Assembly: GCA_963815145.1 (NCBI GenBank) | Contig: CAWFFS010000027.1 | Location: 448,751-512,750 of the forward strand | Direction: 5' to 3' | DNA from: an uncultured delta proteobacterium | Lineage (GTDB): Bacteria > Desulfobacterota > DSM-4660 > Desulfatiglandales > HGW-15 | DNA: 64,000 nt | Part shown: piece by piece, positions 1-64,000 of the stretch | Position numbering within the stretch: the stretch's first letter is position 1 | Layout: each line of letters opens with the position of its first letter | Notes under the pieces: generated by a model | What the model was told of the DNA's origin: nothing | The model's database searches: none | Seen by the model: only the letters and a program-made list of their open reading frames with translations | Position numbers and translations under genes: made by a program

Positions 1-1219
1 CGGCATGATGGATACATTCCTTAATGTAGGAATAAATGAGGATATTGTACAGGGTATAATAGATATAACAGGAGAGGTCTGGTTCGCATGGGACTGCTAC
101 AGAAGATTCCTCCAGTCATATGGTATGGCATTCGGCCTGGACAGGAATGACTTTGATGATATCATTGCAAATGTGAAGGAAAGACTGAATGTCCAGCATA
201 AAATAAACCTTACCGGCGAACAGATGAGGGAAATCACCCTTGACTATAAGAGTTTCATAATCGGTCATGGTATAGATGTTGAAGAATCACCAATCAAACA
301 GCTTTATATCACCATAGGTAAAGTCCTGGAATCATGGAATACAACCAAGGCAAAGGCCTACAGGAAAATCATGAAGATTTCAGATGACTGGGGTACATCA
401 GTTACAGTCCAGTCAATGGTATTCGGGAATATGCATAAATATTCCGGCTCAGGAGTAGTATTTACACATAACCCGAGACTCTCAGGGGATCTTATAACTC
501 TCTGGGGAGACTATGCCATTGGCAACCAGGGTGAGGATGTTGTGTCAGGGCTTGTCAATACAATGCCAATCTCCAACCGACAGGCGGAAACAGAAAACAG
601 GGATATCAACGGCACATTGCAGAATTCTTTCCCGAACATTTACAATGCAATCAAGAACTGCGCAAAGGAACTCATATACGACAGAAACTGGAGTCCGCAG
701 GAAATGGAATTTACATTTGAATCAGGTGAAGAAGAGGACCTGTATTTTTTGCAGACGAGGGATATGGCGATAAGGCAGGGCAAGAAAGTTCTGTCTTTTG
801 TTGCAGGAACAAAAGAGGAAACAAGGTTTTTAGGACACGGCATAGGTGTCAGCGGAGGTGCCATGGCAGGTAAAGTGGTATTTAATCTTGAAGAAATAAG
901 AGCTTTCAGAACAAAAGAGCCCGATACATCGCTGATACTGGTCAGGGGAGATACAGTACCGGATGATATTCAGGAGATATTTGAGAGCGACGGCCTGCTT
1001 ACCGCCAGAGGGGGGTCTACCTCACATGCAGCCATTGTTGCACACAGGCTTGGAAAAACATGTGTTGTCGGAAGCCCCAACCTTGTATGTATGGAAAGAG
1101 ACAGTTCCTGCTCGCTTGATCAGATTCATCTCAATGCAGGTGACTGGCTCAGTATTGACGGCAGAGAAGGATCTATATATTCGGGGAAGATGGAAATCGA
1201 AGAAGTTGCAAGGAGGTAA
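1..1219 (+). CDS. Pyruvate,phosphate dikinase-like protein, 5'-truncated by the window edge. It has a nucleotide-binding domain and a phosphohistidine swivel domain but lacks the C-terminal PEP/pyruvate domain.
   Basis: The ORF is open to the window start (frame from nt 2). It begins inside the PPDK motif G-MMDTxLNxG. It contains QGEDVVSG and the phospho-His motif GGSTSHAAIVAHRLGK. The stop comes about 60 aa after that motif. Confidence 0.75.
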   Translation, partial: GMMDTFLNVGINEDIVQGIIDITGEVWFAWDCYRRFLQSYGMAFGLDRNDFDDIIANVKERLNVQHKINLTGEQMREITLDYKSFIIGHGIDVEESPIKQLYITIGKVLESWNTTKAKAYRKIMKISDDWGTSVTVQSMVFGNMHKYSGSGVVFTHNPRLSGDLITLWGDYAIGNQGEDVVSGLVNTMPISNRQAETENRDINGTLQNSFPNIYNAIKNCAKELIYDRNWSPQEMEFTFESGEEEDLYFLQTRDMAIRQGKKVLSFVAGTKEETRFLGHGIGVSGGAMAGKVVFNLEEIRAFRTKEPDTSLILVRGDTVPDDIQEIFESDGLLTARGGSTSHAAIVAHRLGKTCVVGSPNLVCMERDSSCSLDQIHLNAGDWLSIDGREGSIYSGKMEIEEVARR

Positions 1220-1222
1220 AAA

Positions 1223-2491
1223 ATGCAAAACGAAAATGTGCATGGAAATCAAAGTGATCTTATACTGGGTATAAATGGATTGGGAAGGATTGGGAAACTG
1301 GCTCTATGGCATCATGTCGGAAGAAAGTTTTTTAAAGAGATAGTAATCAACATGGGCAGAGCGGTAGGCACCTCAATGAATGATCTTGCCCATTATATCG
1401 AACGGGATTCCACCTACGGCTGGCTGCATGGGCATTTGCATGGATATAATGCGCAAAGTGTAATTTCAGACATTAATGAATCCAATGGATCCATGATTAT
1501 TGATGGAATAAAGGTTACTGTTTTAAGAGACACAAGGAACCCAAGAGAGATCAAATGGGAGGACCATGACGTTCGTATTGTCGTTGATGCTACAGGGAAA
1601 TTCCTTGACCCCACAAAACCGGGCGACAGCCCTGGCGGATCTGTAAGAGGTCATCTGGAAGCAGGTGCCCATAAGGTTATTGTATCGGCACCTTTCAAGA
1701 TAAAGGATAAAAGCCTTCCGATGCCTGAGGATGCAGTAACAACGGTCATGGGAATAAACGGAAATGTTTATGACCCGAGACGCCATAATATTATCTCGAA
1801 TGCATCATGTACCACCACATGTCTCGCGCATATGATCAAGCCTCTGATCGACAGTTACGGACCCAAACGGATACTGTCTGCATCAATGGCAACAATCCAT
1901 GCAATGACTGGATCTCAGGAAGTTCTTGATAAGCCGGCAAAAACAGGCGCAACTGATCTTAGAAAAACCCGCAGCGTAATGAATAATATTATTCTTACAA
2001 CAACCGGTGCAGCTAACACCCTCGGACTTGTGATACCTGAAATGAAACAGATAGGATTCATTGCAGAGTCTGTACGTGTTCCTACCACAACAGGATCTTT
2101 AATAATTCTGGTAATCAACCTGCAGGAGGATTCTTCGGGAGACCCCATAAGAAGGGATACAATAAACAAGATTTACAGGGATACGGCATCAAGTGATCCT
2201 CATAAATATCTTCAATATACGGACCAGCAGAACGTTTCAAGTGACATCATCGGTATGCCGAAAGCGGCCGCAATTATTGAAGCTCATGAAACCCATACAC
2301 GCACTGCCGATGTGGCCATTGATCTTAACAAGGTATCAGGAATCTCGGAAGAAATACTCAAAAAGATGGAACAAACATATGCAAAGGTGTCGATTACCCA
2401 GGCAGTTATTTATGGCTGGTATGATAATGAGTCAGGGAGTTATGTGAACATGCTGGGTGACAGGGTCGTATCCATTGCGGAAAATTTATAA
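1223..2491 (+). CDS. gap: Glyceraldehyde-3-phosphate dehydrogenase, atypically long form (422 aa)
   Basis: Motifs INGLGRIGK (Rossmann), catalytic SNASCTTTC and C-terminal WYDNE. It is about 90 aa longer than canonical GAPDH through internal insertions. It starts 4 nt after the upstream stop. Confidence 0.8.
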   Translation: MQNENVHGNQSDLILGINGLGRIGKLALWHHVGRKFFKEIVINMGRAVGTSMNDLAHYIERDSTYGWLHGHLHGYNAQSVISDINESNGSMIIDGIKVTVLRDTRNPREIKWEDHDVRIVVDATGKFLDPTKPGDSPGGSVRGHLEAGAHKVIVSAPFKIKDKSLPMPEDAVTTVMGINGNVYDPRRHNIISNASCTTTCLAHMIKPLIDSYGPKRILSASMATIHAMTGSQEVLDKPAKTGATDLRKTRSVMNNIILTTTGAANTLGLVIPEMKQIGFIAESVRVPTTTGSLIILVINLQEDSSGDPIRRDTINKIYRDTASSDPHKYLQYTDQQNVSSDIIGMPKAAAIIEAHETHTRTADVAIDLNKVSGISEEILKKMEQTYAKVSITQAVIYGWYDNESGSYVNMLGDRVVSIAENL

Positions 2492-2832
2492 CGTATAAAG
2501 GGCAATTTTCAATTAAATTATTGACTTTAATCTATATATTCATATAATTACTTTTTCTGGTGATCTGTCAGTCGATTTCACCATATTTTAATTAATATTA
2601 TCAGATAGTTATTTACTATCTTGCTATCTGCTAAAAACCATAAAAAGGGGGTGATTCCAATTAATATTATATGCGGCATAAAACTATCGGTTTTTTTTCG
2701 CATAATATCGGGATTTCCCTGCGTTGATATGCAGTTTAACAATGCTTTCAATGGGTTAACAGGCAGAGGTGAGGTAATATCAATATAAGTGAATATTACT
2801 GTTCAAATATAATCTGGCTTTAACAATATTGT

Positions 2833-2868
2833 AAGCATTCCAAATTATTACTGGAATGCTTTTTTTTT
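2833..2868 (+). terminator. Intrinsic terminator-like hairpin 45 nt upstream of rpsU
   Basis: Stem AAGCAUUCCA / UGGAAUGCUU with a 9-nt loop, followed by a U8 run. Confidence 0.6.
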
Positions 2869-2913
2869 GAGAAAAGGCAGATATTTCAAATTTATAAAAA
2901 AAAGAGAGAAAAT

Positions 2914-3108
2914 ATGAAAGTAATCGTACAGAACAATCAGATTGAAAGAGCAATAAAGGATTTAAAGAAAAAACTGACAAAAGAAGGGTTTTTCTCTGAA
3001 ATCAAAGAACGTCGTTTCTATGATAAGCCAAGCGTTCAGAAAAAGAAAAAACAGGCAAAGGCTGCAAAAAGACGCAGAAAAAGGATGAGGAAATTTCCTC
3101 GTTTTTAA
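2914..3108 (+). CDS. rpsU: 30S ribosomal protein S21
   Basis: 64 aa with a very basic C-terminus. MKVIVQNNQIERAIKDLKKKLTKEG...RRFYDKPS matches the S21 pattern. Confidence 0.9.
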   Translation: MKVIVQNNQIERAIKDLKKKLTKEGFFSEIKERRFYDKPSVQKKKKQAKAAKRRRKRMRKFPRF

Positions 3109-3140
3109 CCGGGTTCTATCTGTTAACCAACCGGGTCTGT

Positions 3141-3173
3141 AGGAATTCTCTTCTGTTTTTCAGGAGAATTCCT
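3141..3173 (+). terminator. Hairpin downstream of rpsU, a weak terminator candidate
   Basis: 10-bp inverted repeat AGGAATTCTC / GAGAATTCCT. The downstream T tract is poor. Confidence 0.4.
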
Positions 3174-3299
3174 TTCCGACCAGGGGCTGGGTCCGCATGG
3201 GTTTTTAAGGTCGTCTGTTAATCATCAAATAAGCATTTATCTGATTTTATCTTCACACGGATGAACACATTGATGAGAGGTTATTACAGGGCTTTTCCC

Positions 3300-3328
3300 T
3301 TGACAAAATATTGATGAGCAGGTAAATA
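3300..3328 (+). promoter_or_regulatory. Sigma70-like promoter candidate for the qrc-like operon
   Basis: TTGACA, 17-nt spacer, TAAATA. It lies about 60 nt upstream of the cytochrome c start. Confidence 0.35.
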
Positions 3329-3390
3329 CGCACGAATTATTAAACTCTTTCTTAAGAAAGCTTTTAACTAAACCCAAAGAGGATTAATAG

Positions 3391-4140
3391 ATGGCTAATC
3401 AAGAACATTCCTCCGGAAATTCATCCGGTGATGGATGGATTCAATCTCTTATACACTCGGCATTATCCTACTACGCAGGTCTGATTTCCAATCCTTTTAA
3501 AAGTGGACTCGCCTACTTTGCTGGCGGACTTATCGTTGCCCTGATTGTAGGGTGGGTGATTTTCCCAATGGTCCTGTATTCAAAACAGCAGCAGCCTGTC
3601 GATTTCAATCATGCACTGCATATGGATCCGAATATCGTCAGCAAGATAAAGGGAGTTAATATAAATTTTGGCAACACTGAGGCTGAAAGATGCCTTTTCT
3701 GCCATTCCTTCCGCGCTGATGGCAGTTTTGCAGGTATTCCCAAACTGGCCTTATGTGAAAAATGCCATGATGGCTCACTTCCTCCGCTGGGTGAATCCCC
3801 CGAAGAGGCGTTGTTTTTAAAGGACTACGTTAGAAAAGGGAAAGAAGTTCCATGGCTTATCTATTCAAAGCAACCTGACTGTGTTTATTTCTCTCACATT
3901 GCTCATGTAAAAAAGGGAGAAATGAAATGCAGGACATGTCACGGAGACCATGGTAAAACAATGACCCTGCCAACATATGAAAAGAACCGGATATCGGGTT
4001 ACAGCATAAACATCTGGGGGAAAAATATAGCAGGAATTAAAACAAACAGCTGGGACAGCATGAAAATGGATGACTGTGCAGCCTGCCATACTGAAAAAGG
4101 GCATGAAGAAGACAATGCCTGTTTTGTCTGTCATAAATAG
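3391..4140 (+). CDS. qrcA: Membrane-anchored pentaheme cytochrome c (QrcA-like)
   Basis: Five CxxCH motifs (CLFCH, CEKCH, CRTCH, CAACH, CFVCH) and an N-terminal TM helix. It is the first gene of a cytochrome / Mo-pterin-like / FeS / NrfD operon. Confidence 0.65.
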   Translation: MANQEHSSGNSSGDGWIQSLIHSALSYYAGLISNPFKSGLAYFAGGLIVALIVGWVIFPMVLYSKQQQPVDFNHALHMDPNIVSKIKGVNINFGNTEAERCLFCHSFRADGSFAGIPKLALCEKCHDGSLPPLGESPEEALFLKDYVRKGKEVPWLIYSKQPDCVYFSHIAHVKKGEMKCRTCHGDHGKTMTLPTYEKNRISGYSINIWGKNIAGIKTNSWDSMKMDDCAACHTEKGHEEDNACFVCHK

Positions 4141-4154
4141 TGAGGTTTATAAAT

Positions 4155-6605
4155 ATGAAATCTAATGGAAAAAACATTACCGAACTATTAGCCATAAATC
4201 GTAGAAATTTCGTAAAACTTGCCGTTGGTGCTGCCGTTGGTACAGGACTCTCGCCGCTTCCATGGAAACTGTTGGATGATAGTTCAATATTCTCCCAGAA
4301 TTTTCCATGGGTACCGGTCCCTGAAACCGGTGAGTTCACCAATGTAAAATCTAACTGTTCATTGTGCCCGGGTGGTTGTGGTATTGAAGTAAGGAAAGTC
4401 GGGAATAGAGCGGTTAAGATAGAAGGCCGAACCGATTCTCCTGTTAATCCTGGAGGGATATGCCCTCTGGGCGTGGGAGGCCTGCAACTCCTCTACGATG
4501 AAAACAACCGTTTTACAGGACCTATGAAGAGAAAAGGATCAAGAGGATCCGGAATATTTGAGCCAATCAGCTGGGATGAAGCCCTTAAGATACTGGCACA
4601 TAGGATTCTTGAGTTGAGAAACAAGGGAAAGGCATCCTCCATTGTTGCGGTTGACGGGAACCGGAACGGATCGACAATGTCTGTTATGATCGAAAGATTT
4701 CTCAAGACCATAGGAAGCAATAATTATATGACTATCCCGACAGCTGAGGATACCGCTTCTATTGCCTCCGGTCTTATGTATGGCTCGGACAACCCTGTAA
4801 GCTATGATCTCGAAAATTCGGATTTCATCCTTAGTTTCGGATGCGGTCTTCTCGAAGGCTGGGGGGCCCCCGGGCGTATCCTCAACGCATGGGGCATATG
4901 GAAATCAGTCGAAGACAGAGGTAAAGTAACAATTATGCAGGTAGAATCAAGGGCTTCCAATACTGCTTCAAAGGCAGATAAATGGATACCTGCAAAACCC
5001 GGAACCGAGACAGCCCTTGCCCTTGGAATAGCAAATGTAATTATCAGAGAAAATCTCTACGACAAGGAATTTATAAATAACAAAACGTTCGGATTTGAGG
5101 ATCATGGCAAATATAAAGGTTTCAGGGACCTTGTTCTGAATGCCTATACGCCGGAAAAAGTATCGGTAATTACAGGCGTAAAACCAGACGAAATAATTGC
5201 AGTAGCAAGGGCCTTTGCCAGGGCAAAATCACCTGTAGCCATATGCGGAAAGGGGAAAGGCCGGTTAAATGGGGATGTTTTCGAGTTCATGGCAGTCTAT
5301 GCGCTCAATGCCCTTACAGGAAACATTAATAAGCCGGGCGGTGTGTTAATCAGTAATCCTCTCCCGCTCAGCCCGCTTCCAGAGGCTGAAATTGATGATC
5401 TTGCAGCCGAATCATTAAAGGCACCCTGCCTGACAAACGTAGGAATTAAACTAGGCACAAGCTGCAACCGGTTCAATGCACTTACAGACAGCATTCTATC
5501 TGAAAAAACACAGACTGTTGACACTTTGCTGGTATTCTCTTCAAATCCTGCCTATACACTGCCGGATGGAGGAGACTTCTACCAGAGCCTTACAGAATTA
5601 CCGTTCATAGTCAGTTTCTCACCATACCATGATGAAACGGCTTTCATGGCAGACCTCATTCTCCCGGATCATACATATCTGGAAAAGACTGATGATATTC
5701 CATGTCCGGCATCTCTTCAGTATAATTTCTACGGCATGACTCAGCCTGTTATAGCGCCCCTCTATGACACGAAAAACAGTGGGGATGTGTTGCTTCGCCT
5801 GGCCGGCATAATAGGCGGATCGGTCGAGAAGTCGTTTCCCTGGAAAAACTATGAAGAGGTATTAAAGGTTAGGGCTCGGGGCCTTTTTGACAGCGGCGAA
5901 GGCACATTAAACTATAATCCTTCGGCCACGCCTTGGAAGCTTATAAAAAACGACACAAAAGTTAAGCCCGATTATTCAAGCTTCGACAATATGTGGGGAA
6001 GGCTTAAAAAAGGTGGAATTTGGTACAACCCCACATCCGGCATAAAACCGGGTAAGGACCTGTTCACAACTGAGAGCGGAAAATTTGAATTCTTCAGCAA
6101 CAGATTGAAATCGGCTTTTGAGACATCGTCGGAAAAACCTGAGCTTTCCGCCCCGGAAGAAATACTTTTCCTTCCCCATTTTGAACCAGGGGAAAAGGCT
6201 GAAGGTATATACCCCCTGAAAATGATACCTTATGAATTAATAAACCTTTCAAGCGGATGGCTTCCGGATCCGCCATATCTTTACAAGACTCTGTTTGATG
6301 ATCAGCTTCGGAAGGATGACTCTTTTGTAGAGATAAATCCGGCGACAGCCCGTAAATATGAATTAAAAGAGGGTGATAAAATAACAATCGCCTCCGAAAA
6401 AGGAAGTGTTGAAGCAAAGGTGCGCCTATTTGAAGGTGCAATGCCTGATGTAGTATATATGCCGATGGGATTCGGTCACACCGCGTTTGATGATTTTGTC
6501 AGAGGCAAGGGTTGCAATCCGAACAGTCTTATGGGCGCATACACAGATCCATTAAGCGGCCAAACCGCATGGTGGAATACTCCAGTAAGAATTAAAAAAG
6601 TATAG
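4155..6605 (+). CDS. qrcB: Molybdopterin-oxidoreductase-family large subunit with Tat signal (QrcB-like)
   Basis: Twin-arginine motif NRRNFVKLAVGAAVG and N-terminal FeS motif CSLCPGGCG. About 815 aa of MopB-family length and architecture. ATG at 4155 is preferred over GTG at 4140. Confidence 0.65.
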   Translation: MKSNGKNITELLAINRRNFVKLAVGAAVGTGLSPLPWKLLDDSSIFSQNFPWVPVPETGEFTNVKSNCSLCPGGCGIEVRKVGNRAVKIEGRTDSPVNPGGICPLGVGGLQLLYDENNRFTGPMKRKGSRGSGIFEPISWDEALKILAHRILELRNKGKASSIVAVDGNRNGSTMSVMIERFLKTIGSNNYMTIPTAEDTASIASGLMYGSDNPVSYDLENSDFILSFGCGLLEGWGAPGRILNAWGIWKSVEDRGKVTIMQVESRASNTASKADKWIPAKPGTETALALGIANVIIRENLYDKEFINNKTFGFEDHGKYKGFRDLVLNAYTPEKVSVITGVKPDEIIAVARAFARAKSPVAICGKGKGRLNGDVFEFMAVYALNALTGNINKPGGVLISNPLPLSPLPEAEIDDLAAESLKAPCLTNVGIKLGTSCNRFNALTDSILSEKTQTVDTLLVFSSNPAYTLPDGGDFYQSLTELPFIVSFSPYHDETAFMADLILPDHTYLEKTDDIPCPASLQYNFYGMTQPVIAPLYDTKNSGDVLLRLAGIIGGSVEKSFPWKNYEEVLKVRARGLFDSGEGTLNYNPSATPWKLIKNDTKVKPDYSSFDNMWGRLKKGGIWYNPTSGIKPGKDLFTTESGKFEFFSNRLKSAFETSSEKPELSAPEEILFLPHFEPGEKAEGIYPLKMIPYELINLSSGWLPDPPYLYKTLFDDQLRKDDSFVEINPATARKYELKEGDKITIASEKGSVEAKVRLFEGAMPDVVYMPMGFGHTAFDDFVRGKGCNPNSLMGAYTDPLSGQTAWWNTPVRIKKV

Positions 6606-6619
6606 ATGTGAGGCAGAAC

Positions 6620-7432
6620 ATGGAAAAAACAGAAACCCATGGACACAAATATGGAATGGCAATTGATCTGGACAAATGTACCGGATGCAGTACATGCATG
6701 GTCGCCTGTGCTTCTGAGAACAATGTTACAGTACGCCGCGATGAATCCGACAAGGAACGCAGTATTGCCTGGATGACACTTTATAAGATTAACAACGGTA
6801 AACCTTTTCCTGATACGGAAGTAAGCTACTTCCCAAGGCCATGTATGCAATGCGATGAAGACGGGCACGGTGGAGAACATTCGCCATGTGTATCTGTGTG
6901 TCCCGTCACCGCCACAAAGCTTGATCATCATACAGGGATTGTCTCCCAGATATACACAAGATGCGTGGGATGCAGATACTGTCAGGCAGCGTGCCCTTAC
7001 CATGCGAGATACTTTAACTGGTGGGATGGTTATTCGCTGGTCCAGCCTTTTGCGAAAGGAATGGAGAGGTCCCTTTCCCCGGAGGTATCTGTCCGCATGA
7101 GAGGTGTTGTGGAAAAATGTACTTTCTGCCATCACCGCCTGATGAGGGCAAAAAACAAGGCATATGCTGAAGGCAGAAAAGAACTCAGAGAAGAAGATTA
7201 TATTACTGCCTGCACCGAGGCCTGTCCGGCACAGGCCATCACATTCGGTGACCTTAGTAACCCTGAACATCAGGTTTCAAAACTGGCTAAAAGTGACAGG
7301 GCGTTCAGGCTTCTTGAACGATTGAACTCAAAACCAAAAGTGTACTACCTTTCATCAAAAGACTGGGTAAGAAAATTCGCGGATAATTATTTACCTGAAC
7401 AATTCAAGCCTGTCACAGAGAAAGTTATCTAA
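6620..7432 (+). CDS. qrcC: 4Fe-4S ferredoxin-type subunit (QrcC-like)
   Basis: Several cluster motifs: CTGCSTCMVAC, CMQC...VCP, CVGCRYCQAACP, CTFCHHR...CTEACP. Confidence 0.7.
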   Translation: MEKTETHGHKYGMAIDLDKCTGCSTCMVACASENNVTVRRDESDKERSIAWMTLYKINNGKPFPDTEVSYFPRPCMQCDEDGHGGEHSPCVSVCPVTATKLDHHTGIVSQIYTRCVGCRYCQAACPYHARYFNWWDGYSLVQPFAKGMERSLSPEVSVRMRGVVEKCTFCHHRLMRAKNKAYAEGRKELREEDYITACTEACPAQAITFGDLSNPEHQVSKLAKSDRAFRLLERLNSKPKVYYLSSKDWVRKFADNYLPEQFKPVTEKVI

Positions 7433-7447
7433 TGAGGAGGATATAGA

Positions 7448-8683
7448 ATGGATTCCGCTTTCATCCCGGAAGGAACAAAAAGATGCTCTACATCGAGTTT
7501 TTTCTTCTGGACTCTTCCATGGGTTCTGCTTCTTGCCTTTGGGGGTTTTTGTGCAGCACTGTGTCTGATCCTTGGGCTGAATCAAACCCATATGAGCAAT
7601 ATCTTCGCATTCGCTCTCTGGATAGTATTCGACCTTGCGGTAATAGCCCTTGGTGCCGGTGCCTTTTTTACCGGGTTTCTTACCTATATCATTAAAAAAG
7701 ATGAACTGAAAGATATTATCAACGCCGCAGTAATAATAGGTTTTATATGCTATTCAGGCGCAATGGGCCTGTTGGGCATTGATATTGGACAACCTCTCAG
7801 GGGCTGGTTTTTCTTCTGGCATTCGAATATTCATTCCATGCTGGTTGAAGTCTCATTCTGTATTTCCTGTTATCTCAGTGTCCTTGCAATAGAATATATC
7901 CCTATAATACTGGAAAACCGCAAGCTTGATAAGGTAAAGGATTTTCACTTTTTCGGGCACCATCTTCATCATATAATGGCAATTTTTGCCGCCACAGGTA
8001 CATTCCTTTCATTCTTTCATCAGGGTTCACTGGGTGGTATGTTCGGTGTCATATATGTAAGGCCCTTTGTGGCACGCGGTGGTTTCTATATCTGGCCATG
8101 GACTTTCTTTCTCTTCGTGCTCTCAGCCATTGCGGCAGGTCCCTGCTTTACAATCCTTTGCACAAAACTGACCGAGGCAATATCAAGGAAAAAGCTTGTC
8201 CCCGATAGTGCCACACAATTACTCGCAAAGATATCAGGCGGTCTGCTTGCCCTGTACATGGTATTGAAGATAGCGGATACAATTGGGTGGATATATGGCC
8301 TGCCACAGGCGGGTCAAGGCCTTACCGAATTCCTGAGGACCGGATATTATGGTAAGATGTTGCTTATCTTCGAGATAGGGATATTTGGAATAATTCCGAT
8401 GATTCTACTGTTGATTCCTGCGATCAGAAAAAATAAATTATGGCTGATAATTGCCTGTCTTATGAACTGTACAGGAATAATTCTTAATCGATATATTGTT
8501 ATAATTGGATCAGCGGCAATACCTGTAATGCCCTTTGACAGGTTATGGACTTATATGCCAACATGGCAGGAATGGGGAATATCACTGGGCATGATAGGAT
8601 ATGGAGTTCTTATATTTTCCATTTCATACAGATATCTGCCGGTTTTTCCGAAGGAAAAAGTATTGAATTCTTTAAAGGCTTAG
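7448..8683 (+). CDS. qrcD: NrfD/PsrC-family integral membrane quinone-interacting subunit (QrcD-like)
   Basis: 411 aa and polytopic, about 10 hydrophobic helices. AGGAGG RBS. Its position after the FeS subunit is typical of CISM/Qrc complexes. Confidence 0.7.
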   Translation: MDSAFIPEGTKRCSTSSFFFWTLPWVLLLAFGGFCAALCLILGLNQTHMSNIFAFALWIVFDLAVIALGAGAFFTGFLTYIIKKDELKDIINAAVIIGFICYSGAMGLLGIDIGQPLRGWFFFWHSNIHSMLVEVSFCISCYLSVLAIEYIPIILENRKLDKVKDFHFFGHHLHHIMAIFAATGTFLSFFHQGSLGGMFGVIYVRPFVARGGFYIWPWTFFLFVLSAIAAGPCFTILCTKLTEAISRKKLVPDSATQLLAKISGGLLALYMVLKIADTIGWIYGLPQAGQGLTEFLRTGYYGKMLLIFEIGIFGIIPMILLLIPAIRKNKLWLIIACLMNCTGIILNRYIVIIGSAAIPVMPFDRLWTYMPTWQEWGISLGMIGYGVLIFSISYRYLPVFPKEKVLNSLKA

Positions 8684-8721
8684 TTACAGTTTAACAAGCA
8701 ATGATTTATAGGAGATAGATA

Positions 8722-8919
8722 ATGACTCCCTTTTCATTTGAATGGCAATGGAACGTTGAATATTTTATTTTTTTTGGCTTTCTCTACCTTGCTCTTACAA
8801 TAGTAGGTTGCGGACTGCTATATTCTTTTATTAGAACATGGCTTGATTTAATGAAGGATAAAGAAGAAAAATCTTCATCCCAGAAAATCGATCAAAGGGT
8901 AAAATATACCGATTATTAA
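8722..8919 (+). CDS. Small single-TM protein, a possible accessory subunit of the Qrc-like complex
   Basis: 65 aa with a GGAG RBS 8 nt upstream and one hydrophobic helix. It is the last ORF before the operon terminator. Confidence 0.45.
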   Translation: MTPFSFEWQWNVEYFIFFGFLYLALTIVGCGLLYSFIRTWLDLMKDKEEKSSSQKIDQRVKYTDY

Positions 8920-8940
8920 TTAAATACCGCTCTTATAAAA

Positions 8941-8986
8941 GAAAACCCGATACCGGATTTCCGATATCGGGTTTTCTTTTTTTTTA
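8941..8986. terminator. Bidirectional intrinsic terminator between the qrc-like operon and nadB
   Basis: Stem GAAAACCCGAU / AUCGGGUUUUC, flanked by an upstream A tract and a downstream T10 tract. Confidence 0.7.
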
Positions 8987-8997
8987 TTTTATATTTT

Positions 8998-10611
8998 CTA
9001 ATTCCAGATAACCGTGTCGCGCTTCCAGTTTTCATCATCTTTTTCAGGGCAGTCCAGATTATAATGCAGCCCCCTGCTCTCCTTTCTGAGTATGGCGCAT
9101 GAAATTATCAATTCACCGACAAGTGCAAGGTTGCGGAGTTCGAGCAGATCTCTTGTAACTGTAAAGTTCCAGTAGTACTCCTTAATCTCGGATTGAATAT
9201 TTTCAATCCTTGCTCTTGCCCTTGCCAGCCTGCGGTTTGTTCGTACTATCCCTACATAGTTCCACATCAGGCGCCTTATTTCATCCCAGTTATGGGTAAC
9301 GACAACCATTTCTTCGCTGTCTATAGCTATCCCCTTCTCCCAGGCCGGCGCTTTTGAAAATGGTATCTCCCTGTTGTTTTCCAGATCCCGTTTTGATCTT
9401 ATTGCTGCCTTCCGGGCAAAAACAAGCGCCTCAAGCAATGAATTACTTGCAAGTCTGTTTGCACCATGAAGCCCGGTACAGGCAACTTCGCCGATCGCAT
9501 AAAGATTACTTATGTTAGTCATACCATTTTCATCTGTAACCAATCCTCCGCACATATAATGGGCAGCAGGGACCACCGGTATTGGTTGTTGAGTTATGTC
9601 TATCTGATATTTTAAACAATTCTCATAAATATTTGGAAAACGTTCCCTGACAAAATCCTTATGTTTATGACTTATATCCAGGTATACACACTCGTCACCG
9701 CTCTTTTTCAGCTCCATATCAATGGATCTTGCCACAATATCCCGGAAGGCAAGATCCTTCAGAGGGTGATATTTTTCCATAAAACGTTCACCCCTGCTGT
9801 TTAACAGTATTCCGCCTTCGCCTCTTACTGCCTCGGATATCAGAAAGTTTTTTGCAAGGGGATGGAAAAGACAGGTAGGATGAAACTGCACAAACTCCAT
9901 ATTTGCCGCCTTTACACCGGCACGATATCCCATTGCTATTCCGTCACCCGATGCAATATCCGAATTGCTTGTATACAGGTATATCTTCCCGACACCTCCG
10001 GCAGCAAGAACAGTAACCTTGGCCTGAAATGTGATTACTTCATCATTTTTTACATCCAGGACATATGCACCCCAGCAGGACTCCCTTGATTCGGATTTAA
10101 CGATCCCGCGTCTTATAAGTTTTGAGATTGTTATCAGATCGATTGCCATGAAATCTTCATAGATTGTTATATTTTCATTTTCTTCGGCCCTTTCAAGGAG
10201 CGCCCGCTCCACCTCATTGCCGGTTTTATCCTTTGTATGAACAATCCTTCTTTTTGAATGGCCACCTTCCATCCCGAGTTCAAGATCATCTGTTCCATCA
10301 TTTTGTCTGGAAAAATTTACTCCCATGGAGATAAGCTCCCTGATCATTTCCGGACCATTTTTTACTACCATTTCAACAATTTTTTTATTGCACAGGCCAT
10401 CACCCGACTTTAAAGTATCCTCGATATGTAAATCAAAACTGTCGTCGAGATTAAAAACAGAGGCAATTCCGCCCTGTGCATAGTTGGATGAGGCCTCCAT
10501 TTTTTCTTTTTTCGTAACTATTGCCACCTTTCCTGATTTTGCTGCCTCAAGGGCAAAACTCAAACCGGCAATGCCCGTACCAATAACCAGATAGTCGGTT
10601 TTAATTTCCAT
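8998..10611 (-). CDS. nadB: L-aspartate oxidase
   Basis: FAD motif DYLVIGTGIAGL plus FVQFHPT and HGANRLASNSLLE, typical of the NadB/succinate dehydrogenase flavoprotein family. 537 aa. Confidence 0.9.
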   Translation of the reverse strand: MEIKTDYLVIGTGIAGLSFALEAAKSGKVAIVTKKEKMEASSNYAQGGIASVFNLDDSFDLHIEDTLKSGDGLCNKKIVEMVVKNGPEMIRELISMGVNFSRQNDGTDDLELGMEGGHSKRRIVHTKDKTGNEVERALLERAEENENITIYEDFMAIDLITISKLIRRGIVKSESRESCWGAYVLDVKNDEVITFQAKVTVLAAGGVGKIYLYTSNSDIASGDGIAMGYRAGVKAANMEFVQFHPTCLFHPLAKNFLISEAVRGEGGILLNSRGERFMEKYHPLKDLAFRDIVARSIDMELKKSGDECVYLDISHKHKDFVRERFPNIYENCLKYQIDITQQPIPVVPAAHYMCGGLVTDENGMTNISNLYAIGEVACTGLHGANRLASNSLLEALVFARKAAIRSKRDLENNREIPFSKAPAWEKGIAIDSEEMVVVTHNWDEIRRLMWNYVGIVRTNRRLARARARIENIQSEIKEYYWNFTVTRDLLELRNLALVGELIISCAILRKESRGLHYNLDCPEKDDENWKRDTVIWN

Positions 10612-10741
10612 TTTTACTCCTGAAATTATGCGTTCTATACTTATTATTTCATGGGGTGGAATTATTACACTATTCTTGTATAAATGTATATTTATTAATA
10701 GCGAAGATTACTGAGAAAAAATTATTATTCGTAGATGGGAC

Positions 10742-11572
10742 TTATTCCTTTAGCTCAATACTGTCCAGTATTTTCGAAGCCTCTTTTGCATATTGATCTC
10801 TGGGGTTTGTGCTTATGATGAGATTTAATTCTTTTATTGCTTCCTGTCTCAGGCCCATCTTTAAGTATAATCTGCTTAAACTCAAATGAATATCCCAGGC
10901 TTGAGGTGCAATTGCAACTGCCGCCTTATAGGTAGCAAGGGCTTTATCCTGCTGTCCGATAGAATCATAAAGAACCGCGAGATCTTTATAGACTGCAACA
11001 TAGTTTGGGGCTATTTTTATAGCCTTTTCATAATTTTCAATTGCCTTTGGATAATCGCCAGTACGAAAATAGACAGACCCGATATTGTGATATGCAAATT
11101 CCGGGGTATTGTATAATACATCCGCAGCAGCCTTTTTAAAACAATCCAGGGCCTTGTTCCATTCCTTTTTTTTGGTATAAAGAATCCCCATATTGTTATA
11201 GGCTTCCGGATATTCCGGTTTCAGATGTATGGCTTTCTGAAAATGATTCAGGGAAAGATCGTATTCCCCTATTTCCTCATATATAAGTGCCAGTTTATGC
11301 TGAAGGTCAGGATTTGACGGATTTATTTTCTCTGCCTTAAGAAGATAAGCAAGCCCTTCTCTTGGTTTTCCATCAAGAGCCAGAGAACTGCCCATATCTT
11401 CCTGTATCTGTGCCCTTTTATTTTTGGAAAGCATCGTTCCGGCACAGCATGTAATAATAAAAGAGGAAAGAATTATCAAGGCCGACAGATATAATGCCTT
11501 TTTATTCACAGAAATACCGCTCCCGGGACTTGCCCCTGGTGAAAATTCAAACCCGTTTTTATTAAAATTCAT
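10742..11572 (-). CDS. TPR-repeat lipoprotein, PilF/PilW-like type IV pilus biogenesis factor
   Basis: N-terminal signal and Cys, then repeated TPR units (AxxxYxxAL...P). It lies immediately downstream of pilQ. Confidence 0.6.
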   Translation of the reverse strand: MNFNKNGFEFSPGASPGSGISVNKKALYLSALIILSSFIITCCAGTMLSKNKRAQIQEDMGSSLALDGKPREGLAYLLKAEKINPSNPDLQHKLALIYEEIGEYDLSLNHFQKAIHLKPEYPEAYNNMGILYTKKKEWNKALDCFKKAAADVLYNTPEFAYHNIGSVYFRTGDYPKAIENYEKAIKIAPNYVAVYKDLAVLYDSIGQQDKALATYKAAVAIAPQAWDIHLSLSRLYLKMGLRQEAIKELNLIISTNPRDQYAKEASKILDSIELKE

Positions 11573-11586
11573 TTCAACAATTTTGT

Positions 11587-13671
11587 TTAGTTAAAAGTTT
11601 TTACCGGAGATGGAATTACATTGGGTGTCAGGAATATCAACAGTTCGGTTTTACTATGCTGTTTTCTCTTGGCTTTAAACAACCACCCAAGACCAGGAAT
11701 ATCCTTGAGCACAGGTACACCTTCGACCGTATCATTTTCCTTCTCCTTGATGATGCCGCCTATTACAACAGTTTCACCACTTTTAACCATAAGAGTTGTA
11801 GAAACCGTTTTAGTAGTCTTTCTGTTATCAGTAACTCTTTGGTCATCCGATACATTAACTGTAAGTGTAATATAGTTATTAAAACTTACTGAAGCAGGTG
11901 TTACGCTTAATGACAGTTCAGCCGGGAAGTCTTGTGCCGCCACATTTTCAGTCGCCGCTATCTTTATAATTTCACCGCTGCTTATTGTGGCTTCCGACCC
12001 TTCCTGCGCAATGACCTTTGGGGCTGAGAGTGTTTTTGCTTTGCCGGTACTTTCGGCTAAAGCCAGCGTTGCATTTAAAGAGGTGAGGCCAAAAGTGCTG
12101 GGTGATATCTTCGAAAAATTCAAACCAATATTCCCCCAGTTTGTGGCCGGTGAATTAGTTGAAAATGAACCGCCATATTTTTCCCCATTATTATTATCAT
12201 GGGCAAAGATAGTGCCGTCATCATATGTCCAGGTAGCAGTGGTAACGCCTGTTGTTGGATCGGTTGTTTCTGTCCTTACAGGGTTTCCTCCTGCATTCCA
12301 CTTGAGTCCCAGGTCTCTCGTAAAGTCATCGGAGGCTTCAACAATTTTCGCCTCTATCATGATCTGCTTAACCGGCGTATCAAATTGCTTTACTATCTTT
12401 TTTGCCTCTTCAATACTCGCGGCAGTATCCTTTATAATAATCGTATTCGTTCTTGAATCGATGCTCATACTACCCCGTTTAGAGAGAATTATGTGATCCT
12501 TTATTTTATCAGCTTTTGCAAAATCAACAGGCAGATATTCAGTTACAAGTGGGGCGTTATCCTCGACTCTTTTCGCCTGTTCTTCCAGTTTAAGCCGCTC
12601 ATCCTCAAGTTTCTGTTCCATCTTCTTTGACTCGGATTCCTCCTCAGCAAGTATCTGAGCCATCTTCTGTTTTGTAGTTATCCATACTATGTTCCTACCT
12701 ACATAACGCTCGGCAAGATCATTGTTTTTTAGAATCAGATCAAGGGCTTCATCCCAGGGTACATCATGGAGTATCATAGAGACCTTTTTCCCCTTAATTG
12801 CAGGGTCCCAGATAATATTCTCCTTACTGACCTCATTTATAAGTTTCAGAATATTTGTAACATCGGCGTTTACAAAATCCAGATATAAAGGCTGACCGGT
12901 ATATTTTTTCTTTGCTGAAGGGGAAAAGGCCTGTATTTCACCCTGTTGCCCTGTATTTGGTTCGTAAGCAGCTGGAGGGTTCTTCGCTTCAGACTTCTTG
13001 AGACTAAGCGGAACTATCTTATCCTCTGCTATCTTTGTTGTTATTTTTCCGAAATCTATTACTATACCGCTATCGGACTGTTTGACGTGGAATGGCACAA
13101 CCTCGCGCATCGTAATGCCCAGCTTGACTTCTTTATTCTTTTTATCAAATACAGGCTGTACATTCTCCAATGCCGTCTGAAACTGTGTGGTATCTATATC
13201 CTTCAGCAGCAGTTCTCCAATCTGACTGTCATGTATGTTTAAAGATAACCTTTTCCGATCAACACGATCAAGGTCATAACTGACTTTTTTATTGGTGGTA
13301 ACTGTCAATCTTGATTTGCCCTGGGGTAACATTGAAAAATCGATGCCCAGCACCTGCCCGAGTTTGGAGCCGGAAGGTTTAATGAAAATACGAGGTTCCG
13401 ATTCGGTATATTTCTCTGTTTCCTGAGCCTTTTGTAATGCTACGGCGGAATCGGATGCCTTATCTTCTGCTGGAGTTACCGACTCAACGGCCTTTTTAAC
13501 CGGCGCCTGGTTAACAGCTACATTCTCCTTTGCAGGTTGTGAATCAGCCTTTGCTTCATTCATCTCAACGGATGATTTGGCCGCACATCCGCTCATGAGC
13601 CAGATGGCAATCAAAATATATAATAAAAAAGAGTTAAATCTTCTTTTATCGAAACCGTGCATTTTACTCAT
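11587..13671 (-). CDS. pilQ: Type IV pilus secretin PilQ
   Basis: C-terminal secretin signature VPVLKDIPGLGWLFK. N-terminal lipoprotein-like signal (LMSGC) and AMIN-like region. ATG at 13671 with an AAGGAG RBS is preferred over the TTG at 13689. Confidence 0.9.
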   Translation of the reverse strand: MSKMHGFDKRRFNSFLLYILIAIWLMSGCAAKSSVEMNEAKADSQPAKENVAVNQAPVKKAVESVTPAEDKASDSAVALQKAQETEKYTESEPRIFIKPSGSKLGQVLGIDFSMLPQGKSRLTVTTNKKVSYDLDRVDRKRLSLNIHDSQIGELLLKDIDTTQFQTALENVQPVFDKKNKEVKLGITMREVVPFHVKQSDSGIVIDFGKITTKIAEDKIVPLSLKKSEAKNPPAAYEPNTGQQGEIQAFSPSAKKKYTGQPLYLDFVNADVTNILKLINEVSKENIIWDPAIKGKKVSMILHDVPWDEALDLILKNNDLAERYVGRNIVWITTKQKMAQILAEEESESKKMEQKLEDERLKLEEQAKRVEDNAPLVTEYLPVDFAKADKIKDHIILSKRGSMSIDSRTNTIIIKDTAASIEEAKKIVKQFDTPVKQIMIEAKIVEASDDFTRDLGLKWNAGGNPVRTETTDPTTGVTTATWTYDDGTIFAHDNNNGEKYGGSFSTNSPATNWGNIGLNFSKISPSTFGLTSLNATLALAESTGKAKTLSAPKVIAQEGSEATISSGEIIKIAATENVAAQDFPAELSLSVTPASVSFNNYITLTVNVSDDQRVTDNRKTTKTVSTTLMVKSGETVVIGGIIKEKENDTVEGVPVLKDIPGLGWLFKAKRKQHSKTELLIFLTPNVIPSPVKTFN

Positions 13672-13760
13672 GGAATATCTCCTTAACAATTAATGCGGAA
13701 ATTGAGTATAAATAGTTAAATAAAACTGTCAAATATACATAGGACCTAATACCACCGCTA

Positions 13761-14282
13761 TCATCTATCGGAAGGCGCCTTTTTTTCTATCAATCTGGGT
13801 TCTTTTTCACCTTTAAAATTTGTTACTTCTTCCTTTATTATAACCTCACCTGGCTCAATCTTATAGACAACTCCGCCATTGGTGCCTATTGGGGTGCCTA
13901 CCTTTATGACATGTCCATCGCCTTTTGAATCAGTTACCATTGCCCATCTATTCGTTTTACCTATTATAATGACAGAAAGACTCAACTGAGAAAGCTCAAG
14001 TGTTTCAAGATATGTCTTTGGTTTTCCCTTATCTTTTTCGGCCTTTTCCTCCCGGACAACAATGAACGACTTAAATGGATCAGTCTTTCCGGTCGGGTCA
14101 TATATATATTTTTTCTCTTCTTTTTCCGTATCAGTCGGTATCTGAGGAGCTTGCTTATCACCCTGTATAGTCTGTTTGCTATCTTCCGTTTTCGCCTGCA
14201 CTGAAAATACTGATGAGGACAAGAGTGCACAGAATATAATAATATTTAGATTTTTACAGTAGATGTCTTTCAGCTTCTGCAT
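13761..14282 (-). CDS. pilP: Pilus assembly protein PilP
   Basis: 173 aa with a signal peptide. Assigned mainly from its position between pilO and pilQ. Confidence 0.6.
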   Translation of the reverse strand: MQKLKDIYCKNLNIIIFCALLSSSVFSVQAKTEDSKQTIQGDKQAPQIPTDTEKEEKKYIYDPTGKTDPFKSFIVVREEKAEKDKGKPKTYLETLELSQLSLSVIIIGKTNRWAMVTDSKGDGHVIKVGTPIGTNGGVVYKIEPGEVIIKEEVTNFKGEKEPRLIEKKAPSDR

Positions 14283-14284
14283 TT

Positions 14285-14857
14285 TTATTTCCCTTTGACA
14301 AAGGTATATGTGATTGCATCACACGTTACATTCAGGATAGTAGATCGTTCCTTTTCGGGTTTCATGGTAACATTCTGAATATTCATAATACGCTTCATGT
14401 TGCCTACTTTTTCAAAAAAGACGGCCACATCTTGGTACGTTCCTTTGATCCGAAGGGATATCGGAATCTCTTCATAAAAGCCTTTCTTCCTGTTGCTTTG
14501 AGGCCGGAAGGTAGATATATCAAGATTGGCATTGACACCAAGTTCGGTTATCTTTGTCAGTAGTTCCGGGATTTCCATATTATTCGGAAGCATCTTTAAT
14601 GCCACTGCAAATTCCTGATCAACTTTTTTCTTTTCTTCCCTGGTCTCGGGAAGCTTTTTTCTCTGTACTCTTGCCTGGTTCAACTTACCATTTAAAGCTT
14701 CTATGCTTTGCTGGGTTGTTTCGATCTGTTCCGTTTTCGGCATATAGCCCCAAATGATAAAAACGGCAATAAGTAAAATCAATGTACCGGCAAGGATGGC
14801 GATCCTTACAGGCATCTTGATTACTTCTACTCTTTCAATGAAGGATTTTTTTTCCAT
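14285..14857 (-). CDS. pilO: Pilus assembly protein PilO
   Basis: 190 aa with a single N-terminal TM helix followed by a coiled coil. Conserved operon position. Confidence 0.7.
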   Translation of the reverse strand: MEKKSFIERVEVIKMPVRIAILAGTLILLIAVFIIWGYMPKTEQIETTQQSIEALNGKLNQARVQRKKLPETREEKKKVDQEFAVALKMLPNNMEIPELLTKITELGVNANLDISTFRPQSNRKKGFYEEIPISLRIKGTYQDVAVFFEKVGNMKRIMNIQNVTMKPEKERSTILNVTCDAITYTFVKGK

Positions 14858-14885
14858 TATATATCAACCCGGGAAATTATTATTA

Positions 14886-15476
14886 CTATTTCTTTTGCGC
14901 CTTCTTTTTTGTTTTCTTTTTTGCCGCTGCATATGTTTTACACTGCAAAACAAAATCCGAAACAGTCAATCTGAATTTAGGTAAATCCCTCCTTGTGGCA
15001 CTCTTAAGTACGGGGTCAGCAATTATCTGATCAGCACTTTTAAGGTTTTTCATAAACAATGATACGGTCTCATTATCCATTGCCGTGCCACTTAAGTACA
15101 GATTGCCGTTTTTTTCAGAGAGGGAAGTGAGCCATAATTTATCCTTGGGAACAGCGTCTGAAATATCTGCAAGCAAACGAACAGGCCCTGTTTTTCCTTT
15201 CTCGAGATCATTGATGACAGCAAGTTTACTCTTTATCTGCTTAATCTTGTTTTCAAGGTCTTTAATTTCCTTTAATTCTTTCTGATAGCCGGCCAACTCC
15301 TGATTTAACCTGCTCTCTTCATCTTTTAACCCGGAAAGTTGACTGCTCTTTTGAAAGAATAAAACACCCACCAATGCCAGAGTTAAGCAGACAGCAGCAA
15401 TATAAATAAATATTTGCCGTTTTACATTCTCCCGTTTACGAGCTGCCCTGAAGGGCAAAAGGTTAATTCTTATCAT
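14886..15476 (-). CDS. pilN: Pilus assembly protein PilN
   Basis: Starts MIRINLLPFR (the conserved PilN INLLP motif). Has a TM helix and coiled coil. Overlaps the pilM stop by 4 nt. Confidence 0.75.
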   Translation of the reverse strand: MIRINLLPFRAARKRENVKRQIFIYIAAVCLTLALVGVLFFQKSSQLSGLKDEESRLNQELAGYQKELKEIKDLENKIKQIKSKLAVINDLEKGKTGPVRLLADISDAVPKDKLWLTSLSEKNGNLYLSGTAMDNETVSLFMKNLKSADQIIADPVLKSATRRDLPKFRLTVSDFVLQCKTYAAAKKKTKKKAQKK

Positions 15477-16564
15477 TTGTCACCAACACTCCTTAATGCC
15501 AGGCCTACTGCAACACCAGCCTGGGGAGCTATATCGCTCAGGTATTTGGGGTCAAATATCTTTTCATTAATCTGTAAGCCTGCGAATGGATTCATTTCTT
15601 CAACCGGAATACCGGTTTCCATTTCAAGATACTTGATAAAATCCGGAATCTTGCATGCCCCTCCACTTACAAAAATCTTTTCTATTTTTTCATCAGGGTA
15701 TGTTGTTGACAGAAAATCCAGCGCCCTGCTTGTTTCCTGTACCCATCCGGATACCATTGAAGTAAATATTTCCTCCAGAGCTGCTTTATCTTCTAATTCC
15801 AGACCACCCAGCTTTATCTTTTCGGCATCTTCATAAGACACATCAAGCTGAGCGGCTATTGCTTCAGAGATCTGTGCACCGCCATATGATGAATCCCTGG
15901 TAAACATGGATACGCCATTTTTTATCGCATTTATACCTAACTCTTCAGCGCCAATGTTTATTATAGCATAGCATCCTGAAATATCACCGGCACCTGCTTC
16001 AAAGGCATTTTGAAGCGCGAAGGCATCTACATCCATAACAACGGGATTAAGCCCTGCGAGGTGAATAAGGCTTTCATATTCTTCGATTATATCTTTTTTT
16101 GCTGCAACCAGCATTACATCCATCAACTCGGAATCATTTCCGTTTTCTTTTTCACCATTCTCTTCCTCAACATCCTCATCAGAGTGTTTGAGGATTTCAT
16201 AATCAAGATTAACATCGCTGATATCAAAGGGAATGTACTGCTCTGCTTCTTCCTGGATACTCGAGTCCAGCGCGGCTTCGTTTCTTTTTGCAATGCTTAT
16301 TTTCTTAACAATAACAGAAAAACCGGAAATTGAAGTTGCAACATTTTTATTCTTTACGTTCAGGTTTTTAAGGAGGTTCTTAATAGCAGTGGCGGCTACT
16401 TCCATTTCTTTGATACTGCCTTCAATAATAGTATCTTTGGGTAAATGAACGATTCCAAAACTTTTTAAAATCATTCCTTTTTTACTATCATCGATTTCAA
16501 CCAGCTTTATAGAGTGGGAACCGATATCCAGACCCACCAACTGATTCTTTTTAGGTACAGGCAT
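15473..16564 (-). CDS. pilM: Type IV pilus assembly ATPase-like protein PilM
   Basis: Actin/FtsA-like fold motifs: GLDIGSHSIKLVE near the N-terminus and SGGACKIP near the C-terminus. 363 aa. Confidence 0.85.
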   Translation of the reverse strand: MPVPKKNQLVGLDIGSHSIKLVEIDDSKKGMILKSFGIVHLPKDTIIEGSIKEMEVAATAIKNLLKNLNVKNKNVATSISGFSVIVKKISIAKRNEAALDSSIQEEAEQYIPFDISDVNLDYEILKHSDEDVEEENGEKENGNDSELMDVMLVAAKKDIIEEYESLIHLAGLNPVVMDVDAFALQNAFEAGAGDISGCYAIINIGAEELGINAIKNGVSMFTRDSSYGGAQISEAIAAQLDVSYEDAEKIKLGGLELEDKAALEEIFTSMVSGWVQETSRALDFLSTTYPDEKIEKIFVSGGACKIPDFIKYLEMETGIPVEEMNPFAGLQINEKIFDPKYLSDIAPQAGVAVGLALRSVGDK

Positions 16565-16578
16565 AAATATCCTCGTTA

Positions 16579-16779
16579 TTAAACGTCAAGAAAAACCTTG
16601 CTTTTATCGGCCAGGTCATACCCAAGAGCAAGGATGATTTTTCTCTTGGTTTCCATCCGGCAGCTTTTGCCTTTCTCTATCCGGTCTATGGTCAGCGATG
16701 AGACCCCAGCCTTTCTTGCCAGTTCTGCTTTGCTCATTAAAAGCTCTTCACGGATTTTTTTTACTATGTTACGGCCCAA
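16579..16779 (-). CDS. XRE-family helix-turn-helix transcriptional regulator
   Basis: 66 aa. MSKAELARKAGVSSLTIDRIEKG is a classic Cro/C1 HTH. It heads the pil operon. Confidence 0.75.
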   Translation of the reverse strand: MGRNIVKKIREELLMSKAELARKAGVSSLTIDRIEKGKSCRMETKRKIILALGYDLADKSKVFLDV

Positions 16780-17188
16780 TTTTGCCTCCGATTTACTTTG
16801 TTAACCACTACAGTCTTATCGTATTAGGCAAATATCATATATATATTGTATATTTTGTCAAGAATTTTTTATTAAATTTACCTAATTTAATATAATTTCT
16901 ATATATATCGTACATATTAATATAAATTAATACCATATATTGTATCGAATTTATCACACAATACCACTATTACAAATAGGCACAATTTACAAATTGCGTA
17001 TTCACTATTAATACCCATTGTATATTTTAAAGCAAAAACCATGCCTCCGGAACTTTTCAGAAGTAATAAAATAAAAAATAATACAGGAAAAAAACCTTTA
17101 CAGTAAATAATAATTTTATTAAAAGACAAAAATCTTACTCCATTAAGCTGAATATCGGCAGAAATGTGTTTCACGTTAACTTAATAAT

Positions 17189-17926
17189 ATGTCCGGAGGC
17201 CATTTGGAAAAGAAGAAGAAAACAGAAGCAACTGAAATAAATAAAAAAAGCACCGTAAGAGAATATGCAGAGGCACTCGCCATTGCTATCCTCCTTGCAT
17301 TATTTATACGCACATTCGTAATCCAGGCATTCAAGATCCCATCGGGTTCAATGAAGCCAACCCTTCTTGTAGGTGACCACCTGCTTGTTAACAAATTCAT
17401 ATATGGCATTAGGATACCAATCATTGATAAATTTTTAATAGAATTTAAAGGGCCCGAAAGAGGAGATGTTGTTGTTTTTAAATGGCCTAAAGATGAGAGT
17501 CTTGATTTTATCAAGAGAGTTATCGGAGTTGAAGGAGACACAATTGAGATTAAAAATAGGCAACTTTACGTCAACAATAAAAAAGTAAAAGAACAACTCC
17601 TGGATAAAAAAGTAAAAAATGAACTTTTCGGCAGATATGATGATGATGAAATAACAAACGCAGAAGCCTATAAGGAAACGATTGGCAACAGGAAACATGT
17701 AATCCTTTATCAACCTGCCCTTGAGCAACTTGAAAATAATAAAACCGTTAATTTCGGTCCCGAAACTGTACCAAAGGACTCTATATTTGTTATGGGGGAC
17801 AATAGAGATAACAGCGACGACAGCCGATACTGGGGTTGTGTCAAACTTGATAAGATAAAAGGTGAAGCCCTGATAATTTACTGGTCATGGCCCCACTGGA
17901 AACGGTTCTTAAAAATAATCAGGTAG
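17189..17926 (+). CDS. lepB: Signal peptidase I
   Basis: Catalytic Ser box PSGSMKPTL, Lys box KRVIGVEGD, and GDNRDNSDDSRYWG. Confidence 0.9.
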   Translation: MSGGHLEKKKKTEATEINKKSTVREYAEALAIAILLALFIRTFVIQAFKIPSGSMKPTLLVGDHLLVNKFIYGIRIPIIDKFLIEFKGPERGDVVVFKWPKDESLDFIKRVIGVEGDTIEIKNRQLYVNNKKVKEQLLDKKVKNELFGRYDDDEITNAEAYKETIGNRKHVILYQPALEQLENNKTVNFGPETVPKDSIFVMGDNRDNSDDSRYWGCVKLDKIKGEALIIYWSWPHWKRFLKIIR

Positions 17927-18104
17927 ATATTTTTTATCATAGCAACCTTACCCGCTATTATTAAAGATACAAAGATTCAGATAACAGGAACATTCCTATA
18001 AATCCTTATATTTTTTTACACACCTGTGTCTTTATTAATTTACATATCTGTAAAAATTATATAAACTAATCATTTTTCTTTAAATACGAAATAAATCCAT
18101 ATGA

Positions 18105-21641
<3,537 letters not shown>

Positions 21642-21715
21642 ATAAAATTACTTTTCCCTCACATTTATAATTGACAAGATGAAGGATAATTGGTACGAGA
21701 TATCCTTCATTGAAT

Positions 21716-21789
21716 GCGCCCGTAGCTCAGCTGGATAGAGCGCCGGGCTTCGAACCCGTAGGCCGCAGGTTCGAATCCTGCCGGGCGCG
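21716..21789 (+). tRNA. tRNA-Arg (anticodon UCG)
   Basis: A hand-folded cloverleaf: acceptor GCGCCCG/CGGGCGC, D arm GCUC...GAGC, anticodon loop CUUCGAA, T arm GCAGG-UUCGAAU-CCUGC. No CCA is encoded. Confidence 0.85.
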
Positions 21790-21810
21790 CTTGGTATGAT
21801 AAATAAATCA

Positions 21811-21886
<76 letters not shown>

Positions 21887-21906
21887 GAAATAAGCAATTA
21901 AGTTAA

Positions 21907-21940
21907 GGGGTTACGTCAAAAGCGTAATCCCTTTTCTTTT
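21907..21940 (+). terminator. Intrinsic terminator after the tRNA pair
   Basis: Stem GGGGUUACG / CGUAAUCCC followed by UUUUCUUUU. Confidence 0.6.
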
Positions 21941-22162
21941 ACCTTGGGATTACATAGTATTTATAGGGCTTTCAATGCCCTGCCCTACCCTAAACCCTTA
22001 TCAATAAAGGTTATACAGTCGGGATTAAATAAAATAAATAATTTGCACAATATCACGTGCATGGTGCACATTTTTTTTACAAATTATCTACCTCTATCCT
22101 GCCATCTGATTCGGATTTGGTTTTCTAAGGTGGCTTTATCAGTTAATATTAAGAAAACCTGG

Positions 22163-22471
22163 TCAGAAAGGAAGAAGCCTGATTTCAGTTTCATCGGCAC
22201 CTTTTTTTTGTCCCATCTCAAACTCGCCGATTTTCGTGACTGTGAAATTCCTTTCCATTGCCTCTTCATTCAGCTTGCTTTCTATTTTTTCGGCAGCCGC
22301 TTCTTCGCAATCCACATTAAAATACAAATTCATGTTTTTTTTATTTTTATCATCAAACTGTATAATAACCGGGTTGTCTTCTATGAACACCAGGTCGTCA
22401 TACGTGTATGTTACGCTTAATCCTGAAGCCAGTATGATCTCTTTTACTATTCCTAATGGTCTGGATTTCAT
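22163..22471 (-). CDS. Hypothetical protein (102 aa), last gene of the TRAP transporter operon
   Basis: The ORF starts 19 nt after the dctM stop on the same strand. I recognise no motif. Confidence 0.4.
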   Translation of the reverse strand: MKSRPLGIVKEIILASGLSVTYTYDDLVFIEDNPVIIQFDDKNKKNMNLYFNVDCEEAAAEKIESKLNEEAMERNFTVTKIGEFEMGQKKGADETEIRLLPF

Positions 22472-22489
22472 TTTAGGTAATTCCTTTTT

Positions 22490-23788
22490 TTATGACATTA
22501 AATTTGGTATGAAAAGAACAATCTGAGGGAACATTACAAGAAAAGCCACCAATGCCAGATCAGCTATGAAAAAGGGAATAATTCCCCTGAAGATGGTGCT
22601 GATGGACACATCGGAAATGCCCTTTATGACAAAGACGTTCATACCTACAGGCGGAGTGATCAGCCCCATCTCTGTCACCATTACAACCAGTATCCCGAAC
22701 CATATTGGGTCAAACCCCAGATTGACGATCAGGGGATAAAATACGGGTATGGTTAAAAGCACAATGGCCATTGAGTCCATGATGCATCCCAGTGCCAGGG
22801 TGATGATCAGGATTACAGACAGGACAATATACCTGTTTAAAGAGAGATCCCCGACAAGGTTTGCGAGCTCAAAGGGAAGCTGGGAGATGGAAAGAAAATA
22901 GCCGAAGATCATTGCGCCCATCATGATAAGGAACAGCATCCCGGTTGTCCGCAGTGTGTTTACCAGGCTTTTGTTAAACACCTTCCATGATAGTCTTTTC
23001 CGCACCAGTGCAAAAAAGAAGGTCCCGAATGCACCTACTCCTGCGGCTTCAGTCGGGGTAAACATCCCGGCATAAATGCCGCCTATCACAACGATAAAAA
23101 GAAGCAGCACCTCCCAGGTCTGTTTGAGCGCCTTTGCCTTTTCCCTGAAAGTTGTCTTTGGCCCCTTAGGCCCTTTATCAGGATTTAAGGTGGTCAGCAG
23201 CCACACAGTCAGCATGTAAAAAAGCATTTCCAGCACACCGGGTATAAACCCTGCCAGGAAAAGCTTACCGATGGATTGTTCGGTTATTATGCCATAGATG
23301 ATCAGTATTACACTTGGCGGGATCAGGATACCCAAACAGCCGCCTGCAGCAACTGCCCCGGTGGCGAGGCTGTCATCGTAACTGTATTTCCGCATCTCGG
23401 GGAGCGCCACCGCTCCGAGCGTAGCCGCAGTAGCGAGGCTTGACCCGCTTATGGCCGCAAAACAGGCGCAGGCCGCAATAGTCGCCTGCGCGACCCCGCC
23501 CCTGAGATTCCCCAGCCATTTATAGACAGCGTTGAAAAGGTTTTCACTCATCCCTGCTGCAAATGCAAAGGACCCCATGAGGATAAACAGCGGTATAACA
23601 CTCAGATTATTGCTGGCAAAGGTAGTATAGGGGACAGTTCTCAGGAGCCCGAGGGCGGCATCCATATCTGCAAGGTATGCAAAACCCAAAAAACCAACCA
23701 GGGACATCCCCACACCAATGGAAAGTCCTGCAAACAACAGGAAGATGAGGACCACTATGCCGATAACGCCTACTGTGATTGGTTCCAT
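22490..23788 (-). CDS. dctM: TRAP transporter large permease subunit (DctM family)
   Basis: 432 aa and highly hydrophobic (about 12 TM). Overlaps the small-subunit gene. Confidence 0.9.
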   Translation of the reverse strand: MEPITVGVIGIVVLIFLLFAGLSIGVGMSLVGFLGFAYLADMDAALGLLRTVPYTTFASNNLSVIPLFILMGSFAFAAGMSENLFNAVYKWLGNLRGGVAQATIAACACFAAISGSSLATAATLGAVALPEMRKYSYDDSLATGAVAAGGCLGILIPPSVILIIYGIITEQSIGKLFLAGFIPGVLEMLFYMLTVWLLTTLNPDKGPKGPKTTFREKAKALKQTWEVLLLFIVVIGGIYAGMFTPTEAAGVGAFGTFFFALVRKRLSWKVFNKSLVNTLRTTGMLFLIMMGAMIFGYFLSISQLPFELANLVGDLSLNRYIVLSVILIITLALGCIMDSMAIVLLTIPVFYPLIVNLGFDPIWFGILVVMVTEMGLITPPVGMNVFVIKGISDVSISTIFRGIIPFFIADLALVAFLVMFPQIVLFIPNLMS

Positions 23789-24282
23789 TTAAATATTACA
23801 CGGATGATATATGTTAAAATTTCGGCCAGAAGCAGAAAGCACAGGACCACAAATGCCGCCGCCATTACCCCGATAAAGGGATATACAGGGATATACAGAA
23901 CCGCTGATGTAACTCCGGATTTATACTCTTCGGCAACATAAATAATTGCCTGCCATGCTATCAGGACAAAGAGGAATAATGAAAGGATGTTACCGATAAA
24001 TACGAAAAACGACCTTACCCCCGGGCTGAAATGTTCAAGCATAATATCAACCTGAACATGCCCGTTTTCACTTGCGCAGAATACGATACTGAAGGGCACT
24101 ATAAGGGCCATCATCAGTTCAACCAGCTCAAAACTTCCTGTAATGGGGCTGTTGAAGACATAACGAAGACAGACACCAATGGCAGTAAGAAGCATCATGG
24201 CCGTGAGGGTCCATATGCCTAGATGCTTGAGGATAAGCACAAGTAAACTATTTAATTTGTTTATAAAGTTGATGATCCGCAT
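23770..24282 (-). CDS. dctQ: TRAP transporter small permease subunit (DctQ family)
   Basis: 170 aa with 4 predicted TM helices, located between DctP and DctM. Confidence 0.8.
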   Translation of the reverse strand: MRIINFINKLNSLLVLILKHLGIWTLTAMMLLTAIGVCLRYVFNSPITGSFELVELMMALIVPFSIVFCASENGHVQVDIMLEHFSPGVRSFFVFIGNILSLFLFVLIAWQAIIYVAEEYKSGVTSAVLYIPVYPFIGVMAAAFVVLCFLLLAEILTYIIRVIFKWNQSQ

Positions 24283-24321
24283 TCGTTTTTAACCTTTTAG
24301 AGCTGAACGTTCATCTTTTTC

Positions 24322-25365
24322 TCACTCCTGTAAAAGCTTCAGCGTTGTATCCAGAATCTCCCTGGCATTTTTATACCCTTCTTTTTCCATTCTCTTCACC
24401 CATTCATTCCAGATGGGCTTTCCGCCTATTTCAAGCCATCTTTTTCTTTCGGCTTCAGGGAGGACATAGTAGTCTATTTTTTTGCCGCTTTCTTTCGCTA
24501 ATTCAGAAACACCTTCCCTGGCCTTGTCATAATTTTGCCCCCAGAATTTTGATCCTTCGAGTCCGCTGACACTCATGATGGCCTTTTTTACATCATCGGG
24601 GAGTGAATTCCATTTTCTCTTGTTGATCGCTATTGAAAAATATACGGCAGGAAACGGTGTCTGGGTATAATAATTTGCCACCTCGTAGAGCCTGTAAGTG
24701 TTGATTGCTTCCCAGCAGGTCCCCATCCCGTCAATAACTCCCTGTTTAAGGGCCAGATAGACATCGGGCATGGGAATTGACATGGGAACGCCTCCAAGGG
24801 CCTTCATCTGGTCTGTTGGAGGCCCTCCGGTCATTCTTATCTTCATGCCCTTCAGGTCTTCAAGGGTCCTGACCTGCTTTTGAGTTGTAATCAGGGAATA
24901 TGGCTCAGTGGTATAAAGGAGTAAAATGTGATTATCATCAAACTCTTTTCTTATTTCCGGGAATTTTTCATAGAGTTTCCAGAGTACTTCACTCCCCTTT
25001 TCCCCGGTCTTAAAGGGCAAAGCAGGCAGGCTTATGACATCTGCAAGAGGCGTCATCCCGGGCCAGTAACCGTGAAAACACCATCCCATGTCTGCAATAC
25101 CGGTCTTTATAGCGTTCCAGTTGTCCTTGCCCTTGGCCAGGGTCTGGTTGGGATAAATGTTTATCTTCAGTTCATTTCCTGTATTTTTTTTTACGGCATC
25201 CTCTAGCATCTTCACCCACGGCTGGAGGGCATGGACAGGCCCCCATCCGATCCGGGAATTCTGGTCTGAAAATCTGAGTGTTATTTTCTTCGCACCCGCA
25301 GGGAGCGAAAATAAAAAAGTCAGGCAAAACAATACGACAGAAGTGATAGCAAAATTCTTTTTCAT
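24322..25365 (-). CDS. dctP: TRAP transporter substrate-binding protein (DctP family)
   Basis: 347 aa with a signal peptide. First gene of the PQM operon, with DctP-like length and composition. Confidence 0.8.
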   Translation of the reverse strand: MKKNFAITSVVLFCLTFLFSLPAGAKKITLRFSDQNSRIGWGPVHALQPWVKMLEDAVKKNTGNELKINIYPNQTLAKGKDNWNAIKTGIADMGWCFHGYWPGMTPLADVISLPALPFKTGEKGSEVLWKLYEKFPEIRKEFDDNHILLLYTTEPYSLITTQKQVRTLEDLKGMKIRMTGGPPTDQMKALGGVPMSIPMPDVYLALKQGVIDGMGTCWEAINTYRLYEVANYYTQTPFPAVYFSIAINKRKWNSLPDDVKKAIMSVSGLEGSKFWGQNYDKAREGVSELAKESGKKIDYYVLPEAERKRWLEIGGKPIWNEWVKRMEKEGYKNAREILDTTLKLLQE

Positions 25366-25610
25366 ACCCTACCTCCTTTTTACTGCACATGCATTAACAT
25401 ATTCGGACAAAAATATAAAGAGGCTGATATAAATAGTGTCAATCCGGAAAAAGGCAAATTCCGGATGGGCACTAAATAGAAAACCATTGTCTTTAATCAG
25501 AGCCAGTCTATTTACTTTTTAAGATTAATCAGGTATTTATAGAGAATTCCATGCCAGTGACACAGTGATTCATGGAAATTGTTTTTTATTTCCTGCTAAG
25601 GGAGGCATTA

Positions 25611-26972
25611 ATGACTATAAAATCCATATCCCCGCTTGACGGGCGCTACAGCAAGAACCTTGAGCCCCTGACAGCATATTTTTCAGAATGGGGGTTAATA
25701 AAATACAGGATACATGTTGAAATCGAATGGCTGATCATGATGTCAGAGCGGCCTGAAATAACCCATGTAAGAGAACTGTCTAATTCCGAAAAAGCCTGTT
25801 TGAGAAGTATTGTTACAGACTTTGATGACCTTAAGGCCTTAGAGGTAAAGGAAATCGAAGACAGGACAAGACATGACGTAAAGGCGGTTGAATACTATAT
25901 TAAAAACGCGGTCAGGGGTACATCCGTCGAAGACCTTGGAGAATCCATCCATTTCTGCTGTACATCGGAGGACATAAACAACCTTTCCCATGCCCTTATG
26001 CTGAAGGAAGGTATAACCCGTGAATGGCTTCCATTGGCCTCCGACATGCTTAACAAACTTGGCGTGGTCGCGGAAGAGGCAAAGGACCTACCCATGCTTG
26101 CAAGGACCCATGGGCAGGCAGCCACTCCAACTACCACAGGAAAGGAGCTTGCTGTTTTTATCCACAGATGGAAAAGACAGCTCAGCCGGATCATGAAACA
26201 GGAATATCTCGGCAAGTTCAATGGCGCTGTGGGTTGCTACAATGCCCATTGTGCTGCCTATCCTGACGCCCCGTGGGAGGAGATATCAAAGGCATTCATC
26301 GAAAAGCTGGGATTGACATTCAATCCCCTTACAACCCAGATAGAATCCCATGACTACATGGCAGAGCTTTTTCATGCACTCATAAGGTTCAACAATATCC
26401 TCATGGATTTTGACAGGGATATGTGGGCATACATCTCTCTTGGATATTTCAAACAGAAAGTGGTGAGTACAGAGGTAGGTTCATCAGTTATGCCTCACAA
26501 GGTAAATCCTATAGATTTTGAAAATTCCGAGGCAAACCTGGGTATAAGCAATGCCCTCCTGGATCATCTTGCATCCAAGCTCCCCATATCCAGGCTTCAG
26601 AGAGACCTGACGGATTCATCCGCCATCCGCAATGTGGGTAATGCAGTGGGACATTCCTATCTGGCAATAAAATCTGCCATAAGGGGTATAAGCCGCGTAT
26701 CTGTTGACAGGGAAATTATAAGAAGGGATCTTGAAAATGCCTGGGAGGTCCTGGCTGAACCAGTACAGACTGTAATGAGAAAGGCCGGGATTGAAAATCC
26801 CTATGAAAAAATGAAAGAACTTTCCAGAGGGAAAAAAATTTCACAGGGTGATCTCCAACGATTTATCAACAGCCTTGAACTGGCTGAGGAAGATAAGGCC
26901 AGGCTTCTTGCACTCACGCCAGTGGATTATGTAGGGAATGCATGTGCGCTGCTGAAACATATAAAAAGTTAA
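25611..26972 (+). CDS. purB: Adenylosuccinate lyase
   Basis: N-terminal SPLDGRY motif, the fumarate-lyase signature SSVMPHKVNP, and E. coli-type length. ATG at 25611 has a GGGAGG RBS. Confidence 0.9.
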   Translation: MTIKSISPLDGRYSKNLEPLTAYFSEWGLIKYRIHVEIEWLIMMSERPEITHVRELSNSEKACLRSIVTDFDDLKALEVKEIEDRTRHDVKAVEYYIKNAVRGTSVEDLGESIHFCCTSEDINNLSHALMLKEGITREWLPLASDMLNKLGVVAEEAKDLPMLARTHGQAATPTTTGKELAVFIHRWKRQLSRIMKQEYLGKFNGAVGCYNAHCAAYPDAPWEEISKAFIEKLGLTFNPLTTQIESHDYMAELFHALIRFNNILMDFDRDMWAYISLGYFKQKVVSTEVGSSVMPHKVNPIDFENSEANLGISNALLDHLASKLPISRLQRDLTDSSAIRNVGNAVGHSYLAIKSAIRGISRVSVDREIIRRDLENAWEVLAEPVQTVMRKAGIENPYEKMKELSRGKKISQGDLQRFINSLELAEEDKARLLALTPVDYVGNACALLKHIKS

Positions 26973-26982
26973 AGAGAATAAA

Positions 26983-27474
26983 ATGGATAAAGAAAAAATA
27001 TTAAAAGACAAGAAAATCCTTATCGTGGATGATGAGAAGGATATACTCGACACGCTTAATGACATGCTGTCCATGTGCCGCATTAAAAAGGCATCCAGCT
27101 TTAAGGACGCAGTAGAACTCATTGAAACGGATTATTTTGATATTGCCATTCTTGACATCATGGGAGTTGACGGATTTAAGCTCCTCGAAAAGGCAGTGGA
27201 AAGAAAAATCCCCGCTGCCATGCTCACCGCCAACGCCCTGAGCCCCGAAAACACTGTTAAATCATTCAGGAAAGGGGCAGTTTACTATATCCCCAAGGAA
27301 AAAATGCCTGAAATCAAGTCCTGCCTGATCGATATATTTGGATCCATTGAAAAGGTAAAGTCATTCTGGGAAAGGTGGCTTGACAGATTTGCAGGTTATT
27401 ATGATGAAAAATTCGGAAAGAACTGGAAGGACGATGATAAAGACTTCTGGGACAATTTCCCCAATTATATCTAG
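26983..27474 (+). CDS. Stand-alone response-regulator receiver protein
   Basis: KILIVDDEKDILDTL, a phospho-acceptor context ILDIMG, and a conserved downstream Lys (YYIPKE). No output domain. Confidence 0.8.
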   Translation: MDKEKILKDKKILIVDDEKDILDTLNDMLSMCRIKKASSFKDAVELIETDYFDIAILDIMGVDGFKLLEKAVERKIPAAMLTANALSPENTVKSFRKGAVYYIPKEKMPEIKSCLIDIFGSIEKVKSFWERWLDRFAGYYDEKFGKNWKDDDKDFWDNFPNYI

Positions 27475-27485
27475 AAAGAAGACAG

Positions 27486-28787
27486 ATGACAGATTTTGTA
27501 TTCACGCTTCCAAAGGACGAAGCGGCTTTAAGAGAAAGACTGGCACCACGCAAAAAACTCCTCGACAGTTCCCTCATAGCTGATATTACAGCACTCTTCA
27601 ATAATGTTGCCGAATCAGGAGACAACGCAGTCAAAGAGGCAACGGAAAGGTTTGACAGGATCAAAATCGATGAAGTCAGGGTATCGAACACGTATATTTC
27701 ACAGTGTATGAATAACCTTTCACCCCTGCTCAAAAAGGCTGTTGAGAAGGCCATAAATAACATCAGGGAAGTAAATGAGGCATTGATGCCTCCGGCAGAC
27801 TGGAGAAAGGAGATACGCCCCGGAACTGTAATAGGTGAAAAAATCAGTCCCCTTGATTCGGTCGGGCTCTATATCCCGGCAAGGAAAGGGCCTCTCATAT
27901 CCACAGCACTCATGCTGGTAACGGCTGCAAAGGTGGCAGGTGTAGAAAATATAGTTGTCGGCATGCCCCCGCAGGAAAACGGTTTGGCAAATCCTTCCAC
28001 AGTAGCGGCAGCCCATATTGCAGGCGCTGACAGCATTGTTATGGGAAACGGTGTGGCAATATTGGCAGGCATGACTGTAGGAACGGAATCCATCCCCGAA
28101 GTTTCCGGTATGTTCGGGCCTGGACCTGCCGGGATTGCCGCGGCAATGAGTGTCGCCTTTTCATACGGGAAAAAGACAGTTGTGGGAATCGGCCCCACTG
28201 ACTGTGCTGTTATTGCGGATGACAGTGCGGACCCGGATTGGATCGCACGCAATCTGATGTGCGAGGCGGAGCATGGGCCTGACTCTTCGGTCCTTCTGGC
28301 GACAACATCCGAAGCATTAGCAAAAAAGGTTGCAGAGGCGCTTATCAAGCGGATTCCCCGAATAGATGAAAAAAGAAGAACGATCCTTTCAAAGGTATTC
28401 GGTAGAGAGGGCATGGGTGCTGTTGCGATTCTTTCGGATATTAAAGAAGCAGTGAGAATAATCGATGAATTCGCACCTGAGCATCTCATGGTTGCATGCA
28501 GGGAAGATATGCAGGAAGAAATCCTGTCCATGATACGCAATTCAGGCGAAATACTTTTAGGTCACAATACCCCCTTTTCCGCAGCGAATTATGCCATAGG
28601 GATTACGGCGGTATTACCCACAAACGGCTTTGCGAGCGCCTTCAGCGGGATCACCTGTAAGGACATGATCAAGACATCAACCATAGGATCATTATCCGAA
28701 GAAGCCCTTAAGGAACTTAAAGATACAATCCGAGCGCTTGGCGAACAGGAAGGACTTCCCTGCCACATTGGAGCGGCAGAAAAGTAA
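27486..28787 (+). CDS. hisD: Histidinol dehydrogenase family protein (divergent)
   Basis: 433 aa. EAEHGPDS (compare QAEHD), GPGP/GPGN-like loop, and LPTNG..A..SG near the C-terminus. Confidence 0.7.
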   Translation: MTDFVFTLPKDEAALRERLAPRKKLLDSSLIADITALFNNVAESGDNAVKEATERFDRIKIDEVRVSNTYISQCMNNLSPLLKKAVEKAINNIREVNEALMPPADWRKEIRPGTVIGEKISPLDSVGLYIPARKGPLISTALMLVTAAKVAGVENIVVGMPPQENGLANPSTVAAAHIAGADSIVMGNGVAILAGMTVGTESIPEVSGMFGPGPAGIAAAMSVAFSYGKKTVVGIGPTDCAVIADDSADPDWIARNLMCEAEHGPDSSVLLATTSEALAKKVAEALIKRIPRIDEKRRTILSKVFGREGMGAVAILSDIKEAVRIIDEFAPEHLMVACREDMQEEILSMIRNSGEILLGHNTPFSAANYAIGITAVLPTNGFASAFSGITCKDMIKTSTIGSLSEEALKELKDTIRALGEQEGLPCHIGAAEK

Positions 28788-28855
28788 ACTTCAATGTCAA
28801 AACAATGAGGAGATAGGAAGTTTCGCTTTTTATAGAGAAGCAGGGTAAACACTGG

Positions 28856-29317
28856 ATGAAAGAAGACAAAATTCCCCCATGCATGATATACATTGATAAG
28901 GAAGGCAAATGGTTTCATAAAGGAATCGAGATGATACACAGGGGTATTGTCAATGAATTCTACAGGAATCTGACAACGGATTCCAGTGGCGGATACCTGA
29001 TAGTAATGGGCAACGAAAAATGCCTCGTTGAGGTGGAGGACACACCGTTCATAATTACAAGGGTGGAATTCGATGGTACCAAAGGGGATGAGGGGGAAGG
29101 GGTAGTCCTGTGTTTAATTGATGATACTACAGAATCCCTTGAACCTGACACCCTCAGTGTGGGGGACGAAAACGTCCTCTACTGCCGAATAAAAAACAAC
29201 ACTTTTAAGGCCCGGTTCAGCAGGGCCGCCTATTATCAACTTGCTTCACACATAAAAGAAGAGGGAGATAAATTTTATCTCCCTCTTAAAAACAAAAAAT
29301 ACTTTATAGCAATCTGA
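28856..29317 (+). CDS. DUF1285-like protein
   Basis: The pattern IDKEGKWFHKG..I.H..IV..F...L, VEVEDTPF and ARFSRAAYYQL matches my recollection of the DUF1285 consensus. Confidence 0.5.
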   Translation: MKEDKIPPCMIYIDKEGKWFHKGIEMIHRGIVNEFYRNLTTDSSGGYLIVMGNEKCLVEVEDTPFIITRVEFDGTKGDEGEGVVLCLIDDTTESLEPDTLSVGDENVLYCRIKNNTFKARFSRAAYYQLASHIKEEGDKFYLPLKNKKYFIAI

Positions 29318-29325
29318 ACATCTGT

Positions 29326-31254
29326 TTATTTTATCCTATCGAAATAACTCGTATCTATATCCGATTTAGCCTTCATTTTATTGAGCCAGTCATTGAAAAC
29401 CTCCTGCCGTTTTGTCCTTAACAGGGATTCCGCATACCTATCCTTTTCTTCTTTATACTTGGTAATATCTATATCCTGTTTTGCTTCCCATTTGATAACA
29501 TATGCACCCTCATCATTTTTAAACACCTTATCGGGAAATGGTTTATCTGCGGTCAGTCTGAAGGCCGCGTCCTGAATACCGGGGACTATGCCGATTTTTC
29601 CCGGGGTACCGTTCCTGGTAAAGAAACCGGTTGACTCGATCGTCCTGTTTTTCTCCTTGGCGAGCCCTTCCCAGTCGCCTTTTTTCCTGAGTTCCTCCAG
29701 ATATTTTTCAGCTGCTGTACCGGCATCCTTTAGCGCCTTATCTTCAATATAGTCTGACTCAACCTTTGTATACACTTCATCAAGTTTGGGCAGGTATGAA
29801 TTCTTTTTATCAATCAACTGCATGATATAGTATTCATCATTTTGCTCAATCAGATCCGTTGTCTCTCCCTTTTCAAGACTGAAAAGCGTTTCAATCAGTT
29901 TGCTGTTACCGCTGACCAGTGGAGCCGGCTCCGATCTTGAGAATAATTCGGTGCTGTCGTAGGGCACATCATGATCGGTAGCAAATTGTTTGAGATTAAC
30001 ATCATAGGGCAACTGATCGATGAGCGACAGTCCCTTTTCATTTGCCATATCCATGGCACGGTTATGTCTCATGATGCCGTCTATCTGTGCCCTGACTTCA
30101 TCGAATTGTTTTACCTTTTTTTCCTTTATATCATCGACCTTGATAATGTGATAGCCATAGGATGTCTTTACCAGACCGCTTATTTCGCCTTTTTTGAGAC
30201 TGAAGGCCGCATCTTCGAATGGCTTTATCATCCTGCCTCTTTTAAAATATCCGAGATCACCGCCGTTTTCTTTTGACGGATCGTCCGAATATTCCTTTGC
30301 CAGCTTGGCAAAGTCTTCACCCTTTTTGGCCATTTCAAGCACTGATTCCGCTTTTTTCTTTATTTTTTCCTGTTCTTCAGGTGTGGCATTCGGCGGAACT
30401 CTAAACAGTATATGACTTGCCTTTACCTCTTTTTCCTGAGTGAACATGTCGATGTTGTCTTCATAATATTCTTTAAGGTCGTCCTCACTCAGTTTGACCT
30501 TATCATTGAAGCTCTCCGGGCTGATTTTTATGTAGGCGATCTTTATCTTCTCGGGAACCCTGTAATTTTCCTTCCTTTCTTCGAAGAAGACCTTTATAGC
30601 TTCCTTGTCTTTTTTTACAGAGGCCTTGAATTCATCAGGTGAAAATTTGATAAAATCCAGATTTATCTTTTCATTTACATATTTGTAATTATCGAGTATC
30701 TCCTGATCGGTCAGCACCAGGAAGGTCGAGAGAAATTGAATCAGCTTCTGTCGCAGAAGATCCTGTGAATAACTTTTTTCAAATTCCGCGGGGGTTGAAT
30801 GGTTGTTTGCGAGTACATAGCGGTATCTGCTTTCATCAAATCTTCCGTCAGTCAGAAAAGCGGGGATTTCAAGGATTTTTTCGCGAACCTCTTTTTTTGT
30901 AACAGTGAGACCTATTTTCCCGGCTTCCTGGGCGATCAGTTTCTGTTCAATCAATCCTTCAAGTGCCCTGTTTTTTAAATCAAAGACCTTTATCAGATTA
31001 TCGTTCCATACACTCTTGTACTCATTCTGGAGATTAGTGAGCATAGTCCTGTAGGCATTATCATATTCCACCCGGCCTATTGATTCACCGTTTACCTCTG
31101 CTACCTTTACACCTTCATCCGAATTGAAGGAATATCCGAAGTAAAAGATAAAAACCAGAGCAATCATAAATATCAGGAATTTAATCATCCATGACTGGGC
31201 GTGTTTTCGCATCAAACTGAGCATATTTTTAAAGTCCTCCAATAGAATCTTCAT
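29326..31254 (-). CDS. ppiD: Periplasmic chaperone / peptidyl-prolyl isomerase PpiD
   Basis: 642 aa with an N-terminal TM anchor, a SurA-like N domain and a parvulin domain (ASHILF...GGDLGYF...YGYHIIKV). Confidence 0.8.
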
Positions 31255-31484
31255 ACAAAAAGTGATTTTATTAACATTATCTATGGGTTCTGTCCATAAT
31301 ATTCTGGGCGCAATCTTGAAAAGGTATAAAGTAAATCAATAAACCAAAAATTACTTGACATTTCGGCATGCTCAACTCAAAATGCACCTATAAAATTCAT
31401 GGCAGAAGCCATGCCAAATTTAAATTATATTTAGTATAAAGCTTGAATTATCGCTGTAAACCGGCGATTTAAATTATTGAAAAA

Positions 31485-31545
31485 GGCCACGAAGGTCATT
31501 GTCCTCGAAACAGGGACGTGATGTCGTGGCCTTTTTTTTATTTTT
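31485..31545 (+). terminator. Terminator-like hairpin element, GCCACGAAGG family copy 1, inside the divergent ppiD / TonB-receptor intergenic region
   Basis: AAAAAGGCCACGAAGGUC...GUCGUGGCC followed by U8. Confidence 0.55.
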
Positions 31546-31611
31546 AAAAGCCCAAAAATTACACAATATGGATGATTGTTATTAAAAAATTGACTGATAA
31601 ATAAAAATGTT

Positions 31612-31760
31612 GGAGGACGGCGTGCACCGGCCAGGGTTTCCACCGTCCTCCGTGTGAAGTGCTCCTGGGAAAGGAATACTTCAAAGTGATTGATACCACT
31701 GCTTTCCTTTCCCGTCAAGGTGCCTCTCATTACTATTGTGAGAGGCACCGCGAGCACCTT
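31612..31760 (+). promoter_or_regulatory. Structured 5' leader (hairpin plus predicted three-way junction) upstream of the TonB-dependent receptor operon
   Basis: P0 is GGAGGACGG / CCGUCCUCC. P1 is AAGUGCUC / GAGCA(C)CUU and encloses P2 (GGGAAAGGAA / UUUCCUUUCCC) and P3 (GGUGCCUCUCA / UGAGAGGCACC). Confidence 0.4.
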
Positions 31761-31808
31761 ATGAGGTTTTAACAATAGGGTTGAAGATAAAAGGGAGAAA
31801 TTTATTCG

Positions 31809-33974
31809 ATGCGAATGTGGAAATGGAAACAGTGGAAGACAAGTGTTTTATTAATATTAATTATGCTTTCAATTCCGGCTATTGCCATGGCCGAACAGAG
31901 GGATATGAGTGAAGCAATCCAGAAACATCTGACTTCGGAAGAAATTGCACTGGAAGAGATCGTTGTGACTGCTGATGCGGGAATCAACCAGATGGACACC
32001 AAAGTGGGTATCAAGAAAATCGAAAAGGGCAAAAACATAAATATACCGGATGTACTGAAATCCGAACCGGACATAGACCTGAAACGAAGGTCTCTGGTGG
32101 GTGATACGACCGACAGCCTTGCCATAAGAGGTTTTACGGGTAACCGCATTATGCTTGATATCAACGGCAGGCCGGTAAACGCTTCGGGTGTTGTTGGCGG
32201 TTATTATATCGACTGGAGTACGATCCCCCTTGATAACATAGAAAAAATAGAACTGATCCGGGGCGGAAGCTCAGTCAGGTATGGAAACAATGCCCTGGGC
32301 GGTGTTGTAAACGTGATTACAAAAAAGCCCACGGAAAAACCCACATTGACATTCTACGGAACCTACAGTGTCGGGGACGGTATTGATTCCATACAGAACT
32401 ATCGCCTGACCCACACCTATAAAATCGGCCCCTTGGGCTATTCCCTGGCTGGCAGCTACCAGAAGGCCGATCCTTTTCTCTGGAATAATGATTTTAAGGG
32501 TAAAGATTTTTCAGCTTTCTTCGATCTTGATATGCCCCTGGACGGAGAATTTACCTTCGGTTTTCAGTATGCCGATTCCGATCGGGGATTTATCCGGGAA
32601 AACAGGGTTTCAGATGATCCCGGTAATCCCGGCTTCTATCAAAAAAAGGACGATAACTATCCCCTTGCCTTCGGGGAGACCTTCAGCCCCTATTCGGGCA
32701 CTGCCTTTATTCCGGGGCCAGGGGCGAGATGGAATAAAACCAAATACTATTTTGACGCCGGTTATTCGCAGCCCATTGGTGACGCGTTCATTGATTTCAA
32801 GGTCTACAAAAATATTGAAGACCGGAAAGAGAAAAATTATTCATCCGCTGATATCAACCCGGCATACCAGGATGGCCAGCTTGTGCTGGACAGGGATGTG
32901 GCATCGGATCGCTCCTATGGCGGAAATATTGAACTTAAAAAGCCTTTTAGTGACCATGAACTGCTCCTGGGCGCTCAGCACAAGGTCCTTGCTTATGGAG
33001 ACATAACCACCAATTATATAGATATGACCTATAATAACGCCCCCTGGGTGACCATGGCGAGCCTTTCAAACAAGCCGTCATCCGAAGGTGTGACCTGGGG
33101 ATATTATATGCAGGACACCTGGACGCTTTCGGATCGTTTGACCCTGACCGGAGGACTCAGGTATGACGATTACAGGAACAGAGCCATCAACGGCAGCACA
33201 TCGCCTGAACTGAAAGACAATGCCCTCACTCCCAAGCTCACCGGTACTTATATTATAAACGACAAAGATACCATTACCGCCTCGGCATACCAGGCACTGA
33301 GGACACCGGGATTACCGGAAACCTACTGGTGGGCCAACGGAGCAACCAAAGGCAATCCTGTCCTGACGCCTGAAAAGAATAATGCAATAGAGCTTTTTTA
33401 CCGGCATAGATTCAACGGGTCAGGGCTTATAAGGCTGTCTTCCTATTATTATGATGTAAAGGACTATATCATATTCCGCTTCGACCCCACATGGCGAGGT
33501 GTATACAATATTGACAAGGCTGAGATCTACGGTGCATCTCTGGATGGCATGACAGTTTTCAATGACCGGCTTTCAGGAAGGGCATCCGTGACCTTTCAGA
33601 AATCAAAGAAGAAAGGGGATATGTACGATACTGCCGGCCTGTCGGATGAAATAGACTATCTGCCCGAATGGAAGGCCAGCGGAGGGCTTGATATTAACCT
33701 GCCAAGACGTTCTGCCCTGAATATTTCTCTAAAGTATGTAGGAGAACGCAGTGCAATCTATGCATACAGCAGTGGATATCCGGCACAGGAGTTCTTCAAA
33801 CGCGTTGAACTTGACTCCTACTTAACTGCGGATATCAACCTTAAAATCCCCGTCAGTAAACACGCGGAATTCAACTGTTACATAGAAAACCTTTTTAACA
33901 AAGAATACGAAGAGCAGTTTGGCTATCCCATGTCCGGCCGTATTATCGGCGCAGCATTTAAACTGTCAATATAA
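31809..33974 (+). CDS. TonB-dependent outer-membrane receptor
   Basis: Signal peptide, plug-domain motifs (IEKIELIRGGSSVRYGNNALGGVVNVITKKP) and a 22-strand-barrel-sized C-terminal region. Confidence 0.9.
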   Translation: MRMWKWKQWKTSVLLILIMLSIPAIAMAEQRDMSEAIQKHLTSEEIALEEIVVTADAGINQMDTKVGIKKIEKGKNINIPDVLKSEPDIDLKRRSLVGDTTDSLAIRGFTGNRIMLDINGRPVNASGVVGGYYIDWSTIPLDNIEKIELIRGGSSVRYGNNALGGVVNVITKKPTEKPTLTFYGTYSVGDGIDSIQNYRLTHTYKIGPLGYSLAGSYQKADPFLWNNDFKGKDFSAFFDLDMPLDGEFTFGFQYADSDRGFIRENRVSDDPGNPGFYQKKDDNYPLAFGETFSPYSGTAFIPGPGARWNKTKYYFDAGYSQPIGDAFIDFKVYKNIEDRKEKNYSSADINPAYQDGQLVLDRDVASDRSYGGNIELKKPFSDHELLLGAQHKVLAYGDITTNYIDMTYNNAPWVTMASLSNKPSSEGVTWGYYMQDTWTLSDRLTLTGGLRYDDYRNRAINGSTSPELKDNALTPKLTGTYIINDKDTITASAYQALRTPGLPETYWWANGATKGNPVLTPEKNNAIELFYRHRFNGSGLIRLSSYYYDVKDYIIFRFDPTWRGVYNIDKAEIYGASLDGMTVFNDRLSGRASVTFQKSKKKGDMYDTAGLSDEIDYLPEWKASGGLDINLPRRSALNISLKYVGERSAIYAYSSGYPAQEFFKRVELDSYLTADINLKIPVSKHAEFNCYIENLFNKEYEEQFGYPMSGRIIGAAFKLSI

Positions 33975-33989
33975 CAGGAGGTTTTCAAG

Positions 33990-34781
33990 ATGAGTGATAT
34001 ACATGGGACATATTTTCGGCAGGAAAAATACAACGCCTTCTGGAACAGAATGGCGCTTCATTATCCTGATCCCTTTAATTCAAAGACACTTTCGGATACC
34101 AGCGAAGTTCTTTCTGTTGTTAAAGGCAAAGGGGTGGAAATATACGGGGCAGCCATACTGGATATCGGGTGCGGTACAGGGACCTATACGCTGCCCCTTG
34201 CCAGGGATGCAGCAATGGTTACAGGGCTTGATGATTCCACTCGAATGATCGAACGCCTTACTGCTTCCATATCCAATTCCTGTTTACAGAATGTCCGCAC
34301 TGTAATGGCCTCATGGAAGGATATAGACATCTTGCAGGCGGGCTTTGAGAAGGCCTTTGATATCGTATGGGCTTCTATGACCCCTGCTGTGAGGACTCCG
34401 GAGGATTTCATAAAACTGGAGAAATGTTCAAAGAACTGGTGTGTTTATATAGGCTGGGGTGGAAAAAGAGAAGACAGCTTAATGAAAGAGGTATTTGATC
34501 TGCACGGTCTTAAGTTTGGTCCACCGCCGGGTGTGACGGAGGCGTACAATATCCTGCTGCAATCAGGGAAAACACCGACTCTTGATTATTTTGAAACCTC
34601 ATGGGACTGGACCGGAAGTGTCGATGAGGCAATGGAGTATATGGAGTTCTTTATCGAAATGCAGGGCGGAAATCCGGATCGTGGCTTGATTGAAACGGCT
34701 CTTGGCAGGCATGAACGGCAGGGCATGGTTTCACACACAACCTATGCAAAGGAAGGTATAATGGTATGGCAGGTACCATAA
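33990..34781 (+). CDS. Class I SAM-dependent methyltransferase
   Basis: Motif I ILDIGCGTGTYTLPLA and post-I VTGLDDS. 263 aa. Confidence 0.75.
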   Translation: MSDIHGTYFRQEKYNAFWNRMALHYPDPFNSKTLSDTSEVLSVVKGKGVEIYGAAILDIGCGTGTYTLPLARDAAMVTGLDDSTRMIERLTASISNSCLQNVRTVMASWKDIDILQAGFEKAFDIVWASMTPAVRTPEDFIKLEKCSKNWCVYIGWGGKREDSLMKEVFDLHGLKFGPPPGVTEAYNILLQSGKTPTLDYFETSWDWTGSVDEAMEYMEFFIEMQGGNPDRGLIETALGRHERQGMVSHTTYAKEGIMVWQVP

Positions 34782-34816
34782 GAACTGTCCATGTAGCTTT
34801 GGGATAAAATTCAGGG

Positions 34817-35860
34817 ATGACAGTGAAATATTTATTACATAAAACAGGCCATGGCACCATCACAGCAGCCTATCTGAAACAGGTAAGACACAAACTGTCT
34901 CTCCTGGGGTTGCTTATGTGTGTAATAGCACTTGTTTCGGTTTATGCGATTGCAGCGGGATCCTATTATATTCCATTTAGAGAGGTTATGAGTACTCTGA
35001 TTGGATTCAGTGATAATACCACTCGCGTGGTGATTACCAACATAAGGATGCCAAGGATTGTTGCGGCGCTTTTTTGCGGATGGGGTCTTTCTCTTTCCGG
35101 ATTGACCATACAGTCCCTTTTAAAAAATCCCCTCGGCTCTCCCATAACACTCGGCATAAGTCAGGGTGCTGCCTTCGGGGCTGCTGTTGCAATCGTTGTG
35201 TTTGGCGCAGGGATGGTCTCGGTAACTGCTTCAGCTTTTGCAGGAGGAATGTCTGCCACAATTATCATTCTTGCACTTGCAAAATTTAAACGGCTTTCTC
35301 CCCTTGCAATTATTCTGTCAGGCACTGCACTTCATTCCCTGTTTCTTTCGGGAACTTATTTGATTCAATATCTTGCAAATGAGGCCGATCTTGCCAGGGT
35401 AGTGTTCTGGAGCTTCGGAGATGTCGCCCGTTCAAGCTGGATGGAGATATGGATTATGGCAGGGGGTGTCTTTATTCTTTCCCTGTTTCTTGGAGCATTC
35501 AGGTGGGATCTGAACGCCCTTGCTTCGGGAGAAGAGACTGCAAAGGGGCTGGGAGTGAGGGTCGAACAAATAAGGTTATCCGGAATGTTTATTGCCACAC
35601 TTGTAGCTGCACTGGCAACGGCCTTTCATGGGATTATAGGATTTCTTGGGTTGATTGCTCCTCACATGGCAAGACGTATTGTAGGTGAAGATCATTCGAT
35701 TTTAATTCTCTTTTCTGCTGTTCTGGGTGCCCTGCTGCTCCTTGTGGCCGATACACTGGGGCGCGTGTTTATCGGCTCAGGGTCATTACCGGTTGGTGTG
35801 ATCACATCATTCTTAGGCGCACCAATGTTTCTTTTTCTTTTAGCCAGGGAGGTGAAATGA
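34817..35860 (+). CDS. FecCD/BtuC-family ABC transporter permease
   Basis: 347 aa, about 9-10 TM helices, typical Gly-rich FecCD C-terminus (GVITSFLGAPMFLFLL). Confidence 0.9.
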   Translation: MTVKYLLHKTGHGTITAAYLKQVRHKLSLLGLLMCVIALVSVYAIAAGSYYIPFREVMSTLIGFSDNTTRVVITNIRMPRIVAALFCGWGLSLSGLTIQSLLKNPLGSPITLGISQGAAFGAAVAIVVFGAGMVSVTASAFAGGMSATIIILALAKFKRLSPLAIILSGTALHSLFLSGTYLIQYLANEADLARVVFWSFGDVARSSWMEIWIMAGGVFILSLFLGAFRWDLNALASGEETAKGLGVRVEQIRLSGMFIATLVAALATAFHGIIGFLGLIAPHMARRIVGEDHSILILFSAVLGALLLLVADTLGRVFIGSGSLPVGVITSFLGAPMFLFLLAREVK

Positions 35861-36609
35861 ATCTTGAAGTGACAAATATCCGGTTCTCCTATAACGGTCA
35901 CCAGGTATTAACCGATGTTACATTTTCTATCGAACCGGGGCAGGTGGTATGTGTCCTTGGCGTAAACGGGGCTGGCAAATCCACCTTGCTTAAATGTCTT
36001 AACCGCATACTGAAGCCCCAAACAGGGGTTGTACTGGCTGATGGTGATGATTTATTCCATATGGGTTCCAACAGAATAGCCCGCCTTATGGGGTATGTCC
36101 CCCAGCGACACCCTGAAACACAATCTACAGTCTTTGAAACAGTACTTATGGGGAGGAAACCTTATATTCAATGGTCTCTCGGGCAGGAGGATTATGCCAT
36201 TGTAGAAGAGACTATAGAGCAGATGCATATAGCTCATCTGGCTATGCGAAAGGTTTGTGATCTGAGCGGAGGTGAAATCCAGAAGGTAATAATAGCCAGG
36301 GCTCTTGCTCAGTCACCGGAGGTCCTGCTCCTGGATGAACCTACAAGTAATCTTGACCTTAAAAACCAGCTTGAAGTCATGAGGCTGGTTCGCAGTGTGG
36401 TTAAATCGAAGGGGCTGTCCGCAGTCATTGCCATTCATGACCTGAATATCGCCCTGCGGTTTGCTGACAGCTTTGTCTTTTTAAAAGAAGGGCAGATCCA
36501 TGAAATATGCAAAAAGAACGAGTTGTGTCCTGAGATGATCCACCAGGTTTATGGTGTGGATGTGGCATTGAGTGAAGTAAACGGGCACACCCTTGTGGTT
36601 CCTTTATAA
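35857..36609 (+). CDS. ABC transporter ATP-binding protein (FecE/BtuD type)
   Basis: Walker A GVNGAGKST, signature LSGGEIQ, Walker B LLLDEPTSNLD. 4-nt overlap with the permease gene. Confidence 0.9.
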   Translation: MNLEVTNIRFSYNGHQVLTDVTFSIEPGQVVCVLGVNGAGKSTLLKCLNRILKPQTGVVLADGDDLFHMGSNRIARLMGYVPQRHPETQSTVFETVLMGRKPYIQWSLGQEDYAIVEETIEQMHIAHLAMRKVCDLSGGEIQKVIIARALAQSPEVLLLDEPTSNLDLKNQLEVMRLVRSVVKSKGLSAVIAIHDLNIALRFADSFVFLKEGQIHEICKKNELCPEMIHQVYGVDVALSEVNGHTLVVPL

Positions 36610-36633
36610 GAACACACTGCATGGAGAAGCATC

Positions 36634-37731
36634 ATGAAGAAGTTCATTATATTTGTATGTTGTTTCATTTTAGGCATCCCATTGATATCCGGTGCCGCTG
36701 CATCAATAGATGTAACCGATATGGCTGGCCGTCATGTGACAACCCAGGTTAATCCGGGCCGAATCCTGTGCCTGGGTCCGGGTACCTTGCGTCTTATCGT
36801 ATATCTTCAGGCAGAATCCAGGTTAGTGGGTGTCGAAGATATGGAAAAGATGAATCCGGGCGGAAGGCCATATTGGATTGCACATCCGGAGCTTCATAAA
36901 CTCCCCCGGTGCGGCCCCGGAGGACCGGCGGGTATAGGTAAAAAACCGGACCTGGAAACAGTTCTTTCATTAAGGCCGGATATTATATTTACCACCTATA
37001 TGGAAGGAACAATGGCCGATGATATACAGAAGACACTCGGTATTCCGGTAATTGTATTGAGTTATGGAGAATTTGCGACTTTCGATGAGACGGTCTACAA
37101 ATCATTGCTTGTCGCAGGCAGTATCCTGGACAGGGAAAAACGTGCCAGTGATGTTGTCGCATATATCGAATCCCTGAGAAAAGACATGCTGAACCGAACC
37201 AGCGAAGTACCTGATGGGGCAAGGCCATTAGTGTATGTGGGCGGCATAGGTTACAAGGGGTCATACGGCATAGAAAGTACAGAGCAGAGTTATATCCCCT
37301 TTAAATGGCTCAACGCGGATAATGTATCCGAGCGTGTTAAGGCCACCACAGGCAGCCACGTATTCATGGATAAGGAAATACTCTTAAAATTGAATCCCGA
37401 TGTCATATTCATCGATGGCGGCGGTATAGATCTGGTAAAAGATGATTTCAGAAAAAAGCCAGAATACTACCGCACCCTGCGCGCCTTTTCCCGGCAGCAG
37501 GTATATACCCTGTTGCCATTCAACTGGTATGCAACCAACATCGGGACTGCCCTGGCAGATGCCTATGCCATAGGCAGGATCATTTATCCGAAGCGATTTA
37601 AAGATATCGATCCGGAGATCATGGCTGATGAGATATATAAGTTTTTACTTGGGACGCCTGTGTATAAGGATATGAAAAAAGCTTATGGCACTATAGGGCA
37701 AAAAGCACAGTTTAAATCACTGACTAATTAA
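36634..37731 (+). CDS. Periplasmic substrate-binding protein, class 8 (FhuD/BtuF-like)
   Basis: Signal peptide, 365 aa. The pattern RILCLGPG..R..VYL and PDIIF/PDVIFIDGG is typical of siderophore/corrinoid-binding proteins. Confidence 0.75.
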   Translation: MKKFIIFVCCFILGIPLISGAAASIDVTDMAGRHVTTQVNPGRILCLGPGTLRLIVYLQAESRLVGVEDMEKMNPGGRPYWIAHPELHKLPRCGPGGPAGIGKKPDLETVLSLRPDIIFTTYMEGTMADDIQKTLGIPVIVLSYGEFATFDETVYKSLLVAGSILDREKRASDVVAYIESLRKDMLNRTSEVPDGARPLVYVGGIGYKGSYGIESTEQSYIPFKWLNADNVSERVKATTGSHVFMDKEILLKLNPDVIFIDGGGIDLVKDDFRKKPEYYRTLRAFSRQQVYTLLPFNWYATNIGTALADAYAIGRIIYPKRFKDIDPEIMADEIYKFLLGTPVYKDMKKAYGTIGQKAQFKSLTN

Positions 37732-37733
37732 TA

Positions 37734-38378
37734 ATGGAGGAAACTATCATGGATGCAAAACAAATAATGGAAGGCGATAAGTTTAAAAAATGCGCTGACT
37801 TTCACGGCCATATCTGCCCCGGTCTTTCAATAGGATACAGGGCTGCCGAAACTGCCATGGGATGGCTCAGGGAAAATCGTTCTGAGGATGAGGAGATCGT
37901 TGCCATTGTAGAGACTGACGCCTGTTCTGCTGATGCGGTACAGGTCCTTACCGGCTGCACATTTGGCAAGGGCAACTTTATTTATAAGGATTACGGAAAG
38001 ATGGTGCTTACTCTCATGAGCCGAAATAGCGGTCAGGGCGTTCGTGTGGCAATGAAGGCCGGGACCTTTTCTCCCGATGATATCCATCAAATGCTTCTCA
38101 GGAAGGTAATGAACGGGTCAGCCAGTGAGGAAGAAAGAAAGCAGTTTCAGGACCTCCATTTCAAACGGAGTTGTGACATTCTTGAGAAGCCTGAAGAAGA
38201 TCTGTTTACCATCAAGCCTGTTCAAATGGCACTGCCTTCAAAAGCACAGATAGCGCCATCCGAACCCTGTGCGCTTTGCGGGGAACCAACCATGCGCACA
38301 AAGCTGCAAGAATCTGTCCACGGCCTGATCTGTAGAGGTTGCGCGGAACAGTCTACAGCATGGTATAACACATTGTAA
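37734..38378 (+). CDS. FmdE-family protein with C-terminal Cys4 zinc ribbon
   Basis: FHGHICPGLSIGYRAA motif of the FmdE domain. C-terminal CALCGEP...CRGC. Confidence 0.75.
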   Translation: MEETIMDAKQIMEGDKFKKCADFHGHICPGLSIGYRAAETAMGWLRENRSEDEEIVAIVETDACSADAVQVLTGCTFGKGNFIYKDYGKMVLTLMSRNSGQGVRVAMKAGTFSPDDIHQMLLRKVMNGSASEEERKQFQDLHFKRSCDILEKPEEDLFTIKPVQMALPSKAQIAPSEPCALCGEPTMRTKLQESVHGLICRGCAEQSTAWYNTL

Positions 38379-38402
38379 AACTATTTTAGAGAGTGTAGTG
38401 AG

Positions 38403-38825
38403 TTGCCAAAACGAATTTGTATTATAGATGGACAGGGAGGTGGAATCGGAGCAGCTGTGATCCGGTCCATAAAGAGCAACTTTGAAGAATCAATTACGCT
38501 GATTGCTCTGGGTACAAACACCATAGCAAGCGCCAATATGTCGAAGGCTGGAGCCAACCTTGTTGCAACAGGTGAAAATTCCATATGCAGGACAGTGCCC
38601 GAAGCTGACATAATAATAGGTCCTGTGGGGATAGCATGGCCTAATGCCATGATGGGGGAGGTGACTACTGAAATTGCCGAGGCGGTTGTATCAAGCCCTG
38701 CATATAAAGTGTTACTGCCTTTCACTCAGGAGCCTGTTGAGATAATAGGCGTAGTAAAAGAACCACTACCCCACATGATTGAAAAAGCTGTAAACCTGAT
38801 TAAGGAGGTTTTAAAAAATGTGTGA
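38403..38825 (+). CDS. DUF3842-like protein
   Basis: The N-terminal IIDGQGGGIGAAVI motif and about 140 aa match my recollection of DUF3842. TTG start. Confidence 0.5.
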   Translation: MPKRICIIDGQGGGIGAAVIRSIKSNFEESITLIALGTNTIASANMSKAGANLVATGENSICRTVPEADIIIGPVGIAWPNAMMGEVTTEIAEAVVSSPAYKVLLPFTQEPVEIIGVVKEPLPHMIEKAVNLIKEVLKNV

Positions 38826-39006
38826 AGCAAACGCATATCTTATTAAAGACGGTGAGGAGATTCTTATAATGGAATCTGTAGACATGGTCACGCCTGAAGA
38901 AGAGGAGAGTTGGCATCTGGTAAATATTTTCGGCGAGCAGAAAGACGTAAAAGCCAAAATCAGGGAAATGAACCTGGTTGATCACAGAATCTTGTTTGAA
39001 GCGTAA
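38818..39006 (+). CDS. CooT-family small nickel-binding protein
   Basis: 62 aa beginning MCEANAYL. Cys2 is the Ni ligand in characterised CooT. Overlaps the upstream gene by 8 nt. Confidence 0.6.
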   Translation: MCEANAYLIKDGEEILIMESVDMVTPEEEESWHLVNIFGEQKDVKAKIREMNLVDHRILFEA

Positions 39007-39111
39007 TAAATCCAGGAATATATCTGCAGAAGCTGATTATTTTTGATTTCGGGGCGAAGTCCGAATAGTTTTTAAATATTTAACCATCATTTCATTGCAA
39101 TCTGAATAAAA

Positions 39112-39165
39112 GGCCACGAAGGTCTGTTGTATCAGTCATGATACACGCCCTTGCGGCCTTTTTTA
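39112..39165 (+). terminator. Terminator-like hairpin element, GCCACGAAGG family copy 2
   Basis: AAAAGGCCACGAAGG...CCUUGCGGCC followed by U6, with an inner stem GUAUCA / UGAUAC. Confidence 0.6.
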
Positions 39166-39192
39166 TGAACACCGATAAAAGGAAAACCATAC

Positions 39193-40179
39193 ATGGATAA
39201 AACCGAAGTCCTGCGCTCTATTAAGTATGACCTGGTAGAGTATATCCAGGCAAAGGTTTCGGTAGACTTTGGCAATGCCGGACAAATTCCCATTTCCTTT
39301 ATCTATAATAAAAAGACCTATGTAATCAAAGAAGTACTGGGCAGGTTTTTAAAGAGAGATGTTTTTTTATCCAACGGATTTCTGGTGACAGTCAATGATG
39401 GTGATGTTTTTTATATTTATTTCCATACCCGGAATTTTGCTCAACATATGCAAATATGTGAAGGAAACTGGATTTTATGTTTCAGGATACTTAATGACCA
39501 TGAGTTGATGGCTTTTTACAGGGAGGATCGAAAGGTGCTTTTAAATATGACAATGAAGATGCTCGTGGATTTCCACGGACATATTTGCCCTGATCTGGTT
39601 ATAGGTGCAAAACTCAGCGAGTATATCCAGCAACTGGTCTCTGAAACCAGTGGGTTGGATGTCGGTATATCGATTCTGGCACAGAATTGTACTTCTGCCA
39701 TTGATGCTATCCAGGTCCTGCTGGGTACAACCTTTGGAAACCAACGCCTGCAGGTCCTGGATTTTGGGAAACACATCTATTCCCGCTTAATCATCGATGC
39801 TGAAAAAAGTTACATGTTTTCCATGAGGAAGCAGTATTATGGCGATGAAGATGAATTCGAAAACCTGGAACAGAAGATTTTAAACAGCCAGATAACACTG
39901 GAGGAAGCAGTCAATTTTCAAAAATTAATGGACAGACGTATAGAGACGCTTTTTTCTCTGACACCTGCGGAGCTTTTTGGCTGTGACAGCATTGAAAGGG
40001 GACAGCCATTCTATGAAATACCAAGTATTTACCTGACATGCAGCGAGTGCGGACATCAGGTGGTAAAAAATCGATCAATAAATTACCACAATAAAATCTA
40101 TTGCGTCTCATGTTTTCAAGATGTCTGTAAAGAATGTAAACACTACAACGTTCAATGGAAGGAAAAAAACAATGGATAA
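39193..40179 (+). CDS. Fusion protein: unknown N-terminal domain (~115 aa), FmdE domain and C-terminal zinc ribbon
   Basis: FHGHICPDLVIGAKLSEY (FmdE motif). C-terminal CSECGH...CVSC...C.EC. Confidence 0.65.
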   Translation: MDKTEVLRSIKYDLVEYIQAKVSVDFGNAGQIPISFIYNKKTYVIKEVLGRFLKRDVFLSNGFLVTVNDGDVFYIYFHTRNFAQHMQICEGNWILCFRILNDHELMAFYREDRKVLLNMTMKMLVDFHGHICPDLVIGAKLSEYIQQLVSETSGLDVGISILAQNCTSAIDAIQVLLGTTFGNQRLQVLDFGKHIYSRLIIDAEKSYMFSMRKQYYGDEDEFENLEQKILNSQITLEEAVNFQKLMDRRIETLFSLTPAELFGCDSIERGQPFYEIPSIYLTCSECGHQVVKNRSINYHNKIYCVSCFQDVCKECKHYNVQWKEKNNG

Positions 40180-40375
40180 TAACACAAAGGCAAGGATACA
40201 GATTGAACACTGGCTGAAACACAACAATTCTCATATTCAGGAATATGAGGCTTTTGCCTCCTACCTTGAAAAAGCCGGAAAAGAGGAGAGTGCTTTGTAT
40301 ATCCGGGAAATGGCTACCCTGGTTATCCAAAGCAATGAAAAACTGGAAATGGCTCTTGAGAAACTGGTGGATTAA
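40172..40375 (+). CDS. Small helical protein with an H-x3-H-x3-H ladder
   Basis: 67 aa from ATG 40172, overlapping the upstream stop by 8 nt. The segment EHWLKHNNSH places His at i, i+4 and i+8. Confidence 0.4.
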   Translation: MDNNTKARIQIEHWLKHNNSHIQEYEAFASYLEKAGKEESALYIREMATLVIQSNEKLEMALEKLVD

Positions 40376-40397
40376 ATATGAGAGAGATTGTTTTGTC

Positions 40398-41387
40398 ATG
40401 AAGAGCGTTATTGTTACCGGTGGCGCGGGTTTTATCGGAAGCTGCTTTGTCCAGAAGCTCAACAAAGAAGAAATAGATGATATCCTTATTGTTGATGATC
40501 TAAAGGAAAGCGATAAATGGAAAAATCTTTCAGGCCTTCGTTTTTCAGATTACCTTCATAAAAACACATTTCTGGAAGCTGTCAATTCCGATAGTCTGAA
40601 ATTTGAACCCCAGGCTGTTGTATAGATGGGTGCATGTTCAGACACTACCGAAAATAACGCAGAGTATCTGATGGAAAACAATTACAGGTTCAGCAGTATA
40701 CTCGCAGAATGGACAGTAAATAGGGATATACGATTTCTCTATGCAAGCAGCGCCGCCACCTATGGCGGCGGTAAAAAAGGTTTTTCCGATGAAATTGACC
40801 TGTATTCGCTCCGCCCGCTCAATATGTACGGATACTCAAAACATCTTTTTGATCTCTATGCAGATCAGAGCGGGCTTCTTGATAAAATTATCGGCCTTAA
40901 ATATTTTAATGTTTTCGGACCGAATGAATACCACAAGGGTAAGATGGCAAGTGTAGTGTTTAAAGAATTTCACCAAATTAAAGAAACCGGACGAGTAAAT
41001 CTGTTCAAATCTCATCGTGATGATTACTACGATGGGGAACAGATGCGTGATTTTATTTATGTCAAGAATTGTGTAGATGTAATGTGGTGGCTCTTAATGT
41101 ATTCAAAAGCAAACGGGCTTTTCAACCTGGGCACAGGACGTGCCAGGTCGTGGAATGACCTCATAAATGCAGTTTTTTCAGCAATGGGACGAGAGCCCCA
41201 AATCAATTACATTGACATGCCACCAACAATCCGTGACAACTATCAGTATTTTACACAGGCTGATATGAGCAGACTCAGGAAAACAGGCTGTCCTCTGGAT
41301 TTTCGATCTTTGGAAGAATCGGTACAGGATTATATTGTGAACTATTTGCAGACCAATCAACCACAAATAAGCAAACCGGATAAATAG
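40398..41387 (+). pseudogene. hldD: ADP-L-glycero-D-manno-heptose 6-epimerase interrupted by an in-frame TAG at 40623..40625
   Basis: VTGGAGFIGS, GACSDTTE, LYASSAATYGG, YGYSK and NVFGPNE..KG.MASV are collinear with E. coli HldD. TAG aligns with the His of the FHEGAC motif. Confidence 0.8.
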
Positions 41388-42044
41388 GATATAGGCTGTG
41401 ATTTGGAGGATGATGCCTTTACTATTTTTTTTATCAGATAGTTTTTTCAATCGCTTTATTAAAGCTATTCCAACCATTATAAGTAATTCAGGATCAAGAG
41501 ATACCTCGGCCTGCCTTTGAAACAGAATGGAGCACGTAGCCAGAAATTCATCATCGCAATCATTAAAAAGCAGCAGTATATTTATCTTGGGCAGGGCCTT
41601 GAATTTCATGGCAAGATCATAGGATGCACTCAATTCACAGGGAATGCCGCCCAGCCTTTGAGATGCATCAGTCAATGTATCAAGGCGGCCCGAAAATCTT
41701 TCAACAATGGGCCGCTCTGCATCACTGGTAAAAACATTGAGGTTTGTGAACTGGGACAACCTGTGAAAATCTTTAAGTGCCGACCACTCGTTGTTCACAA
41801 CTGGAGTTTCATTGCACAGTAACAAGTACTTGGAGAGTATCACGCAAACCATATAATCGGGGCGGTTACCGAGATTATCTGAAATTCCCTCACTGGAAGC
41901 AATATGCTCCTCACCGAAAAAGGGAATAACAGCATTTTTGTCCCTTGCTTCTATACCGAGTATGTGTTTTATGGATGGAAGATACAGCTCAGCAATCTGC
42001 CGGCAGTAATCTTTGTAATGGGTTTCAAAAATAATGGTTTCCAT
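41178..42044 (-). CDS. Hypothetical protein (possibly DUF3786-like) whose 3' ~70 codons run antisense into hldD
   Basis: The first ~205 aa look protein-like. The tail after a T8/A8 homopolymer (41425..41432) is low-complexity and hydrophobic, resembling read-through. Confidence 0.4.
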   Translation of the reverse strand: METIIFETHYKDYCRQIAELYLPSIKHILGIEARDKNAVIPFFGEEHIASSEGISDNLGNRPDYMVCVILSKYLLLCNETPVVNNEWSALKDFHRLSQFTNLNVFTSDAERPIVERFSGRLDTLTDASQRLGGIPCELSASYDLAMKFKALPKINILLLFNDCDDEFLATCSILFQRQAEVSLDPELLIMVGIALIKRLKKLSDKKNSKGIILQITAYILFIRFAYLWLIGLQIVHNIILYRFFQRSKIQRTACFPESAHISLCKILIVVTDCWWHVNVIDLGLSSHC

Positions 42045-42378
42045 ATTTCAATAAGCTCCCTAATATAGCAAATGCCATCCCCTCGGTGGCTCGGTCAATG
42101 GGTACAGTCTTTTCATACTATCTGACAATTCCATTAGCAATCCTTCATATTCGATCAAATTAATAATGCAAATTTTTGCAAAATTAACAATTTACTCTCC
42201 TTGGAGAAAAATAGAGAAATGTTTACTGATTGAATTTAAGATTAGCCACAGGGTGGAAAAAGAGGGTGTTATATAATAGTATCTATCTGGCTGAGTCATG
42301 ATAAAAAAACCGGAGAATTACACACAAGAGGGACAATAATCAGCGATGGCCATACATATCCCGATTCGCATAACCATT

Positions 42379-42410
42379 TGGCCGATCCGGCAATATTGCC
42401 GGATCGGCCA
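42379..42410. repeat. Perfect 32-nt palindrome
   Basis: TGGCCGATCCGGCAAT|ATTGCCGGATCGGCCA, located in a 600-bp divergent intergenic region. Confidence 0.9.
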
Positions 42411-42654
42411 AATAATGATCTGAAGAAGGATTTCACAGTCTACCATGTCGTTGAAAAGCACGGCTGGCTTTGGATCTCTGTTGTTGGCAGTTAAACTGGA
42501 TAGGAATAATGACTTTCCCAGATACAATGAATTACAATGGAGGATCAGGAACAAAAAGCGTTTTAGTAAAAGCAAGTTTTCTTGATAACTCTATGATTAT
42601 TACTATGATTATTATGTTATCAAATTTAATACACATAGAAAAAGGACATAAACG

Positions 42655-43497
42655 ATGGATGACATACGTAATTTTTTGCGTAAAGCAGTTTTGCTTGTGC
42701 TGCCTGGCATTCTTTTATTGGCCGCGTGCGCGAGTTATAAAAAGCAAAGCAATTTAGGAATTCCGCAAGGATACTTGCCTTTTGAGGCGCTTCCCGACAG
42801 TCTGGTACTATTACCACCTCCTCCTGCCGAAGGCACGCCTGCTTTCACTCTCGACGAGGATATAAGCCAGAAAAGCCTTGCTCTGCGCGGTACATGGCGC
42901 TGGAAGTTGGCTAGTGAGGACGCAAACCTGATGTTTCCCCATGCAGCGGGCACATTTTCCTGTGCAATAAATGCACCAATCACGGAGCAGGATACACCGC
43001 ATCTTTACAGGTTACTGCTTCGCACTCTTGCCGATGCAGGCCTTGCTACTGACAAGGCCAAGATAAAATATATGCGCATCCGCCCCTTTGTTGCAAACAA
43101 AACCCAAACCTGTGCACCGGATCAGGAGCCGGTCCTGAAAGATAACGGCTCTTATCCTTCGGGCCATGCCGCCGTTGGTTGGGCATGGGCGCTCATTCTG
43201 AGTGAAATTGCGCCTGAGCAGACTGATGCAATAATTGCCAGAGGGCGGGCTTTTGGCCAGAGCCGGGTTATTTGTAATGTCCACTGGCAGAGCGATGTCA
43301 TTGAGGGGCGTTTCATAGGAGCTGCCGTGGTTGCCCGGTTGCATGCCGATCCAGAGTTCAGGGCTGAATTAAAATCGGCTAAGGCCGAACTTGCATTCGT
43401 TCGGAAAAAAGGCTTGCCGCCCCAACGTGATTGTAAGGCTGAAACTGAGGCCTTATCTCAATATCCACCGTCGGCACCCTGGCCAGCCAACAAATAG
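42655..43497 (+). CDS. Class A (PAP2-type) bacterial acid phosphatase
   Basis: The three PAP2 motifs: KIKYMRIRPF, PSGH and SRVICNVHWQSDV. Lipoprotein-like signal (LLLAAC). Confidence 0.85.
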   Translation: MDDIRNFLRKAVLLVLPGILLLAACASYKKQSNLGIPQGYLPFEALPDSLVLLPPPPAEGTPAFTLDEDISQKSLALRGTWRWKLASEDANLMFPHAAGTFSCAINAPITEQDTPHLYRLLLRTLADAGLATDKAKIKYMRIRPFVANKTQTCAPDQEPVLKDNGSYPSGHAAVGWAWALILSEIAPEQTDAIIARGRAFGQSRVICNVHWQSDVIEGRFIGAAVVARLHADPEFRAELKSAKAELAFVRKKGLPPQRDCKAETEALSQYPPSAPWPANK

Positions 43498-43629
43498 AAA
43501 ACCAAGTATAGAAGGCAGGATTTTATCTATTTAAATAAATTTCAAACTGAAATATCAACAGGAATATTGTATATGTTAATGCAATAAATAAAAGATGACA
43601 AATAGCAAGGAAAAGAAAGGAGGTATATT

Positions 43630-43935
43630 ATGCCGGAATTTTGTAGTCCCTTTTCAGTATTGAAAAGCGATAGAAAATTAACAAAGGAAGAATTGGTTCG
43701 TGCAATACGATTTATGGTCGCCGCTGAATATGAAGCCATACAGCTTTATCAGCAGACTGCTGAAAGCACGAATGATAAGCTTGCAAAAACGGTTCTCATA
43801 GACATTGCCAACGAGGAAAAAGAGCATGCCGGGGAATTTCTTCGCTTGTTGCGTGAGTTGGACCCGAAGGAAGAAGACTACTATAAAGAAGGTTATGAAG
43901 AAGTTGAGGAGATGATTGAAAAACTAAAGAAGTAA
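43630..43935 (+). CDS. Small ferritin-like protein (EncFtn / rubrerythrin-like)
   Basis: 101 aa. AAEYEAIQLY...IANEEKEHAGEF carries the ExxH di-iron motifs of the EncFtn-type family. AGGAGG RBS. Confidence 0.6.
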   Translation: MPEFCSPFSVLKSDRKLTKEELVRAIRFMVAAEYEAIQLYQQTAESTNDKLAKTVLIDIANEEKEHAGEFLRLLRELDPKEEDYYKEGYEEVEEMIEKLKK

Positions 43936-43994
43936 TCATTTATTACCCTGCCTGGGACAGCAAAAAAGCTGTCCCAGACAGGGTAATTTTAACT

Positions 43995-44603
43995 TTAATC
44001 AAATGCCATATCAGTTTTCCAAACTTCCCAGACTTTTCCAACAAGATCAGGTCCGGGGTTAAGGGTTTGCTTGCCCGGTTTCCAGCCTGCGGGCGTGGCT
44101 TCAGTGCCTTCACTTTTCCTGACATATTGAAACGCCTGGATTTGCCTTATACTCTCCATTACATTTCTTCCGACAGGGTCAGTAAGAATTTCATATGCCT
44201 GCACAACACCGTCAGGATCGATGATGAATCTTCCTCTGGTATTAACACCTATCTCACCATTATATACTCCGTATATATTTCCCACTTTTCCACCTGCATC
44301 GGATAGCATGGGGAATGGAATGCCTTGAGGGACCATCTTAGATAGTTCATTATCTACCCACATCTTGTGAACATACATGCTATCAACGCTCATGGTCAGC
44401 ACTTCTACTCCGAGATTTTTGTATTCAGGGTATTTTGCAGCAACTGCTGCAACCTCGGTTGCTCATACAAAAGTAAAATCTCCAGGGTAAAAACATAAGA
44501 CAACCCATCTTCCCAGGTATTCTGATAACTGGATGCTAAAAAATTTACCATCTTGATATGCTGGAGCAATAAAATCCGGAGCTTTTTTCCCTACCTGAAT
44601 CAT
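43995..44603 (-). CDS. Peroxiredoxin (AhpC/Prx1 type) with in-frame UGA (candidate selenocysteine) at 44463..44465
   Basis: Two in-frame ORFs joined by a single TGA. The motif [14 protein letters not shown] corresponds to FYPxDFTFVCPTE. GGGAGG RBS before ATG 44603. A hairpin lies right after the UGA. Confidence 0.8.
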
Positions 44604-45048
44604 GGCCTTTACCTCCCTAACTGTATTTTCATTTTTTTTCTTTTGAATCATTTGGCGCCTGTGATTCTCCCACTGGTCCGCCAGTTGGTCTTGCACATTT
44701 TACCTTTAATTCTTCACCCATAGGCATACCTCCTTGTTTAATATTATGCAGGATTAACGATATCTACGTGCGGAATTTCTGCATTAAATTATACCATAAA
44801 TCTCCTAATCTAATCGAAATAATAGGGGCGTAAGACAACTATGCTAATGGTTCTGATTAGTTAAATAGGTTTTATGAGCAGGATATCTCTGCAGACAGAT
44901 TCCTGATCGGTTATTTCTTATCACAATAAATAGTCTTTGAGAAAAGCCATAAAGAACACTTGACATTTTAGAATTGCAAAATTAAAGTATGAGCTATTAA
45001 TAATATTAGATCATTCTAATAAACAGGCCTTTAAATAAGGAAGGTTAA

Positions 45049-45567
45049 ATGTCCGAAAATCAGATAACATCAACCATGGAAGATTACCTTGAGACAATAT
45101 TCCAGCTCAATAAAGAAAAGGGCGGAATCCGTGTAAAGAATATTGCCAAAAAAATGGGGGTTAAAATGCCCACTGTTACCAACATGCTTAAAATTCTCAA
45201 TGATAAAGGCCTGGTTGACTATGAAAAACATGAATATCTGGAGCTTACAGATAAAGGTCAAAGAATTGGTGGGGAAATTCAAAAAAGACATGATGTAATC
45301 AGGGATTTTCTTACTGATATATTAAAACTGGATCTTGTTTCGGCTGATGAAGAGGCGTGCAAGATGGAGCATGGCATAAGCACAGAAACGCTCAACCGGC
45401 TTATCAAATTTATTGAATTTGTGCAGACGTGCCCCAGAACCGGTGAAAGCTGGCTTAATTATTTTGAAGAATATTGCGAGAATGGCTTTAAACCCGAAAA
45501 ATGTAAAGAACACATGAAAAACTTTACCGCAGATTGTGAAGCAGAATTAATCACTATTAAACAGTAA
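45049..45567 (+). CDS. DtxR/MntR-family metal-dependent transcriptional repressor
   Basis: MEDYLETIF...IRVKNIAKKMGVKMPTVTNMLKIL...LTDKG is a typical DtxR N-terminal wHTH plus dimerisation domain. The C-terminal part is Cys-rich. Confidence 0.85.
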   Translation: MSENQITSTMEDYLETIFQLNKEKGGIRVKNIAKKMGVKMPTVTNMLKILNDKGLVDYEKHEYLELTDKGQRIGGEIQKRHDVIRDFLTDILKLDLVSADEEACKMEHGISTETLNRLIKFIEFVQTCPRTGESWLNYFEEYCENGFKPEKCKEHMKNFTADCEAELITIKQ

Positions 45568-45611
45568 AAAATTTTTACCCCGATAGTTAGAGAGAACTAA
45601 CAGAGTTAGTC

Positions 45612-45908
45612 ATGCCTAAAAATAATATTGACGACAGTAATATATTGGAAAAACTCCGGAGCAGCACCGAAGAAATCCATAGACGGCTGGATGTTCAATG
45701 CGCTTTGATGGAGAGTATCCTTAATAAAGAGAAGGATGCTGATAATTATCAGACTTCGGTTTTTAAGAAGAATAATGAGCAAGAAAAAAAATTAATCAGC
45801 GCTATAAGGGATACTATTGATGTTCTGGAGCAGACAAAAAAGTCCTTTAAATCCAAACGGCTGGAAATGTTGCGGAAAAAACTTACAGATGTGCTGATAG
45901 GAGCCTGA
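45612..45908 (+). CDS. Hypothetical coiled-coil protein
   Basis: 98 aa, charged and helical. Sits between the repressor gene and a terminator. I recognise no motif. Confidence 0.4.
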   Translation: MPKNNIDDSNILEKLRSSTEEIHRRLDVQCALMESILNKEKDADNYQTSVFKKNNEQEKKLISAIRDTIDVLEQTKKSFKSKRLEMLRKKLTDVLIGA

Positions 45909-45999
45909 TACATAAAACCTCCAACCATAAATTATCAATTTATGGTTGTTAAATCGGAATGTCTTACGGTCTTTGGCCTAAAGGCGCAAAGAAAGTGAA

Positions 46000-46046
46000 G
46001 GCGTAACTGACGGTAAAGTTATTACCGGCCGGTTACGCCTTTTTTA
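46000..46046 (+). terminator. Intrinsic terminator between the repressor unit and feoA
   Basis: Stem GGCGUAAC / GUUACGCC followed by U6. Confidence 0.65.
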
Positions 46047-46064
46047 TATTTAAAGGAGGATAAT

Positions 46065-46298
46065 ATGATTATGACAATAGGAAGCCTGGAAATGAACGAA
46101 ATAGCAAAAATTTCAGGCTATGCAAAAGAAGCCAGGCCTTTGATGAGCAGGCTGTTATCCATGGGACTCACAAAGGGAACGGAAATAAAGGTGGTGCGTG
46201 TGGCGCCTCTTGGTGACCCCATAGAGATAAATATAAGGGGATTTAACTTGAGTCTCAGGAAGGCTGAGGCTGAAGCTGTCCTCGTGGAAAGGAGTTAA
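46065..46298 (+). CDS. feoA: Ferrous iron transport protein A
   Basis: 77 aa. FeoA SH3-like pattern L..MGL..G..I.V......GDPIEI.IRG..LSLRK.EA. GGAGG RBS. Confidence 0.8.
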   Translation: MIMTIGSLEMNEIAKISGYAKEARPLMSRLLSMGLTKGTEIKVVRVAPLGDPIEINIRGFNLSLRKAEAEAVLVERS

Positions 46299-46302
46299 TA
46301 AG

Positions 46303-48624
46303 ATGAGTTCAATAACAATTAGCCTTGCAGGCAATCCCAATTGCGGAAAGACCACTTTATTCAACTGTCTTACAGGGGCAAAGCAAAGAGTGGGAAACTG
46401 GCCGGGGGTAACGGTTGAGAGAAAAACCGGTGTTTATAGTCATAAGGGTAAGGAAATAGAGGTTGTTGACCTTCCGGGAATATATTCCCTTTCTGCAACT
46501 TCCCTGGATGAAAAAATATCCAGAGACTTTGTTATATCCAGAGAGCCCGGTCTCATCCTGAATATAATAGATGCCTCAAACCTTGAAAGAAATTTGTATC
46601 TTACTGTTCAACTCCTTGAAATGAAGGTCCCCATGGTTGTGGCCCTCAATATGATGGATATTGCTGAGCAACACAAGATCAGGGTAAATATTGAAAAACT
46701 TGGAAAATATCTGGACTGCCCGGTAATTCCCATTGTTGCAAGCAGGAACCAGGGAATAGATAACCTCAGGGATGCTGTAAACAATACAGCAGTATCCGGA
46801 AAGATCCCCGAAGCAGGCTTTAGATATCCAGCCAAGATTGAACAGACAATAGAGTCCTTTAAAACTCTCCTAAAAGAACAGGCCGTGGCCAGGAATCTGG
46901 ACAGCAGGTGGCTGGCAATTAAACTCCTTGAAGAAGATGAAATGGCAGAGGAACTTGCCGAAAAAATATCTTCATCCGAACTGGAAGAAGCAAGGAAAAA
47001 GATGGACAAGATCCTTGATGATGATCCTGACATAATCATTGCGGACGCCCGGTACGGTTTTATCAACGGTGCATGCAGGGATGCGGTCGAAAAAAAATAC
47101 GAGGTCAGAAGAACCGTTTCGGATGACATTGATAATATTCTACTGAACCGGATTCTGGGCATCCCCGTATTTCTCGTGGCAATGTATGCGACATTCATGG
47201 TAACTATTAATATCGGGGGATGCTTTATAAATTTTTTTGATATTCTCTTCGGGACTGTGTTTGTTGAAGGTTTAGGCGCTGTTCTTAAAACTCTCCATTT
47301 TCCTGCATGGCTTGTTACCTTTCTTGCCGGAGGAATAGGCGGCGGTATACAGACGATGTCTACATTTATTCCACCCATAGGATTCATGTTTTTGTGCCTG
47401 GCAGTACTTGAAGACTCCGGTTATATGTCCCGTGCAGCCTTTGTAATGGACAGGTTTATGCGCTATGTAGGACTTCCGGGAAAATCATTTGTTCCCATGC
47501 TTGTGGGTTTCGGTTGTAATGTACCGGCTATTATGGCTACAAGGACACTTGATAATGAAAGGGACAGGACTCTGACCATAATGATGAATCCCTTCATGTC
47601 CTGCGGCGCAAGGCTTCCGGTTTATGCACTCTTTGCTGCGGCTTTCTTTCCTACATCAGGAAGTGCGCTTGTTTTCGGACTTTACATCGCTGGAATACTC
47701 CTTGCCATTATGACGGGCTTTATCCTCAAAAGCACTGTTCTTAAAGGGGAAATATCCCATTTTATAATGGAACTTCCTCCCTATCATTTCCCAACAGTCA
47801 GAGGTATTCTATATCATGCATATGAAAGGCTTAAAACCTTTATGTTCCGTGCCGGAAGAGTGTTGATACCCATCTTCGTGATACTTGCCTTTCTTAATGC
47901 ACTGGGCAGCAACGGCAGTTTCGGCAATGAAAACAGTAAAAACTCGATACTGAGTGCAGCAGGCCGTGCTATTACACCCGTATTCGAACCTATGGGACTA
48001 ACCGAAAAGAACTGGCCGGCTACAGTGGGGATCTTTACAGGGATCTTTGCAAAGGAAGCGATAGTGGGAACACTTGATGCGTTATATACCTCCATGGCCA
48101 AAGAAGATAGTGGCAAAGAGATGGAAAATTTTGATTTCATCGGCAATGTTGCTGAGGCATTCGGATCCATACCTGCCGCATTCTCTAAACTTGGCAGGAC
48201 CGTGACAGATCCCCTTGGCATAAGTGTTGGTGATGTTTCGAATGTTGATACTGCTGCCGGAGAGCAGGGGGTAAGCAAAACAACATTTGGCACAATGGTG
48301 GCAAGTTTTGACGGAAGGATCGGGGCAATCGCTTATCTCTTATTTATCCTTATTTATTATCCATGTCTGGCCGCCATTTCGGCTATATACCGTGAAACCA
48401 ATATAAAGTGGACCATCTTTGCAGGGACTTATTTAACTCTGCTTGCCTGGGTGGTTGCAACGTTGTTTTATCAACTCGGAACATTCATAAGACACCCCGG
48501 TACTTCGATGATGTGGGTTGTCATCCTGGGGGCGGTCTTTGGGGCATTTGTGTTCGGCATGAAAAAGGCTGCCGGAACAACCCCGGACAGGAAAAGTCGT
48601 TTTCATAAACTTAAAACTGTATAG
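46303..48624 (+). CDS. feoB: Ferrous iron transporter FeoB
   Basis: N-terminal G-domain (GNPNCGKTTLFN, DLPG), then a polytopic membrane domain. 773 aa. Confidence 0.95.
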   Translation: MSSITISLAGNPNCGKTTLFNCLTGAKQRVGNWPGVTVERKTGVYSHKGKEIEVVDLPGIYSLSATSLDEKISRDFVISREPGLILNIIDASNLERNLYLTVQLLEMKVPMVVALNMMDIAEQHKIRVNIEKLGKYLDCPVIPIVASRNQGIDNLRDAVNNTAVSGKIPEAGFRYPAKIEQTIESFKTLLKEQAVARNLDSRWLAIKLLEEDEMAEELAEKISSSELEEARKKMDKILDDDPDIIIADARYGFINGACRDAVEKKYEVRRTVSDDIDNILLNRILGIPVFLVAMYATFMVTINIGGCFINFFDILFGTVFVEGLGAVLKTLHFPAWLVTFLAGGIGGGIQTMSTFIPPIGFMFLCLAVLEDSGYMSRAAFVMDRFMRYVGLPGKSFVPMLVGFGCNVPAIMATRTLDNERDRTLTIMMNPFMSCGARLPVYALFAAAFFPTSGSALVFGLYIAGILLAIMTGFILKSTVLKGEISHFIMELPPYHFPTVRGILYHAYERLKTFMFRAGRVLIPIFVILAFLNALGSNGSFGNENSKNSILSAAGRAITPVFEPMGLTEKNWPATVGIFTGIFAKEAIVGTLDALYTSMAKEDSGKEMENFDFIGNVAEAFGSIPAAFSKLGRTVTDPLGISVGDVSNVDTAAGEQGVSKTTFGTMVASFDGRIGAIAYLLFILIYYPCLAAISAIYRETNIKWTIFAGTYLTLLAWVVATLFYQLGTFIRHPGTSMMWVVILGAVFGAFVFGMKKAAGTTPDRKSRFHKLKTV

Positions 48625-48646
48625 ATACAATTGGAGATTAAATAAA

Positions 48647-48886
48647 ATGATACTCTCAGATATAAAAGAATATTTTGCAAAGCATCCTGCTGCATCTCTT
48701 TCTGACCTTTCCATCCGCTTCAATGTTGAGCCGGAGGCTATGAGGGGAATGCTGGAGCACTGGATACGAAAAGAAAAACTGCGCAAGCTGGATCACGCCC
48801 CTTCATGTCCAAACTGCTGTTCAAACTGCAATTCGCATCACCTGGAAATATATGAGTGGACTGGTAAAAGGAGCGGAACATGTTAA
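48647..48886 (+). CDS. feoC: FeoC-like winged-helix protein with a C-terminal Cys cluster
   Basis: 79 aa. MILSDIKEYF....ASLSDLS..F matches the FeoC N-terminus. Cys cluster CPNCCSNC. Confidence 0.6.
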   Translation: MILSDIKEYFAKHPAASLSDLSIRFNVEPEAMRGMLEHWIRKEKLRKLDHAPSCPNCCSNCNSHHLEIYEWTGKRSGTC

Positions 48887-49224
48887 ATGATCTTCAGTGT
48901 GAAAAGGACAAATTCCGGGCGCTGATTGAAGAAGACATTATCGGCAATGTGGTAGAAAGGCTCAATATAAAGCATAGAAAGCCTCTCATGTCTCTGGCCA
49001 TGGGCAGGCCGGGTGAAAGACTGATTATTGTTGAGGTGAGAGCAGGAAGGCATGCCAGGGAAAGACTCACCTCTCTCGGGCTTAATCCCGGAGACCTGGT
49101 AGAAATAATCAATAACAGCAAAGATGGCAGGCTGGTGATCGGCCATAACAATACACGTGTAGCCATAGGCAGGGGAATCGGAGAGAAAATTCTTGTTACA
49201 GTATCCGATAATATCAAAAGTTAG
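48880..49224 (+). CDS. Second FeoA-domain protein
   Basis: The C-terminal 75 aa read G..L.IVEV..G....RL.SLGL.PG..VEI.....G..VI......VAIGRG...KILV. Confidence 0.7.
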   Translation: MLNDLQCEKDKFRALIEEDIIGNVVERLNIKHRKPLMSLAMGRPGERLIIVEVRAGRHARERLTSLGLNPGDLVEIINNSKDGRLVIGHNNTRVAIGRGIGEKILVTVSDNIKS

Positions 49225-49299
49225 ATTTTTGGCTTATTTACAATAAACGAGTAAGGAATAAAGAAATAGTATAAAGAAAATAAATAAAGGATCTCAGTT

Positions 49300-50391
49300 G
49301 TGAAAATAGATATTATCAAGATTACTTTTGTTACACTTTTTTTCTTAATCGCAGGTTTTGTGTCTGCACCGGTTGCAAGTTCAGGTGTATCAGGTAATTC
49401 GGACATAAAACCGGAAACCACAAATCCTGATAACGGATTATTTCAATCGGCTCTGGATGGGATTAATATAACCGGAGGAATCAGCGCGGGTTATTTTTAT
49501 GCATCCCATCCAGGGGAAGATACATCCGACGATGAATTTCTCCTTTCCAACTTTCTTATAGATATCTCGTCATCAGATGAGGACCTCCCCGTGGAATTTG
49601 TAGGGGCATTCGGCGAGACTTCTACACCATCGCTCCTGGACACTCCTGAAAACAATTCCAAATTCAGGGTAGAGTATGCATCCCTGAAATTAAAACCTGT
49701 CATCGGGTTAAGCCTGGAGGCCGGTCTGCTCCAGCCGAATGCCGGTTATGAAAACACATATACCTTCAACAACAAAAACATCATCCTGGGTGCGGTCGCT
49801 TCCCAGCAACCCTATAATGCCTATGGTGCCAGGATCGGATATGATGTGAACGGACTTTGTTTATGGGGCGGATATTTCAAGGAAAGACTTGCTGATGAGG
49901 AATACAATTCCCCTGATGCTGCCTGGGAAATCGGTTTAAGTACCTCCACCGGTGGTAATAACGTCACCCTGTATCATTATTACATCAAGGGGCAGAGGAA
50001 TCTGTCAGGAGCAGTTATTGAGCGCTCCATAGGTGATATTGACCTTGCATTTGTAATCGATTACTGGAGATGGGACAGTTCCGTGAAGAATTTATACGGA
50101 AGCAGGTCGTCCGTCGGTGGGGCGTTCTATATCTGTCCTAATTTTGGCAGGTTCTCGATCCCGCTGCGGCTTGAATACATCGACCAGAATAAAAGCCTGA
50201 TTTATATTGAAAGTCCGAACACAAAATATATATACACGGTAACAGTAAGCCCTACCTGGCATTTTAAAGAGAATGCCTATATCAGGGAGGAATCAGCCTA
50301 TGTAAAGGCTGATAAAGCATTTGCCGATGAAGATGGACACATCAGAGATAACAGAATAAATCTGGCAATAGAGTTGGGGTTCAAATTTTAA
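49300..50391 (+). CDS. Outer-membrane beta-barrel (porin-like) protein
   Basis: Signal peptide, alternating aromatic/Gly-rich strands, C-terminal ...ELGFKF (terminal Phe). GTG start. Confidence 0.5.
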   Translation: MKIDIIKITFVTLFFLIAGFVSAPVASSGVSGNSDIKPETTNPDNGLFQSALDGINITGGISAGYFYASHPGEDTSDDEFLLSNFLIDISSSDEDLPVEFVGAFGETSTPSLLDTPENNSKFRVEYASLKLKPVIGLSLEAGLLQPNAGYENTYTFNNKNIILGAVASQQPYNAYGARIGYDVNGLCLWGGYFKERLADEEYNSPDAAWEIGLSTSTGGNNVTLYHYYIKGQRNLSGAVIERSIGDIDLAFVIDYWRWDSSVKNLYGSRSSVGGAFYICPNFGRFSIPLRLEYIDQNKSLIYIESPNTKYIYTVTVSPTWHFKENAYIREESAYVKADKAFADEDGHIRDNRINLAIELGFKF

Positions 50392-50630
50392 ACAGGTGCG
50401 TCCTTCCCTTAATTTACACTGGAAAAAATACCTGTTAAATTTTATCTTGAATTACGGACATGGCAACTATAAAAATAATGAGGAAAAGGATCTAATTACA
50501 GCGCAGTTTGCTTTTGAATTTTAATTATTGCCCATCCAATAAAATTTTTTCAAGTATGATATTGATCATTTTCTGATAAAGTTATATTAAGTCATAATGT
50601 TTTCTGAGTTTTAATTCAAAGCGTGTTTGT

Positions 50631-51740
50631 ATGTTTCTGCTGTGGCTGATGTTGTTATTTCTGCCTGCTGTTGCGTTCTCGCAACCCAGTGTGATAGTGG
50701 AGGCAGACGTTCTCAATGTTCGCAGCAAACCCTGGGGTGAGAGAATCGGACGTGTCTATGATGGTCAGCAGTTTCTGGTTGAAGAGCGTCAGGGAGAATG
50801 GGGACTCATTATTTATAAGACCGGGGAAAAAGGATGGATTTCCCTGGATTATACCCGGCAATATGTCGCCCCAGTTCCTACAGTTTCCAAAGCTAAATAT
50901 TGTACCGAATTGAATGCCGAATTCGATCTCCTTGGCTGGAAGGATATCCGCTGCCGACCGGAGGACTGGAAGTCGGGCGGCGCTTCGGTACAGGGCAGGC
51001 CCCTGCTGTATACCGAGATCAAGGGCGCAAGCCCCTCGTTAACCCTCATGATCTGCAGTGTCCATTCCGATGAAAATACATGCTATCAGTGCTTCAGACT
51101 AAACGACATGCTGCGGAAAAATCCGGGTCTGCTCATAAACCGGCTTATTATCGTTCCCCTGCTCAATCCGGACGGATTCCTGCGGAAGCAAAAGACGCGC
51201 ACCAATGCTCATGGCGTGGATCTCAACAGGAATCTGCCATCCAGCGACTGGCAAAAACTCGCAGTCAACGCCTGGGTTCAACGTTATGGCCGTGACCCAC
51301 GTCGTAATCCAGGGCCGAATGCCAACAGCGAGCCCGAAAACCACTTTCTGCTTGATCTCATCGAGCATATGCAGCCCGATAAGATCATTTCCATCCACTC
51401 TCCGCTTAACTTTCTGGATCTTGATTTTCTGGAACAGCCCTCCGACGATCAGAATCTCCGGCAAGTTTCAGAAAAGGCAACGGCCCTCGCTGCGGACATT
51501 TCGAAAAACAGCAACTTTCACTTCCGCAGTTATAACACCTTCCCGGGTTCGCTCGGGCGTTACGGCAGCGAATGGCGCATTCCTATATTTACCCTTGAAC
51601 TGCCCGACGTAAATCCATCACTTTCCGCCTCGTTCTTCACCCGTGTCAGAGACAGTCTGGTCCATTCCTTCAATGTCATTCTCGATGAACATAAAACCGC
51701 CATGTCCAAAGGCAATAGCCATGATTTGAACCGAAAATAA
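50631..51740 (+). CDS. SH3b-domain plus M14-family zinc carboxypeptidase/amidase (MpaA-like)
   Basis: SH3b pattern VLNVRSKPWGERIG.V..G....V......W..I. M14 motifs HSDE, NPDG and HGVDLNRN. Confidence 0.7.
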   Translation: MFLLWLMLLFLPAVAFSQPSVIVEADVLNVRSKPWGERIGRVYDGQQFLVEERQGEWGLIIYKTGEKGWISLDYTRQYVAPVPTVSKAKYCTELNAEFDLLGWKDIRCRPEDWKSGGASVQGRPLLYTEIKGASPSLTLMICSVHSDENTCYQCFRLNDMLRKNPGLLINRLIIVPLLNPDGFLRKQKTRTNAHGVDLNRNLPSSDWQKLAVNAWVQRYGRDPRRNPGPNANSEPENHFLLDLIEHMQPDKIISIHSPLNFLDLDFLEQPSDDQNLRQVSEKATALAADISKNSNFHFRSYNTFPGSLGRYGSEWRIPIFTLELPDVNPSLSASFFTRVRDSLVHSFNVILDEHKTAMSKGNSHDLNRK

Positions 51741-51855
51741 TGATGCTCTTTTAATTTTCTTGACACAAAAGGTTTGCCTCATATACTCTTTCATAAAAAG
51801 GGATTTCTTATCAATCAGGCTAAAATTTTAATCCCTTTGATTTTAGAGATATAAC

Positions 51856-52122
51856 ATGGTCAAACGCTTTTCCATTTTTTTAGTCGGCATTTTTTTCCTG
51901 GCCACTCTAATAGGGGCATTCCATAGCCATAAAGATGGCTTAGAACATCACGACTGCCCCATCTGCATGACTATCTACCATCAGTCTAATTCAGTCTTTA
52001 CTCCCCCTGCTACCTGTGAAATCCCTGCTGCAATTTCAGGATGTGTATATATCAAGACTGATTCAGCTTTTATCAATAAAATCTATTTTGGTCCGGCACA
52101 GGGCCGGGCACCTCCAGCCTAA
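51856..52122 (+). CDS. Small membrane-anchored His/Cys-rich protein (DUF2946-like)
   Basis: 88 aa with an N-terminal TM helix, then HSHKDGLEHHDCPIC. Confidence 0.4.
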   Translation: MVKRFSIFLVGIFFLATLIGAFHSHKDGLEHHDCPICMTIYHQSNSVFTPPATCEIPAAISGCVYIKTDSAFINKIYFGPAQGRAPPA

Positions 52123-52255
52123 GTACATTAAAAATCCTGTAATCCATTAAATGGACCCTCGACCCATGGAGTATAATATTTGTACACCCGCAGGGTGATG
52201 TGCAGCTTTATGGGTATCTGTACTATTTACAATTTGAATATACGGAGGTGTTATT

Positions 52256-53656
52256 GTGAGAATCATGAAATCAATTGCTATCCTCTGCGTGCTGTCTTTG
52301 TTTCCAACAGTGGTGTTTGCTCAGAATATGGAAGACCGGCTGAAACATCTCGAAGAAACACTGAAACAACAGCAGCAGACCATAGATCAACAGCAAAAAA
52401 CAATTGAACAGTTACAAACTAAACTCAATCAAATTCAGCCCGCTGCTGCCACAGGCGCCGGGACCGGCCAGATCACTTCATCCGGACAGGTGCAAGAGCA
52501 AATGAAAGAATTGAACGAAAAGGTGGATAATGTTGTTGAAGCGCAGCGTAAGGTTCTGCCGAGCGAATTCAACCCTTCCATAGGGTTGGTAGGTGAAACA
52601 GTCTTTTCCTATCGAAACCGGAACAGCGATGAGACAGGAAGCGAACGGCCCGGGGGATGGGACGCTTTCCAGCGCTCGGTGGAGCTGAATGCAGCCGCCA
52701 CAGTCGATCCATTCGCCACTGCGTATGTGGTGGCCAACGCCACTGCGGACGCTACGACCAGGGAATCAACATTTGGCATCGAGGAAGCGGCCTTGGAAAC
52801 CAATTCCCTTCCCTGGAACCTTACCGTGAAAGCCGGACGCTTTTTCGGTGAATTCGGCCGTCTGTCTGACATCCACGATCATGAACTCCCCTTTGTGAAC
52901 CGTCCCCTCGCACTCGACCAGTATATCGGCGGAGAATCGAGGACTGACGGCCTGCAGCTTAACTGGCTGCTGCCGACTGAACATTACGTGAGTATTACAA
53001 TGGGTGCAGGAGACCAGTTCGGCGGGGACGCGCCCCCGAATAACGTCGATGGATTCCGCCATGGCAGTGGACTTAATTACTGGGGTCGTCTCTCTACATA
53101 TTTCGATCTGACCCCGGATATCTCCTTTGAACCCGGTGTTTCGGCCCTGTGGAACCCGAGCACTATTGACCGGGGAGGATCGTTTCTCCAGCCTGACGGC
53201 AGTTCGCTGACTGAACGGGAGCGCCGTTTGTTTGGCCTGGATATGGTGTTAAGCTACAAGCCGCTGCGAAATAATCAGTTCAAAAGCCTCACGTGGGGGA
53301 CTGAACTGCTTTACAGCGACAACCGCTATGATGCCGATACGGAAGATACGCTAACCGGCCGAACCGTCGGCTCCCTCGGACTCTATTCATATATTACCTA
53401 TAAATTTCACAGGCAGTGGTCGACCGGTTTCCTCTTCGATTATGTGGAGGACGCTACGGACAGCCATGCCAGGACCATTGCCTATTCGCCGTATATTACA
53501 TGGGCCTTGAGCCACTGGAACCAGCTCCGGCTTCAATATACCTATACCGATTACAACGCTGAATCAGCGGCCACCGGCCTGCGTCCGGATAGCGCTGTTT
53601 ATCTGCAATGGGCCTGGATCATCGGTTCACACTCTCACGGCTGGCAGCAACGATGA
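52256..53656 (+). CDS. Outer-membrane beta-barrel protein with N-terminal Gln-rich coiled coil
   Basis: Signal peptide, coiled coil LKHLEETLKQQQQTIDQQQKTIEQLQTKL, then about 350 aa of alternating strand-like sequence. Confidence 0.5.
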   Translation: MRIMKSIAILCVLSLFPTVVFAQNMEDRLKHLEETLKQQQQTIDQQQKTIEQLQTKLNQIQPAAATGAGTGQITSSGQVQEQMKELNEKVDNVVEAQRKVLPSEFNPSIGLVGETVFSYRNRNSDETGSERPGGWDAFQRSVELNAAATVDPFATAYVVANATADATTRESTFGIEEAALETNSLPWNLTVKAGRFFGEFGRLSDIHDHELPFVNRPLALDQYIGGESRTDGLQLNWLLPTEHYVSITMGAGDQFGGDAPPNNVDGFRHGSGLNYWGRLSTYFDLTPDISFEPGVSALWNPSTIDRGGSFLQPDGSSLTERERRLFGLDMVLSYKPLRNNQFKSLTWGTELLYSDNRYDADTEDTLTGRTVGSLGLYSYITYKFHRQWSTGFLFDYVEDATDSHARTIAYSPYITWALSHWNQLRLQYTYTDYNAESAATGLRPDSAVYLQWAWIIGSHSHGWQQR

Positions 53657-53676
53657 TAATAAAAGGAGAAATACCT

Positions 53677-54609
53677 ATGAAATCTAAAACAATTCGTTTG
53701 TTCATGATACTTATGTTTACCTGGTCGTTGTGCTTGGCTGGTGTTCCTGCACAGGCAGCAAAAATCCGGGTTGTCACAACACTCACGGATCTTGCGGACC
53801 TCACCCGCGCCGTGGGCGGAGACCTGGTTGATGTCAAAAGTCTGGCCACCGGTGTAGAAGATACACACGGGGTCCCGATGAAGCCAAGCTTCGTGCCGTT
53901 GATGAACCGGGCTGATCTGCTGATGCTGGTAGGGTTCGATTGCGAGCATGCCTTTCTTCCGGCCTTGATCGAGGCGAGCAAAAACCCGCGCATCCGGTAC
54001 GGATCGCCCGGGTATATCGATTGCTCCCAGGGAATCGTGCCGCTCAATGTCCCCAAATCGACCGGTCACTTCGAAGGGGACGTACACCCCTACGGCAACC
54101 CGCATTATATGCTAGACCCCGTCCTCGCTGAGACCGCACTTGAGAACATCTACAACGCCCTTTCGGAATTCGCACCGGAGCACAAAGCCGAATTTACGCG
54201 GAATCGGGATGCTTATCTCGCCAGGCTCAACGCAAAGATCATCGAGTGGCATGCGGCTCTGGCGCCGTTCAAAGGGACTGCGTTCGTGTCGTATCACGAG
54301 CACTGGCCCTATTTTGCAGCGCGGTTTGGCCTGGTATATTTCGGCACAATTGAACTGAAGCCGGGTATTGACCCGACTCCGCGGCATATTGAGGAGTTGA
54401 TTACGGCAATGAAGGAAAATCATGTTCCCATCGTCGTACGCGAACCGCAGTTTCCTGAAAAAGTACCAAGGCTTATCGCCCAACAGACCGATGCAACCAT
54501 GATAACACTCCCCATCATGCCTGGCGGAGTACCCAACACTAAAACCTATATCAGGATGATGGATTATATCGTACATACAATTGCTTCCGCTATGAAATCA
54601 AGAAGATAG
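53677..54609 (+). CDS. Metal (Zn/Mn) ABC transporter substrate-binding protein, ZnuA/TroA family
   Basis: Signal peptide. Motifs D.HG.P..PS and H.YGNPHYMLDP are typical of cluster A-I binding proteins. ATG at 53677 has an AGGAG RBS. Confidence 0.85.
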   Translation: MKSKTIRLFMILMFTWSLCLAGVPAQAAKIRVVTTLTDLADLTRAVGGDLVDVKSLATGVEDTHGVPMKPSFVPLMNRADLLMLVGFDCEHAFLPALIEASKNPRIRYGSPGYIDCSQGIVPLNVPKSTGHFEGDVHPYGNPHYMLDPVLAETALENIYNALSEFAPEHKAEFTRNRDAYLARLNAKIIEWHAALAPFKGTAFVSYHEHWPYFAARFGLVYFGTIELKPGIDPTPRHIEELITAMKENHVPIVVREPQFPEKVPRLIAQQTDATMITLPIMPGGVPNTKTYIRMMDYIVHTIASAMKSRR

Positions 54610-54611
54610 AT

Positions 54612-55370
54612 ATGGAAAGGATGCCCGCCCTTTCGGGCGGGTATATAAAACAAACTATGAATGCACCACTTATCACATTAGACAATCTTAGCATCGGTTA
54701 TAACAGCCAGCCCGTGTGTTCAGGGATTTCACTCTCCATTGCCCGTGCCGGCTATACAGCCATACTTGGCGCCAATGGTTCGGGCAAATCCACCCTGCTC
54801 AAGACACTTCTCGGCCTGCTTCCGCCTGTCGCAGGAAGAGTTGAAAGCTCATTAAGGGACAGAGCAATCATATTCGGTTATGTGCCGCAATCGGCACAAT
54901 TCGACCCTATGTATCTGCTTACTGGCTTCGACGTGGCCCTGATGGGGGTGTATGGACGTATCAGGCCTGGCAGGTTTGTTCCTCAACATGAGCGCGAGTT
55001 TACAAAAGAATGCATGAATGCCACAGGAGCCGCTGATCTTTCCCGGAAGTGTTTCGCAGAACTCTCAGGCGGCCAGAAACAGCGCGTACTTATTGCCAGA
55101 GCCCTTGCCACGCGTCCGGATGTTCTTGTGCTGGATGAACCGACTGCCGGTATTGACCGGGAAACCACAAAATCGGTACTTGCGTTCATTGACCGGATAA
55201 ACAAGGAACAGAAAATTACAATTCTGCTCGTCACCCATGACTTCGCAGCCGTGCGCCGCCACGCGCAATACGTCATCTGGTTTTATGAAGGTAAGCTATT
55301 TCACGGTGAAACATCTACGCTTCTCACTGCCGACCGGATGGCGGAAATATTTGAGACAGGAGTTGAATAA
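54612..55370 (+). CDS. Metal ABC transporter ATP-binding protein (ZnuC/TroB type)
   Basis: Walker A GANGSGKST, signature LSGGQKQR, Walker B VLVLDEPTAGID. Confidence 0.9.
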   Translation: MERMPALSGGYIKQTMNAPLITLDNLSIGYNSQPVCSGISLSIARAGYTAILGANGSGKSTLLKTLLGLLPPVAGRVESSLRDRAIIFGYVPQSAQFDPMYLLTGFDVALMGVYGRIRPGRFVPQHEREFTKECMNATGAADLSRKCFAELSGGQKQRVLIARALATRPDVLVLDEPTAGIDRETTKSVLAFIDRINKEQKITILLVTHDFAAVRRHAQYVIWFYEGKLFHGETSTLLTADRMAEIFETGVE

Positions 55371-55372
55371 AT

Positions 55373-56275
55373 ATGGAAATACTGCATCAAATCCTATCGC
55401 CTGATTTTCTTCTGCGAAACTCGCTGTATACAAGCGTATTTATCGGTTTTGTGTGCCCTCTTCTCGGAGTATTCCTCGTATTGCGCCGGCTGGTGTTTCT
55501 AGGGGTTGCTCTCCCTCAGATATCTTCGACAGGTGTTGCTGTTGTGCTCTCACTCCCAATGTGGCTGGGGTTCAGTCTTTCAGGCAGCACGCACAGCATG
55601 CATGCGTTTGCCTTTGCCGGATCGATAACCTTTTCGCTGATCGCTATCCTGATACTTGCATTTCTGGAACGGCGCGGGAGCGGACAGCCCGAAGGGCGGC
55701 TTGGTACTGCATATGTGGTAGCCGCCGCACTGAGTATCCTGCTTCTATCGAAGAATCCCTATGGCGAGATCGGATGGCTCAATATGCTGAAAGGAGAAGT
55801 CATCACCATCTCCAATTTTGATCTCCTGCTGACAGCGACAACTCTTGCCCTTGTTATTGCCATTCTGGCAATATTCCGCAAAGAGTTTCTCTTGGTTTCC
55901 TTTGACAGGGAGATGGCATTGACGCTGCATAGAAATGTCGTCCTTTGGGATGTGTTGCTATATATGCTGATCGGCATTACAGTTTCCATGGCCGTACTCA
56001 GCGTGGGCCCGCTCATCTCCTTCGGATTTCTTTTGATTCCTGCTATGACTGCCCACACGATCGCCCGCAACATGCGTCTATTTACGGTGTTGGCATCTTT
56101 GATCGGTGGTATAGCCGCCTTTTTAGGCTTTTGTGTTGCATATGCGTGGGATCTGCCTGTCGGACCAACTGATGTCGTTCTCCTCGGTGTGCTGTACTCA
56201 ATAACATGGGTAGTCGTGAGGATTCTTCCCGGAGGTTTTCGGTCCTCAGTGCGAAAAGGGAGAGCACCTGACTAG
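55373..56275 (+). CDS. Metal ABC transporter permease (ZnuB/TroC type)
   Basis: 300 aa, about 8-9 TM helices, adjacent to the ATPase gene. Confidence 0.85.
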   Translation: MEILHQILSPDFLLRNSLYTSVFIGFVCPLLGVFLVLRRLVFLGVALPQISSTGVAVVLSLPMWLGFSLSGSTHSMHAFAFAGSITFSLIAILILAFLERRGSGQPEGRLGTAYVVAAALSILLLSKNPYGEIGWLNMLKGEVITISNFDLLLTATTLALVIAILAIFRKEFLLVSFDREMALTLHRNVVLWDVLLYMLIGITVSMAVLSVGPLISFGFLLIPAMTAHTIARNMRLFTVLASLIGGIAAFLGFCVAYAWDLPVGPTDVVLLGVLYSITWVVVRILPGGFRSSVRKGRAPD

Positions 56276-56396
56276 CGCATGTAAAAATACAGATATAAAT
56301 AGGAAAAGTGTTAGCAACTTCGACTTTTCTTTGGCATCCCATCTGCGGTTGAGAGCCCGAAATATTGGATCCTCATTCTTCATCGGGACAGATTCC

Positions 56397-56609
56397 TCAC
56401 TTCTTCAGAATGATCGGTAGTAAAAGTGCTAGCACCAGTCCGAGAAAAAGAAATAAAAAGAAGGTAAAACCGCCAGTCCTGAGAGATGCTTTTTTAATAT
56501 TCCTCTTGTCGGGATAATGGCGACTGTATTCCTGGTATGTGACAATATAGGCCATAACCGCTGCTATAATACTAAAAATTACAGAGATGAAAAACAGTGC
56601 TACAACCAT
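56397..56609 (-). CDS. Small two-TM membrane protein
   Basis: 70 aa with two hydrophobic helices flanking a basic loop. No motif recognised. Confidence 0.35.
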   Translation of the reverse strand: MVVALFFISVIFSIIAAVMAYIVTYQEYSRHYPDKRNIKKASLRTGGFTFFLFLFLGLVLALLLPIILKK

Positions 56610-56633
56610 ATTGTTTATCCATATATGGTTATC

Positions 56634-57912
56634 TCAAGATACCAGCGGATTGCCGAATACGGCCGTTTTCCCCAGTTCGAGATCTATCTCAAGCAGCCTG
56701 TTATACTTTGAAATGCGCTCGCTGCGGCATAGAGAACCTGTCTTGATCTGCCCTCCGCCCATTGCAACGGAAAAGTCGGCAATAAAGGGGTCTTCCGTTT
56801 CGCCTGAACGATGTGAGACAACAAACCTCCAGCCCGCTTGGCGACAGAGATTAATTGCCTCAATTGTTTCAGTGACCGTGCCGATCTGGTTCAGCTTTAT
56901 GAGAACAGCATTGGTTGTTTTTTCCTTAATACCTCGCTCAATAAATCGTGTGTTGGTCACATAGAGGTCATCTCCGACGATCTGAATCTTTTCACCCAGT
57001 GCGACTGTTTGCTCTCGAAATCCTTCCCAGTCATTTTCATCAAGACCGTCCTCGATGGAAACAATCGGGTATTTTTCGACCCAGACTCGAATAGAGATCC
57101 GTGAGCTCAGGACTTTTCTTCTTGCCTTGTCCTGATTTACTCAGATTGTAGATCCCATGGTCAAAAAAAGAGCTTGCAGCCGGGTCAAGGGCGATAGCTA
57201 TATCTTTTCCGGGTATGTAGCCGCAGGTGTCTATGGCTTCAACAATGACCTCACAGGCTTCATCATTGCTTTTCAGGTTTGGCGCGAATCCGCCTTCATC
57301 GCCTACATTCGTGTTATAACCTTTCTTTTTAAGGATTGATTTGAGGGCGTGAAATGTTTCGGTTCCGTAGCGCAGGGCTTCCGCAAAAGTTGGAGCCCCG
57401 ATGGGCATCACCATGAATTCTTGAAAATCCACGCTGTTATCGGCATGTTTACCTCCATTTAGTATATTCATCATGGGCATTGGGACGCGAAAGGCTCCTG
57501 ATCCACCAAGGTAGTGATACAGTGGCAACCCCGCGGCCTCCGCCGCTGCACGGGCAACAGCCATGGAAACCCCCAGAATGGCATTAGCACCGAGTTTTCC
57601 CTTGTTGGAAGTCCTGTCCAGGTCTATCATCATGCGATCGACTTCAGTCTGGCGGGACGCGTCCATTCCTATCAGATGGGGAGCAATTAGTTCATTGACA
57701 TTCCTTACTGCCTTTAAAACTCCTTTTCCTCCATACCGCCCTTTATCACCGTCGCGTAGTTCAACTGCCTCGTGCTCGCCGGTCGATGCCCCGGAAGGCA
57801 CGGAAGCAGAAACGGTCAAGCAGTTATCCAGTGTAAGGAACACACGGATGGTCGGATTACCGCGTGAGTCCAAAATCTCCATAGCACGTATAGCGGTTAT
57901 TTTAGAGTTCAT
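56634..57912 (-). pseudogene. eno: Enolase with a 1-nt frameshift near 57080..57082
   Basis: The N-terminal ORF ([12 protein letters not shown]..., [10 protein letters not shown]) and the C-terminal ORF ([14 protein letters not shown]) are enolase. The intervening [11 protein letters not shown] reads in the second frame from the shift site with no stop. Confidence 0.9.
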
Positions 57913-57999
57913 AGTACATACTCCATTTTTAAATTGGATTTTGATCCGGTCATAAAACTGTTTTCAGGGCGCGGCCTGGCAGAAGCTTATTATCGGTAA

Positions 58000-58385
<386 letters not shown>

Positions 58386-58525
58386 GATCTTTCTCCTCTT
58401 AAAATTGGTTATTGTATAATTTTAACATGATTATTTCCGAAACCAAATAAATTTTAATGGATATGCAAAAAATGTCATTAGTATCATTATGATCCCTTTT
58501 TTTATTTTCCCATTCCGCGTTCCTG

Positions 58526-59296
58526 TTATTTCATTTCCTTAAATTCGACCCACATAACCGCACCTATCTCCACATCTTTATCCTCTCCATTGTGTTTTAT
58601 TTTTTTATCTGATGTGTTTAACCCGGCAAATCCCCACCATCCGGCCTTTGGAACTGCATATGTAAAAACACCATTTTTGTCTGTCTTGACCACCTGGGTG
58701 ACAAAATAGTCATTTGGCGCCTTAAATTTCCTGTCTTTATTGTAGTACTCTATTTCAACATCCGTTCCGGGTGAAGGCCTGCCGTCCACAAGCACTGTCC
58801 CCTGAAAGACATTTCCTGCATAGAGCCCGAAGGGTCTTGTAAGCGGCACAATCTCGGTTTTTAATCCTAGCGGCTCATCCCAGCCGGCGTCTTCGCCAAA
58901 GGCTGCAACGACTGTTTTTGTATAGTGAATGATATAGCAATCCTCGGTAGGTTCCCAATAGGGTTTGGGCTCCATATAGAACCAGTACACACCGGGTCTG
59001 TTTATTTTGTGGGTGGCTTTCCATGCCTTCCTGTTCATGACCTTTATTTCCTTTAGAGAAGGGATGAGATCGGTCTTTTTACCATTGAGAACAAATCCGA
59101 ATTTTGCAGGTTTTTCCATATCCATGCCCTCCATTTCAAAGGGATGCGAAAAGGATAATGTCAGGGAAATATCCCTTGCATCTCCCTGCATTACCATGCT
59201 GTTTGAGGGAATCAGCATGCCGAAATGGGCAAAGCTGTTGCTGCTTATCATTAAAAACAGAATTGACAACAGGGTTGTGATACTAATTTTTTTCAT
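58526..59296 (-). CDS. nikK: DUF4198 / CbiK(COG5266)-type periplasmic component of a Ni/Co ECF uptake system (NikK-like)
   Basis: Signal peptide ending SFA-HFGML. Later G..LEIVPL, G.V..DG.P and KTDKNGVF, typical of DUF4198. ATG at 59296 has a GGAG RBS. Confidence 0.6.
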   Translation of the reverse strand: MKKISITTLLSILFLMISSNSFAHFGMLIPSNSMVMQGDARDISLTLSFSHPFEMEGMDMEKPAKFGFVLNGKKTDLIPSLKEIKVMNRKAWKATHKINRPGVYWFYMEPKPYWEPTEDCYIIHYTKTVVAAFGEDAGWDEPLGLKTEIVPLTRPFGLYAGNVFQGTVLVDGRPSPGTDVEIEYYNKDRKFKAPNDYFVTQVVKTDKNGVFTYAVPKAGWWGFAGLNTSDKKIKHNGEDKDVEIGAVMWVEFKEMK

Positions 59297-59314
59297 AGTT
59301 ACTTTCTCCTTTTT

Positions 59315-59382
59315 ATAAAAAAATATAAAAGCCACAAAAGCAGTGCAGGCATACTTCATGTCTGTAAAAGCCTTCGTGGCTG
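59315..59382 (-). terminator. Terminator-like hairpin element, GCCACGAAGG family copy 3 (proximal in the nikK leader)
   Basis: The minus strand reads AGCCACGAAGGC...GCUUUUGUGGCU, then UUUUAUAUUUUUUU. It ends about 20 nt before the RBS. Confidence 0.55.
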
Positions 59383-59508
59383 ATGGTCCTGTAATTTCTG
59401 ATTGATATTTTTAAAACGTTTGTGAATCAGGACTTCATGTCCCGATCCATAAATAAAAAAGCCCCTTTAACCCCTGAACTTTGTGTCCCCCGTGGCAAGA
59501 AACAGATA

Positions 59509-59568
59509 CAAAAAAAAACCACAAAATCTTTTTTGGAATTTAGAGTTTCAAAAAAGCCTTCGTGGCTG
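59509..59568 (-). terminator. Terminator-like hairpin element, GCCACGAAGG family copy 4 (distal in the nikK leader)
   Basis: The minus strand reads CCACGAAGGCUUUUUUG...CAAAAAAGAUUUUGUGG (about 17 bp), followed by U9. Confidence 0.6.
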
Positions 59569-59621
59569 GATTTTCATTATTTGATAGTACGTTTTAAAAG
59601 GCTTCATGCCTTTTGACGCAG

Positions 59622-59649
59622 AATATAACAGTATATTTTGTTATGTCAA
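59622..59649 (-). promoter_or_regulatory. Sigma70-like promoter with an embedded palindrome (nikK leader)
   Basis: The minus strand reads TTGACA, 16 nt, TATATT. The spacer contains ATAACA-N8-TGTTAT. Confidence 0.5.
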
Positions 59650-59987
59650 TAATATTTTATTTCCGATCTGAAATCCATACAGGGAATAACAGACAGGAAG
59701 CCACCTTCTTCTGGCTTCTTCGGCCCGGATATCAGACCCAATGTTGTTAACTTAAGGAATTCTCCATACAAAAGTATGTGAAGTAAATAGAAAAATAGTA
59801 AAAATAGCGACTGCATTAGTAGTAGGAAAACTGATACCTATTAAGAGAATTGATACGATAAGATCTCTTACCATGTATGAGGCTCAAAAATACATTCTCA
59901 AACCCATAACATTTTTTGGTGAAAAAGTTGAAAATAATAAGAATTCGTGATTCTGAAATAATTACAGACAAAAAGGAGTACAGGGTG

Positions 59988-60068
59988 ATGAAACGCTTGA
60001 CTGGCTTTTTTATGCTAATGATTACAAAAATCTTGTTTGCGGGCTGCATGTCACCAGTTAAAATATAA
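59988..60068 (+). CDS. Candidate 26-aa mini-lipoprotein or leader peptide upstream of the ZIP transporter
   Basis: MKRLTGFFMLMITKILFAGCMSPVKI. AAGGAG RBS 8 nt upstream. Lipobox LFAG|C. It ends 21 nt before the ZIP start codon. Confidence 0.3.
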   Translation: MKRLTGFFMLMITKILFAGCMSPVKI

Positions 60069-60089
60069 TTCAACAAATAATTTTTCGGC

Positions 60090-60915
60090 ATGAATCTGAC
60101 AATATTAAAAATCATCTTTTCTGTTGCTGTTTTTTTTACAGGCGCTTTTGGAGCACTTTTTCCCTGGAGTATGAAAAAGGCATCTTCCGGAGGCCGCTTC
60201 ATGATCTGGGGAGATACTCTTGCGGGGGGTGCGCTCTTGGGCGCCGGGCTTATACACCTGCTCAGCGGCAGTGTCGAAGGTTTCCAAAATCTGGCCCCCG
60301 GATTGGGCTATCCGCTGGCATACCTCCTTACAGGAGCCGGATTTCTTCTGATCCTGTTGATCGAAGCTGTGCTTATGGCCGACCACGATCCCAATAATTC
60401 CCCCCTCCACTGCGGTATCGGAGGCGCCGGCCATGAGGTCGGTGCAGGGCCTCAGACGCAAGAACGACACCCCTATACATTCATTCTTCTTTTAGTGCTA
60501 TCAGTGCATTCAGTTATACTCGGCCTGGCGTTGGGGGCACAGACCTCCCTGACGAGCGCACTTGCTGTTTTTATCGCCATTCTCTCCCACAAGGCAATGG
60601 CGGGCTTCGCGCTTGGGGTCAGCTACAGGCGGGTAAATTCTCCGCTAAGTAAAACAGTACCTATTGCAGCGCTTTTTGCCAGTATGACACCACTGGGGAT
60701 TCTGACGGGCACGGCCGTCAACATGATGATCTCTCCTGCCAATCGTTTGTGGTTCGAGGTGATCTTTAATGCCAGTTGGAGCCGGAACTTTCATCTACAT
60801 TGCCACGCTGGATATCATCCGGACGGAGTTTGAACTTCCGGGAGACAACTGGCAAAAATGGCTGCTGGCCACCTCAGGATTCGGATTCATGTCGATTCTC
60901 GCCATATGGATTTAG
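60090..60915 (+). pseudogene. ZIP-family divalent metal transporter (ZupT-like) with a 1-nt frameshift near 60772
   Basis: TM-rich with a His-containing cytoplasmic loop and the HKAMAGFALG motif. The conserved C-terminus GAGTFIYIATLDII... continues in the +1 frame to TAG 60913..60915. Confidence 0.8.
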
Positions 60916-60990
60916 TGCTCTTAAAGGTTAATTTCCGTTCCAGCTAAAGTCATTTCTTCATGTCCCGATCCATAAATAAAAAAAGTTCCT

Positions 60991-61644
60991 TTAACCTTGA
61001 GCCCTGGGTCCTGCGCCTTTAGCCATGTTCTTCTTTGATTTCATATAGGCAATAACCCCCATCAGCCCAAAAATATAACCTATCCCGCCAATGACCTCTG
61101 TAACAGTGGGACCTTTGTCCTCCCTGAGCAATGCCAGTTCTTTTACAACCGGTTCAAGTTTTGCATCAAGGGCCTTATCCAGCTCCTTCCGCAGTCGATC
61201 CTGCCCGTATGCTACCCGGGCCGGGCTTTCCGACTTAACATTGGTATCAGTATCAGCATTCGCTTCTGCCGCCGGGACCTTGTCTGATACAAACTCCGAT
61301 TTCTTAAACAGATACTCGGCACCATGCCCCATGGATGCATCCAGGACAATCCTGAGGTCAGCTATTTTCGGTATTTTAAATGAAAAATCCCCGTTCTCAT
61401 CGGTCTTACCGCTCACAAGCTCTTTTCCTTGCATGTCAAAGACCTTTACAGTTCCATTCTTGACCTTTATATTTCCGGGAAAATAACTTTCAGTATGGAT
61501 CATATCCCCTTCGGCCCATGCGAACAGGTAGACCTTGTGGGCATAGGCCGTGGAAACATAAAAAAAGAAAACAAACATAAATGTGAGTGCAGTAAAAAGC
61601 CTGTATTTTTTATTTCTCTTTGATCTTTTTTCACTGGTTTTCAT
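60991..61644 (-). CDS. nikL: Two-TM accessory component of the Ni/Co ECF transporter (NikL-like)
   Basis: N-terminal TM, a periplasmic transthyretin-like segment (HKVYLFAW..G.....V.V.D..G......KTDENGDFSF) and a C-terminal TM. Overlaps the nikM stop by 14 nt. Confidence 0.5.
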   Translation of the reverse strand: MKTSEKRSKRNKKYRLFTALTFMFVFFFYVSTAYAHKVYLFAWAEGDMIHTESYFPGNIKVKNGTVKVFDMQGKELVSGKTDENGDFSFKIPKIADLRIVLDASMGHGAEYLFKKSEFVSDKVPAAEANADTDTNVKSESPARVAYGQDRLRKELDKALDAKLEPVVKELALLREDKGPTVTEVIGGIGYIFGLMGVIAYMKSKKNMAKGAGPRAQG

Positions 61645-62245
61645 AAACCGCCTCCAGAATATCCGGTTTTACTTTTTTCAGGAACCTTATGCAGAAAAAG
61701 GTAATTATCCCTTCGATCAGCATTATTGGAAGATTGGCCAGCACAATGAGTTTGGCGACCGTCAGGAATTGCTCCCCTGTAAAATAAAGAGAAAACGCGA
61801 CCATAATAGCGCTTAAAAACACCGCTCCGAATCCGCATAAAAAGGATGCAATAGATGATGCTATAACATTATTACCTTTGACCGCCCGCCCGAACACAAG
61901 GTAGCACACAACTGCCGGAAGGGCCATGTTCAGCGTATTAACGCCAAGAGTAGTAAATCCACCATACTGAAACAGTATGGCCTGGAGCAACAAGCCTACC
62001 AGGATAGCAGGAAAGGCGGCCCAGCCCAGAAATATGCCCACGAGCCCGTTCAAAACAAGGTGTATGCTGCTTGGCCCCACAGGCACATGAATAAGTGATG
62101 CGACGAAAAATCCTGCCGAGAGTATGGCAACCTGCGGAATGCTGTCGTAATCTATCTTTTTGAGACCGATCGTTGTTCCGGCAACTGTAAGGGCTGCCCC
62201 TGAAAGCAGCACGGGTGCAGTAAGAATTCCTTCAGAGATATGCAA
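61631..62245 (-). CDS. nikM: CbiM/NikM substrate-capture component of an ECF-type nickel/cobalt transporter
   Basis: N-terminal MHISEGIL (the metal-ligating Met1-His2 motif of CbiM/NikM). 204 aa, about 6-7 TM helices. Confidence 0.85.
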   Translation of the reverse strand: MHISEGILTAPVLLSGAALTVAGTTIGLKKIDYDSIPQVAILSAGFFVASLIHVPVGPSSIHLVLNGLVGIFLGWAAFPAILVGLLLQAILFQYGGFTTLGVNTLNMALPAVVCYLVFGRAVKGNNVIASSIASFLCGFGAVFLSAIMVAFSLYFTGEQFLTVAKLIVLANLPIMLIEGIITFFCIRFLKKVKPDILEAVYENQ

Positions 62246-62340
62246 TTCATTAATCCTTTCGCTTAAAATAACCCGGCTTCGTTCTTACGAGCTATGCCAT
62301 GGTTTATTTTGTATTCATACTGAAGTAAGGCGCAGTGCTG

Positions 62341-62408
62341 AATATAAAAATAAAAAAGCCACAAAAACTTTTTCTGGAATCATAAATTCCTAAAAGCCTT
62401 CGTGGCTG
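62341..62408 (-). terminator. Terminator-like hairpin element, GCCACGAAGG family copy 5 (nikM leader)
   Basis: The minus strand reads AGCCACGAAGGCUUUU-(GGAAU...AUUCC)-AAAAAGUUUUUGUGGCU, then U7AU5. Confidence 0.6.
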
Positions 62409-62502
62409 AATTTTTCATTATTTGATGCTACGATTTTTAATAAGGCTTCGTGCCTTTTTTGTGAAGAATATAACAGTATATTTTTTTATGTCAATAATAT
62501 TT
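62352..62502 (-). repeat. Duplicated promoter-leader module, copy 2
   Basis: Collinear with 59509..59656. Confidence 0.85.
62467..62494 (-). promoter_or_regulatory. Sigma70-like promoter (nikM leader)
   Basis: The minus strand reads TTGACA, 16 nt, TATATT. Nearly identical to the nikK promoter. It starts directly after the SDR stop codon. Confidence 0.5.
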
Positions 62503-63396
62503 CTACATATCAAAGATATAGGGCAGGGTCTTCGGATATTTTTCCCTTTCCTTTCCCCTTGTAAGTGTTTCGGGCATTACCCGGGAGAATTCCTCGGGGG
62601 TCCAGCGGCCGTCCTTCCAGAGGACCTGCTCAAGGGGTTGAGGTTCTGTGAATATGCCCACCCTGTTCCTGAATACCTCAAAGATACAGCCGTTTATGTT
62701 TCCGGCCTGTTCACTGGCCAGGTAGGTAACAAAGGCGGCAACATCTTCAGGCCTGTTTTCTTCCATGATACCCTGTTTATCTTCTATGCCCCGCCAGGCT
62801 GCGAGGGGGCGTATGATGTTACATGTTGTTCCGAACTGTCCCATGTCCCTTGCCACTGTCCTCGCAAAACCTACTATACCTTCCTTTACGCATGAGTATG
62901 CTGCCTGCCCGAAAAAGCCAAACCCTATATGGGAAGATGTACAGACAATCCTTCCATAACCCTGTTTCTTCATTGTTGCAGTCGCAGACCTTGTGCAGAA
63001 AAATGTCCCGTAAAGGTGTGTCTTTATCATGGCATCCCAGTCCTCGGTTTTTATTGCCCAGATCACTTCATTGCGTATAATTCCCGCATTGTTTACAAGA
63101 ATATCCAGGCGGCCGTAGTTATCAATGGCTGTTTGAATGATGTTTTTTGCCCCTTCCTCCGAAATAACACTGTTATAGTTTGCGATCGCTTCTCCGCCGG
63201 CCTTTTTAATGGTATCTACAACCCTGTCCGCGTCTTCTGATGATGCACCCCTGCCGTCGTGGCTGGTCCCCAGATCGTTTACAACCACTTTAGCCCCCTG
63301 GGCAGCCATGGCTATTGCCTCGGCACGGCCAAGGCCGTTGCCTGCTCCTGTTATAACTGCCACCCTGTTTTTCAACATGTCTCCCATTTTTTTCAC
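62503..63396 (-). CDS. Short-chain dehydrogenase/reductase (MFE-2 / hydroxyacyl-CoA dehydrogenase-like)
   Basis: VAVITGAGNGLGRA cofactor motif, NNAG, and a catalytic S...Y...K region. The start may be ATG 63387 rather than GTG 63396. Confidence 0.85.
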   Translation of the reverse strand: MKKMGDMLKNRVAVITGAGNGLGRAEAIAMAAQGAKVVVNDLGTSHDGRGASSEDADRVVDTIKKAGGEAIANYNSVISEEGAKNIIQTAIDNYGRLDILVNNAGIIRNEVIWAIKTEDWDAMIKTHLYGTFFCTRSATATMKKQGYGRIVCTSSHIGFGFFGQAAYSCVKEGIVGFARTVARDMGQFGTTCNIIRPLAAWRGIEDKQGIMEENRPEDVAAFVTYLASEQAGNINGCIFEVFRNRVGIFTEPQPLEQVLWKDGRWTPEEFSRVMPETLTRGKEREKYPKTLPYIFDM

Positions 63397-63640
63397 CTTA
63401 TATCTTCAGGTTTTGGTATTTATGTGTAAGTCATGATTGACCGAGAATAAAACTGGTTTTGTATATAGTGTTTATCCTTACGCCTTGAGCCCTGTGTCTT
63501 GCGCCTATTTTATTCGCTCCTCATATTTTTTTGCATAACAATAAAAGATCTATCTTTATTTCCTGATCAGGAATTGTAATTTTAGCAGGGGTTTTATAGT
63601 TTGAAAAGAGATGTCTTTCATAAAGTAGGGGTCATAACAA

Positions 63641-63670
63641 GAAACCCTCCCCGAAATTGGGGAGGGTTTC
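63641..63670. terminator. Perfect 12-bp hairpin, a possible terminator for a gene beyond the window
   Basis: GAAACCCTCCCC-GAAATT-GGGGAGGGTTTC. There is no clear T tract on the plus strand. Confidence 0.4.
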
Positions 63671-64000
63671 ATTAGGAGAGGTACTAGAACACAAAACAAA
63701 ATTACTTTTTAAGTTTCCGCGTTTTGCGGATAAATTGAGTTAAATTAACGACCTCCTTTCTTTATTAAGTTAAAAGTTACTTTTCACCAATCCTGGCAAT
63801 AGTCCTTACAGAAACAATGCCACCACAGTCATAATAGGTATTAATTGTATTATTTTTATCATTAAATCAGTGTGTTTAATAACTGGTATTTGCAATATGC
63901 ATACCAAAGATGAATAAGGGCGGGTGAAAGGCGGTTTCGAAGATATGGAACTGATATGTCATGACAGGCCTTATGATTCCAAAAACCTTGCTGCACAAAT

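Follow-up and report, generated by a model that had tools for sequence, protein, structure and literature searches.

Nickel import is controlled by DNA-binding repressors such as NikR, and to our knowledge no RNA element other than the NiCo riboswitch, whose targets are efflux genes, has been linked to Ni/Co. Desulfobacterota, Nitrospirota and Firmicutes rely strongly on nickel enzymes, among them hydrogenases and CODH/ACS. The guanidine-II (mini-ykkC) RNA has ACGR tetraloops with a G-C closing pair; the kissing of the two loops is mediated by C-G pairs, and the genes under its control encode guanidine exporters, regulated mainly in translation. In the dual-hairpin RNAs of the ANTAR systems (EutV, NasR, AmiR), small hairpins with stems of at least 3 bp share a conserved hexaloop with A1 and G4 and are separated by a linker of 5-12 nt, and one of them overlaps the 5' arm of an intrinsic terminator. 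The eut consensus is AGC-AANGRR-GCU (PMC3369931; PMC8934654); no ANTAR system is known to act on nickel, and a review makes no mention of one (PMC12591593). Efflux genes are switched on by the NiCo (czcD) riboswitch, a metal-binding aptamer with four helices (PMC11672702), and the delta-proteobacterial NikR operators, GTGTTAC-N13/14-GTAACAC, control nikMQO, nikK and nikL (PMC545781).

We analysed a stretch of 64,000 nucleotides (the window) from an uncultured delta proteobacterium, in which the initial annotation had noted five terminator-like hairpins of one architecture (31485..31545 and 39112..39165 on the plus strand; 59315..59382, 59509..59568 and 62341..62408 on the minus strand). This count was confirmed: the exact 10-mer GCCACGAAGG occurs five times (31486+, 39113+, 59371-, 59557-, 62397-), with about 0.12 copies expected by chance from simple arithmetic over the 128 kb of two strands, and with up to one mismatch there are 8 matches versus a shuffle mean of 2.49, a value of 8 being reached in none of 100 shuffles. 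A covariance model built from 118 homologues, with which all positions of the window were scored, found exactly the same five (E 1.6e-10 to 1.2e-06, Table 1). It gave no sixth copy in the window, the next matches being the reverse strands of the elements themselves and then matches with E > 0.2, and no element at the FeoAB, ZnuABC and ZIP genes of the window. In every copy, GCCACGAAGG forms the 5' side of a long terminator stem followed by a U-run. The stems are G+C-rich with the U-run directly after them, as in intrinsic terminators, with folds of -30 to -52 kcal/mol and z-scores of -4.5 to -6.9 in four copies and -2.1 in copy 2. The A-tract first attributed to each copy is present only in copies 1 and 2; copies 3-5 have CAUCA, AUCCA and AUUCA, respectively, directly before the motif.

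Table 1. Elements, promoter-like sites and neighbouring genes in the window (CM, covariance model)
Feature	Coordinates	Strand	Description
Promoter-like site of copy 1	31355..31383	+	TTGACA-17-CAAAAT, upstream of copy 1; consensus match only
Copy 1 P1	31398..31413	+	CAUGGC-AGAA-GCCAUG, 73 nt 5' of P2
Copy 1	31480..31538	+	P2 GGCC-ACGAA-GGUC overlapping the terminator 5' arm, U-run; CM 54.4 bits, E 1.6e-10; TonB-receptor start 274 nt downstream
Cluster downstream of copy 1	31809..39006	+	TonB receptor, methyltransferase, FecCD, ABC ATPase, periplasmic binding protein, FmdE, DUF3842, CooT (38818-39006)
Hairpin 5' of copy 2	39048..39065	+	UUCGGG-GCGAAG-UCCGAA, contains CGAAG
Copy 2	39107..39165	+	P2 and terminator; CM E 1.3e-07; between CooT and FmdE-fusion gene, start codon 31 nt after the element (28 nt in the initial annotation)
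FmdE-domain fusion protein	39193..40179	+	328 aa, downstream of copy 2
52-aa Cys-rich ORF	58227-58385	-	After nikK-like gene
nikK-like gene (DUF4198)	58526..59296	-	Downstream of copies 4 and 3
Copy 3	59323..59386	-	P2 AGCC-ACGAA-GGCU and terminator; CM E 1.2e-06; second of tandem pair, nikK start 30 nt downstream
Copy 3 P1	59423..59449	-	11-bp stem, AUGAA loop with C-G closing pair
Copy 4	59510..59572	-	P2 and terminator; CM E 1.3e-08; first of tandem pair
Copy 4 P1	59596..59614	-	AAAAGGC-AUGAA-GCCUUUU, near predicted transcription start
Promoter-like site of copy 4	59622..59649	-	TTGACA-16-TGnTATATT, 11/12 match; holds inverted repeat ATAACA-N8-TGTTAT
nikL	60991-61644	-	Downstream of copy 5
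cbiM/nikM	61631-62212	-	Downstream of copy 5
Copy 5	62350..62412	-	P2 and terminator, 5' of cbiM/nikM; CM E 7.9e-09
Copy 5 P1	62442..62456	-	AAGGC-ACGAA-GCCUU
Promoter-like site of copy 5	62467..62494	-	Paralogous to the site of copy 4
SDR gene	62503-63396	-	Co-oriented with copy 5, ends just before its promoter

The promoter-like sites of copies 5 and 4 belong to a promoter and leader of about 170 nt that was duplicated as a whole, and tandem elements before a single gene, as in copies 4 and 3, also occur at locus L106. Four of the copies had been described as having no upstream gene to terminate, but copy 5 does follow a co-oriented gene, the SDR. An element after CooT, as with copy 2, is also found at four further loci (L125, L126, L048, L086), and homologues of the FmdE fusion directly follow an element at three (L008, L083, L093). 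The hairpin 5' of copy 2 is tentatively assigned as P1-like, though atypical, and may also serve as terminator of the CooT operon.

A pattern scan with one genome per species gave at least 120 loci, with about 98 real elements among the matches listed; of these matches, about 71 bear Desulfobacterota-type names, 9 belong to Nitrospirota, 1 to NC10 and 10 to Firmicutes. The element is thus present in at least about 100 species-level genomes, with Desulfobacterota predominating, and is not genome-specific. It is co-oriented with the downstream gene, mostly 15-100 nt before it, and the genes behind it encode CbiM/NikM, NikK, TonB receptors, FmdE, NikA-like proteins and DUF3842-CooT. Among 88 first downstream ORFs from the matches listed, 15 encode a TonB receptor, 14 CbiM, 10 DUF4198/NikK, 8 FmdE, 4 a Phenol_MetA_deg outer-membrane protein, 3 each a periplasmic binding protein and a methyltransferase, and 2 each SBP_bac_5, DUF3842, FecCD and an ECF S-component. 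In an unbiased sample of nikK loci picked by protein similarity (n = 79), 46 homologues are preceded by an element at a distance of no more than 300 nt, the median distance to the start codon being 31.5 nt. It should be noted that GCCACGAAGG is fixed by construction in the pattern-selected set; in the protein-selected nikK set, CCACGAAGG is present in 37 of 45 elements. We found no paper describing the element, and it is apparently an undescribed leader RNA. Three cultured species carry it, so that the question is directly testable.

The central hairpin, P2, has the consensus RGCC-ANGAA-GGY, or in full R-GCC-A[C>U,A,G]GAA-GG-Y, a pentaloop on a 4-bp stem. Its usual partners, P1 (29-104 nt upstream) and P3 (0-13 nt downstream, median 5, at the terminator tip), carry the same (A)NGAA loop with a C-G closing pair, mostly as AGAA, UGAA or AAGAA; these two hairpins had been overlooked in the initial annotation, which saw part of the anatomy only. 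P1 is found in 58% of elements, whereas shuffled sequences, reverse complements and other terminators give 6-7%; for P3 the values are 27% versus under 2% in controls. One or the other is present in 73% of pattern-selected elements, and in the unbiased nikK set the values are 62% for P1, 58% for P3 and 84% for either; under the definition used, neither is recognisable in about one quarter of the pattern-selected and 16% of the unbiased nikK elements.

The terminator helix comprises 12-16 bp, with 87% of cells paired across the 118 sequences and an arm spacing that varies from 24 to 38 nt. The variable base of the P2 loop pairs with its terminator partner in all 118 (CG 107, AU 4, UA 3, GC 2, UG 2), and because G-U pairs are frequent, the terminator structure is strand-specific at the RNA level. 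P2 positions -1 and +12, which are not paired together in the terminator fold, also covary (AU 50, GC 34, GU 14; Fisher p 3.7e-6). In statistics that ignore phylogeny, covariation supports both P2 and the terminator as mutually exclusive folds, and the local fold GCC-ACGAA-GGC, first suggested as a competitor of the terminator, is supported by the covarying fourth P2 pair and the covarying terminator helix. The computed energy of P2 by itself is -3 to -4 kcal/mol, and even the best fold in which P2 is kept lies 6-20 kcal/mol above the terminator conformer.

On this basis, we consider it probable that each copy is a cis-acting transcription-attenuation switch working by factor-dependent antitermination, located in the leader of a Ni/Co acquisition operon or between its sub-operons; most likely, this leader RNA switches metal import on and off. 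In the nascent RNA, P2 would fold first, usually with one or two (A)NGAA partner hairpins. Once transcribed, the 3' arm (..CCUUCGUGGC) would invade P2, giving the long helix that, capped by P3 and followed by the U-run, forms the intrinsic terminator. Termination is the predicted default, because P2 alone is weak, and read-through would require a factor holding P2, most likely a multimeric RNA-binding protein that reads the repeated (A)NGAA loops by an ANTAR-like antitermination logic. We infer both this default and the factor itself; the motif, the two exclusive and covarying folds, the gene association and the spread among phyla are observed. Gene content suggests that read-through is conditional and that Ni/Co is the signal. 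As the genes under control encode importers, the factor would be expected to be active when Ni/Co is scarce. In the 8-kb neighbourhoods, no candidate for an RNA-binding regulator was common to all phyla. The initial idea of an attenuator common to a Ni-acquisition regulon fits the comparative data, as the element is kept across phyla before Ni/Co uptake genes. With such a switch before NikMNQO/NikKL, TonB-dependent and CooT genes, nickel homeostasis would gain a level of control by RNA, the regulon of the switch would take in unexplained genes (FmdE-domain, DUF3842, CooT outside CODH operons, methyltransferases, TrmO-like proteins), and the element offers a defined bait for finding the sensor.

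A true riboswitch, with Ni2+/Co2+ or a small metabolite as the ligand of P2 plus the P1 and/or P3 loops and a protein-free shift between P2 and terminator, appears to us possible but clearly less probable. Near-invariant loop and stem nucleotides across three phyla, the absence of a co-conserved protein gene beside the element, tandem copies, which are known for riboswitches, and the guanidine-II precedent for two hairpins with a variable linker all speak for it. However, the conserved information is limited to hairpin loops of 3-5 nt, and the number of partners (1-3) and their spacing are variable, which is more typical of protein sites; moreover, a P1-P2 contact stabilised by metal would make the metal induce its own import, the wrong sign for homeostasis. 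As the initial annotation had recognised no known riboswitch class, so we obtained no Rfam match to the element at E <= 10, mini-ykkC and NiCo included.

With regard to the nature of the factor in factor-dependent antitermination, it is conceivable, though doubtful, that the (A)NGAA hairpins are sites of a nickel-sensing protein, the candidate being the small Ni-binding beta-barrel CooT family, perhaps with its constant partner DUF3842, in a TRAP-like metal-dependent attenuation or antitermination replacing NikR. The DUF3842-CooT pair lies directly behind or before an element in 10-15% of the 8-kb loci, in Desulfococcus multivorans an element stands 5' of a stand-alone DUF3842-CooT operon, and the CooT family is still named 'predicted RNA-binding protein' in sources. 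Against this reading, the structure search gave no significant RNA-binding neighbour, DUF3842 has a plain Rossmann-like fold, and no CooT was seen in the Nitrospirota loci. If true, a protein not known to bind RNA would replace NikR in many anaerobes.

We regard as improbable a purely constitutive role of the elements, as ordinary intrinsic terminators or as insulators separating operons, with a shared sequence inherited along with the Ni clusters and no conditional function. They are structurally good terminators, some immediately follow a co-oriented gene (CooT in the case of copy 2, SDR in that of copy 5; L125 and L126 stand between sub-operons), and several are bidirectional owing to their A-rich 5' flank. 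However, a constitutive terminator needs neither a 9-nt 5' arm invariant across phyla nor a covarying local hairpin with same-loop partners; in many cases the element stands between promoter and first gene, about 30 nt separating the U-run from the start codon, and the elements accompany differing gene families in differing orders, beyond simple synteny. Least credible of all are the 3' ends of trans-acting paralogous sRNAs, a genome-specific REP-like or mobile repeat (the former two both raised initially) and a DNA inverted-repeat operator: promoter, hairpins and terminator would yield a 100-130 nt transcript, five copies lie within 31 kb of one genome and the arms form an inverted repeat in DNA, but the placement directly before co-oriented coding genes is fixed, the U-run being followed by a ribosome-binding site and, at a median distance of about 31 nt, the start codon, other terminators in the loci lack the motif, G-U pairs and variable arm spacing argue against an operator, and a repeat is refuted by the cross-phylum, gene-specific distribution, with 1-3 copies per locus in about 100 species rather than many copies in one genome and with all five window copies at Ni/Co uptake loci.

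Among the known systems, guanidine-II resembles the element in combining two small hairpins that carry one short conserved loop sequence and are joined by a linker of variable length, and the P2 loop ACGAA contains ACGA. However, the element has pentaloops, its partner loops lack CG and cannot kiss as those of guanidine-II do, and the downstream genes serve Ni/Co uptake, not guanidine detoxification or export. With the NiCo riboswitch it shares RNA-level control tied to Ni/Co homeostasis; there is no similarity, Rfam gave no NiCo match in the window or in 18 loci, and the element precedes importers. No cobalamin riboswitch (RF00174 or related) matched at the elements, the sole match lying elsewhere (L044, 6441-6628). 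NikR controls the same kind of genes but acts on promoter DNA, whereas the element would act as RNA; a search of the 300 nt 5' of 102 elements gave no NikR box of the delta-proteobacterial type, and NikR control may have given way to the RNA element in these lineages.

The ANTAR targets differ in their hexaloops, the element having ANGAA/NGAA penta- and tetraloops with G at position 3 or 2 and only rare hexaloops such as AACGAA (L028, L078), and in the position of the partner hairpin, which here can lie upstream as P1 or downstream inside the terminator. A crude regular expression for the ANTAR signature (PF03861) gave no match in 3402 neighbourhood ORFs or in the window. Of the two spacings, that of P2-P3 (0-13 nt) is like the ANTAR linker (5-12 nt) and that of P1-P2 (29-104 nt) is longer. 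The eut consensus resembles AGCC-ANGAA-GGCU of the element, and both systems use small hairpins with a common conserved loop, one hairpin overlapping the terminator's 5' arm, as P2 does in all copies; because of this overlap, holding the hairpin would prevent termination.

The window contains the 10-mer GCCACGAAGG exactly five times, against a chance expectation of about 0.1 copies by our own arithmetic, and every copy supplies the 5' arm to a long hairpin ending in GYGGYY and a U-run. The covariance model of the element, R1, with 118 homologues as input, was run on the window with filters off and returned the five copies at E values of 1.6e-10 to 1.2e-06; besides the copies' own reverse strands, no further match lay below E 0.2. 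The 10-mer count, the hairpin folds and this search therefore confirm the five shared hairpins of the initial annotation. The A-tract that it placed directly before the motif is present in copies 1 and 2 only and not in copies 3–5, and its statement that no upstream gene needs terminating fails for copy 5, which comes after a co-oriented SDR gene.

Copies 4 and 5 have in common some 170 nt of duplicated promoter and leader, and their promoter-like sites (TTGACA-16-TGnTATATT) rank first in the region. In both duplicated promoters, the spacer between the −35 and −10 hexamers contains an inverted repeat, ATAACA-N8-TGTTAT, a candidate DNA operator that could provide a second control layer; its spacing does not match the delta-proteobacterial NikR box, and no NikR box of that type was found within 300 nt upstream of 102 elements. 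Two genes of the window, one for enolase and one for a 247-aa membrane protein that we take to be of ZIP type, are split over two reading frames, and these splits are frameshifts or assembly errors. In L001, a Logan contig that also covers this region, the ABC ATPase is split, whereas it is intact in the window.

Positions in the window of the element copies and of other features
Feature	Position	Strand	GCCACGAAGG at	Downstream
Copy 1	31480..31538	+	31486	TonB-receptor cluster
Copy 2	39107..39165	+	39113	FmdE-fusion gene
Copy 3	59323..59386	-	59371	nikK
Copy 4	59510..59572	-	59557	nikK (with copy 3)
Copy 5	62350..62412	-	62397	cbiM/nikM
First duplicated promoter, with inverted repeat	59622-59649	-		
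Second duplicated promoter, with inverted repeat	62467-62494	-		
Second structured RNA	31608-31760	+		
DUF3842-CooT module	38403-39006	+		
Split enolase gene	56634-57912	-		
52-aa cysteine-rich ORF	58227-58385	-		
Split ORF, presumed ZIP-type	60090-60915	+		

Pairing in the terminator helix amounts to 87% over the alignment of 118 sequences. All 118 have a compensating base in the 3' arm for the variable loop base of P2, the small local hairpin overlapping the terminator 5' arm (CG 107, AU 4, UA 3, GC 2, UG 2), and the frequent G-U pairs in the terminator helix indicate selection on this RNA strand. A reading of the motif as a DNA operator was rejected on account of these G-U pairs and the variable spacing. 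Position −1 of P2 (A/G) covaries with position +12 (U/C; AU 50, GC 34, GU 14, unpaired 20) at a Fisher p of 3.7e-6, a statistic that ignores phylogeny. These positions are partners of each other in P2 but not in the terminator. As the initial annotation proposed, P2 and the terminator are mutually exclusive folds, and both helices covary. P2 alone has −3 to −4 kcal/mol, and enforcing P2 gives, at best, a fold 6–20 kcal/mol less stable than the terminator conformer, so the unaided RNA is predicted to terminate.

A scan of the collection, at one genome per species and with the pattern GCCACGAAGGYY-N24-38-GYGGYYTTT, gave at least 120 loci, and among the matches listed about 98 are real elements with hairpin and U-run, the remainder being chance matches in GC-rich coding DNA. 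Assigned by record title, the elements among the matches listed belong mostly to Desulfobacterota-type names (about 71 loci), followed by Firmicutes (10), Nitrospirota (9), unclassified records (7) and NC10 (1). Cultured species with the element are Desulfococcus multivorans, where it lies at about 393.9 kb of CP015381.1 (L123 9354-9410), Desulfacinum infernum DSM 9756 and Desulfosoma caldarium. Related genomes do therefore carry copies, and the genome-specific REP-like repeat that had been considered is discarded, since the element is found in several phyla.

For 88 cases among the matches listed, the nearest co-oriented ORF behind the element was scanned with Pfam; it encodes a TonB-dependent receptor (15), CbiM (14), DUF4198, i.e., NikK (10), FmdE (8), a Phenol_MetA_deg outer-membrane protein (4), Peripla_BP_2 or a methyltransferase (3 each), and FecCD, SBP_bac_5, DUF3842, TP_methylase or an ECF S-component (2 each). 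Neighbourhood clustering adds CbiQ, ABC ATPases, ExbBD, NikL and CooT; the FeoAB, ZnuABC and ZIP metal transporters in the window are without the element. In Firmicutes, the element precedes a presumably LarE-like gene, by our own reading of its N-terminal sequence, and also ECF S-components of unassigned substrate (L074, Oscillospiraceae; L077; L116). A TrmO/TsaA-like gene is found in six loci (L008, L023, L040, L053, L073, L118). All three kinds of genes may be members of the nickel regulon. Directly after nikK in the window lies a 52-aa ORF with 11 Cys, without a match in Pfam or NCBIfam, which may encode a small metal-binding protein.

The TonB-receptor leaders contain another conserved structured RNA downstream of the element, both in the window and, between element and receptor start, in L066, L109, L072, L098, L121, L105 and L112. 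It consists of a long hairpin, GGGAAGGCAGC...ACCGGCCARGG...GCUGCCUUCCC, with compensatory changes in four of ten pairs, and of GUGAAG and more conserved blocks 3' of the hairpin; it has no Rfam match at E <= 10 and could be a riboswitch-like element in its own right, in tandem with the first.

Eighty metagenomic loci chosen solely for encoding a NikK relative were searched with R1, and the element was found within 300 nt upstream of nikK in 46 of 79, its end at a median of 31.5 nt from the start codon. CCACGAAGG is kept in 37 of the 45 distinct elements of this set, and its variants mainly concern loop position 2 (AUGAA, AAGAA) or the outer stem (ACC...GGU). Near-identical nikK homologues, mostly on human-gut and other ENA metagenome contigs, have no upstream element (L179-L189, L193, L197, L200, L204), which indicates that the RNA control is lineage-restricted even among close NikK relatives.

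A second hairpin, P1, which the initial annotation did not notice, lies 30–43 nt upstream of each of copies 3, 4 and 5 (32–48 nt between core stems) and carries the same loop as P2 on a different stem, GGC-AYGAA-GCC or GGGAC-AUGAA-GUCC; the partner of copy 1, CAUGGC-AGAA-GCCAUG, is 73 nt upstream. Since the same loop occurs on differing stems, the conserved feature is the (A)NGAA hairpin loop closed by C-G, a pattern that points to RNA rather than DNA. By the definitions set in this analysis itself, 58% of the pattern-selected elements among the matches listed have P1 (background 6–7% in shuffles, reverse complements and 293 other terminators from the same loci), 27% have P3 at the terminator tip (background under 2% in shuffles and reverse complements), and 73% have either. 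The protein-selected nikK set gives 62%, 58% and 84%, respectively, with P3 located 0–13 nt after P2. No conserved sequence was found in the P1–P2 linker. In several elements lacking P1 (L020, L033, L110, L120), P2 comes right after a promoter-like site, and a small C-G-closed tetraloop hairpin (UGAA, GGAA, AGCA, AGGA) is present at the terminator tip of L020, L110 and the P1-less L076, L092 and L120.

The repeated identical loops, variable in number and spacing, look like sites for a multimeric RNA-binding protein, which would keep P2 folded together with P1 and/or P3 and so block 3'-arm invasion, by the logic of ANTAR antitermination. Because the regulated genes are importers, we infer that read-through is induced under Ni/Co limitation. 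A serious rival is a riboswitch, in which the RNA itself senses the ligand: the element is conserved across phyla without a co-located protein, and no locally conserved regulators were found in the Nitrospirota and Firmicutes subsets, but its low information content, flexible architecture and a sign problem speak against direct sensing.

Candidates for such a protein are the products of the DUF3842-CooT gene pair, whose linkage to the element is tight. The pair follows directly behind it in L037, L082 and L096 (CooT alone in L036), stands alone behind it in Desulfococcus multivorans, and directly precedes the next element at window copy 2 and in L048, L086, L125 and L126, with a HicA-type toxin-antitoxin gene pair between the two genes in L125. 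The conserved two-gene module lies far from any CODH genes in the window and in L037, L082, L096, L048, L086, L091, L123, L125 and L126. Cys2 is retained in the CooT of the window, which matches PDB 6FAN, and several sources label its family 'predicted RNA-binding protein'. Their models do not mark either protein as an RNA binder: a structure search with the CooT model matches CooT crystal structures only, with no RNA-binding neighbour, and the AlphaFold model of DUF3842 (pLDDT 89) has a generic Rossmann-like fold. Both could be no more than members of the regulon; a more speculative idea is that they are nickel sensors that bind the element RNA.

Rfam 15, at gathering and permissive thresholds, gave no match to the element in the window and 18 loci, in line with the earlier statement that no known riboswitch class is recognisable; apart from tRNAs and a single cobalamin riboswitch elsewhere, the output consisted of spurious matches driven by terminators. 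The literature searched, from which the wider literature may differ, describes neither the element nor an RNA element for Ni import and has the motif in no relevant context; neither is found in a regulon study of delta-proteobacteria (2004), a review of metallostasis and a nickel study on cable bacteria (both 2024) or a review of antiterminators (2025). The eut ANTAR-target consensus, AGC-AANGRR-GCU (PMC3369931; PMC8934654), is reminiscent of the element hairpin, but the element has loops shorter by one or two bases, in which G occupies position 3 or 2, and a much longer P1 linker. As a crude signature search also detected no ANTAR signature near the elements, we do not class the element as an ANTAR target and rate it as a new class among terminator/antiterminator leader switches.

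What the first reader, a model, noticed from the sequence alone, without database searches (positions are those of the whole stretch)
31612..31760. Large structured 5' UTR upstream of the TonB-receptor/ABC operon: candidate riboswitch of unrecognised class
After the copy-1 hairpin element, the ~200 nt before the receptor start can fold as follows:
- A 9-bp hairpin, GGAGGACGG/CCGUCCUCC.
- A closing helix, AAGUGCUC/GAGCA(C)CUU.
- Inside the closing helix, two long perfect helices: GGGAAAGGAA/UUUCCUUUCCC and GGUGCCUCUCA/UGAGAGGCACC.

This gives a three-way junction. The pyrimidine arm CUUUCCUUUCCC is partly complementary to the AAAAGGGAGAAA ribosome-binding region at 31789..31800, so translational control is conceivable.

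The operon type (TonB receptor plus BtuCDF/FecBCDE-like ABC importer) is classically controlled by cobalamin riboswitches. I cannot find the B12 box or the GGUGxxAAxUCC core, so this looks like something else.
Basis: partly seen in the sequence, partly recalled or inferred. Interest (0 to 1): 0.6.

Follow-up and report, generated by a model that had tools for sequence, protein, structure and literature searches.

The report
New conserved leader RNA before TonB receptors
The folded stretch ahead of this outer-membrane receptor gene is one copy of a conserved, apparently undescribed RNA structure that sits before the same kind of metal- or cofactor-uptake genes in dozens of sulfate-reducer genomes, which makes it a strong candidate for a new riboswitch class with an unknown ligand.

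Summary
They are not peculiar to this genome. A covariance model built from five BLAST-found homologs finds full-length copies in 30 of 151 genomes of the same class (GTDB Desulfobacteria) and in 5 of about 146 genomes from the rest of the phylum. Six more copies were found by gene context, giving about 45 in all. Every copy whose downstream gene could be read lies 30-95 nt upstream of an operon that contains a TonB-dependent receptor.

Both long hairpins show compensatory changes: 87.6% of cells are paired against about 50% in slid controls, and 17 of 23 pairs change on both sides. The unpaired blocks GGUGAAG, GCCA, UA and GUCAA are nearly invariant. The closing helix is supported in most copies. 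The third hairpin is lineage-specific.

Rfam 15 gives no match at any threshold, and I found no paper describing the motif. The same genome has two ordinary cobalamin riboswitches elsewhere.

Gene context points to a Ni/Co-type metal, a metal chelate or a tetrapyrrole. The ligand, the ON/OFF polarity and the expression platform remain inferred. The proposed anti-Shine-Dalgarno pairing is strong in about eight relatives but weak in this copy.

The parts
31612..31651 (+). P0 hairpin. Lower stem is 31612-31621 with 31642/3-31651. Short upper stem is ACC 31626-31628 with GGU 31635-31637. The hexaloop GGCCAG 31629-31634 carries the conserved GCCA.
   Evidence: Sequence. Ten modelled pairs are 93% paired across 34 copies, and five of them show changes on both sides, e.g. 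A-U 20 / G-C 13 and G-C 16 / A-U 11. A MAFFT-only alignment of 41 copies with RNAalifold recovers the same stem. The upper stem varies ACC/GGU, UCC/GGA and UUCCU/AGGAA around an NGCCAN loop.
31652..31659 (+). Linker between P0 and P1. The family consensus is GGUGAAG; in the window it reads GUGUGAAG.
   Evidence: G, G, U, A and G are each present in 30-34 of 34 copies.
31657..31664 (+). P1 closing helix, 5' strand (AAGUGCUC).
   Evidence: It pairs with 31752-31760 in the minimum-energy fold. Relatives keep the helix with different sequences: GUACUCCUG/CGGGAGUAC, GCACC/GGUGC, GCCCCCU/GAGGGGGC and CCCCUCGA/UCGAGGGG. Each copy's own 3' partner scores better than the partners of other copies (-10.5 against -9.1 kcal/mol, permutation p 0.00045).
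31667..31713 (+). P2 long hairpin. The stem is GGGAAAGGAA 31667-31676 with UUCCUUUCCC 31704-31713. The terminal part 31677-31703 holds the conserved UA at 31694-31695, inside GAUACCAC.
   Evidence: Thirteen modelled pairs, 12 of them with changes on both sides, 83% paired. A hairpin closing this segment forms in nearly every copy folded alone, with quite different sequences; mean z is -2.0 and 21 of 41 copies have z < -2.
31714..31718 (+). Junction strand GUCAA, the most conserved unpaired block.
   Evidence: Present in 32-34 of 34 copies. It is also kept in the five distant copies from other classes.
31719..31749 (+). P3 hairpin (11 bp). It is lineage-specific and not part of the conserved core.
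   Evidence: A hairpin lies here in the closest relatives, with other sequences. In many family members only 0-16 nt separate GUCAA from the P1 3' strand, so no such hairpin can form.
31752..31760 (+). P1 closing helix, 3' strand (GAGCACCUU).
31793..31811 (+). Shine-Dalgarno GGGAG (31793-31797) and the ATG of the TonB-dependent receptor gene (31809).
   Evidence: The SD is predicted 90-98% unpaired when the leader adopts the conserved fold.
31809..40179 (+). Controlled operon: TonB-dependent receptor, SAM methyltransferase, FecCD permease, ABC ATPase, periplasmic binding protein, FmdE, DUF3842 and a second FmdE protein.
   Evidence: Pfam scans and NCBIfam.

Best explanation
Window 31612-31760 is one copy of a conserved, apparently undescribed cis-regulatory leader RNA of Desulfobacterota.

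Architecture of the conserved core:
- a 5' hairpin (P0) capped by an NGCCAN hexaloop;
- a GGUGAAG linker;
- a closing helix (P1) that encloses a long hairpin (P2) with a conserved UA-containing loop;
- an invariant GUCAA junction strand.
An extra hairpin (P3), present in this copy, is optional.

The motif lies in the 5' untranslated region of operons led by a TonB-dependent receptor. These operons import a trace-metal species, most likely a Ni/Co-type metal, a metal chelate or a metallated tetrapyrrole.

The most likely function is a riboswitch aptamer that binds that species, or a metabolite reporting its supply, and sets translation initiation of the receptor gene.

In the copies with a recognisable platform, the pyrimidine-rich 3' strand of P2 can pair either with its 5' strand or with the Shine-Dalgarno region. 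A ligand-stabilised aptamer would therefore leave the ribosome-binding site open, which is an ON switch.

What is shown: the family, its structure, its position and its gene association. What is inferred: ligand binding, ligand identity, polarity and level of control.
For: Family and distribution:
- BLASTN finds four homologs in 60 relatives.
- Model R1 finds full-length matches in 30 of 151 genomes of the class.
- Model R2 finds five more in 150 genomes sampled across the whole phylum, about 146 of them outside the class.
- Six more copies lie 2.2-2.4 kb upstream of a marker gene of the operon.

Structure:
- 87.6% of cells are paired against 48-58% with partners slid.
- 17 of 23 pairs change on both sides, and 0-1 of 500 shuffles reach the observed values.
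- P0 is recovered without the model.
- P2 forms copy by copy with different sequences.
- P1 partners are specific to their own copy.
- Frequent G-U pairs fit only the + strand.
- The unpaired blocks are nearly invariant.

Position and gene association:
- The core ends 30-95 nt before a start codon on the same strand in all copies.
- The first gene is a TonB receptor in 30 of the 33 copies with readable downstream DNA; two more begin with a DUF4198 gene followed directly by the receptor, and one is an internal copy upstream of FmdE genes. It is a TonB receptor in all five distant copies.

Context:
- DUF4198 (NikK-like), a NikL-like protein, periplasmic tetrapyrrole-methylase-like proteins and FmdE fusions.
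- FecCD, Nik/Opp-type and Znu-type ABC systems, and CobN.

Platform:
- P2 3' strand against its own SD gives -10.6 kcal/mol, against other SDs -8.8 (permutation p < 5e-5). About eight copies form 10-11 bp duplexes.
- In three of those copies the two conformers are within 1 kcal/mol.
- No intrinsic terminators occur in the leaders.

Not a known family.
Against: - No ligand was tested and none can be named from sequence.
- An ON switch is unusual for an uptake operon if the ligand is the imported nutrient.
- In the window copy the conserved fold is already 5 kcal/mol more stable than the alternative. The SD is predicted open, and its anti-SD complementarity is no better than chance pairing with other SDs. 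The proposed platform may therefore not operate here.
- The own-versus-cross tests do not correct for relatedness of the sequences.
- P2 covariation was counted on an alignment fitted to the model.
- P1 could not be found in about five copies.
This argues against free Ni2+ as the signal.
Confidence: 0.6

Rival explanations
1. The conserved leader is the binding platform of a trans-acting factor, such as a metal-responsive RNA-binding protein, a CsrA-type GGA-binding protein or a small RNA. It does not sense a small molecule directly.
For: The structure is rich in GGA/GGAG purine tracts and in conserved loops. The secondary-structure platform is not uniform across the family, and the window copy is predicted to have an open SD whatever happens. 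Nothing here tests ligand binding.
Against: The size (about 115-150 nt), the multi-helix junction with invariant unpaired nucleotides and the strict link to one transport regulon are the usual signature of riboswitch aptamers. No regulator gene is consistently encoded next to the operons.
Confidence: 0.2
2. It is a structured 5' end that only stabilises the mRNA or aids translation of the receptor gene, with no sensing function.
For: P0 may sit at or near the 5' end of the transcript. The thermodynamic model of the window copy shows one dominant fold with a free SD.
Against: A stabilising hairpin needs no invariant junction and loop nucleotides, and no second long hairpin conserved over a whole phylum. 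In some copies the alternative SD pairing is iso-energetic with the conserved fold.
Confidence: 0.12
3. It is a very divergent or rearranged member of a known riboswitch class that serves such operons: cobalamin, Moco/Tuco or NiCo.
For: The operon type (TonB receptor, BtuCD/FecCD-like importer, CobN in one relative) is classically under cobalamin control. FmdE points to Mo/W enzymes.
Against: Infernal against all 4227 Rfam 15 families gives no hit to these classes, even at E<=10 on 651 nt and on nine homolog loci. The same genome uses standard cobalamin riboswitches for another TonB receptor and for cobT.
Confidence: 0.05
4. The helices are chance hairpins or a local repeat of this genome.
For: None remains. 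A terminator-like repeated hairpin does lie just upstream at 31481-31538, but it is a separate element.
Against: The stretch is single-copy in the genome. It is conserved with covariation in about 45 loci of about 40 genomes.
Confidence: 0.01

Closest known systems
Cobalamin riboswitch (Rfam RF00174) upstream of btuB and cobalt/corrinoid transport genes
   Same: It is a large multi-helix leader RNA in front of TonB-dependent receptors and BtuCD/FecCD-type importers. Control is probably at translation initiation, as for E. coli btuB (established knowledge).
   Different: There is no Infernal match at any threshold and no B12 box. The architecture is different: a 5' hairpin plus a two- or three-way junction with GUCAA. 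Standard cobalamin riboswitches coexist in the same genome on other genes.
NiCo (czcD) riboswitch, RF02683
   Same: It would be an RNA associated with transition-metal homeostasis genes in anaerobes.
   Different: By established knowledge, and as reviewed in PMC11672702, NiCo is a four-way junction that switches ON efflux genes. The present motif has another architecture, precedes uptake genes and gives no Rfam match.
Moco/Tuco RNA motif, RF01055
   Same: It is a leader RNA of metal-cofactor-related transport genes. FmdE-domain genes in the controlled operons recall Mo/W enzymes.
   Different: There is no Rfam match. The controlled genes are TonB receptors with Ni/Co-type partners, not mod/tup/moa genes.
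Orphan riboswitch candidates found by comparative genomics (Breaker/Weinberg-type motifs)
   Same: The kind of evidence is the same: a conserved structure with covariation, a 5' UTR position and a narrow, coherent gene association, with no ligand known.
   Different: This motif is not among the Rfam 15 families. It is not mentioned in the two large surveys I searched by keyword (PMC5737381; PMC11109978).

Membership tests
Cobalamin riboswitch (RF00174 and relatives) | Match to the covariance model (conserved core and B12 box) | tested here: not met
   No match at the gathering threshold or at E<=10. The same model finds two genuine copies elsewhere in this genome at 95 and 68 bits.
Cobalamin riboswitch (RF00174 and relatives) | Binds a corrinoid | not testable with these tools
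   This needs in-line probing or ITC.
NiCo (RF02683) / Moco (RF01055) / other Rfam 15 families | Match to the family's covariance model | tested here: not met
   All 4227 families were scanned. Nothing was found on the + strand of the motif in the window or in 39 homolog loci.
Riboswitch (general class) | Conserved structured aptamer with covariation and conserved unpaired nucleotides | tested here: met
Riboswitch (general class) | Located in the 5' leader, on the sense strand, of a functionally coherent set of genes | tested here: met
   The motif lies 30-95 nt upstream of the first gene of the operon on the same strand. All 38 operons whose downstream genes were read contain a TonB receptor; it is the first gene in 35 of them. 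The six copies were placed by gene context only.
Riboswitch (general class) | Expression platform with mutually exclusive structures | tested here: inconclusive
   About eight copies show a strong, near iso-energetic P2-3'/SD alternative. It is weak in the window copy. There are no terminators.
Riboswitch (general class) | Direct, selective ligand binding that changes gene expression | not testable with these tools

The most novel reading that the evidence does not exclude
This is a new riboswitch class that governs outer-membrane uptake of a trace-metal species in sulfate-reducing bacteria, including receptors that carry selenocysteine. It may be the first RNA sensor known to control Ni/Co-type or metal-chelate import. 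It may work as an ON switch that answers to the incoming chelate, or to a metal-free cofactor precursor that reports shortage, rather than to the free ion.
Probability: 0.35. Interest if true: 0.85.

Novelty: new variant of a known kind. Interest (0 to 1): 0.72.

Why it matters
Known metal-related riboswitches mostly switch on efflux (Mn2+, NiCo, fluoride-type logic) or sense finished cofactors (B12, Moco). In current knowledge, uptake of Ni, Co, Zn and similar metals is controlled by proteins such as NikR, Zur and Fur.

A conserved RNA in front of a whole family of TonB receptor operons in Desulfobacterota would add a new sensing route for trace-metal or tetrapyrrole acquisition in sulfidic habitats, where these metals are scarce. 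Many of these operons pair the receptor with NikK/NikL-like, FmdE and tetrapyrrole-methylase-like periplasmic proteins.

It would also give a handle on the unknown substrate of the Cys/Sec-motif receptor families. Finding the ligand of the RNA would name the cargo of the transporter.

With about 45 copies, clear covariation and a compact core of about 115 nt, the motif is ready for biochemical ligand screening.

Tried and rejected
- Dispersed repeat or MITE: rejected. The stretch is single-copy in the genome and no repeat family covers it.
- Exact-pattern scans (GGAAARGNATNCTTC...TTTYCCGTCAA). In all GTDB species genomes they returned only three relatives already known plus one chance match in a coding region. 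In JGI metagenomes they returned one chance match. The pattern was too strict; the covariance model was needed.
- SurA sRNA hit on the minus strand (26 bits against a gathering score of 100): it spans the upstream terminator hairpin and runs antisense through P0, the linker and the start of P2. Rejected.
- Extra tertiary pairs or pseudoknots (P0 loop CACC with linker GGUG, loop-loop contacts): a scan of all column pairs gave only signals explained by subgroup structure. I make no claim.
- P1 5' strand as anti-SD: own pairing is no better than cross pairing (p 0.07). Not supported.
- Intrinsic terminator as platform: none found in the window or in the family.
- Inferring the ligand from orthologous operons under other regulators: nearly all operons with the marker gene carry this same motif and none has a known riboswitch. 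No information came from this route.
- Energies of the 'P2 enforced' state for copies with bulged P2 are unreliable, because my constraint assumed collinear pairing. I used only the clean cases.
- Literature searches found no description of the motif.

Full report
**1. Observation.**
- P0: GGAGGACGG/CCGUCCUCC, 31612-31620 with 31643-31651.
- Closing helix P1: AAGUGCUC/GAGCA(C)CUU, 31657-31664 with 31752-31760.
- Inside P1, P2: GGGAAAGGAA/UUCCUUUCCC, 31667-31676 with 31704-31713.
- Inside P1, P3: GGUGCCUCUCA/UGAGAGGCACC, 31719-31729 with 31739-31749.

The leader folds far better than shuffled versions (z = -4.8, 0 of 200 shuffles). With a little more 3' sequence the minimum-energy structure is precisely a 5' hairpin followed by a three-way junction.

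The downstream genes are a TonB-dependent receptor (31809-33974), a SAM methyltransferase, a FecCD permease, an ABC ATPase, a periplasmic binding protein, FmdE, DUF3842 and a second FmdE protein. Upstream lie a divergent PpiD/SurA-like gene and a terminator-like hairpin at 31481-31538, which is a separate element. The stretch is single-copy in its own 5.9-Mb genome.

**2. It is a family.**
BLASTN of the leader against 60 relatives found homologs in four genomes, one of them in another family. The conserved part was window 31604-31718.

A covariance model of that core (R1) found full-length matches in 30 of 151 genomes of the class. Titles of three relatives' records read 'uncultured Desulfobacteraceae' or 'Desulfatiglandales' MAGs.

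A second model built from 34 copies (R2) found five more in 150 genomes sampled across the whole phylum, about 146 of them outside the class. These keep the hallmarks GGAAGGCAGC...GCUGCCUUCC, CC.GCCA.G, GAAG, UA.CA and GUCAA.

Six further copies appeared 2.2-2.4 kb upstream of a marker gene of the operon, in genomes not hit before. That makes about 45 copies in about 40 genomes. Some genomes have two or three copies.

**3. Structure.**
On the 34-copy alignment, 87.6% of cells form standard pairs, against 48-58% when partners are slid by 1-3 columns. Seventeen of 23 pairs show changes on both sides, and 0-1 of 500 shuffles reach the observed measures. That alignment is fitted to the model, so I made two independent checks:
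- A MAFFT-only alignment of 41 copies with RNAalifold recovers P0. Its pairs alternate A-U 27 / G-C 13 and G-C 17 / A-U 16.
- The P2 segment folded alone closes into a hairpin in nearly every copy, with quite different sequences. Examples are GGGAAAGGAA/UUCCUUUCCC, GUGAAGGAGG/CCUCCUUCGC, GAGGGAUACUUC/GAAGUAUUCCUC and ACCUCAACUCU/AGAGUUGAGGU.

P0 carries a short upper stem (ACC/GGU, UCC/GGA, UUCCU/AGGAA) around a hexaloop NGCCAN.

P1 is present in most copies. Its 3' strand lies 0-31 nt after GUCAA and its sequences covary: GUGCUC/GAGCAC, GUACUCCUG/CGGGAGUAC, GCACC/GGUGC, GCCCCCU/GAGGGGGC. Each copy's own partner beats the partners of other copies (permutation p 0.00045). I could not find P1 in about five copies.

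P3 exists only where the spacing allows it. It is therefore lineage-specific.

Nearly invariant unpaired positions are the GGUGAAG linker, the CC..A.GG of the P0 tip, a UA in the P2 loop and GUCAA. Frequent G-U pairs fit only the + strand.

**4. Position and gene association.**
In every copy the core ends 30-95 nt before a start codon on the same strand. Of the 33 copies with readable downstream DNA, 30 have a TonB-dependent receptor as the first gene. Two more begin with a DUF4198 gene followed directly by the receptor, and one is an internal copy before FmdE genes. The first gene is also a TonB receptor in all five distant copies.

The receptors are followed by a recurring set of genes:
- periplasmic tetrapyrrole-methylase-like proteins (15 loci);
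- DUF4198, which is NikK-like (16 loci);
- a NikL-like small membrane protein;
- FmdE fusions, some with signal peptides or a nucleoside-hydrolase domain (about 11 loci);
- an APC-type permease;
- in different genomes, FecCD/BtuCD-type, Nik/Opp-type (SBP_bac_5) or Znu-type ABC importers;
- once, a CobN-type chelatase.

An earlier first-reader note says the window's operon also has CooT and a His-rich protein. I did not re-check that.

The common denominator is the receptor family plus proteins of Ni/Co-type metal, metal-chelate or tetrapyrrole handling.

**5. Not a known RNA family.**
Rfam 15 (4227 models) gives nothing at gathering thresholds in the window, in 20 homolog loci or in 10 further loci. 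At E<=10 on short stretches it gives nothing relevant or consistent. The same genome holds two bona fide cobalamin riboswitches (95 and 68 bits), upstream of another TonB receptor and of cobT. Corrinoid sensing is therefore already served by the standard class. Full-text searches, and keyword look-ups in two large motif surveys, found no description of the motif. The scan's own notes hold no look-alike.

**6. How it may work.**
No intrinsic terminator lies between the motif and the start codon, in the window or in the family. Control of translation initiation, or Rho- or RNase-dependent effects, is therefore more likely than attenuation.

The 3' strand of P2 is pyrimidine-rich and complementary to the Shine-Dalgarno region. 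Against its own SD it gives -10.6 kcal/mol on average, and against the SDs of other copies -8.8 (permutation p < 5e-5). About eight copies form 10-11-bp duplexes such as CAUCUCUUUCC/GGAAGGAGAUG. In three of those copies the aptamer fold and the SD-sequestered fold are within 1 kcal/mol. Because P2 belongs to the conserved fold, a ligand that stabilises the fold would free the SD, giving an ON switch.

This reading has limits:
- The test does not correct for relatedness of the sequences.
- The window's own copy has only 8 bp (-7.8 kcal/mol), no better than chance pairing with other SDs.
- In the window the conserved fold is 5 kcal/mol more stable than the alternative, and the SD is predicted 90-98% open.
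- The other candidate anti-SD, the P1 5' strand, is not specifically supported.

Polarity and platform are therefore inferred, and they may differ among copies.

**7. Ligand.**
The sequence does not name the ligand.
- Against cobalamin: there is no model match, and standard B12 riboswitches coexist in the genome.
- Against free Ni2+: the motif was only ever found before TonB-receptor operons.
- For a TonB-receptor-specific cargo (a metal chelate or a metallated tetrapyrrole), or a metabolite reporting its shortage: the strict link to one receptor family combined with several unrelated inner-membrane importers.

My rough split:
| Candidate | Share |
|---|---|
| Ni/Co species or their chelates | 40% |
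| Corrinoid or other tetrapyrrole | 20% |
| Another metal species | 20% |
| No small-molecule ligand | 20% |

**8. Verdict.**
The feature is a real, conserved, structured leader RNA (I put this above 0.9). That it is a ligand-sensing riboswitch I put at about 0.6. It is a new class within a known kind of system.

Noticed in passing
L071 (G160:C21) about 5800-7860, minus strand; same feature in L067, L069, L072, L073, L074, L077, L082, L065 (copy at 9900), L083 and L084: In 11 of 12 homolog loci the motif-controlled TonB receptor is 'split' by one in-frame TGA in the invariant context SRSYRLPCP-[TGA]-DYYWWARCAS. A conserved hairpin GGGCGCG-GUG-CGCGUCC follows 15 nt later. Read-through gives a normal 694-aa receptor, so these are selenocysteine-containing receptors. 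The type is already curated (NCBIfam NF049947 'PCPU motif-type') and was predicted in PMC12013277. The window's own receptor is the Cys/Sec-free homolog (…RTPGLPETYWWANGAT…).
   Followed up: partly
G000:C14:193504-193707 and 182387-182570 (outside the window; loci L085, L086): Two standard cobalamin riboswitches occur in the same genome, upstream of another TonB-dependent receptor and of a cobT-type phosphoribosyltransferase.
   Followed up: yes
window 31481-31538: A bidirectional terminator-like hairpin AAAAGGCCACGAAGG...CGUGGCCUUUUUUU lies between the PpiD-like gene and the motif. The same GCCACGAAGG-type hairpin sits at the equivalent place in the same-genus relative (L009), and similar ones occur at 59.5 and 62.4 kb in the window.
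   Followed up: no
L078 (G087:C141) 162-276 and 2672-2779; L065 (G094:C309) 3435-3552 and 9900-10017: Two motif copies lie on one contig and one strand, a few kb apart. One precedes the receptor and one precedes internal genes (FmdE proteins, or a second receptor operon). Some clusters therefore carry the leader twice.
   Followed up: no
L071 4847-5755 (minus strand) and orthologs in 27 of 209 genomes of the class: A tetrapyrrole (corrin/porphyrin) methylase-family protein with an N-terminal signal peptide, and therefore apparently periplasmic, is encoded directly after the receptor in 15 motif operons. It was almost never found without the motif upstream. Its role is unknown.
   Followed up: partly
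L072 (G167) and L071/L073/L082 operons: Signal-peptide-bearing fusion proteins of an inosine-uridine nucleoside-hydrolase domain with an FmdE domain (about 500 aa) recur in the motif operons. No function is known for this architecture.
   Followed up: no

Follow-up and report, generated by a model that had tools for sequence, protein, structure and literature searches.

Gene content and leader RNA

The locus considered here is a ten-gene cluster from a sulfate-reducer-type bacterium, lying in a stretch of 64,000 nucleotides (the window) and combining an outer-membrane receptor and an ABC importer with a set of poorly understood metal-handling proteins (Table 1). All the genes proposed in a sequence-only reading of this DNA were found where it had placed them, overlaps included, and a Pfam search upheld its family assignments, FmdE, DUF3842 and CooT being confirmed. 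Metal importers are abundant in the window, which also encodes FeoB, ZnuABC and a ZIP protein.

Table 1. Features of the cluster and of the nik genes in the window
Feature	Position	Strand	Remarks
Promoter-like site TTGACA-17-CAAAAT, head of leader copy 1	31355..31383	+	10/12 matches
Leader copy 1	31392..31540	+	R1 60.2 bits, E 1.5e-11
Second structured segment, between terminator and receptor start	31610..31770	+	seen in sequence
TonB-dependent receptor (TBDR)	31809-33974	+	721 aa; Pfam Plug and TonB barrel
Methyltransferase (MTase)	33990-34781	+	263 aa; gap to TBDR 15 nt; Methyltransf_25, E 3e-12, also Methyltransf_11
FecCD/BtuC-type ABC permease	34817-35860	+	gap to MTase 35 nt; FecCD E 3e-86, full length
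ABC ATPase	35857-36609	+	4-nt overlap with permease gene; ABC_tran E 2e-31
Binding protein (PBP), class III, TM0189 type	36634-37731	+	Peripla_BP_2
FmdE protein with C-terminal Cys4 zinc ribbon (FmdE1)	37734-38378	+	gap to PBP 2 nt; FmdE E 4e-45
DUF3842 protein	38403-38825	+	Pfam E 2e-50
CooT-family small protein	38818-39006	+	8-nt overlap with DUF3842 gene; Pfam E 2e-23
Leader copy 2	39040..39164	+	R1 51.4 bits, E 3.4e-9; fold z -2.3
FmdE fusion (FmdE2)	39193-40179	+	FmdE at residues 127-262; C-terminal Cys ribbon
67-aa His-ladder ORF	40172-40375	+	helical; 8-nt overlap with FmdE2 gene
nikK (DUF4198)	58526-59296	-	DUF4198 E 1e-64
Two tandem leader copies ahead of nikK	59327..59571	-	R1 41.1 and 35.8 bits
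nikL	60991-61644	-	behind leader copy 62352..62411
nikM	61631-62245	-	CbiM E 1e-59
Leader copy ahead of nikM-nikL	62352..62411	-	R1 39.9 bits

The cluster carries a conserved leader: behind a promoter come a hairpin with an NGAA loop and a terminator, of which one arm is GCCACGAAGG. In copy 1, the P1 hairpin (CAUGGC-AGAA-GCCAUG, 31398-31413) is followed by two variable hairpins and by the terminator (31481-31539), in which the conserved 5′ arm GGCCACGAAGGUC precedes a U-run; the fold energy of this copy is -52.2 kcal/mol (z -6.0), and the TTGACA box recurs at the equivalent position in six orthologous leaders (loci L074, L075, L078, L083, L091 and L092). Copy 2, with the hairpin UUCGGGGCGAAGUCCGAA and a terminator at 39108-39164, closes the eight-gene unit and stands ahead of the second unit. 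The structured segment that precedes the receptor gene, for which an Rfam search gave no match, is kept in L091 and absent from L078, L083, L092 and L093, where the gene lies directly 3′ of the terminator.

A count with the covariance model R1 over the 5.9-Mb genome gave five copies of the leader, all inside the window: two belong to the cluster units and three precede nikM-nikL and nikK. The leader said earlier to be common to the cluster and nikKML is thus real, and it shows that the cluster shares its control with the nik transporters. Because this conserved leader is common to nickel transporters of known type, the cluster is most likely an uncharacterised route of nickel uptake and delivery.

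A regulon shared across the order

The leader is present in 125 of the 151 genomes of the order, and the P1 hairpin was found upstream of 79 of 94 copies, compared with 6 in controls. The genes behind it are mostly those for NikKMLQO-type transporters, which dominate the regulon, NikABCDE-type transporters, TonB receptors, FmdE proteins and the FecCD system of the cluster. Downstream of the 92 strong copies, receptors are found in 23 operons and FmdE-domain proteins in 20, nucleoside-hydrolase-FmdE fusions adding 3 more; NikK, NikL and NikM occur 16, 16 and 12 times, with CbiQ and its ATPase likewise present, the FecCD/PBP system 12 times and NikABCDE-type transporters 9 times, followed by the methyltransferase family of the cluster (7), CooT (3) and the His-ladder protein (2). 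Two receptors of the regulon contain Cys-Pro-Sec, a soft-metal ligand pair, two operons encode a CooC/MinD-like ATPase, and the products further include a single CobN-like chelatase and several periplasmic proteins that resemble tetrapyrrole methylases.

NikK and NikL were defined as parts of a delta-proteobacterial nickel transporter (PMC545781). The ECF-type nickel transporters NikKMLQO and NikMNQO (PMC545781, PMC2667541) are represented in the same window and the same regulon, with the same leader on nikM-nikL and nikK, but they differ in class from the type II ABC importer with binding protein encoded by the cluster. In published genomes they are controlled through NikR boxes, GTGTTAC-N13/14-GTAACAC (PMC545781, PMC2667541); such boxes were looked for here and are missing. 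NikR itself has no match in this genome and occurs in just 5 of the order's 151 genomes. Four of these 5 are without a leader match, and the fifth has a marginal match only. Leader and NikR therefore show complementary distributions (Fisher p 0.003, a value that overstates the case since relatives are not independent).

Orthologues of the binding protein anchor 22 loci in the Desulfobacterota. The leader stands ahead of the orthologous receptor or fecCD genes in 13 of them; an FmdE gene adjoins the binding protein gene in 13, the orthologous receptor and methyltransferase are both present in 4, DUF3842-CooT lies upstream of the receptor in 3, and a His-ladder homologue is found in 1. The combination of genes is not accidental, as the same families recur near these orthologues in varying order. 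The sequence-only reading had held that a lack of synteny would speak against it; relatives do show synteny of the accessory genes.

The accessory proteins

The first FmdE protein ends, as anticipated, in a Cys4 ribbon (CxxC...CxxC). Its His24, His26 and Cys28, conserved in 36-38 of 39 homologues, align with metal-site residues of solved FmdE proteins, and it has the domain (PF02663), the His-His-Cys metal-site motif and the C-terminal zinc ribbon in common with the structures 2GLZ, 2GVI and 3D00. Unlike in the operon of molybdenum formylmethanofuran dehydrogenase, no fmd/fwd catalytic genes lie near the cluster. In one solved FmdE the metal site is occupied by a mixture of Zn and Ni, and genes of the family mostly adjoin those of metal transporters (PMC2954224), an adjacency that here gains a specific setting, the nickel regulon. 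The N-domain of FmdE2, proposed to be novel, indeed has no Pfam match over its first ~125 aa; it is kept in 6 other loci and contains no conserved Cys or His. Homologues of FmdE2 are the first gene behind the leader in L123, L137 and L170. The 67-aa protein, without Pfam match, does carry the motif EHWLKHNNSH noted earlier, the second and third His being invariant in 7 homologues. These lie beside FmdE2-type genes in L097, L104, L109, L123 and L170, and beside cooT in L104 and in L013, the latter belonging to the genome of the window itself.

The CooT-family protein starts with MCE as described, all 70 homologues share its Cys2, and it matches the solved C. hydrogenoformans CooT (6FAN) at E 3e-13. 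It is a full-length member of the family known from the CooT/CooJ/CooC system of nickel insertion into CODH (R. rubrum, C. hydrogenoformans), but it does not belong to a cooS operon, and among 60 loci of the phylum, 56 have a cooT gene behind the DUF3842 gene. The DUF3842 protein was suggested to be of ‘metallochaperone flavour’, a description that does not hold: the protein is a small domain of Rossmann-like fold whose invariant loop, DGQGGGIG, is Gly-rich and of nucleotide type; it has one conserved His and no conserved Cys, and its AF2 model (pLDDT 85) gave weak fold matches only. Both DUF3842 and the FmdE2 N-domain, being without conserved metal ligands, fit poorly with metal handling. A link between DUF3842 and CooT was not found in the literature, the sole mention of DUF3842 there being unrelated. 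Elsewhere in the phylum, 4 loci of other families have the pair next to FecCD/PBP/FmdE/TBDR clusters, and in L052 it is directly 5′ of a leader and CbiM-PDGLE. Since most pairs are housekeeping-like, located beside parAB/plsY and without leader, the role of DUF3842-CooT may be wider than nickel.

Two moeA genes and a ModE-like gene are found at a distance of 1-3 kb from the second pair of this genome. This could be read as a sign that the cluster is a MolBC-A-like importer of molybdate or tungstate, in which FmdE and DUF3842-CooT would work for enzymes with a Mo/W cofactor, and the same direction is indicated by the first description of FmdE, in the operon of molybdenum formylmethanofuran dehydrogenase, by an FmdE paralogue of this genome beside a Mo/W-bisPGD-type oxidoreductase, and by the match of the binding protein to MolA (HI1472, E 3e-11). 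However, siderophore binding proteins are as close to it as MolA, and FmdE paralogues near Mo enzymes are without leader. Moreover, of 61 DUF3842 loci just 3 have moeA nearby, and two of these 3 belong to the family of the window; a search for Moco riboswitches found none, and among 260 proteins downstream of the leader there is no ModA/TupA-type one. Even in L052, where a modABC operon adjoins the leader-controlled CbiM operon, the former is not behind the leader. We regard a molybdate or tungstate importer as very unlikely.

Cargo of the importer and a possible route for nickel

The best NCBIfam models for the receptor, matched below cut-off, are Desulfobacterota selenoprotein-type receptors with CU and PCPU motifs; it reads PGLPE at the PCP-U position. 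Its orthologues, at >1100 bits, stand behind the same leader in L078, L083, L091 and L092. For the methyltransferase, which has no signal peptide, no close solved or named relative was found; its orthologues are spread over 7 operons under control of the leader, where importers of FecCD or NikABCDE type are their neighbours. The binding protein matches PDB 2ETV at E 5e-105; its matches to characterised binding proteins are all at 1e-11 or worse, the nearest relatives being iron/siderophore binders and MolA (molybdate/tungstate), all at about E 1e-11.

In databases, the closest relatives of binding protein and permease are named after iron(III), siderophores or heme, and the receptor scores, far under cut-offs, on heme/siderophore receptor subfamily models. 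Together with FeoB, ZnuABC and ZIP nearby, this would suit ordinary ferric-siderophore or heme uptake, the small downstream genes being unrelated passengers. But no model reaches its cut-off, the supposed passengers recur with the importer across many genomes in differing orders, the leader is common to the cluster and the nik genes and not to feoB, and a search allowing up to 3 mismatches to the consensus gave no Fur box, though this consensus may itself not fit the lineage. Such a system is, in our opinion, very unlikely.

Uptake of cobalt or a corrinoid (B12-type) deserves somewhat more attention, although we consider it unlikely too. The receptor and FecCD importer would then work in the manner of BtuB/BtuFCD, and a corrinoid or its precursor would be the substrate of methyltransferase and FmdE. 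The cluster shares the type II ABC importer architecture with BtuB-BtuFCD and MolBC-A, and has distant matches to BtuB, BtuC and MolA, all scoring far under family cut-offs: BtuB provides the best solved matches of the receptor, in the plug region only, the permease scores well on BtuC models but also on FhuB models, and the best named model for the methyltransferase is the corrinoid-protein-associated CpaM (48 bits against a cut-off of 180). The CobN-like and tetrapyrrole-methylase-like genes of the regulon point the same way, and the CbiM/CbiQ families transport cobalt besides nickel. However, no cobalamin riboswitch is found in the window, nor ahead of the cluster in any of 16 orthologous loci; the lineage does use this riboswitch for B12 genes, since in L089 two clear examples govern other genes. 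Furthermore, CbiM is accompanied within the regulon by the nickel-type NikK/NikL and by PDGLE, and the leader is complementary to a nickel regulator.

The leader evidence is decisive and, together with the leader/NikR pattern, makes a role in nickel well supported by comparative genomics, cobalt being the less likely metal that has to be kept in mind because CbiM/CbiQ-type transporters carry either. Nickel (or cobalt) import and delivery co-regulated with nikKML, as first proposed, is thus supported by synteny, by the leader regulon and by the leader/NikR complementarity. We infer that the cluster is probably a member of a nickel-uptake regulon that imports, most likely, complexed nickel.

A precedent for the transport part exists. 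In Helicobacter, nickel is taken up by the TonB-dependent FrpB4/FecA3 (NikH in H. mustelae) with CeuE and FecDE, i.e. by a TonB receptor, a FecCD-type ABC importer and a class III binding protein that serve nickel, not iron. The Helicobacter system has the NikR protein as its regulator, whereas an RNA leader is found here, and it is without FmdE, DUF3842, CooT, His-ladder and methyltransferase genes. None of the matches of the binding protein at E ≤ 0.01 carried the label CeuE, so that the two systems are alike in design without being orthologous. Nickel acquisition in Helicobacter is covered by two reviews (PMC3856676, PMC5140060).

For the present cluster, the following route may be envisaged. 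When nickel is needed, transcription would read through the leader RNA, which would otherwise end at the intrinsic terminator, as in an OFF switch. The receptor would carry a nickel species, putatively a chelate, over the outer membrane, and the FecCD/ATPase importer would receive it from the TM0189-type binding protein. Once in the cytoplasm, the metal or the complex could be taken over by the FmdE proteins, at a His-His-Cys-Cys site on the floor of a large groove, while the methyltransferase may modify the carrier molecule. The DUF3842-CooT and FmdE2/His-ladder pairs might then hold nickel, which CooT would bind via Cys2, and pass it on towards nickel enzymes; NiFe hydrogenase and ACS are encoded in this genome.

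Leader RNA and its regulon

The region upstream of the receptor gene is a divergent intergenic one, which carries a strong hairpin with a U-run after it. The same leader layout recurs in the orthologous loci: it opens with a TTGACA promoter, about 25-35 nt past which lies a hairpin over an NGAA loop (P1; GGC-AGAA-GCC or variants), whose stem shows compensatory changes, and after a variable stretch come a long hairpin and a U-run. The 5′ arm of the long hairpin reads (A/G)GCCACGAAGG(U/C), and the fold of the 149-nt leader has an energy of -52 kcal/mol (z -6.0). Rfam, searched with the entire window at the gathering threshold and with the leader at E <= 10, gave tRNAs and chance matches only, and an Rfam search of 16 orthologous loci showed no riboswitch ahead of the cluster; the GCCACGAAGG leader is an undescribed element, absent from Rfam.

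That the hairpin might be a generic repeat was set aside, as only five intergenic copies exist in the genome and all of them are in the window. The genome contains 28 occurrences of the 9-mer CCACGAAGG, and the five that are intergenic and followed by a U-run are again all in the window. These same five sites are the top genome matches of R1, a covariance model of the leader's terminator part, and they precede the receptor operon, the FmdE2/His-ladder unit, nikM-nikL and nikK (two sites); the idea, put forward from the sequence alone, that the cluster and the nik genes have a common leader is therefore borne out. Each unit of the cluster has directly upstream, on its own strand, a copy made of the NGAA hairpin and the conserved-arm terminator, and a P1-type hairpin was found upstream of 79 of 94 R1 matches vs 6 in control stretches. 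We consider the membership of the cluster in the leader regulon well supported.

Two further elements were seen near leader copies. Between the terminator of the leader and the start of the receptor gene is another strongly paired segment, which is kept in L091, is missing from the other orthologous leaders and has no match in Rfam. Both nik promoters contain, between -35 and -10, the palindrome ATAACA-N8-TGTTAT, which differs from the published NikR box and may be the operator of another regulator.

Coordinates of the leader copies and of other features in the window and in comparison loci (window positions unless a locus or contig is named)
Feature	Location	Strand	Basis
Leader copy 1	R1 match 31481-31539; P1 31398-31413	+	R1, fold
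Leader copy 2	R1 match 39108-39164; P1 39048-39065	+	R1, fold
Second paired segment	31610-31770	+	
ADP-heptose-epimerase-like gene	40400-41387; in-frame TAG 40623-40625	+	
FeoB, ZnuA/ZnuC/ZnuB-type genes, ZIP transporter	46303-48624, 53608-56275, 60090-60833		
nik promoters with palindrome	59611-59657 and 62456-62502	-	
Receptor with in-frame TGA	L133:3839-5920	-	
Receptor with in-frame TGA	L160:584-2656	+	
Nucleoside-hydrolase-like-FmdE fusion	L133:564-2051	-	
Tetrapyrrole-methylase-like protein	L126:1687-2547	-	
Tetrapyrrole-methylase-like protein	L100:2774-4411	+	
Second own-genome DUF3842-CooT pair	C15:440329-440910 (L010:10321-10917)	- (L010)	
His-ladder-CooT pair on own-genome contig C7	L013:9247-9649	+	

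R1 matches are present in 125 of the 151 sampled genomes of the order. For a survey of the regulon, the same-strand genes downstream of the leader were collected in 80 regions around strong matches and their classes verified with Pfam; CbiQ and ATPase genes were likewise present among them.

Gene classes found downstream of the leader in the regulon survey
Class	Operons
TonB receptors	23
FmdE-domain proteins	20
Nucleoside-hydrolase-FmdE fusions	3
NikK (DUF4198)	16
NikL	16
NikM (CbiM)	12
FecCD/PBP importers	12
NikABCDE-type importers (SBP_bac_5 and permeases)	9
Window-type methyltransferase	7
Another class I methyltransferase	4
Periplasmic tetrapyrrole-methylase-like proteins	5
Flavin-reductase-like proteins	3
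CooT	3
His-ladder protein	2
CooC/MinD-like ATPase	2
CobN-like chelatase	1

Some of these products have unusual architectures. Secreted fusions of an inosine-uridine nucleoside-hydrolase-like domain with an FmdE domain, for which we found no description, follow receptors under the leader in L133, L161 and L165. The tetrapyrrole-methylase-like proteins of L126 and L100, one of which is a tandem duplication, have signal peptides and are encoded after receptor-NikK-NikL-like genes under the leader; that the fold of a SAM-dependent enzyme should occur in the periplasm suggests that they serve in binding and not in catalysis.

Receptor, importer and the question of substrate

The positions, spacings and overlaps of the ten genes are as they had been placed in the sequence-only reading, and its family assignments (TonB receptor, class I methyltransferase, FecCD over its full length, ABC ATPase, Peripla_BP_2, FmdE, DUF3842 and CooT) were all recovered with Pfam; NCBIfam names none of the ten at equivalog level. 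The genes for the FecCD permease, the ABC ATPase and the class III binding protein (PBP, Peripla_BP_2) lie side by side and partly overlap, and together specify a type II (FecCD/BtuCD-type) ABC importer. With a Plug domain at residues 65-166 (E 2e-17) and a barrel at 272-695 (E 1e-37) in Pfam, the first protein is a TonB-dependent receptor. Its best models are those of the Desulfobacterota Cys/Sec-motif receptors, NCBIfam TonB_dep_CU and PCPU, at 281 and 231 bits, i.e. far below the respective cut-offs of 700 and 800 bits, and it reads PGLPE at the PCP-Sec position, so that it does not belong to the selenoprotein type. At this position the regulon receptors of L133 and L160 read PCP-TGA. The genes of these two immediately follow the leader, their in-frame TGA falls in RLPCP-TGA-DYYWW, and they agree with the PCPU selenoprotein receptors; the predicted Cys-Pro-Sec pair of such a nickel-regulon receptor may be a metal-binding site.

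Against solved structures only the plug region of the window receptor matches, with BtuB best. The PBP is very near TM0189 of T. maritima (PDB 2ETV; E 5e-105), an uncharacterised protein on which a literature search returned phasing-method work only, and it is remote from characterised binding proteins, siderophore binders and MolA appearing at about E 1e-11 (MolA itself at 3e-11, no better than the siderophore PBPs). Since the close relatives are uncharacterised, the characterised ones remote and the receptor models far below cut-off, the substrate is not given by homology alone. The check proposed along with the sequence-only reading, for a match of receptor or PBP to a characterised siderophore or cobalamin system, gave none at family cut-off.

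One alternative is corrinoid or cobalamin uptake of the BtuBFCD type, but the scores against the BtuB and BtuC models are far under the cut-offs, and there is no cobalamin riboswitch in the window or ahead of the cluster in 16 orthologous loci; L089 does carry such riboswitches, on other genes. We regard this reading as unlikely. Ferric-siderophore or heme uptake is more doubtful still: its sole basis is database names, every model is below cut-off, and no Fur box with up to three mismatches was found, although the consensus may not fit the lineage.

Accessory genes and their neighbourhoods

To follow the importer across relatives, the PBP was scanned in one genome per species, which gave 22 loci, all from Desulfobacterota, onto which the window proteins were mapped. 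The FecCD-ATPase-PBP trio is kept wherever the contig reaches far enough, and an FmdE gene adjoins the PBP orthologue in 13 of the 22. Orthologous receptor and methyltransferase genes are found in four loci (L078, L083, L091, L092), and DUF3842-CooT lies 5′ of the receptor in three (L078, L083, L093), in the last of which a His-ladder homologue sits between receptor and methyltransferase. The accessory genes thus do recur with the importer, as the neighbourhood comparison called for by the first reading was to establish; their order varies among genomes, which points to a functional link and not merely to one inherited arrangement.

DUF3842 is present in 153 of 401 sampled genomes of the phylum, with cooT directly 3′ in 56 of 60 fetched loci. 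The majority of the pairs adjoin parAB/plsY, and four (L041, L051, L055, L069), from other families of the phylum, adjoin FecCD/PBP/FmdE/receptor clusters. In L052 the pair is followed by the leader and then by CbiM-PDGLE; the neighbouring modABC operon is not under the leader. The window's own genome has a second pair, without a leader copy, which adjoins plsY and parAB; at a distance of 1-3 kb from it are pgk, a ModE-like HTH gene and two moeA genes, of which one carries a fused PBP_like domain. These moeA genes, the name of the FmdE family and the weak PBP match to MolA could point to a Mo/W importer of the MolBC-A type. The moeA neighbours, which had prompted the idea of a Mo/W role, are not conserved across loci, however; no Mo/W genes were found downstream of the leader in the regulon survey, and Rfam gave no Moco riboswitch. 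We hold this reading to be unlikely. A separate pair on C7 consists of a His-ladder homologue and, directly after it, a third cooT, with neither a transporter cluster nor a leader around.

The cluster's CooT starts with MCE, as first noted, and matches PF10133 over positions 1-59/60 (E 2e-23); Cys2, the nickel ligand in CooT, does not vary among the 70 homologues, and the conserved C-terminal VDHRIL His is aligned with that of the solved C. hydrogenoformans CooT (6FAN; E 3e-13). By the full-length match, the Met-Cys start and the likeness to the solved CooT, it is a member of the family; cooS is not adjacent to it. Both FmdE proteins match PF02663 (FmdE1 E 4e-45, FmdE2 E 2e-22) and contain FHGHICP, and alignment with 2GVI puts the conserved His24, His26 and Cys28 (His-x-His-x-Cys) on the metal site of solved members. 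This site sits at the base of a groove described as suited to a fairly large ligand, zinc and nickel shared the site in one crystal, and most FmdE genes adjoin metal-ion transporters (PMC2954224). A literature search on FmdE and CooT together returned the FmdE structure paper only. The C-terminus of FmdE1 has the Cys4 ribbon (CxxC...CxxC) that had been noticed. A role as formylmethanofuran dehydrogenase subunit was rejected, the neighbours being transporter and DUF3842/CooT genes, not fmd/fwd.

DUF3842 matches PF12953 over its full length (residues 4-132, E 2e-50), and all 1544 homologues are unnamed or named DUF3842; a literature search gave nothing related. The metal role first proposed for it was not upheld: it has an invariant DGQGGGIG loop, one conserved His and no conserved Cys. 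Its AF2 model (pLDDT 85) shows a small Rossmann-like domain, for which a fold search gave no more than weak matches, at TM ~0.5, to Rossmann-type or nucleotide-binding domains. From this model we read it as a putative nucleotide-binding partner of CooT and not as a metal binder.

FmdE2 has 328 aa, with the FmdE domain at 127-262; its N-terminal ~125 aa have no family assignment in Pfam and are conserved in six other loci, without any conserved Cys or His. The 67-aa ORF with EHWLKHNNSH is likewise real and without a Pfam match; its seven homologues, in which the second and third His are invariant, adjoin FmdE2-type genes and cooT. The methyltransferase has no close characterised relative; as it recurs in the regulon beside importers of two types, it may act on the imported species.

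Beginning 25 nt past the His-ladder gene is an ADP-heptose-epimerase-like gene with a single in-frame TAG (AVV*MGACS), which makes it either a pseudogene or the site of a sequencing error. An intact 323-aa homologue follows FmdE2 in L137.

Nickel as the probable cargo and the search for NikR

NikK and NikL are extra components of the delta-proteobacterial nickel transporter (PMC545781), which in published genomes is under NikR boxes (PMC545781; PMC2667541). No match to a NikR gene (NikR_C) was found in the window's own genome, which is 89.7% complete, and the operator GTGTTAC-N13/14-GTAACAC, sought in both orientations, gave nothing above chance in the searched sequence; with neither gene nor operator found, the cluster is not assigned to a NikR regulon. 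Within the order, NikR was detected in 5 genomes out of 151; four of the five lack an R1 match, and the remaining one has a match at E 1.3e-3 only. The association (Fisher p 0.003) is suggestive and not a proper test, because three of the five are from one genus and relatives are not independent. NikR and the leader thus almost exclude each other in the 151 genomes, and even the genus of the window contains both species with NikR but no leader and species with the leader but no NikR.

The complementary pattern and the make-up of the regulon make nickel the best reading of the cargo. Cobalt, though less likely, may be the cargo instead, because CbiM/CbiQ systems carry either metal and because tetrapyrrole-related genes are in the regulon. 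The own genome encodes nickel enzymes, namely NiFe hydrogenase and ACS. Helicobacter takes up nickel through FrpB4/FecA3 receptors with CeuE-FecDE, i.e. by the same design of receptor, class III binding protein and FecCD importer; the window proteins are, however, not orthologues of these, are under the control of an RNA element and come with a new set of accessory genes. If the nickel reading is true, receptor-plus-FecCD nickel uptake, until now known from Helicobacter, extends to environmental bacteria.

At this point we may only offer a tentative proposal for the accessory proteins, possible rather than probable: FmdE, DUF3842-CooT, the His-ladder protein and the methyltransferase could form an unrecognised cytoplasmic route that strips an imported carrier of its nickel, perhaps through methylation of the carrier, and passes the metal on, the whole uptake regulon being under a new leader RNA that responds to nickel and would have replaced NikR in the order. 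To our knowledge FmdE, DUF3842 and most CooT homologues, widespread in anaerobes, have no established function, and their place in a nickel-uptake regulon would give a concrete hypothesis for each family. The cluster would also suggest how sulfate reducers supply their hydrogenase and CODH/ACS with nickel in sulfidic habitats, where free nickel is scarce, and the common leader would provide a handle on nickel regulation in a lineage in which no NikR was detected. The window is, more broadly, a metal-uptake island: the stretch that separates the cluster from the nik genes holds genes for FeoB and a ZIP transporter as well as ZnuA/ZnuC/ZnuB-type genes.

Follow-up and report, generated by a model that had tools for sequence, protein, structure and literature searches.

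The gene described here lies on the minus strand of the window, that is, the whole 64,000-nucleotide stretch of DNA that was analyzed, at positions 43995..44603. A frame of 202 codons runs there from a conserved internal Met to a TAA stop (43997..43995) and encodes a protein core with the thioredoxin fold of the AhpC/Prx1 type. This frame holds a single internal stop, TGA 44465..44463, in the context FTFV-TGA-ATE, and the list of open reading frames (ORFs) shows the core as two pieces on the minus strand (44463..44696 and 43995..44402). The two pieces share one frame, as had been stated in a preliminary description of this DNA. Once they had been joined and the stop replaced by Cys, the resulting protein matched the Pfam domain AhpC-TSA (1.5e-36), as well as Redoxin and 1-cysPrx_C, the last of which is not specific to the 1-Cys type, since the domain is also found in the Prx1 type. 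Downstream of the TGA lies a hairpin of the bacterial SECIS kind, UUGCAGC-AGUU-GCUGCAA (44435..44452, minus strand), and upstream of the core there is a short reading frame (44629..44721, minus strand), here referred to as the N-terminal arm, which ends at TGA 44631..44629, one base off the core frame.

The gene, which we call prxU on the grounds given below, is flanked by a convergent EncFtn/rubrerythrin-like gene (43630..43935) and by a divergent gene for a DtxR-family metal repressor (45049..45567), the latter followed by feoA, feoB and feoC (ca. 46000..49200). Between prxU and the EncFtn-like gene, a 19-nt inverted repeat with a T6/A6 loop (43943..43986), which was read directly and recovered in part by the terminator scan, is likely to serve as a bidirectional terminator. 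This neighborhood was not conserved among the relatives of the gene (81 loci). Metal-homeostasis genes abound around prxU (42655..63396), including ZnuA-type ABC transporter genes (53608..56275), a ZIP transporter (60090..60833) and CbiM (61631..62245), and a TonB-dependent receptor with a FecCD-type ABC transporter is found farther upstream, at 31809..37731. A 466-aa ORF (52256..53656, plus strand), which overlaps the ZnuA-like gene just downstream, had no Pfam match at an E value of ≤0.001.

Among solved structures, the best matches of the window protein were typical 2-Cys peroxiredoxins of the Prx1, Prx2 and AhpC kinds (PDB entries 4fh8, 1qmv [human Prx2] and 1we0 [AhpC]; E values of 1e-44 to 1e-47), with alignments that cover residues 44 to 227. 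The active-site Pro, Thr and Arg are common to the window protein and these enzymes. The TGA codon (44463..44465), which is residue 47 in the short form of the protein and ca. 86 in the long form (see below), is aligned to the peroxidatic Cys of FTFVCPTE. The preliminary description had assigned it to just this position, and the alignment with Cys-containing homologs bore this out. Compared with the 2-Cys enzymes, the window protein would carry Sec in place of the peroxidatic Cys and has Thr in place of the resolving Cys, the motif being TEATPAGW in the window and GEVCPAGW in the best PDB matches. To this scaffold, PrxU adds an N-terminal arm with a Cys and a second Cys within LCFYP (TGT codon, 44493..44495, minus strand), which is invariant in PrxU and replaced by Phe in typical Prx1.

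The assignment to PrxU comes from the NCBIfam model NF040737 (peroxi_PrxU), an equivalog model for a thioredoxin-dependent peroxiredoxin with a cutoff of 270 bits. The unedited 202-aa core scored 377.7 bits, and the 243-aa protein reconstructed from ATG 44727, with Cys written for Sec and one A removed, scored 398.7 bits. Scores for the AhpC equivalog TIGR03137 (187 bits; cutoff, 272) and for the 1-Cys (Prx6-type) models NF009668 and NF009669 (117 and 129 bits; cutoffs, 211 and 261, respectively) all fell below their cutoffs. The window gene is an ortholog of PrxU, a protein that is already known and curated. Sec-containing peroxiredoxins, with a TxxU motif, appear among the selenoprotein families that have been verified by experiment (PMC13188914; PMC9312934); PrxU was originally obtained in pure form from Eubacterium acidaminophilum (Sohling et al. 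2001, as cited in PMC13188914), and a Sec-Prx is annotated in Desulfococcus multivorans (PMC5109826). The window protein shares with PrxU the TxxU motif with Sec as the peroxidatic residue and is, like PrxU, devoid of the C-terminal resolving Cys. Its long form (ca. 241 aa; Sec at ca. 86) agrees with the seleno-Prx of C. sticklandii, CLOST_2406, which has 240 aa and Sec84 (PMC3091704). The sole difference from PrxU is a shift of the arm by one base in the window assembly, probably an artifact; the host here is an uncultured relative of Desulfatiglandales.

PrxU is a widespread family, with members in the genomes of hundreds of anaerobes. When the GTDB species genomes were scanned for the DNA motif DFTFV-TGA-ATE, at least 120 further loci were found, and the matches listed belonged to Firmicutes, Synergistota, Planctomycetota, Nitrospirota and others. 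The earlier remark that Sec-containing peroxiredoxins are known from a few anaerobes was therefore an understatement, both with regard to these loci over many phyla and to the place of the family in selenoproteome reviews.

Next to this motif search, a scan of GTDB species genomes provided a set of closest loci, defined as the best 80 matches (74 to 91% protein identity), and at all of them (80/80) the peroxidatic codon was TGA. The set spans Desulfatiglandales, Syntrophales/Smithella, Thermodesulfovibrio, Spirochaetota, Acidobacteriota, Calditrichota and other groups; at the level of phyla, Desulfobacterota, Nitrospirota, Spirochaetota and Acidobacteriota are represented, among others. With respect to the closest relative (L001; 91% amino acid identity), dN/dS was 0.065 upstream of the TGA and 0.034 downstream of it (dS of ca. 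1.1 to 1.3), and this low downstream value indicates that the 155 codons after the TGA are translated. The TGA at 44463..44465 was read again in an independent contig of the same strain (L081), which excludes a one-off base error.

The hairpin starts after a 10-nt spacer and consists of the 5' arm UUGCAGC (44452..44446), the loop AGUU (44445..44442) and the 3' arm GCUGCAA (44441..44435), all on the minus strand. The invariant G and U of the loop are located at +22/+23, counted from the U of the UGA, and the 7-bp stem with its AGUU loop is present as originally reported. On its own, the hairpin folds at −9.5 kcal/mol, with a z score of −2.3 in a 66-nt context. A loose SECIS-like pattern, which called for a stem of 6 bp or more, a GU in the loop and a spacer of 8 to 14 nt, was matched at 29 of the 2440 TGA trinucleotides of the window, and by itself the hairpin is within chance expectation. 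It stands out from chance through the comparison with homologs, in which it is conserved and covaries.

We compared the hairpin across the PrxU relatives in an ungapped alignment of 54 nt around the TGA (n = 79 in the loop and pair counts). The SECIS of the window was common to all the PrxU relatives examined; 99.4% of the cells of the 7-bp stem were paired, and four of the seven stem pairs showed compensatory changes on both sides, at synonymous sites. The pair 24-33, for example, was G-C in 48 sequences, A-U in 15, U-A in 9, C-G in 3 and G-U in 4. Its two positions are the third positions of a Ser/Ala codon and of an Ala codon, so that these changes are synonymous and thus driven by the RNA. 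The covariation score was 0.419, compared with 0.156 ± 0.013 for shuffled alignments (none of 500 reached the observed value) and with 0.121 at most for slid registers. In the loop, with the consensus [A/G]GU[U/C], G and U were invariant, while the first and last bases covaried (A..U, 41; G..C, 36), giving AGUU in 41/79 sequences and GGUC in 36/79. The conservation of the stem-loop in relatives, on which the preliminary description had made its proposal depend, was thus borne out in those examined. A search of 44300..44560 against Rfam (gathering thresholds; E value of ≤10) gave no SECIS family match and one chance miRNA match. Of the SECIS search suggested earlier, then, the fit to a loose pattern held and a match to a covariance model did not, and Rfam appears to be without a model that fits the PrxU hairpin.

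The E. coli fdhF SECIS offers a useful comparison. In both genes, the hairpin lies within the coding sequence, directly 3' of the UGA, and exposes G and U in a 4-nt apical loop. In fdhF, the loop is GGUC, the spacer is 11 nt long and G/U are at +23/+24, compared with 10 nt and +22/+23 in prxU, and the predicted geometry of the prxU SECIS is that of fdhF within 1 nt. The prxU hairpin differs in having no bulged U in the stem, in its length of 7 bp and in that no extended lower helix is conserved. Along the established bacterial route, SelB-GTP-Sec-tRNASec binds the apical loop and brings Sec to the UGA in the A site. By the same route, the UGA at 44465..44463 would be decoded as Sec, with the G and U of the loop displayed to SelB, a mechanism that we infer from the observed geometry and covariation.

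Two other ways of reading the TGA have to be considered. It could be a plain stop, arising from a nonsense mutation in a pseudogene or from a TGC/TGT-to-TGA error, in which case there would be no full-length protein; at face value, the ORF is indeed interrupted, and the window holds further disrupted genes. However, an accidental stop would not be expected to recur at the same codon in 80/80 relatives and at the further motif loci, nor to be followed by a conserved and covarying SECIS and by codons with a dN/dS of 0.034, and the second contig of the strain has the same TGA. We consider the plain-stop reading effectively refuted. The TGA could also be read as Trp or Gly, under genetic code 4 or 25, and many database homologs do have FTFVWATE; among the PrxU proteins listed from the databases (P0001 to P0120), this is the reading in most. 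Yet the W is a gene-calling artifact, because one of these proteins (P0003) is the code 4 translation of a locus (L062) whose codon is TGA. Moreover, TGA ends 8 of the 46 window ORFs that are covered by Pfam domains up to their last codons, no other convincing TGA-split ORF was found in the window and no ORF besides prxU needs read-through. TGA being a normal stop elsewhere in the window, a reassigned code is excluded for practical purposes, and we attach next to no probability to it.

Sequence evidence of these several kinds (TGA in 80/80 loci, covariation of the hairpin, dN/dS of 0.034 and a score above the cutoff of the PrxU model) supports the original proposal of a Sec-containing peroxiredoxin with a SECIS, and we estimate a probability of about 0.93 that prxU is a genuine Sec-decoded PrxU gene. 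This figure refers to the core claim; the subordinate claims on Cys9, on two isoforms and on an assembly artifact stand outside it and are graded separately below. For the host genome, we infer the capacity to use Sec. Within the 64-kb window, none of the ca. 55 ORFs scanned with Pfam was selA, selB or selD, and ARAGORN detected no tRNA-Sec (selC).

With regard to annotation, the preliminary description had expected gene callers to miss such a gene. This is correct for generic gene callers, which split prxU or translate the TGA as Trp, and incorrect for NCBI, which has the dedicated model NF040737. Public protein sets thus hold many mistranslated PrxU selenoproteins. In the genome concerned here, the prxU pieces belong joined, and the A-run discussed below is worth a check. 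The recoded UGA and its SECIS were recognizable from the raw sequence alone.

The N-terminal arm was absent from the preliminary description, which had started a peroxiredoxin of ca. 202 aa at ATG 44603, behind GGGAGG. Its frame, its ribosome-binding site and its AhpC/Prx1 type were correct, but the start of the family gene, which has ca. 240 codons, is located ca. 39 codons farther upstream, and ATG 44603 is an internal Met. Database homologs mostly have 237 to 242 aa and follow a common layout, with the arm, a variable charged linker and K-E-[EV]-x-x-M at the start of the Prx domain. The arm, which is ca. 38 residues long and carries an invariant Cys, corresponds to positions 2 to 34 of the NF040737 profile. 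At 80/80 loci, arm and core share one frame, and in Firmicutes loci the match to a long-form query from Firmicutes extended over practically the whole 239 residues and took in the arm. In the window, the arm is encoded and conserved, but shifted by one base relative to the core. The long-form start, ATG 44721, has a Shine-Dalgarno sequence, AAGGAGG (44729..44735, minus strand), 7 nt before it, in the same layout as in the closest relative, and a further in-frame ATG is located upstream, at 44727. Over the first 20 arm codons, the window and the closest relative show six synonymous differences and no nonsynonymous one, at a dS of ca. 1, indicating that selection acted on the arm up to the very recent past and may do so even now. 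In an AlphaFold2 model of a Cys-form homolog, the core had pLDDT values of >90, and residues 6 to 11 and 22 to 36 had values of <50.

What puts the arm out of frame in the window is a single surplus A in an A8 homopolymer (44632..44639, minus strand), and the removal of one A joins arm and core. At this site, the closest relative reads GATAAAAAT, with the codons GAT AAA AAT. For comparison within the strain, we had two Logan contigs from run ERR11571143, 99.94 to 99.96% identical to the window. One of them (L081) corresponds to 42471..52393 (99.94% identity over 9.9 kb) and differs only by a single nucleotide polymorphism (SNP) at 47946 and by a 5-nt deletion at this very A-rich spot (44640..44644); its arm is likewise out of frame, by −4 with respect to the in-frame version, compared with +1 in the window. 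The other (L202) corresponds to 33193..40995 and differs in 7.8 kb by two 1-nt indels (36177 and 36627) and a SNP (38476); an ABC ATPase that is uninterrupted in the window is broken by one of these indels. In the window itself, enolase is split (57040..57912 and ca. 56636..57090, minus strand), with its N-terminal 290 aa and its C-terminal half in different frames, by a 1-nt insertion in a G-run near 57081..57083 (CTG-G-GTC versus the expected CTG-GTC), probably an assembly indel. The small indels in the two contigs and in enolase point to indel-prone reads or assembly. As for other samples of the strain, exact-protein look-ups returned the same Logan sample only, and an exact 35-mer scan of JGI metagenomes returned none.

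Regarding the extra A, we lean toward a homopolymer assembly error. The alternative is that the frameshift is real and prxU is split, so that of the two forms only the 202-aa short one would be made, from GGGAGG and ATG 44603, together with an arm peptide of 30 to 32 aa, and slippage of the RNA polymerase or the ribosome on the A8 run might now and then restore the long form; this would contest the artifact alone and leave the selenoprotein identity as it is. Both same-strain assemblies are out of frame at the junction, the internal Shine-Dalgarno sequence and ATG are intact in the window and conserved family-wide, and the short piece alone passes the PrxU model. Some disruptions may also be real, given that an in-frame TAG in an epimerase gene (see below) is common to the window and the second contig. 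On the other hand, the two assemblies disagree exactly at this low-complexity, A-rich site, and elsewhere they differ mostly by 1-nt indels; the arm is in frame in all 80 relatives, and its purely synonymous divergence from the closest relative over the first 20 codons would require the frameshift to be very recent. A real split is therefore conceivable, though we rather doubt it, and an assembly error in the A8 run is the explanation that we favor. Programmed ribosomal frameshifting as a family feature was also considered and was rejected, since 80/80 relatives are in frame without such an A-run.

The Met of ATG 44603..44601, where the short form would begin, is nearly invariant in the PrxU family. 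It is preceded, at a distance of 8 nt, by the internal Shine-Dalgarno sequence GGGAGG (44612..44617, minus strand), which is conserved family-wide. We searched for matches of at least 6 nt to AAGGAGGTGA located 3 to 18 nt before the internal Met (loci L001 to L080 and L082 to L201). Such a match was present at 78/80 of the closest loci, compared with 1.9% of control in-frame positions, and in a second, more diverse set, a match of this type was found at 53/64 loci and the internal ATG at 60/64. Along similar lines, the Glu codons just upstream of the internal Met were GAG rather than GAA in a ratio of 86:12, compared with 350:556 in the gene body (Fisher P = 1e-21). PrxU genes are, by this codon and motif usage, evidently under nucleotide-level selection for a putative internal ribosome-binding site. 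This suggests that PrxU may be made from one frame as a long form, with Cys9, and a short form. In the window, the predicted starts would be AAGGAGG with ATG 44721 and GGGAGG with ATG 44603, the latter probably giving the 202-aa form. The E. acidaminophilum protein is said to have ca. 203 aa with Sec47, which would match the short form; its locus was absent among the best 80 matches to the Firmicutes query.

Cys9 of the arm (TGT codon, 44695..44697, minus strand) was invariant in 86 aligned sequences, and so was the Cys of LCFYP. In the proposed catalytic cycle, the selenolate would reduce H2O2 or an organic hydroperoxide and become a selenenic acid, which would be resolved by a thiol and then reduced by thioredoxin, as suggested by the function of the family. 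With no resolving Cys at the canonical C-terminal site, this thiol would be that of thioredoxin or that of Cys9, and the latter, on a flexible arm, is the natural candidate for a tethered thiol. We put forward Cys9 as a tethered resolving thiol as a hypothesis; in the AlphaFold2 model, its pLDDT is <50, and a placement of the arm near the active site is unsupported by the model. The label "1-Sec", which the preliminary description had given to the enzyme, is correct insofar as the canonical resolving Cys is absent and is not established insofar as Cys9 and the Cys of LCFYP are invariant.

Taken one step further, there could be two PrxU proteins, a long one in which Cys9 acts as a tethered thiol (Se-S) and a short one without it, with the A8 tract as a real and possibly slippage-prone uncoupler of the two. 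We regard this combination as unlikely. No description of a dual start or of a role for Cys9 was found in the searchable literature, and an invariant N-terminal Cys together with a conserved internal start would, if confirmed, carry modest weight for peroxiredoxin enzymology.

Clustering of the gene neighborhoods over the 81 loci yielded no conserved partner gene, reductase included. At 17 of these loci (e.g., L030), a 570-aa protein whose N terminus, on inspection of the sequence, resembles a pyridine-nucleotide-disulfide oxidoreductase is encoded ca. 2.5 kb upstream of prxU on the same strand. It could be a reductant partner of PrxU; it is absent from the window.

Apart from PrxU, we found a second group of Sec-containing peroxiredoxins, with the motif WTVLFFYPADFTFV-U-ATE, in metagenome-assembled genomes of Rokubacteria, Planctomycetota and Nitrospirota (loci L082, L085, L086, L121, L123, L126, L136, L142, L146 and L195 to L201). 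Here, too, the UGA is at the peroxidatic codon of an AhpC-TSA protein and is followed by a hairpin. Its SECIS, GCUGCUCUGGCAGAGCAGC, is unlike that of PrxU, and these proteins have neither the GC.RP arm nor the Cys of LCFYP. The window gene is not of this type, and its membership in the group was rejected.

Two further observations concern the rest of the window. An HldD-like NAD-dependent epimerase gene (40245..41387, plus strand) has an in-frame TAG (40623..40625) at the His of a conserved motif (FHEGA in E. coli HldD). The contig L202 has the gene interrupted at this point as well, and a true nonsense mutation is one of the possible explanations of the TAG. Finally, genes for a cytochrome c7-like protein, a molybdopterin oxidoreductase, a 4Fe-4S protein and an NrfD-like membrane protein (3391..8683, plus strand) form a cluster similar to the Qrc quinone-reductase complex of sulfate reducers; such a complex would be consistent with a host belonging to Desulfobacterota.
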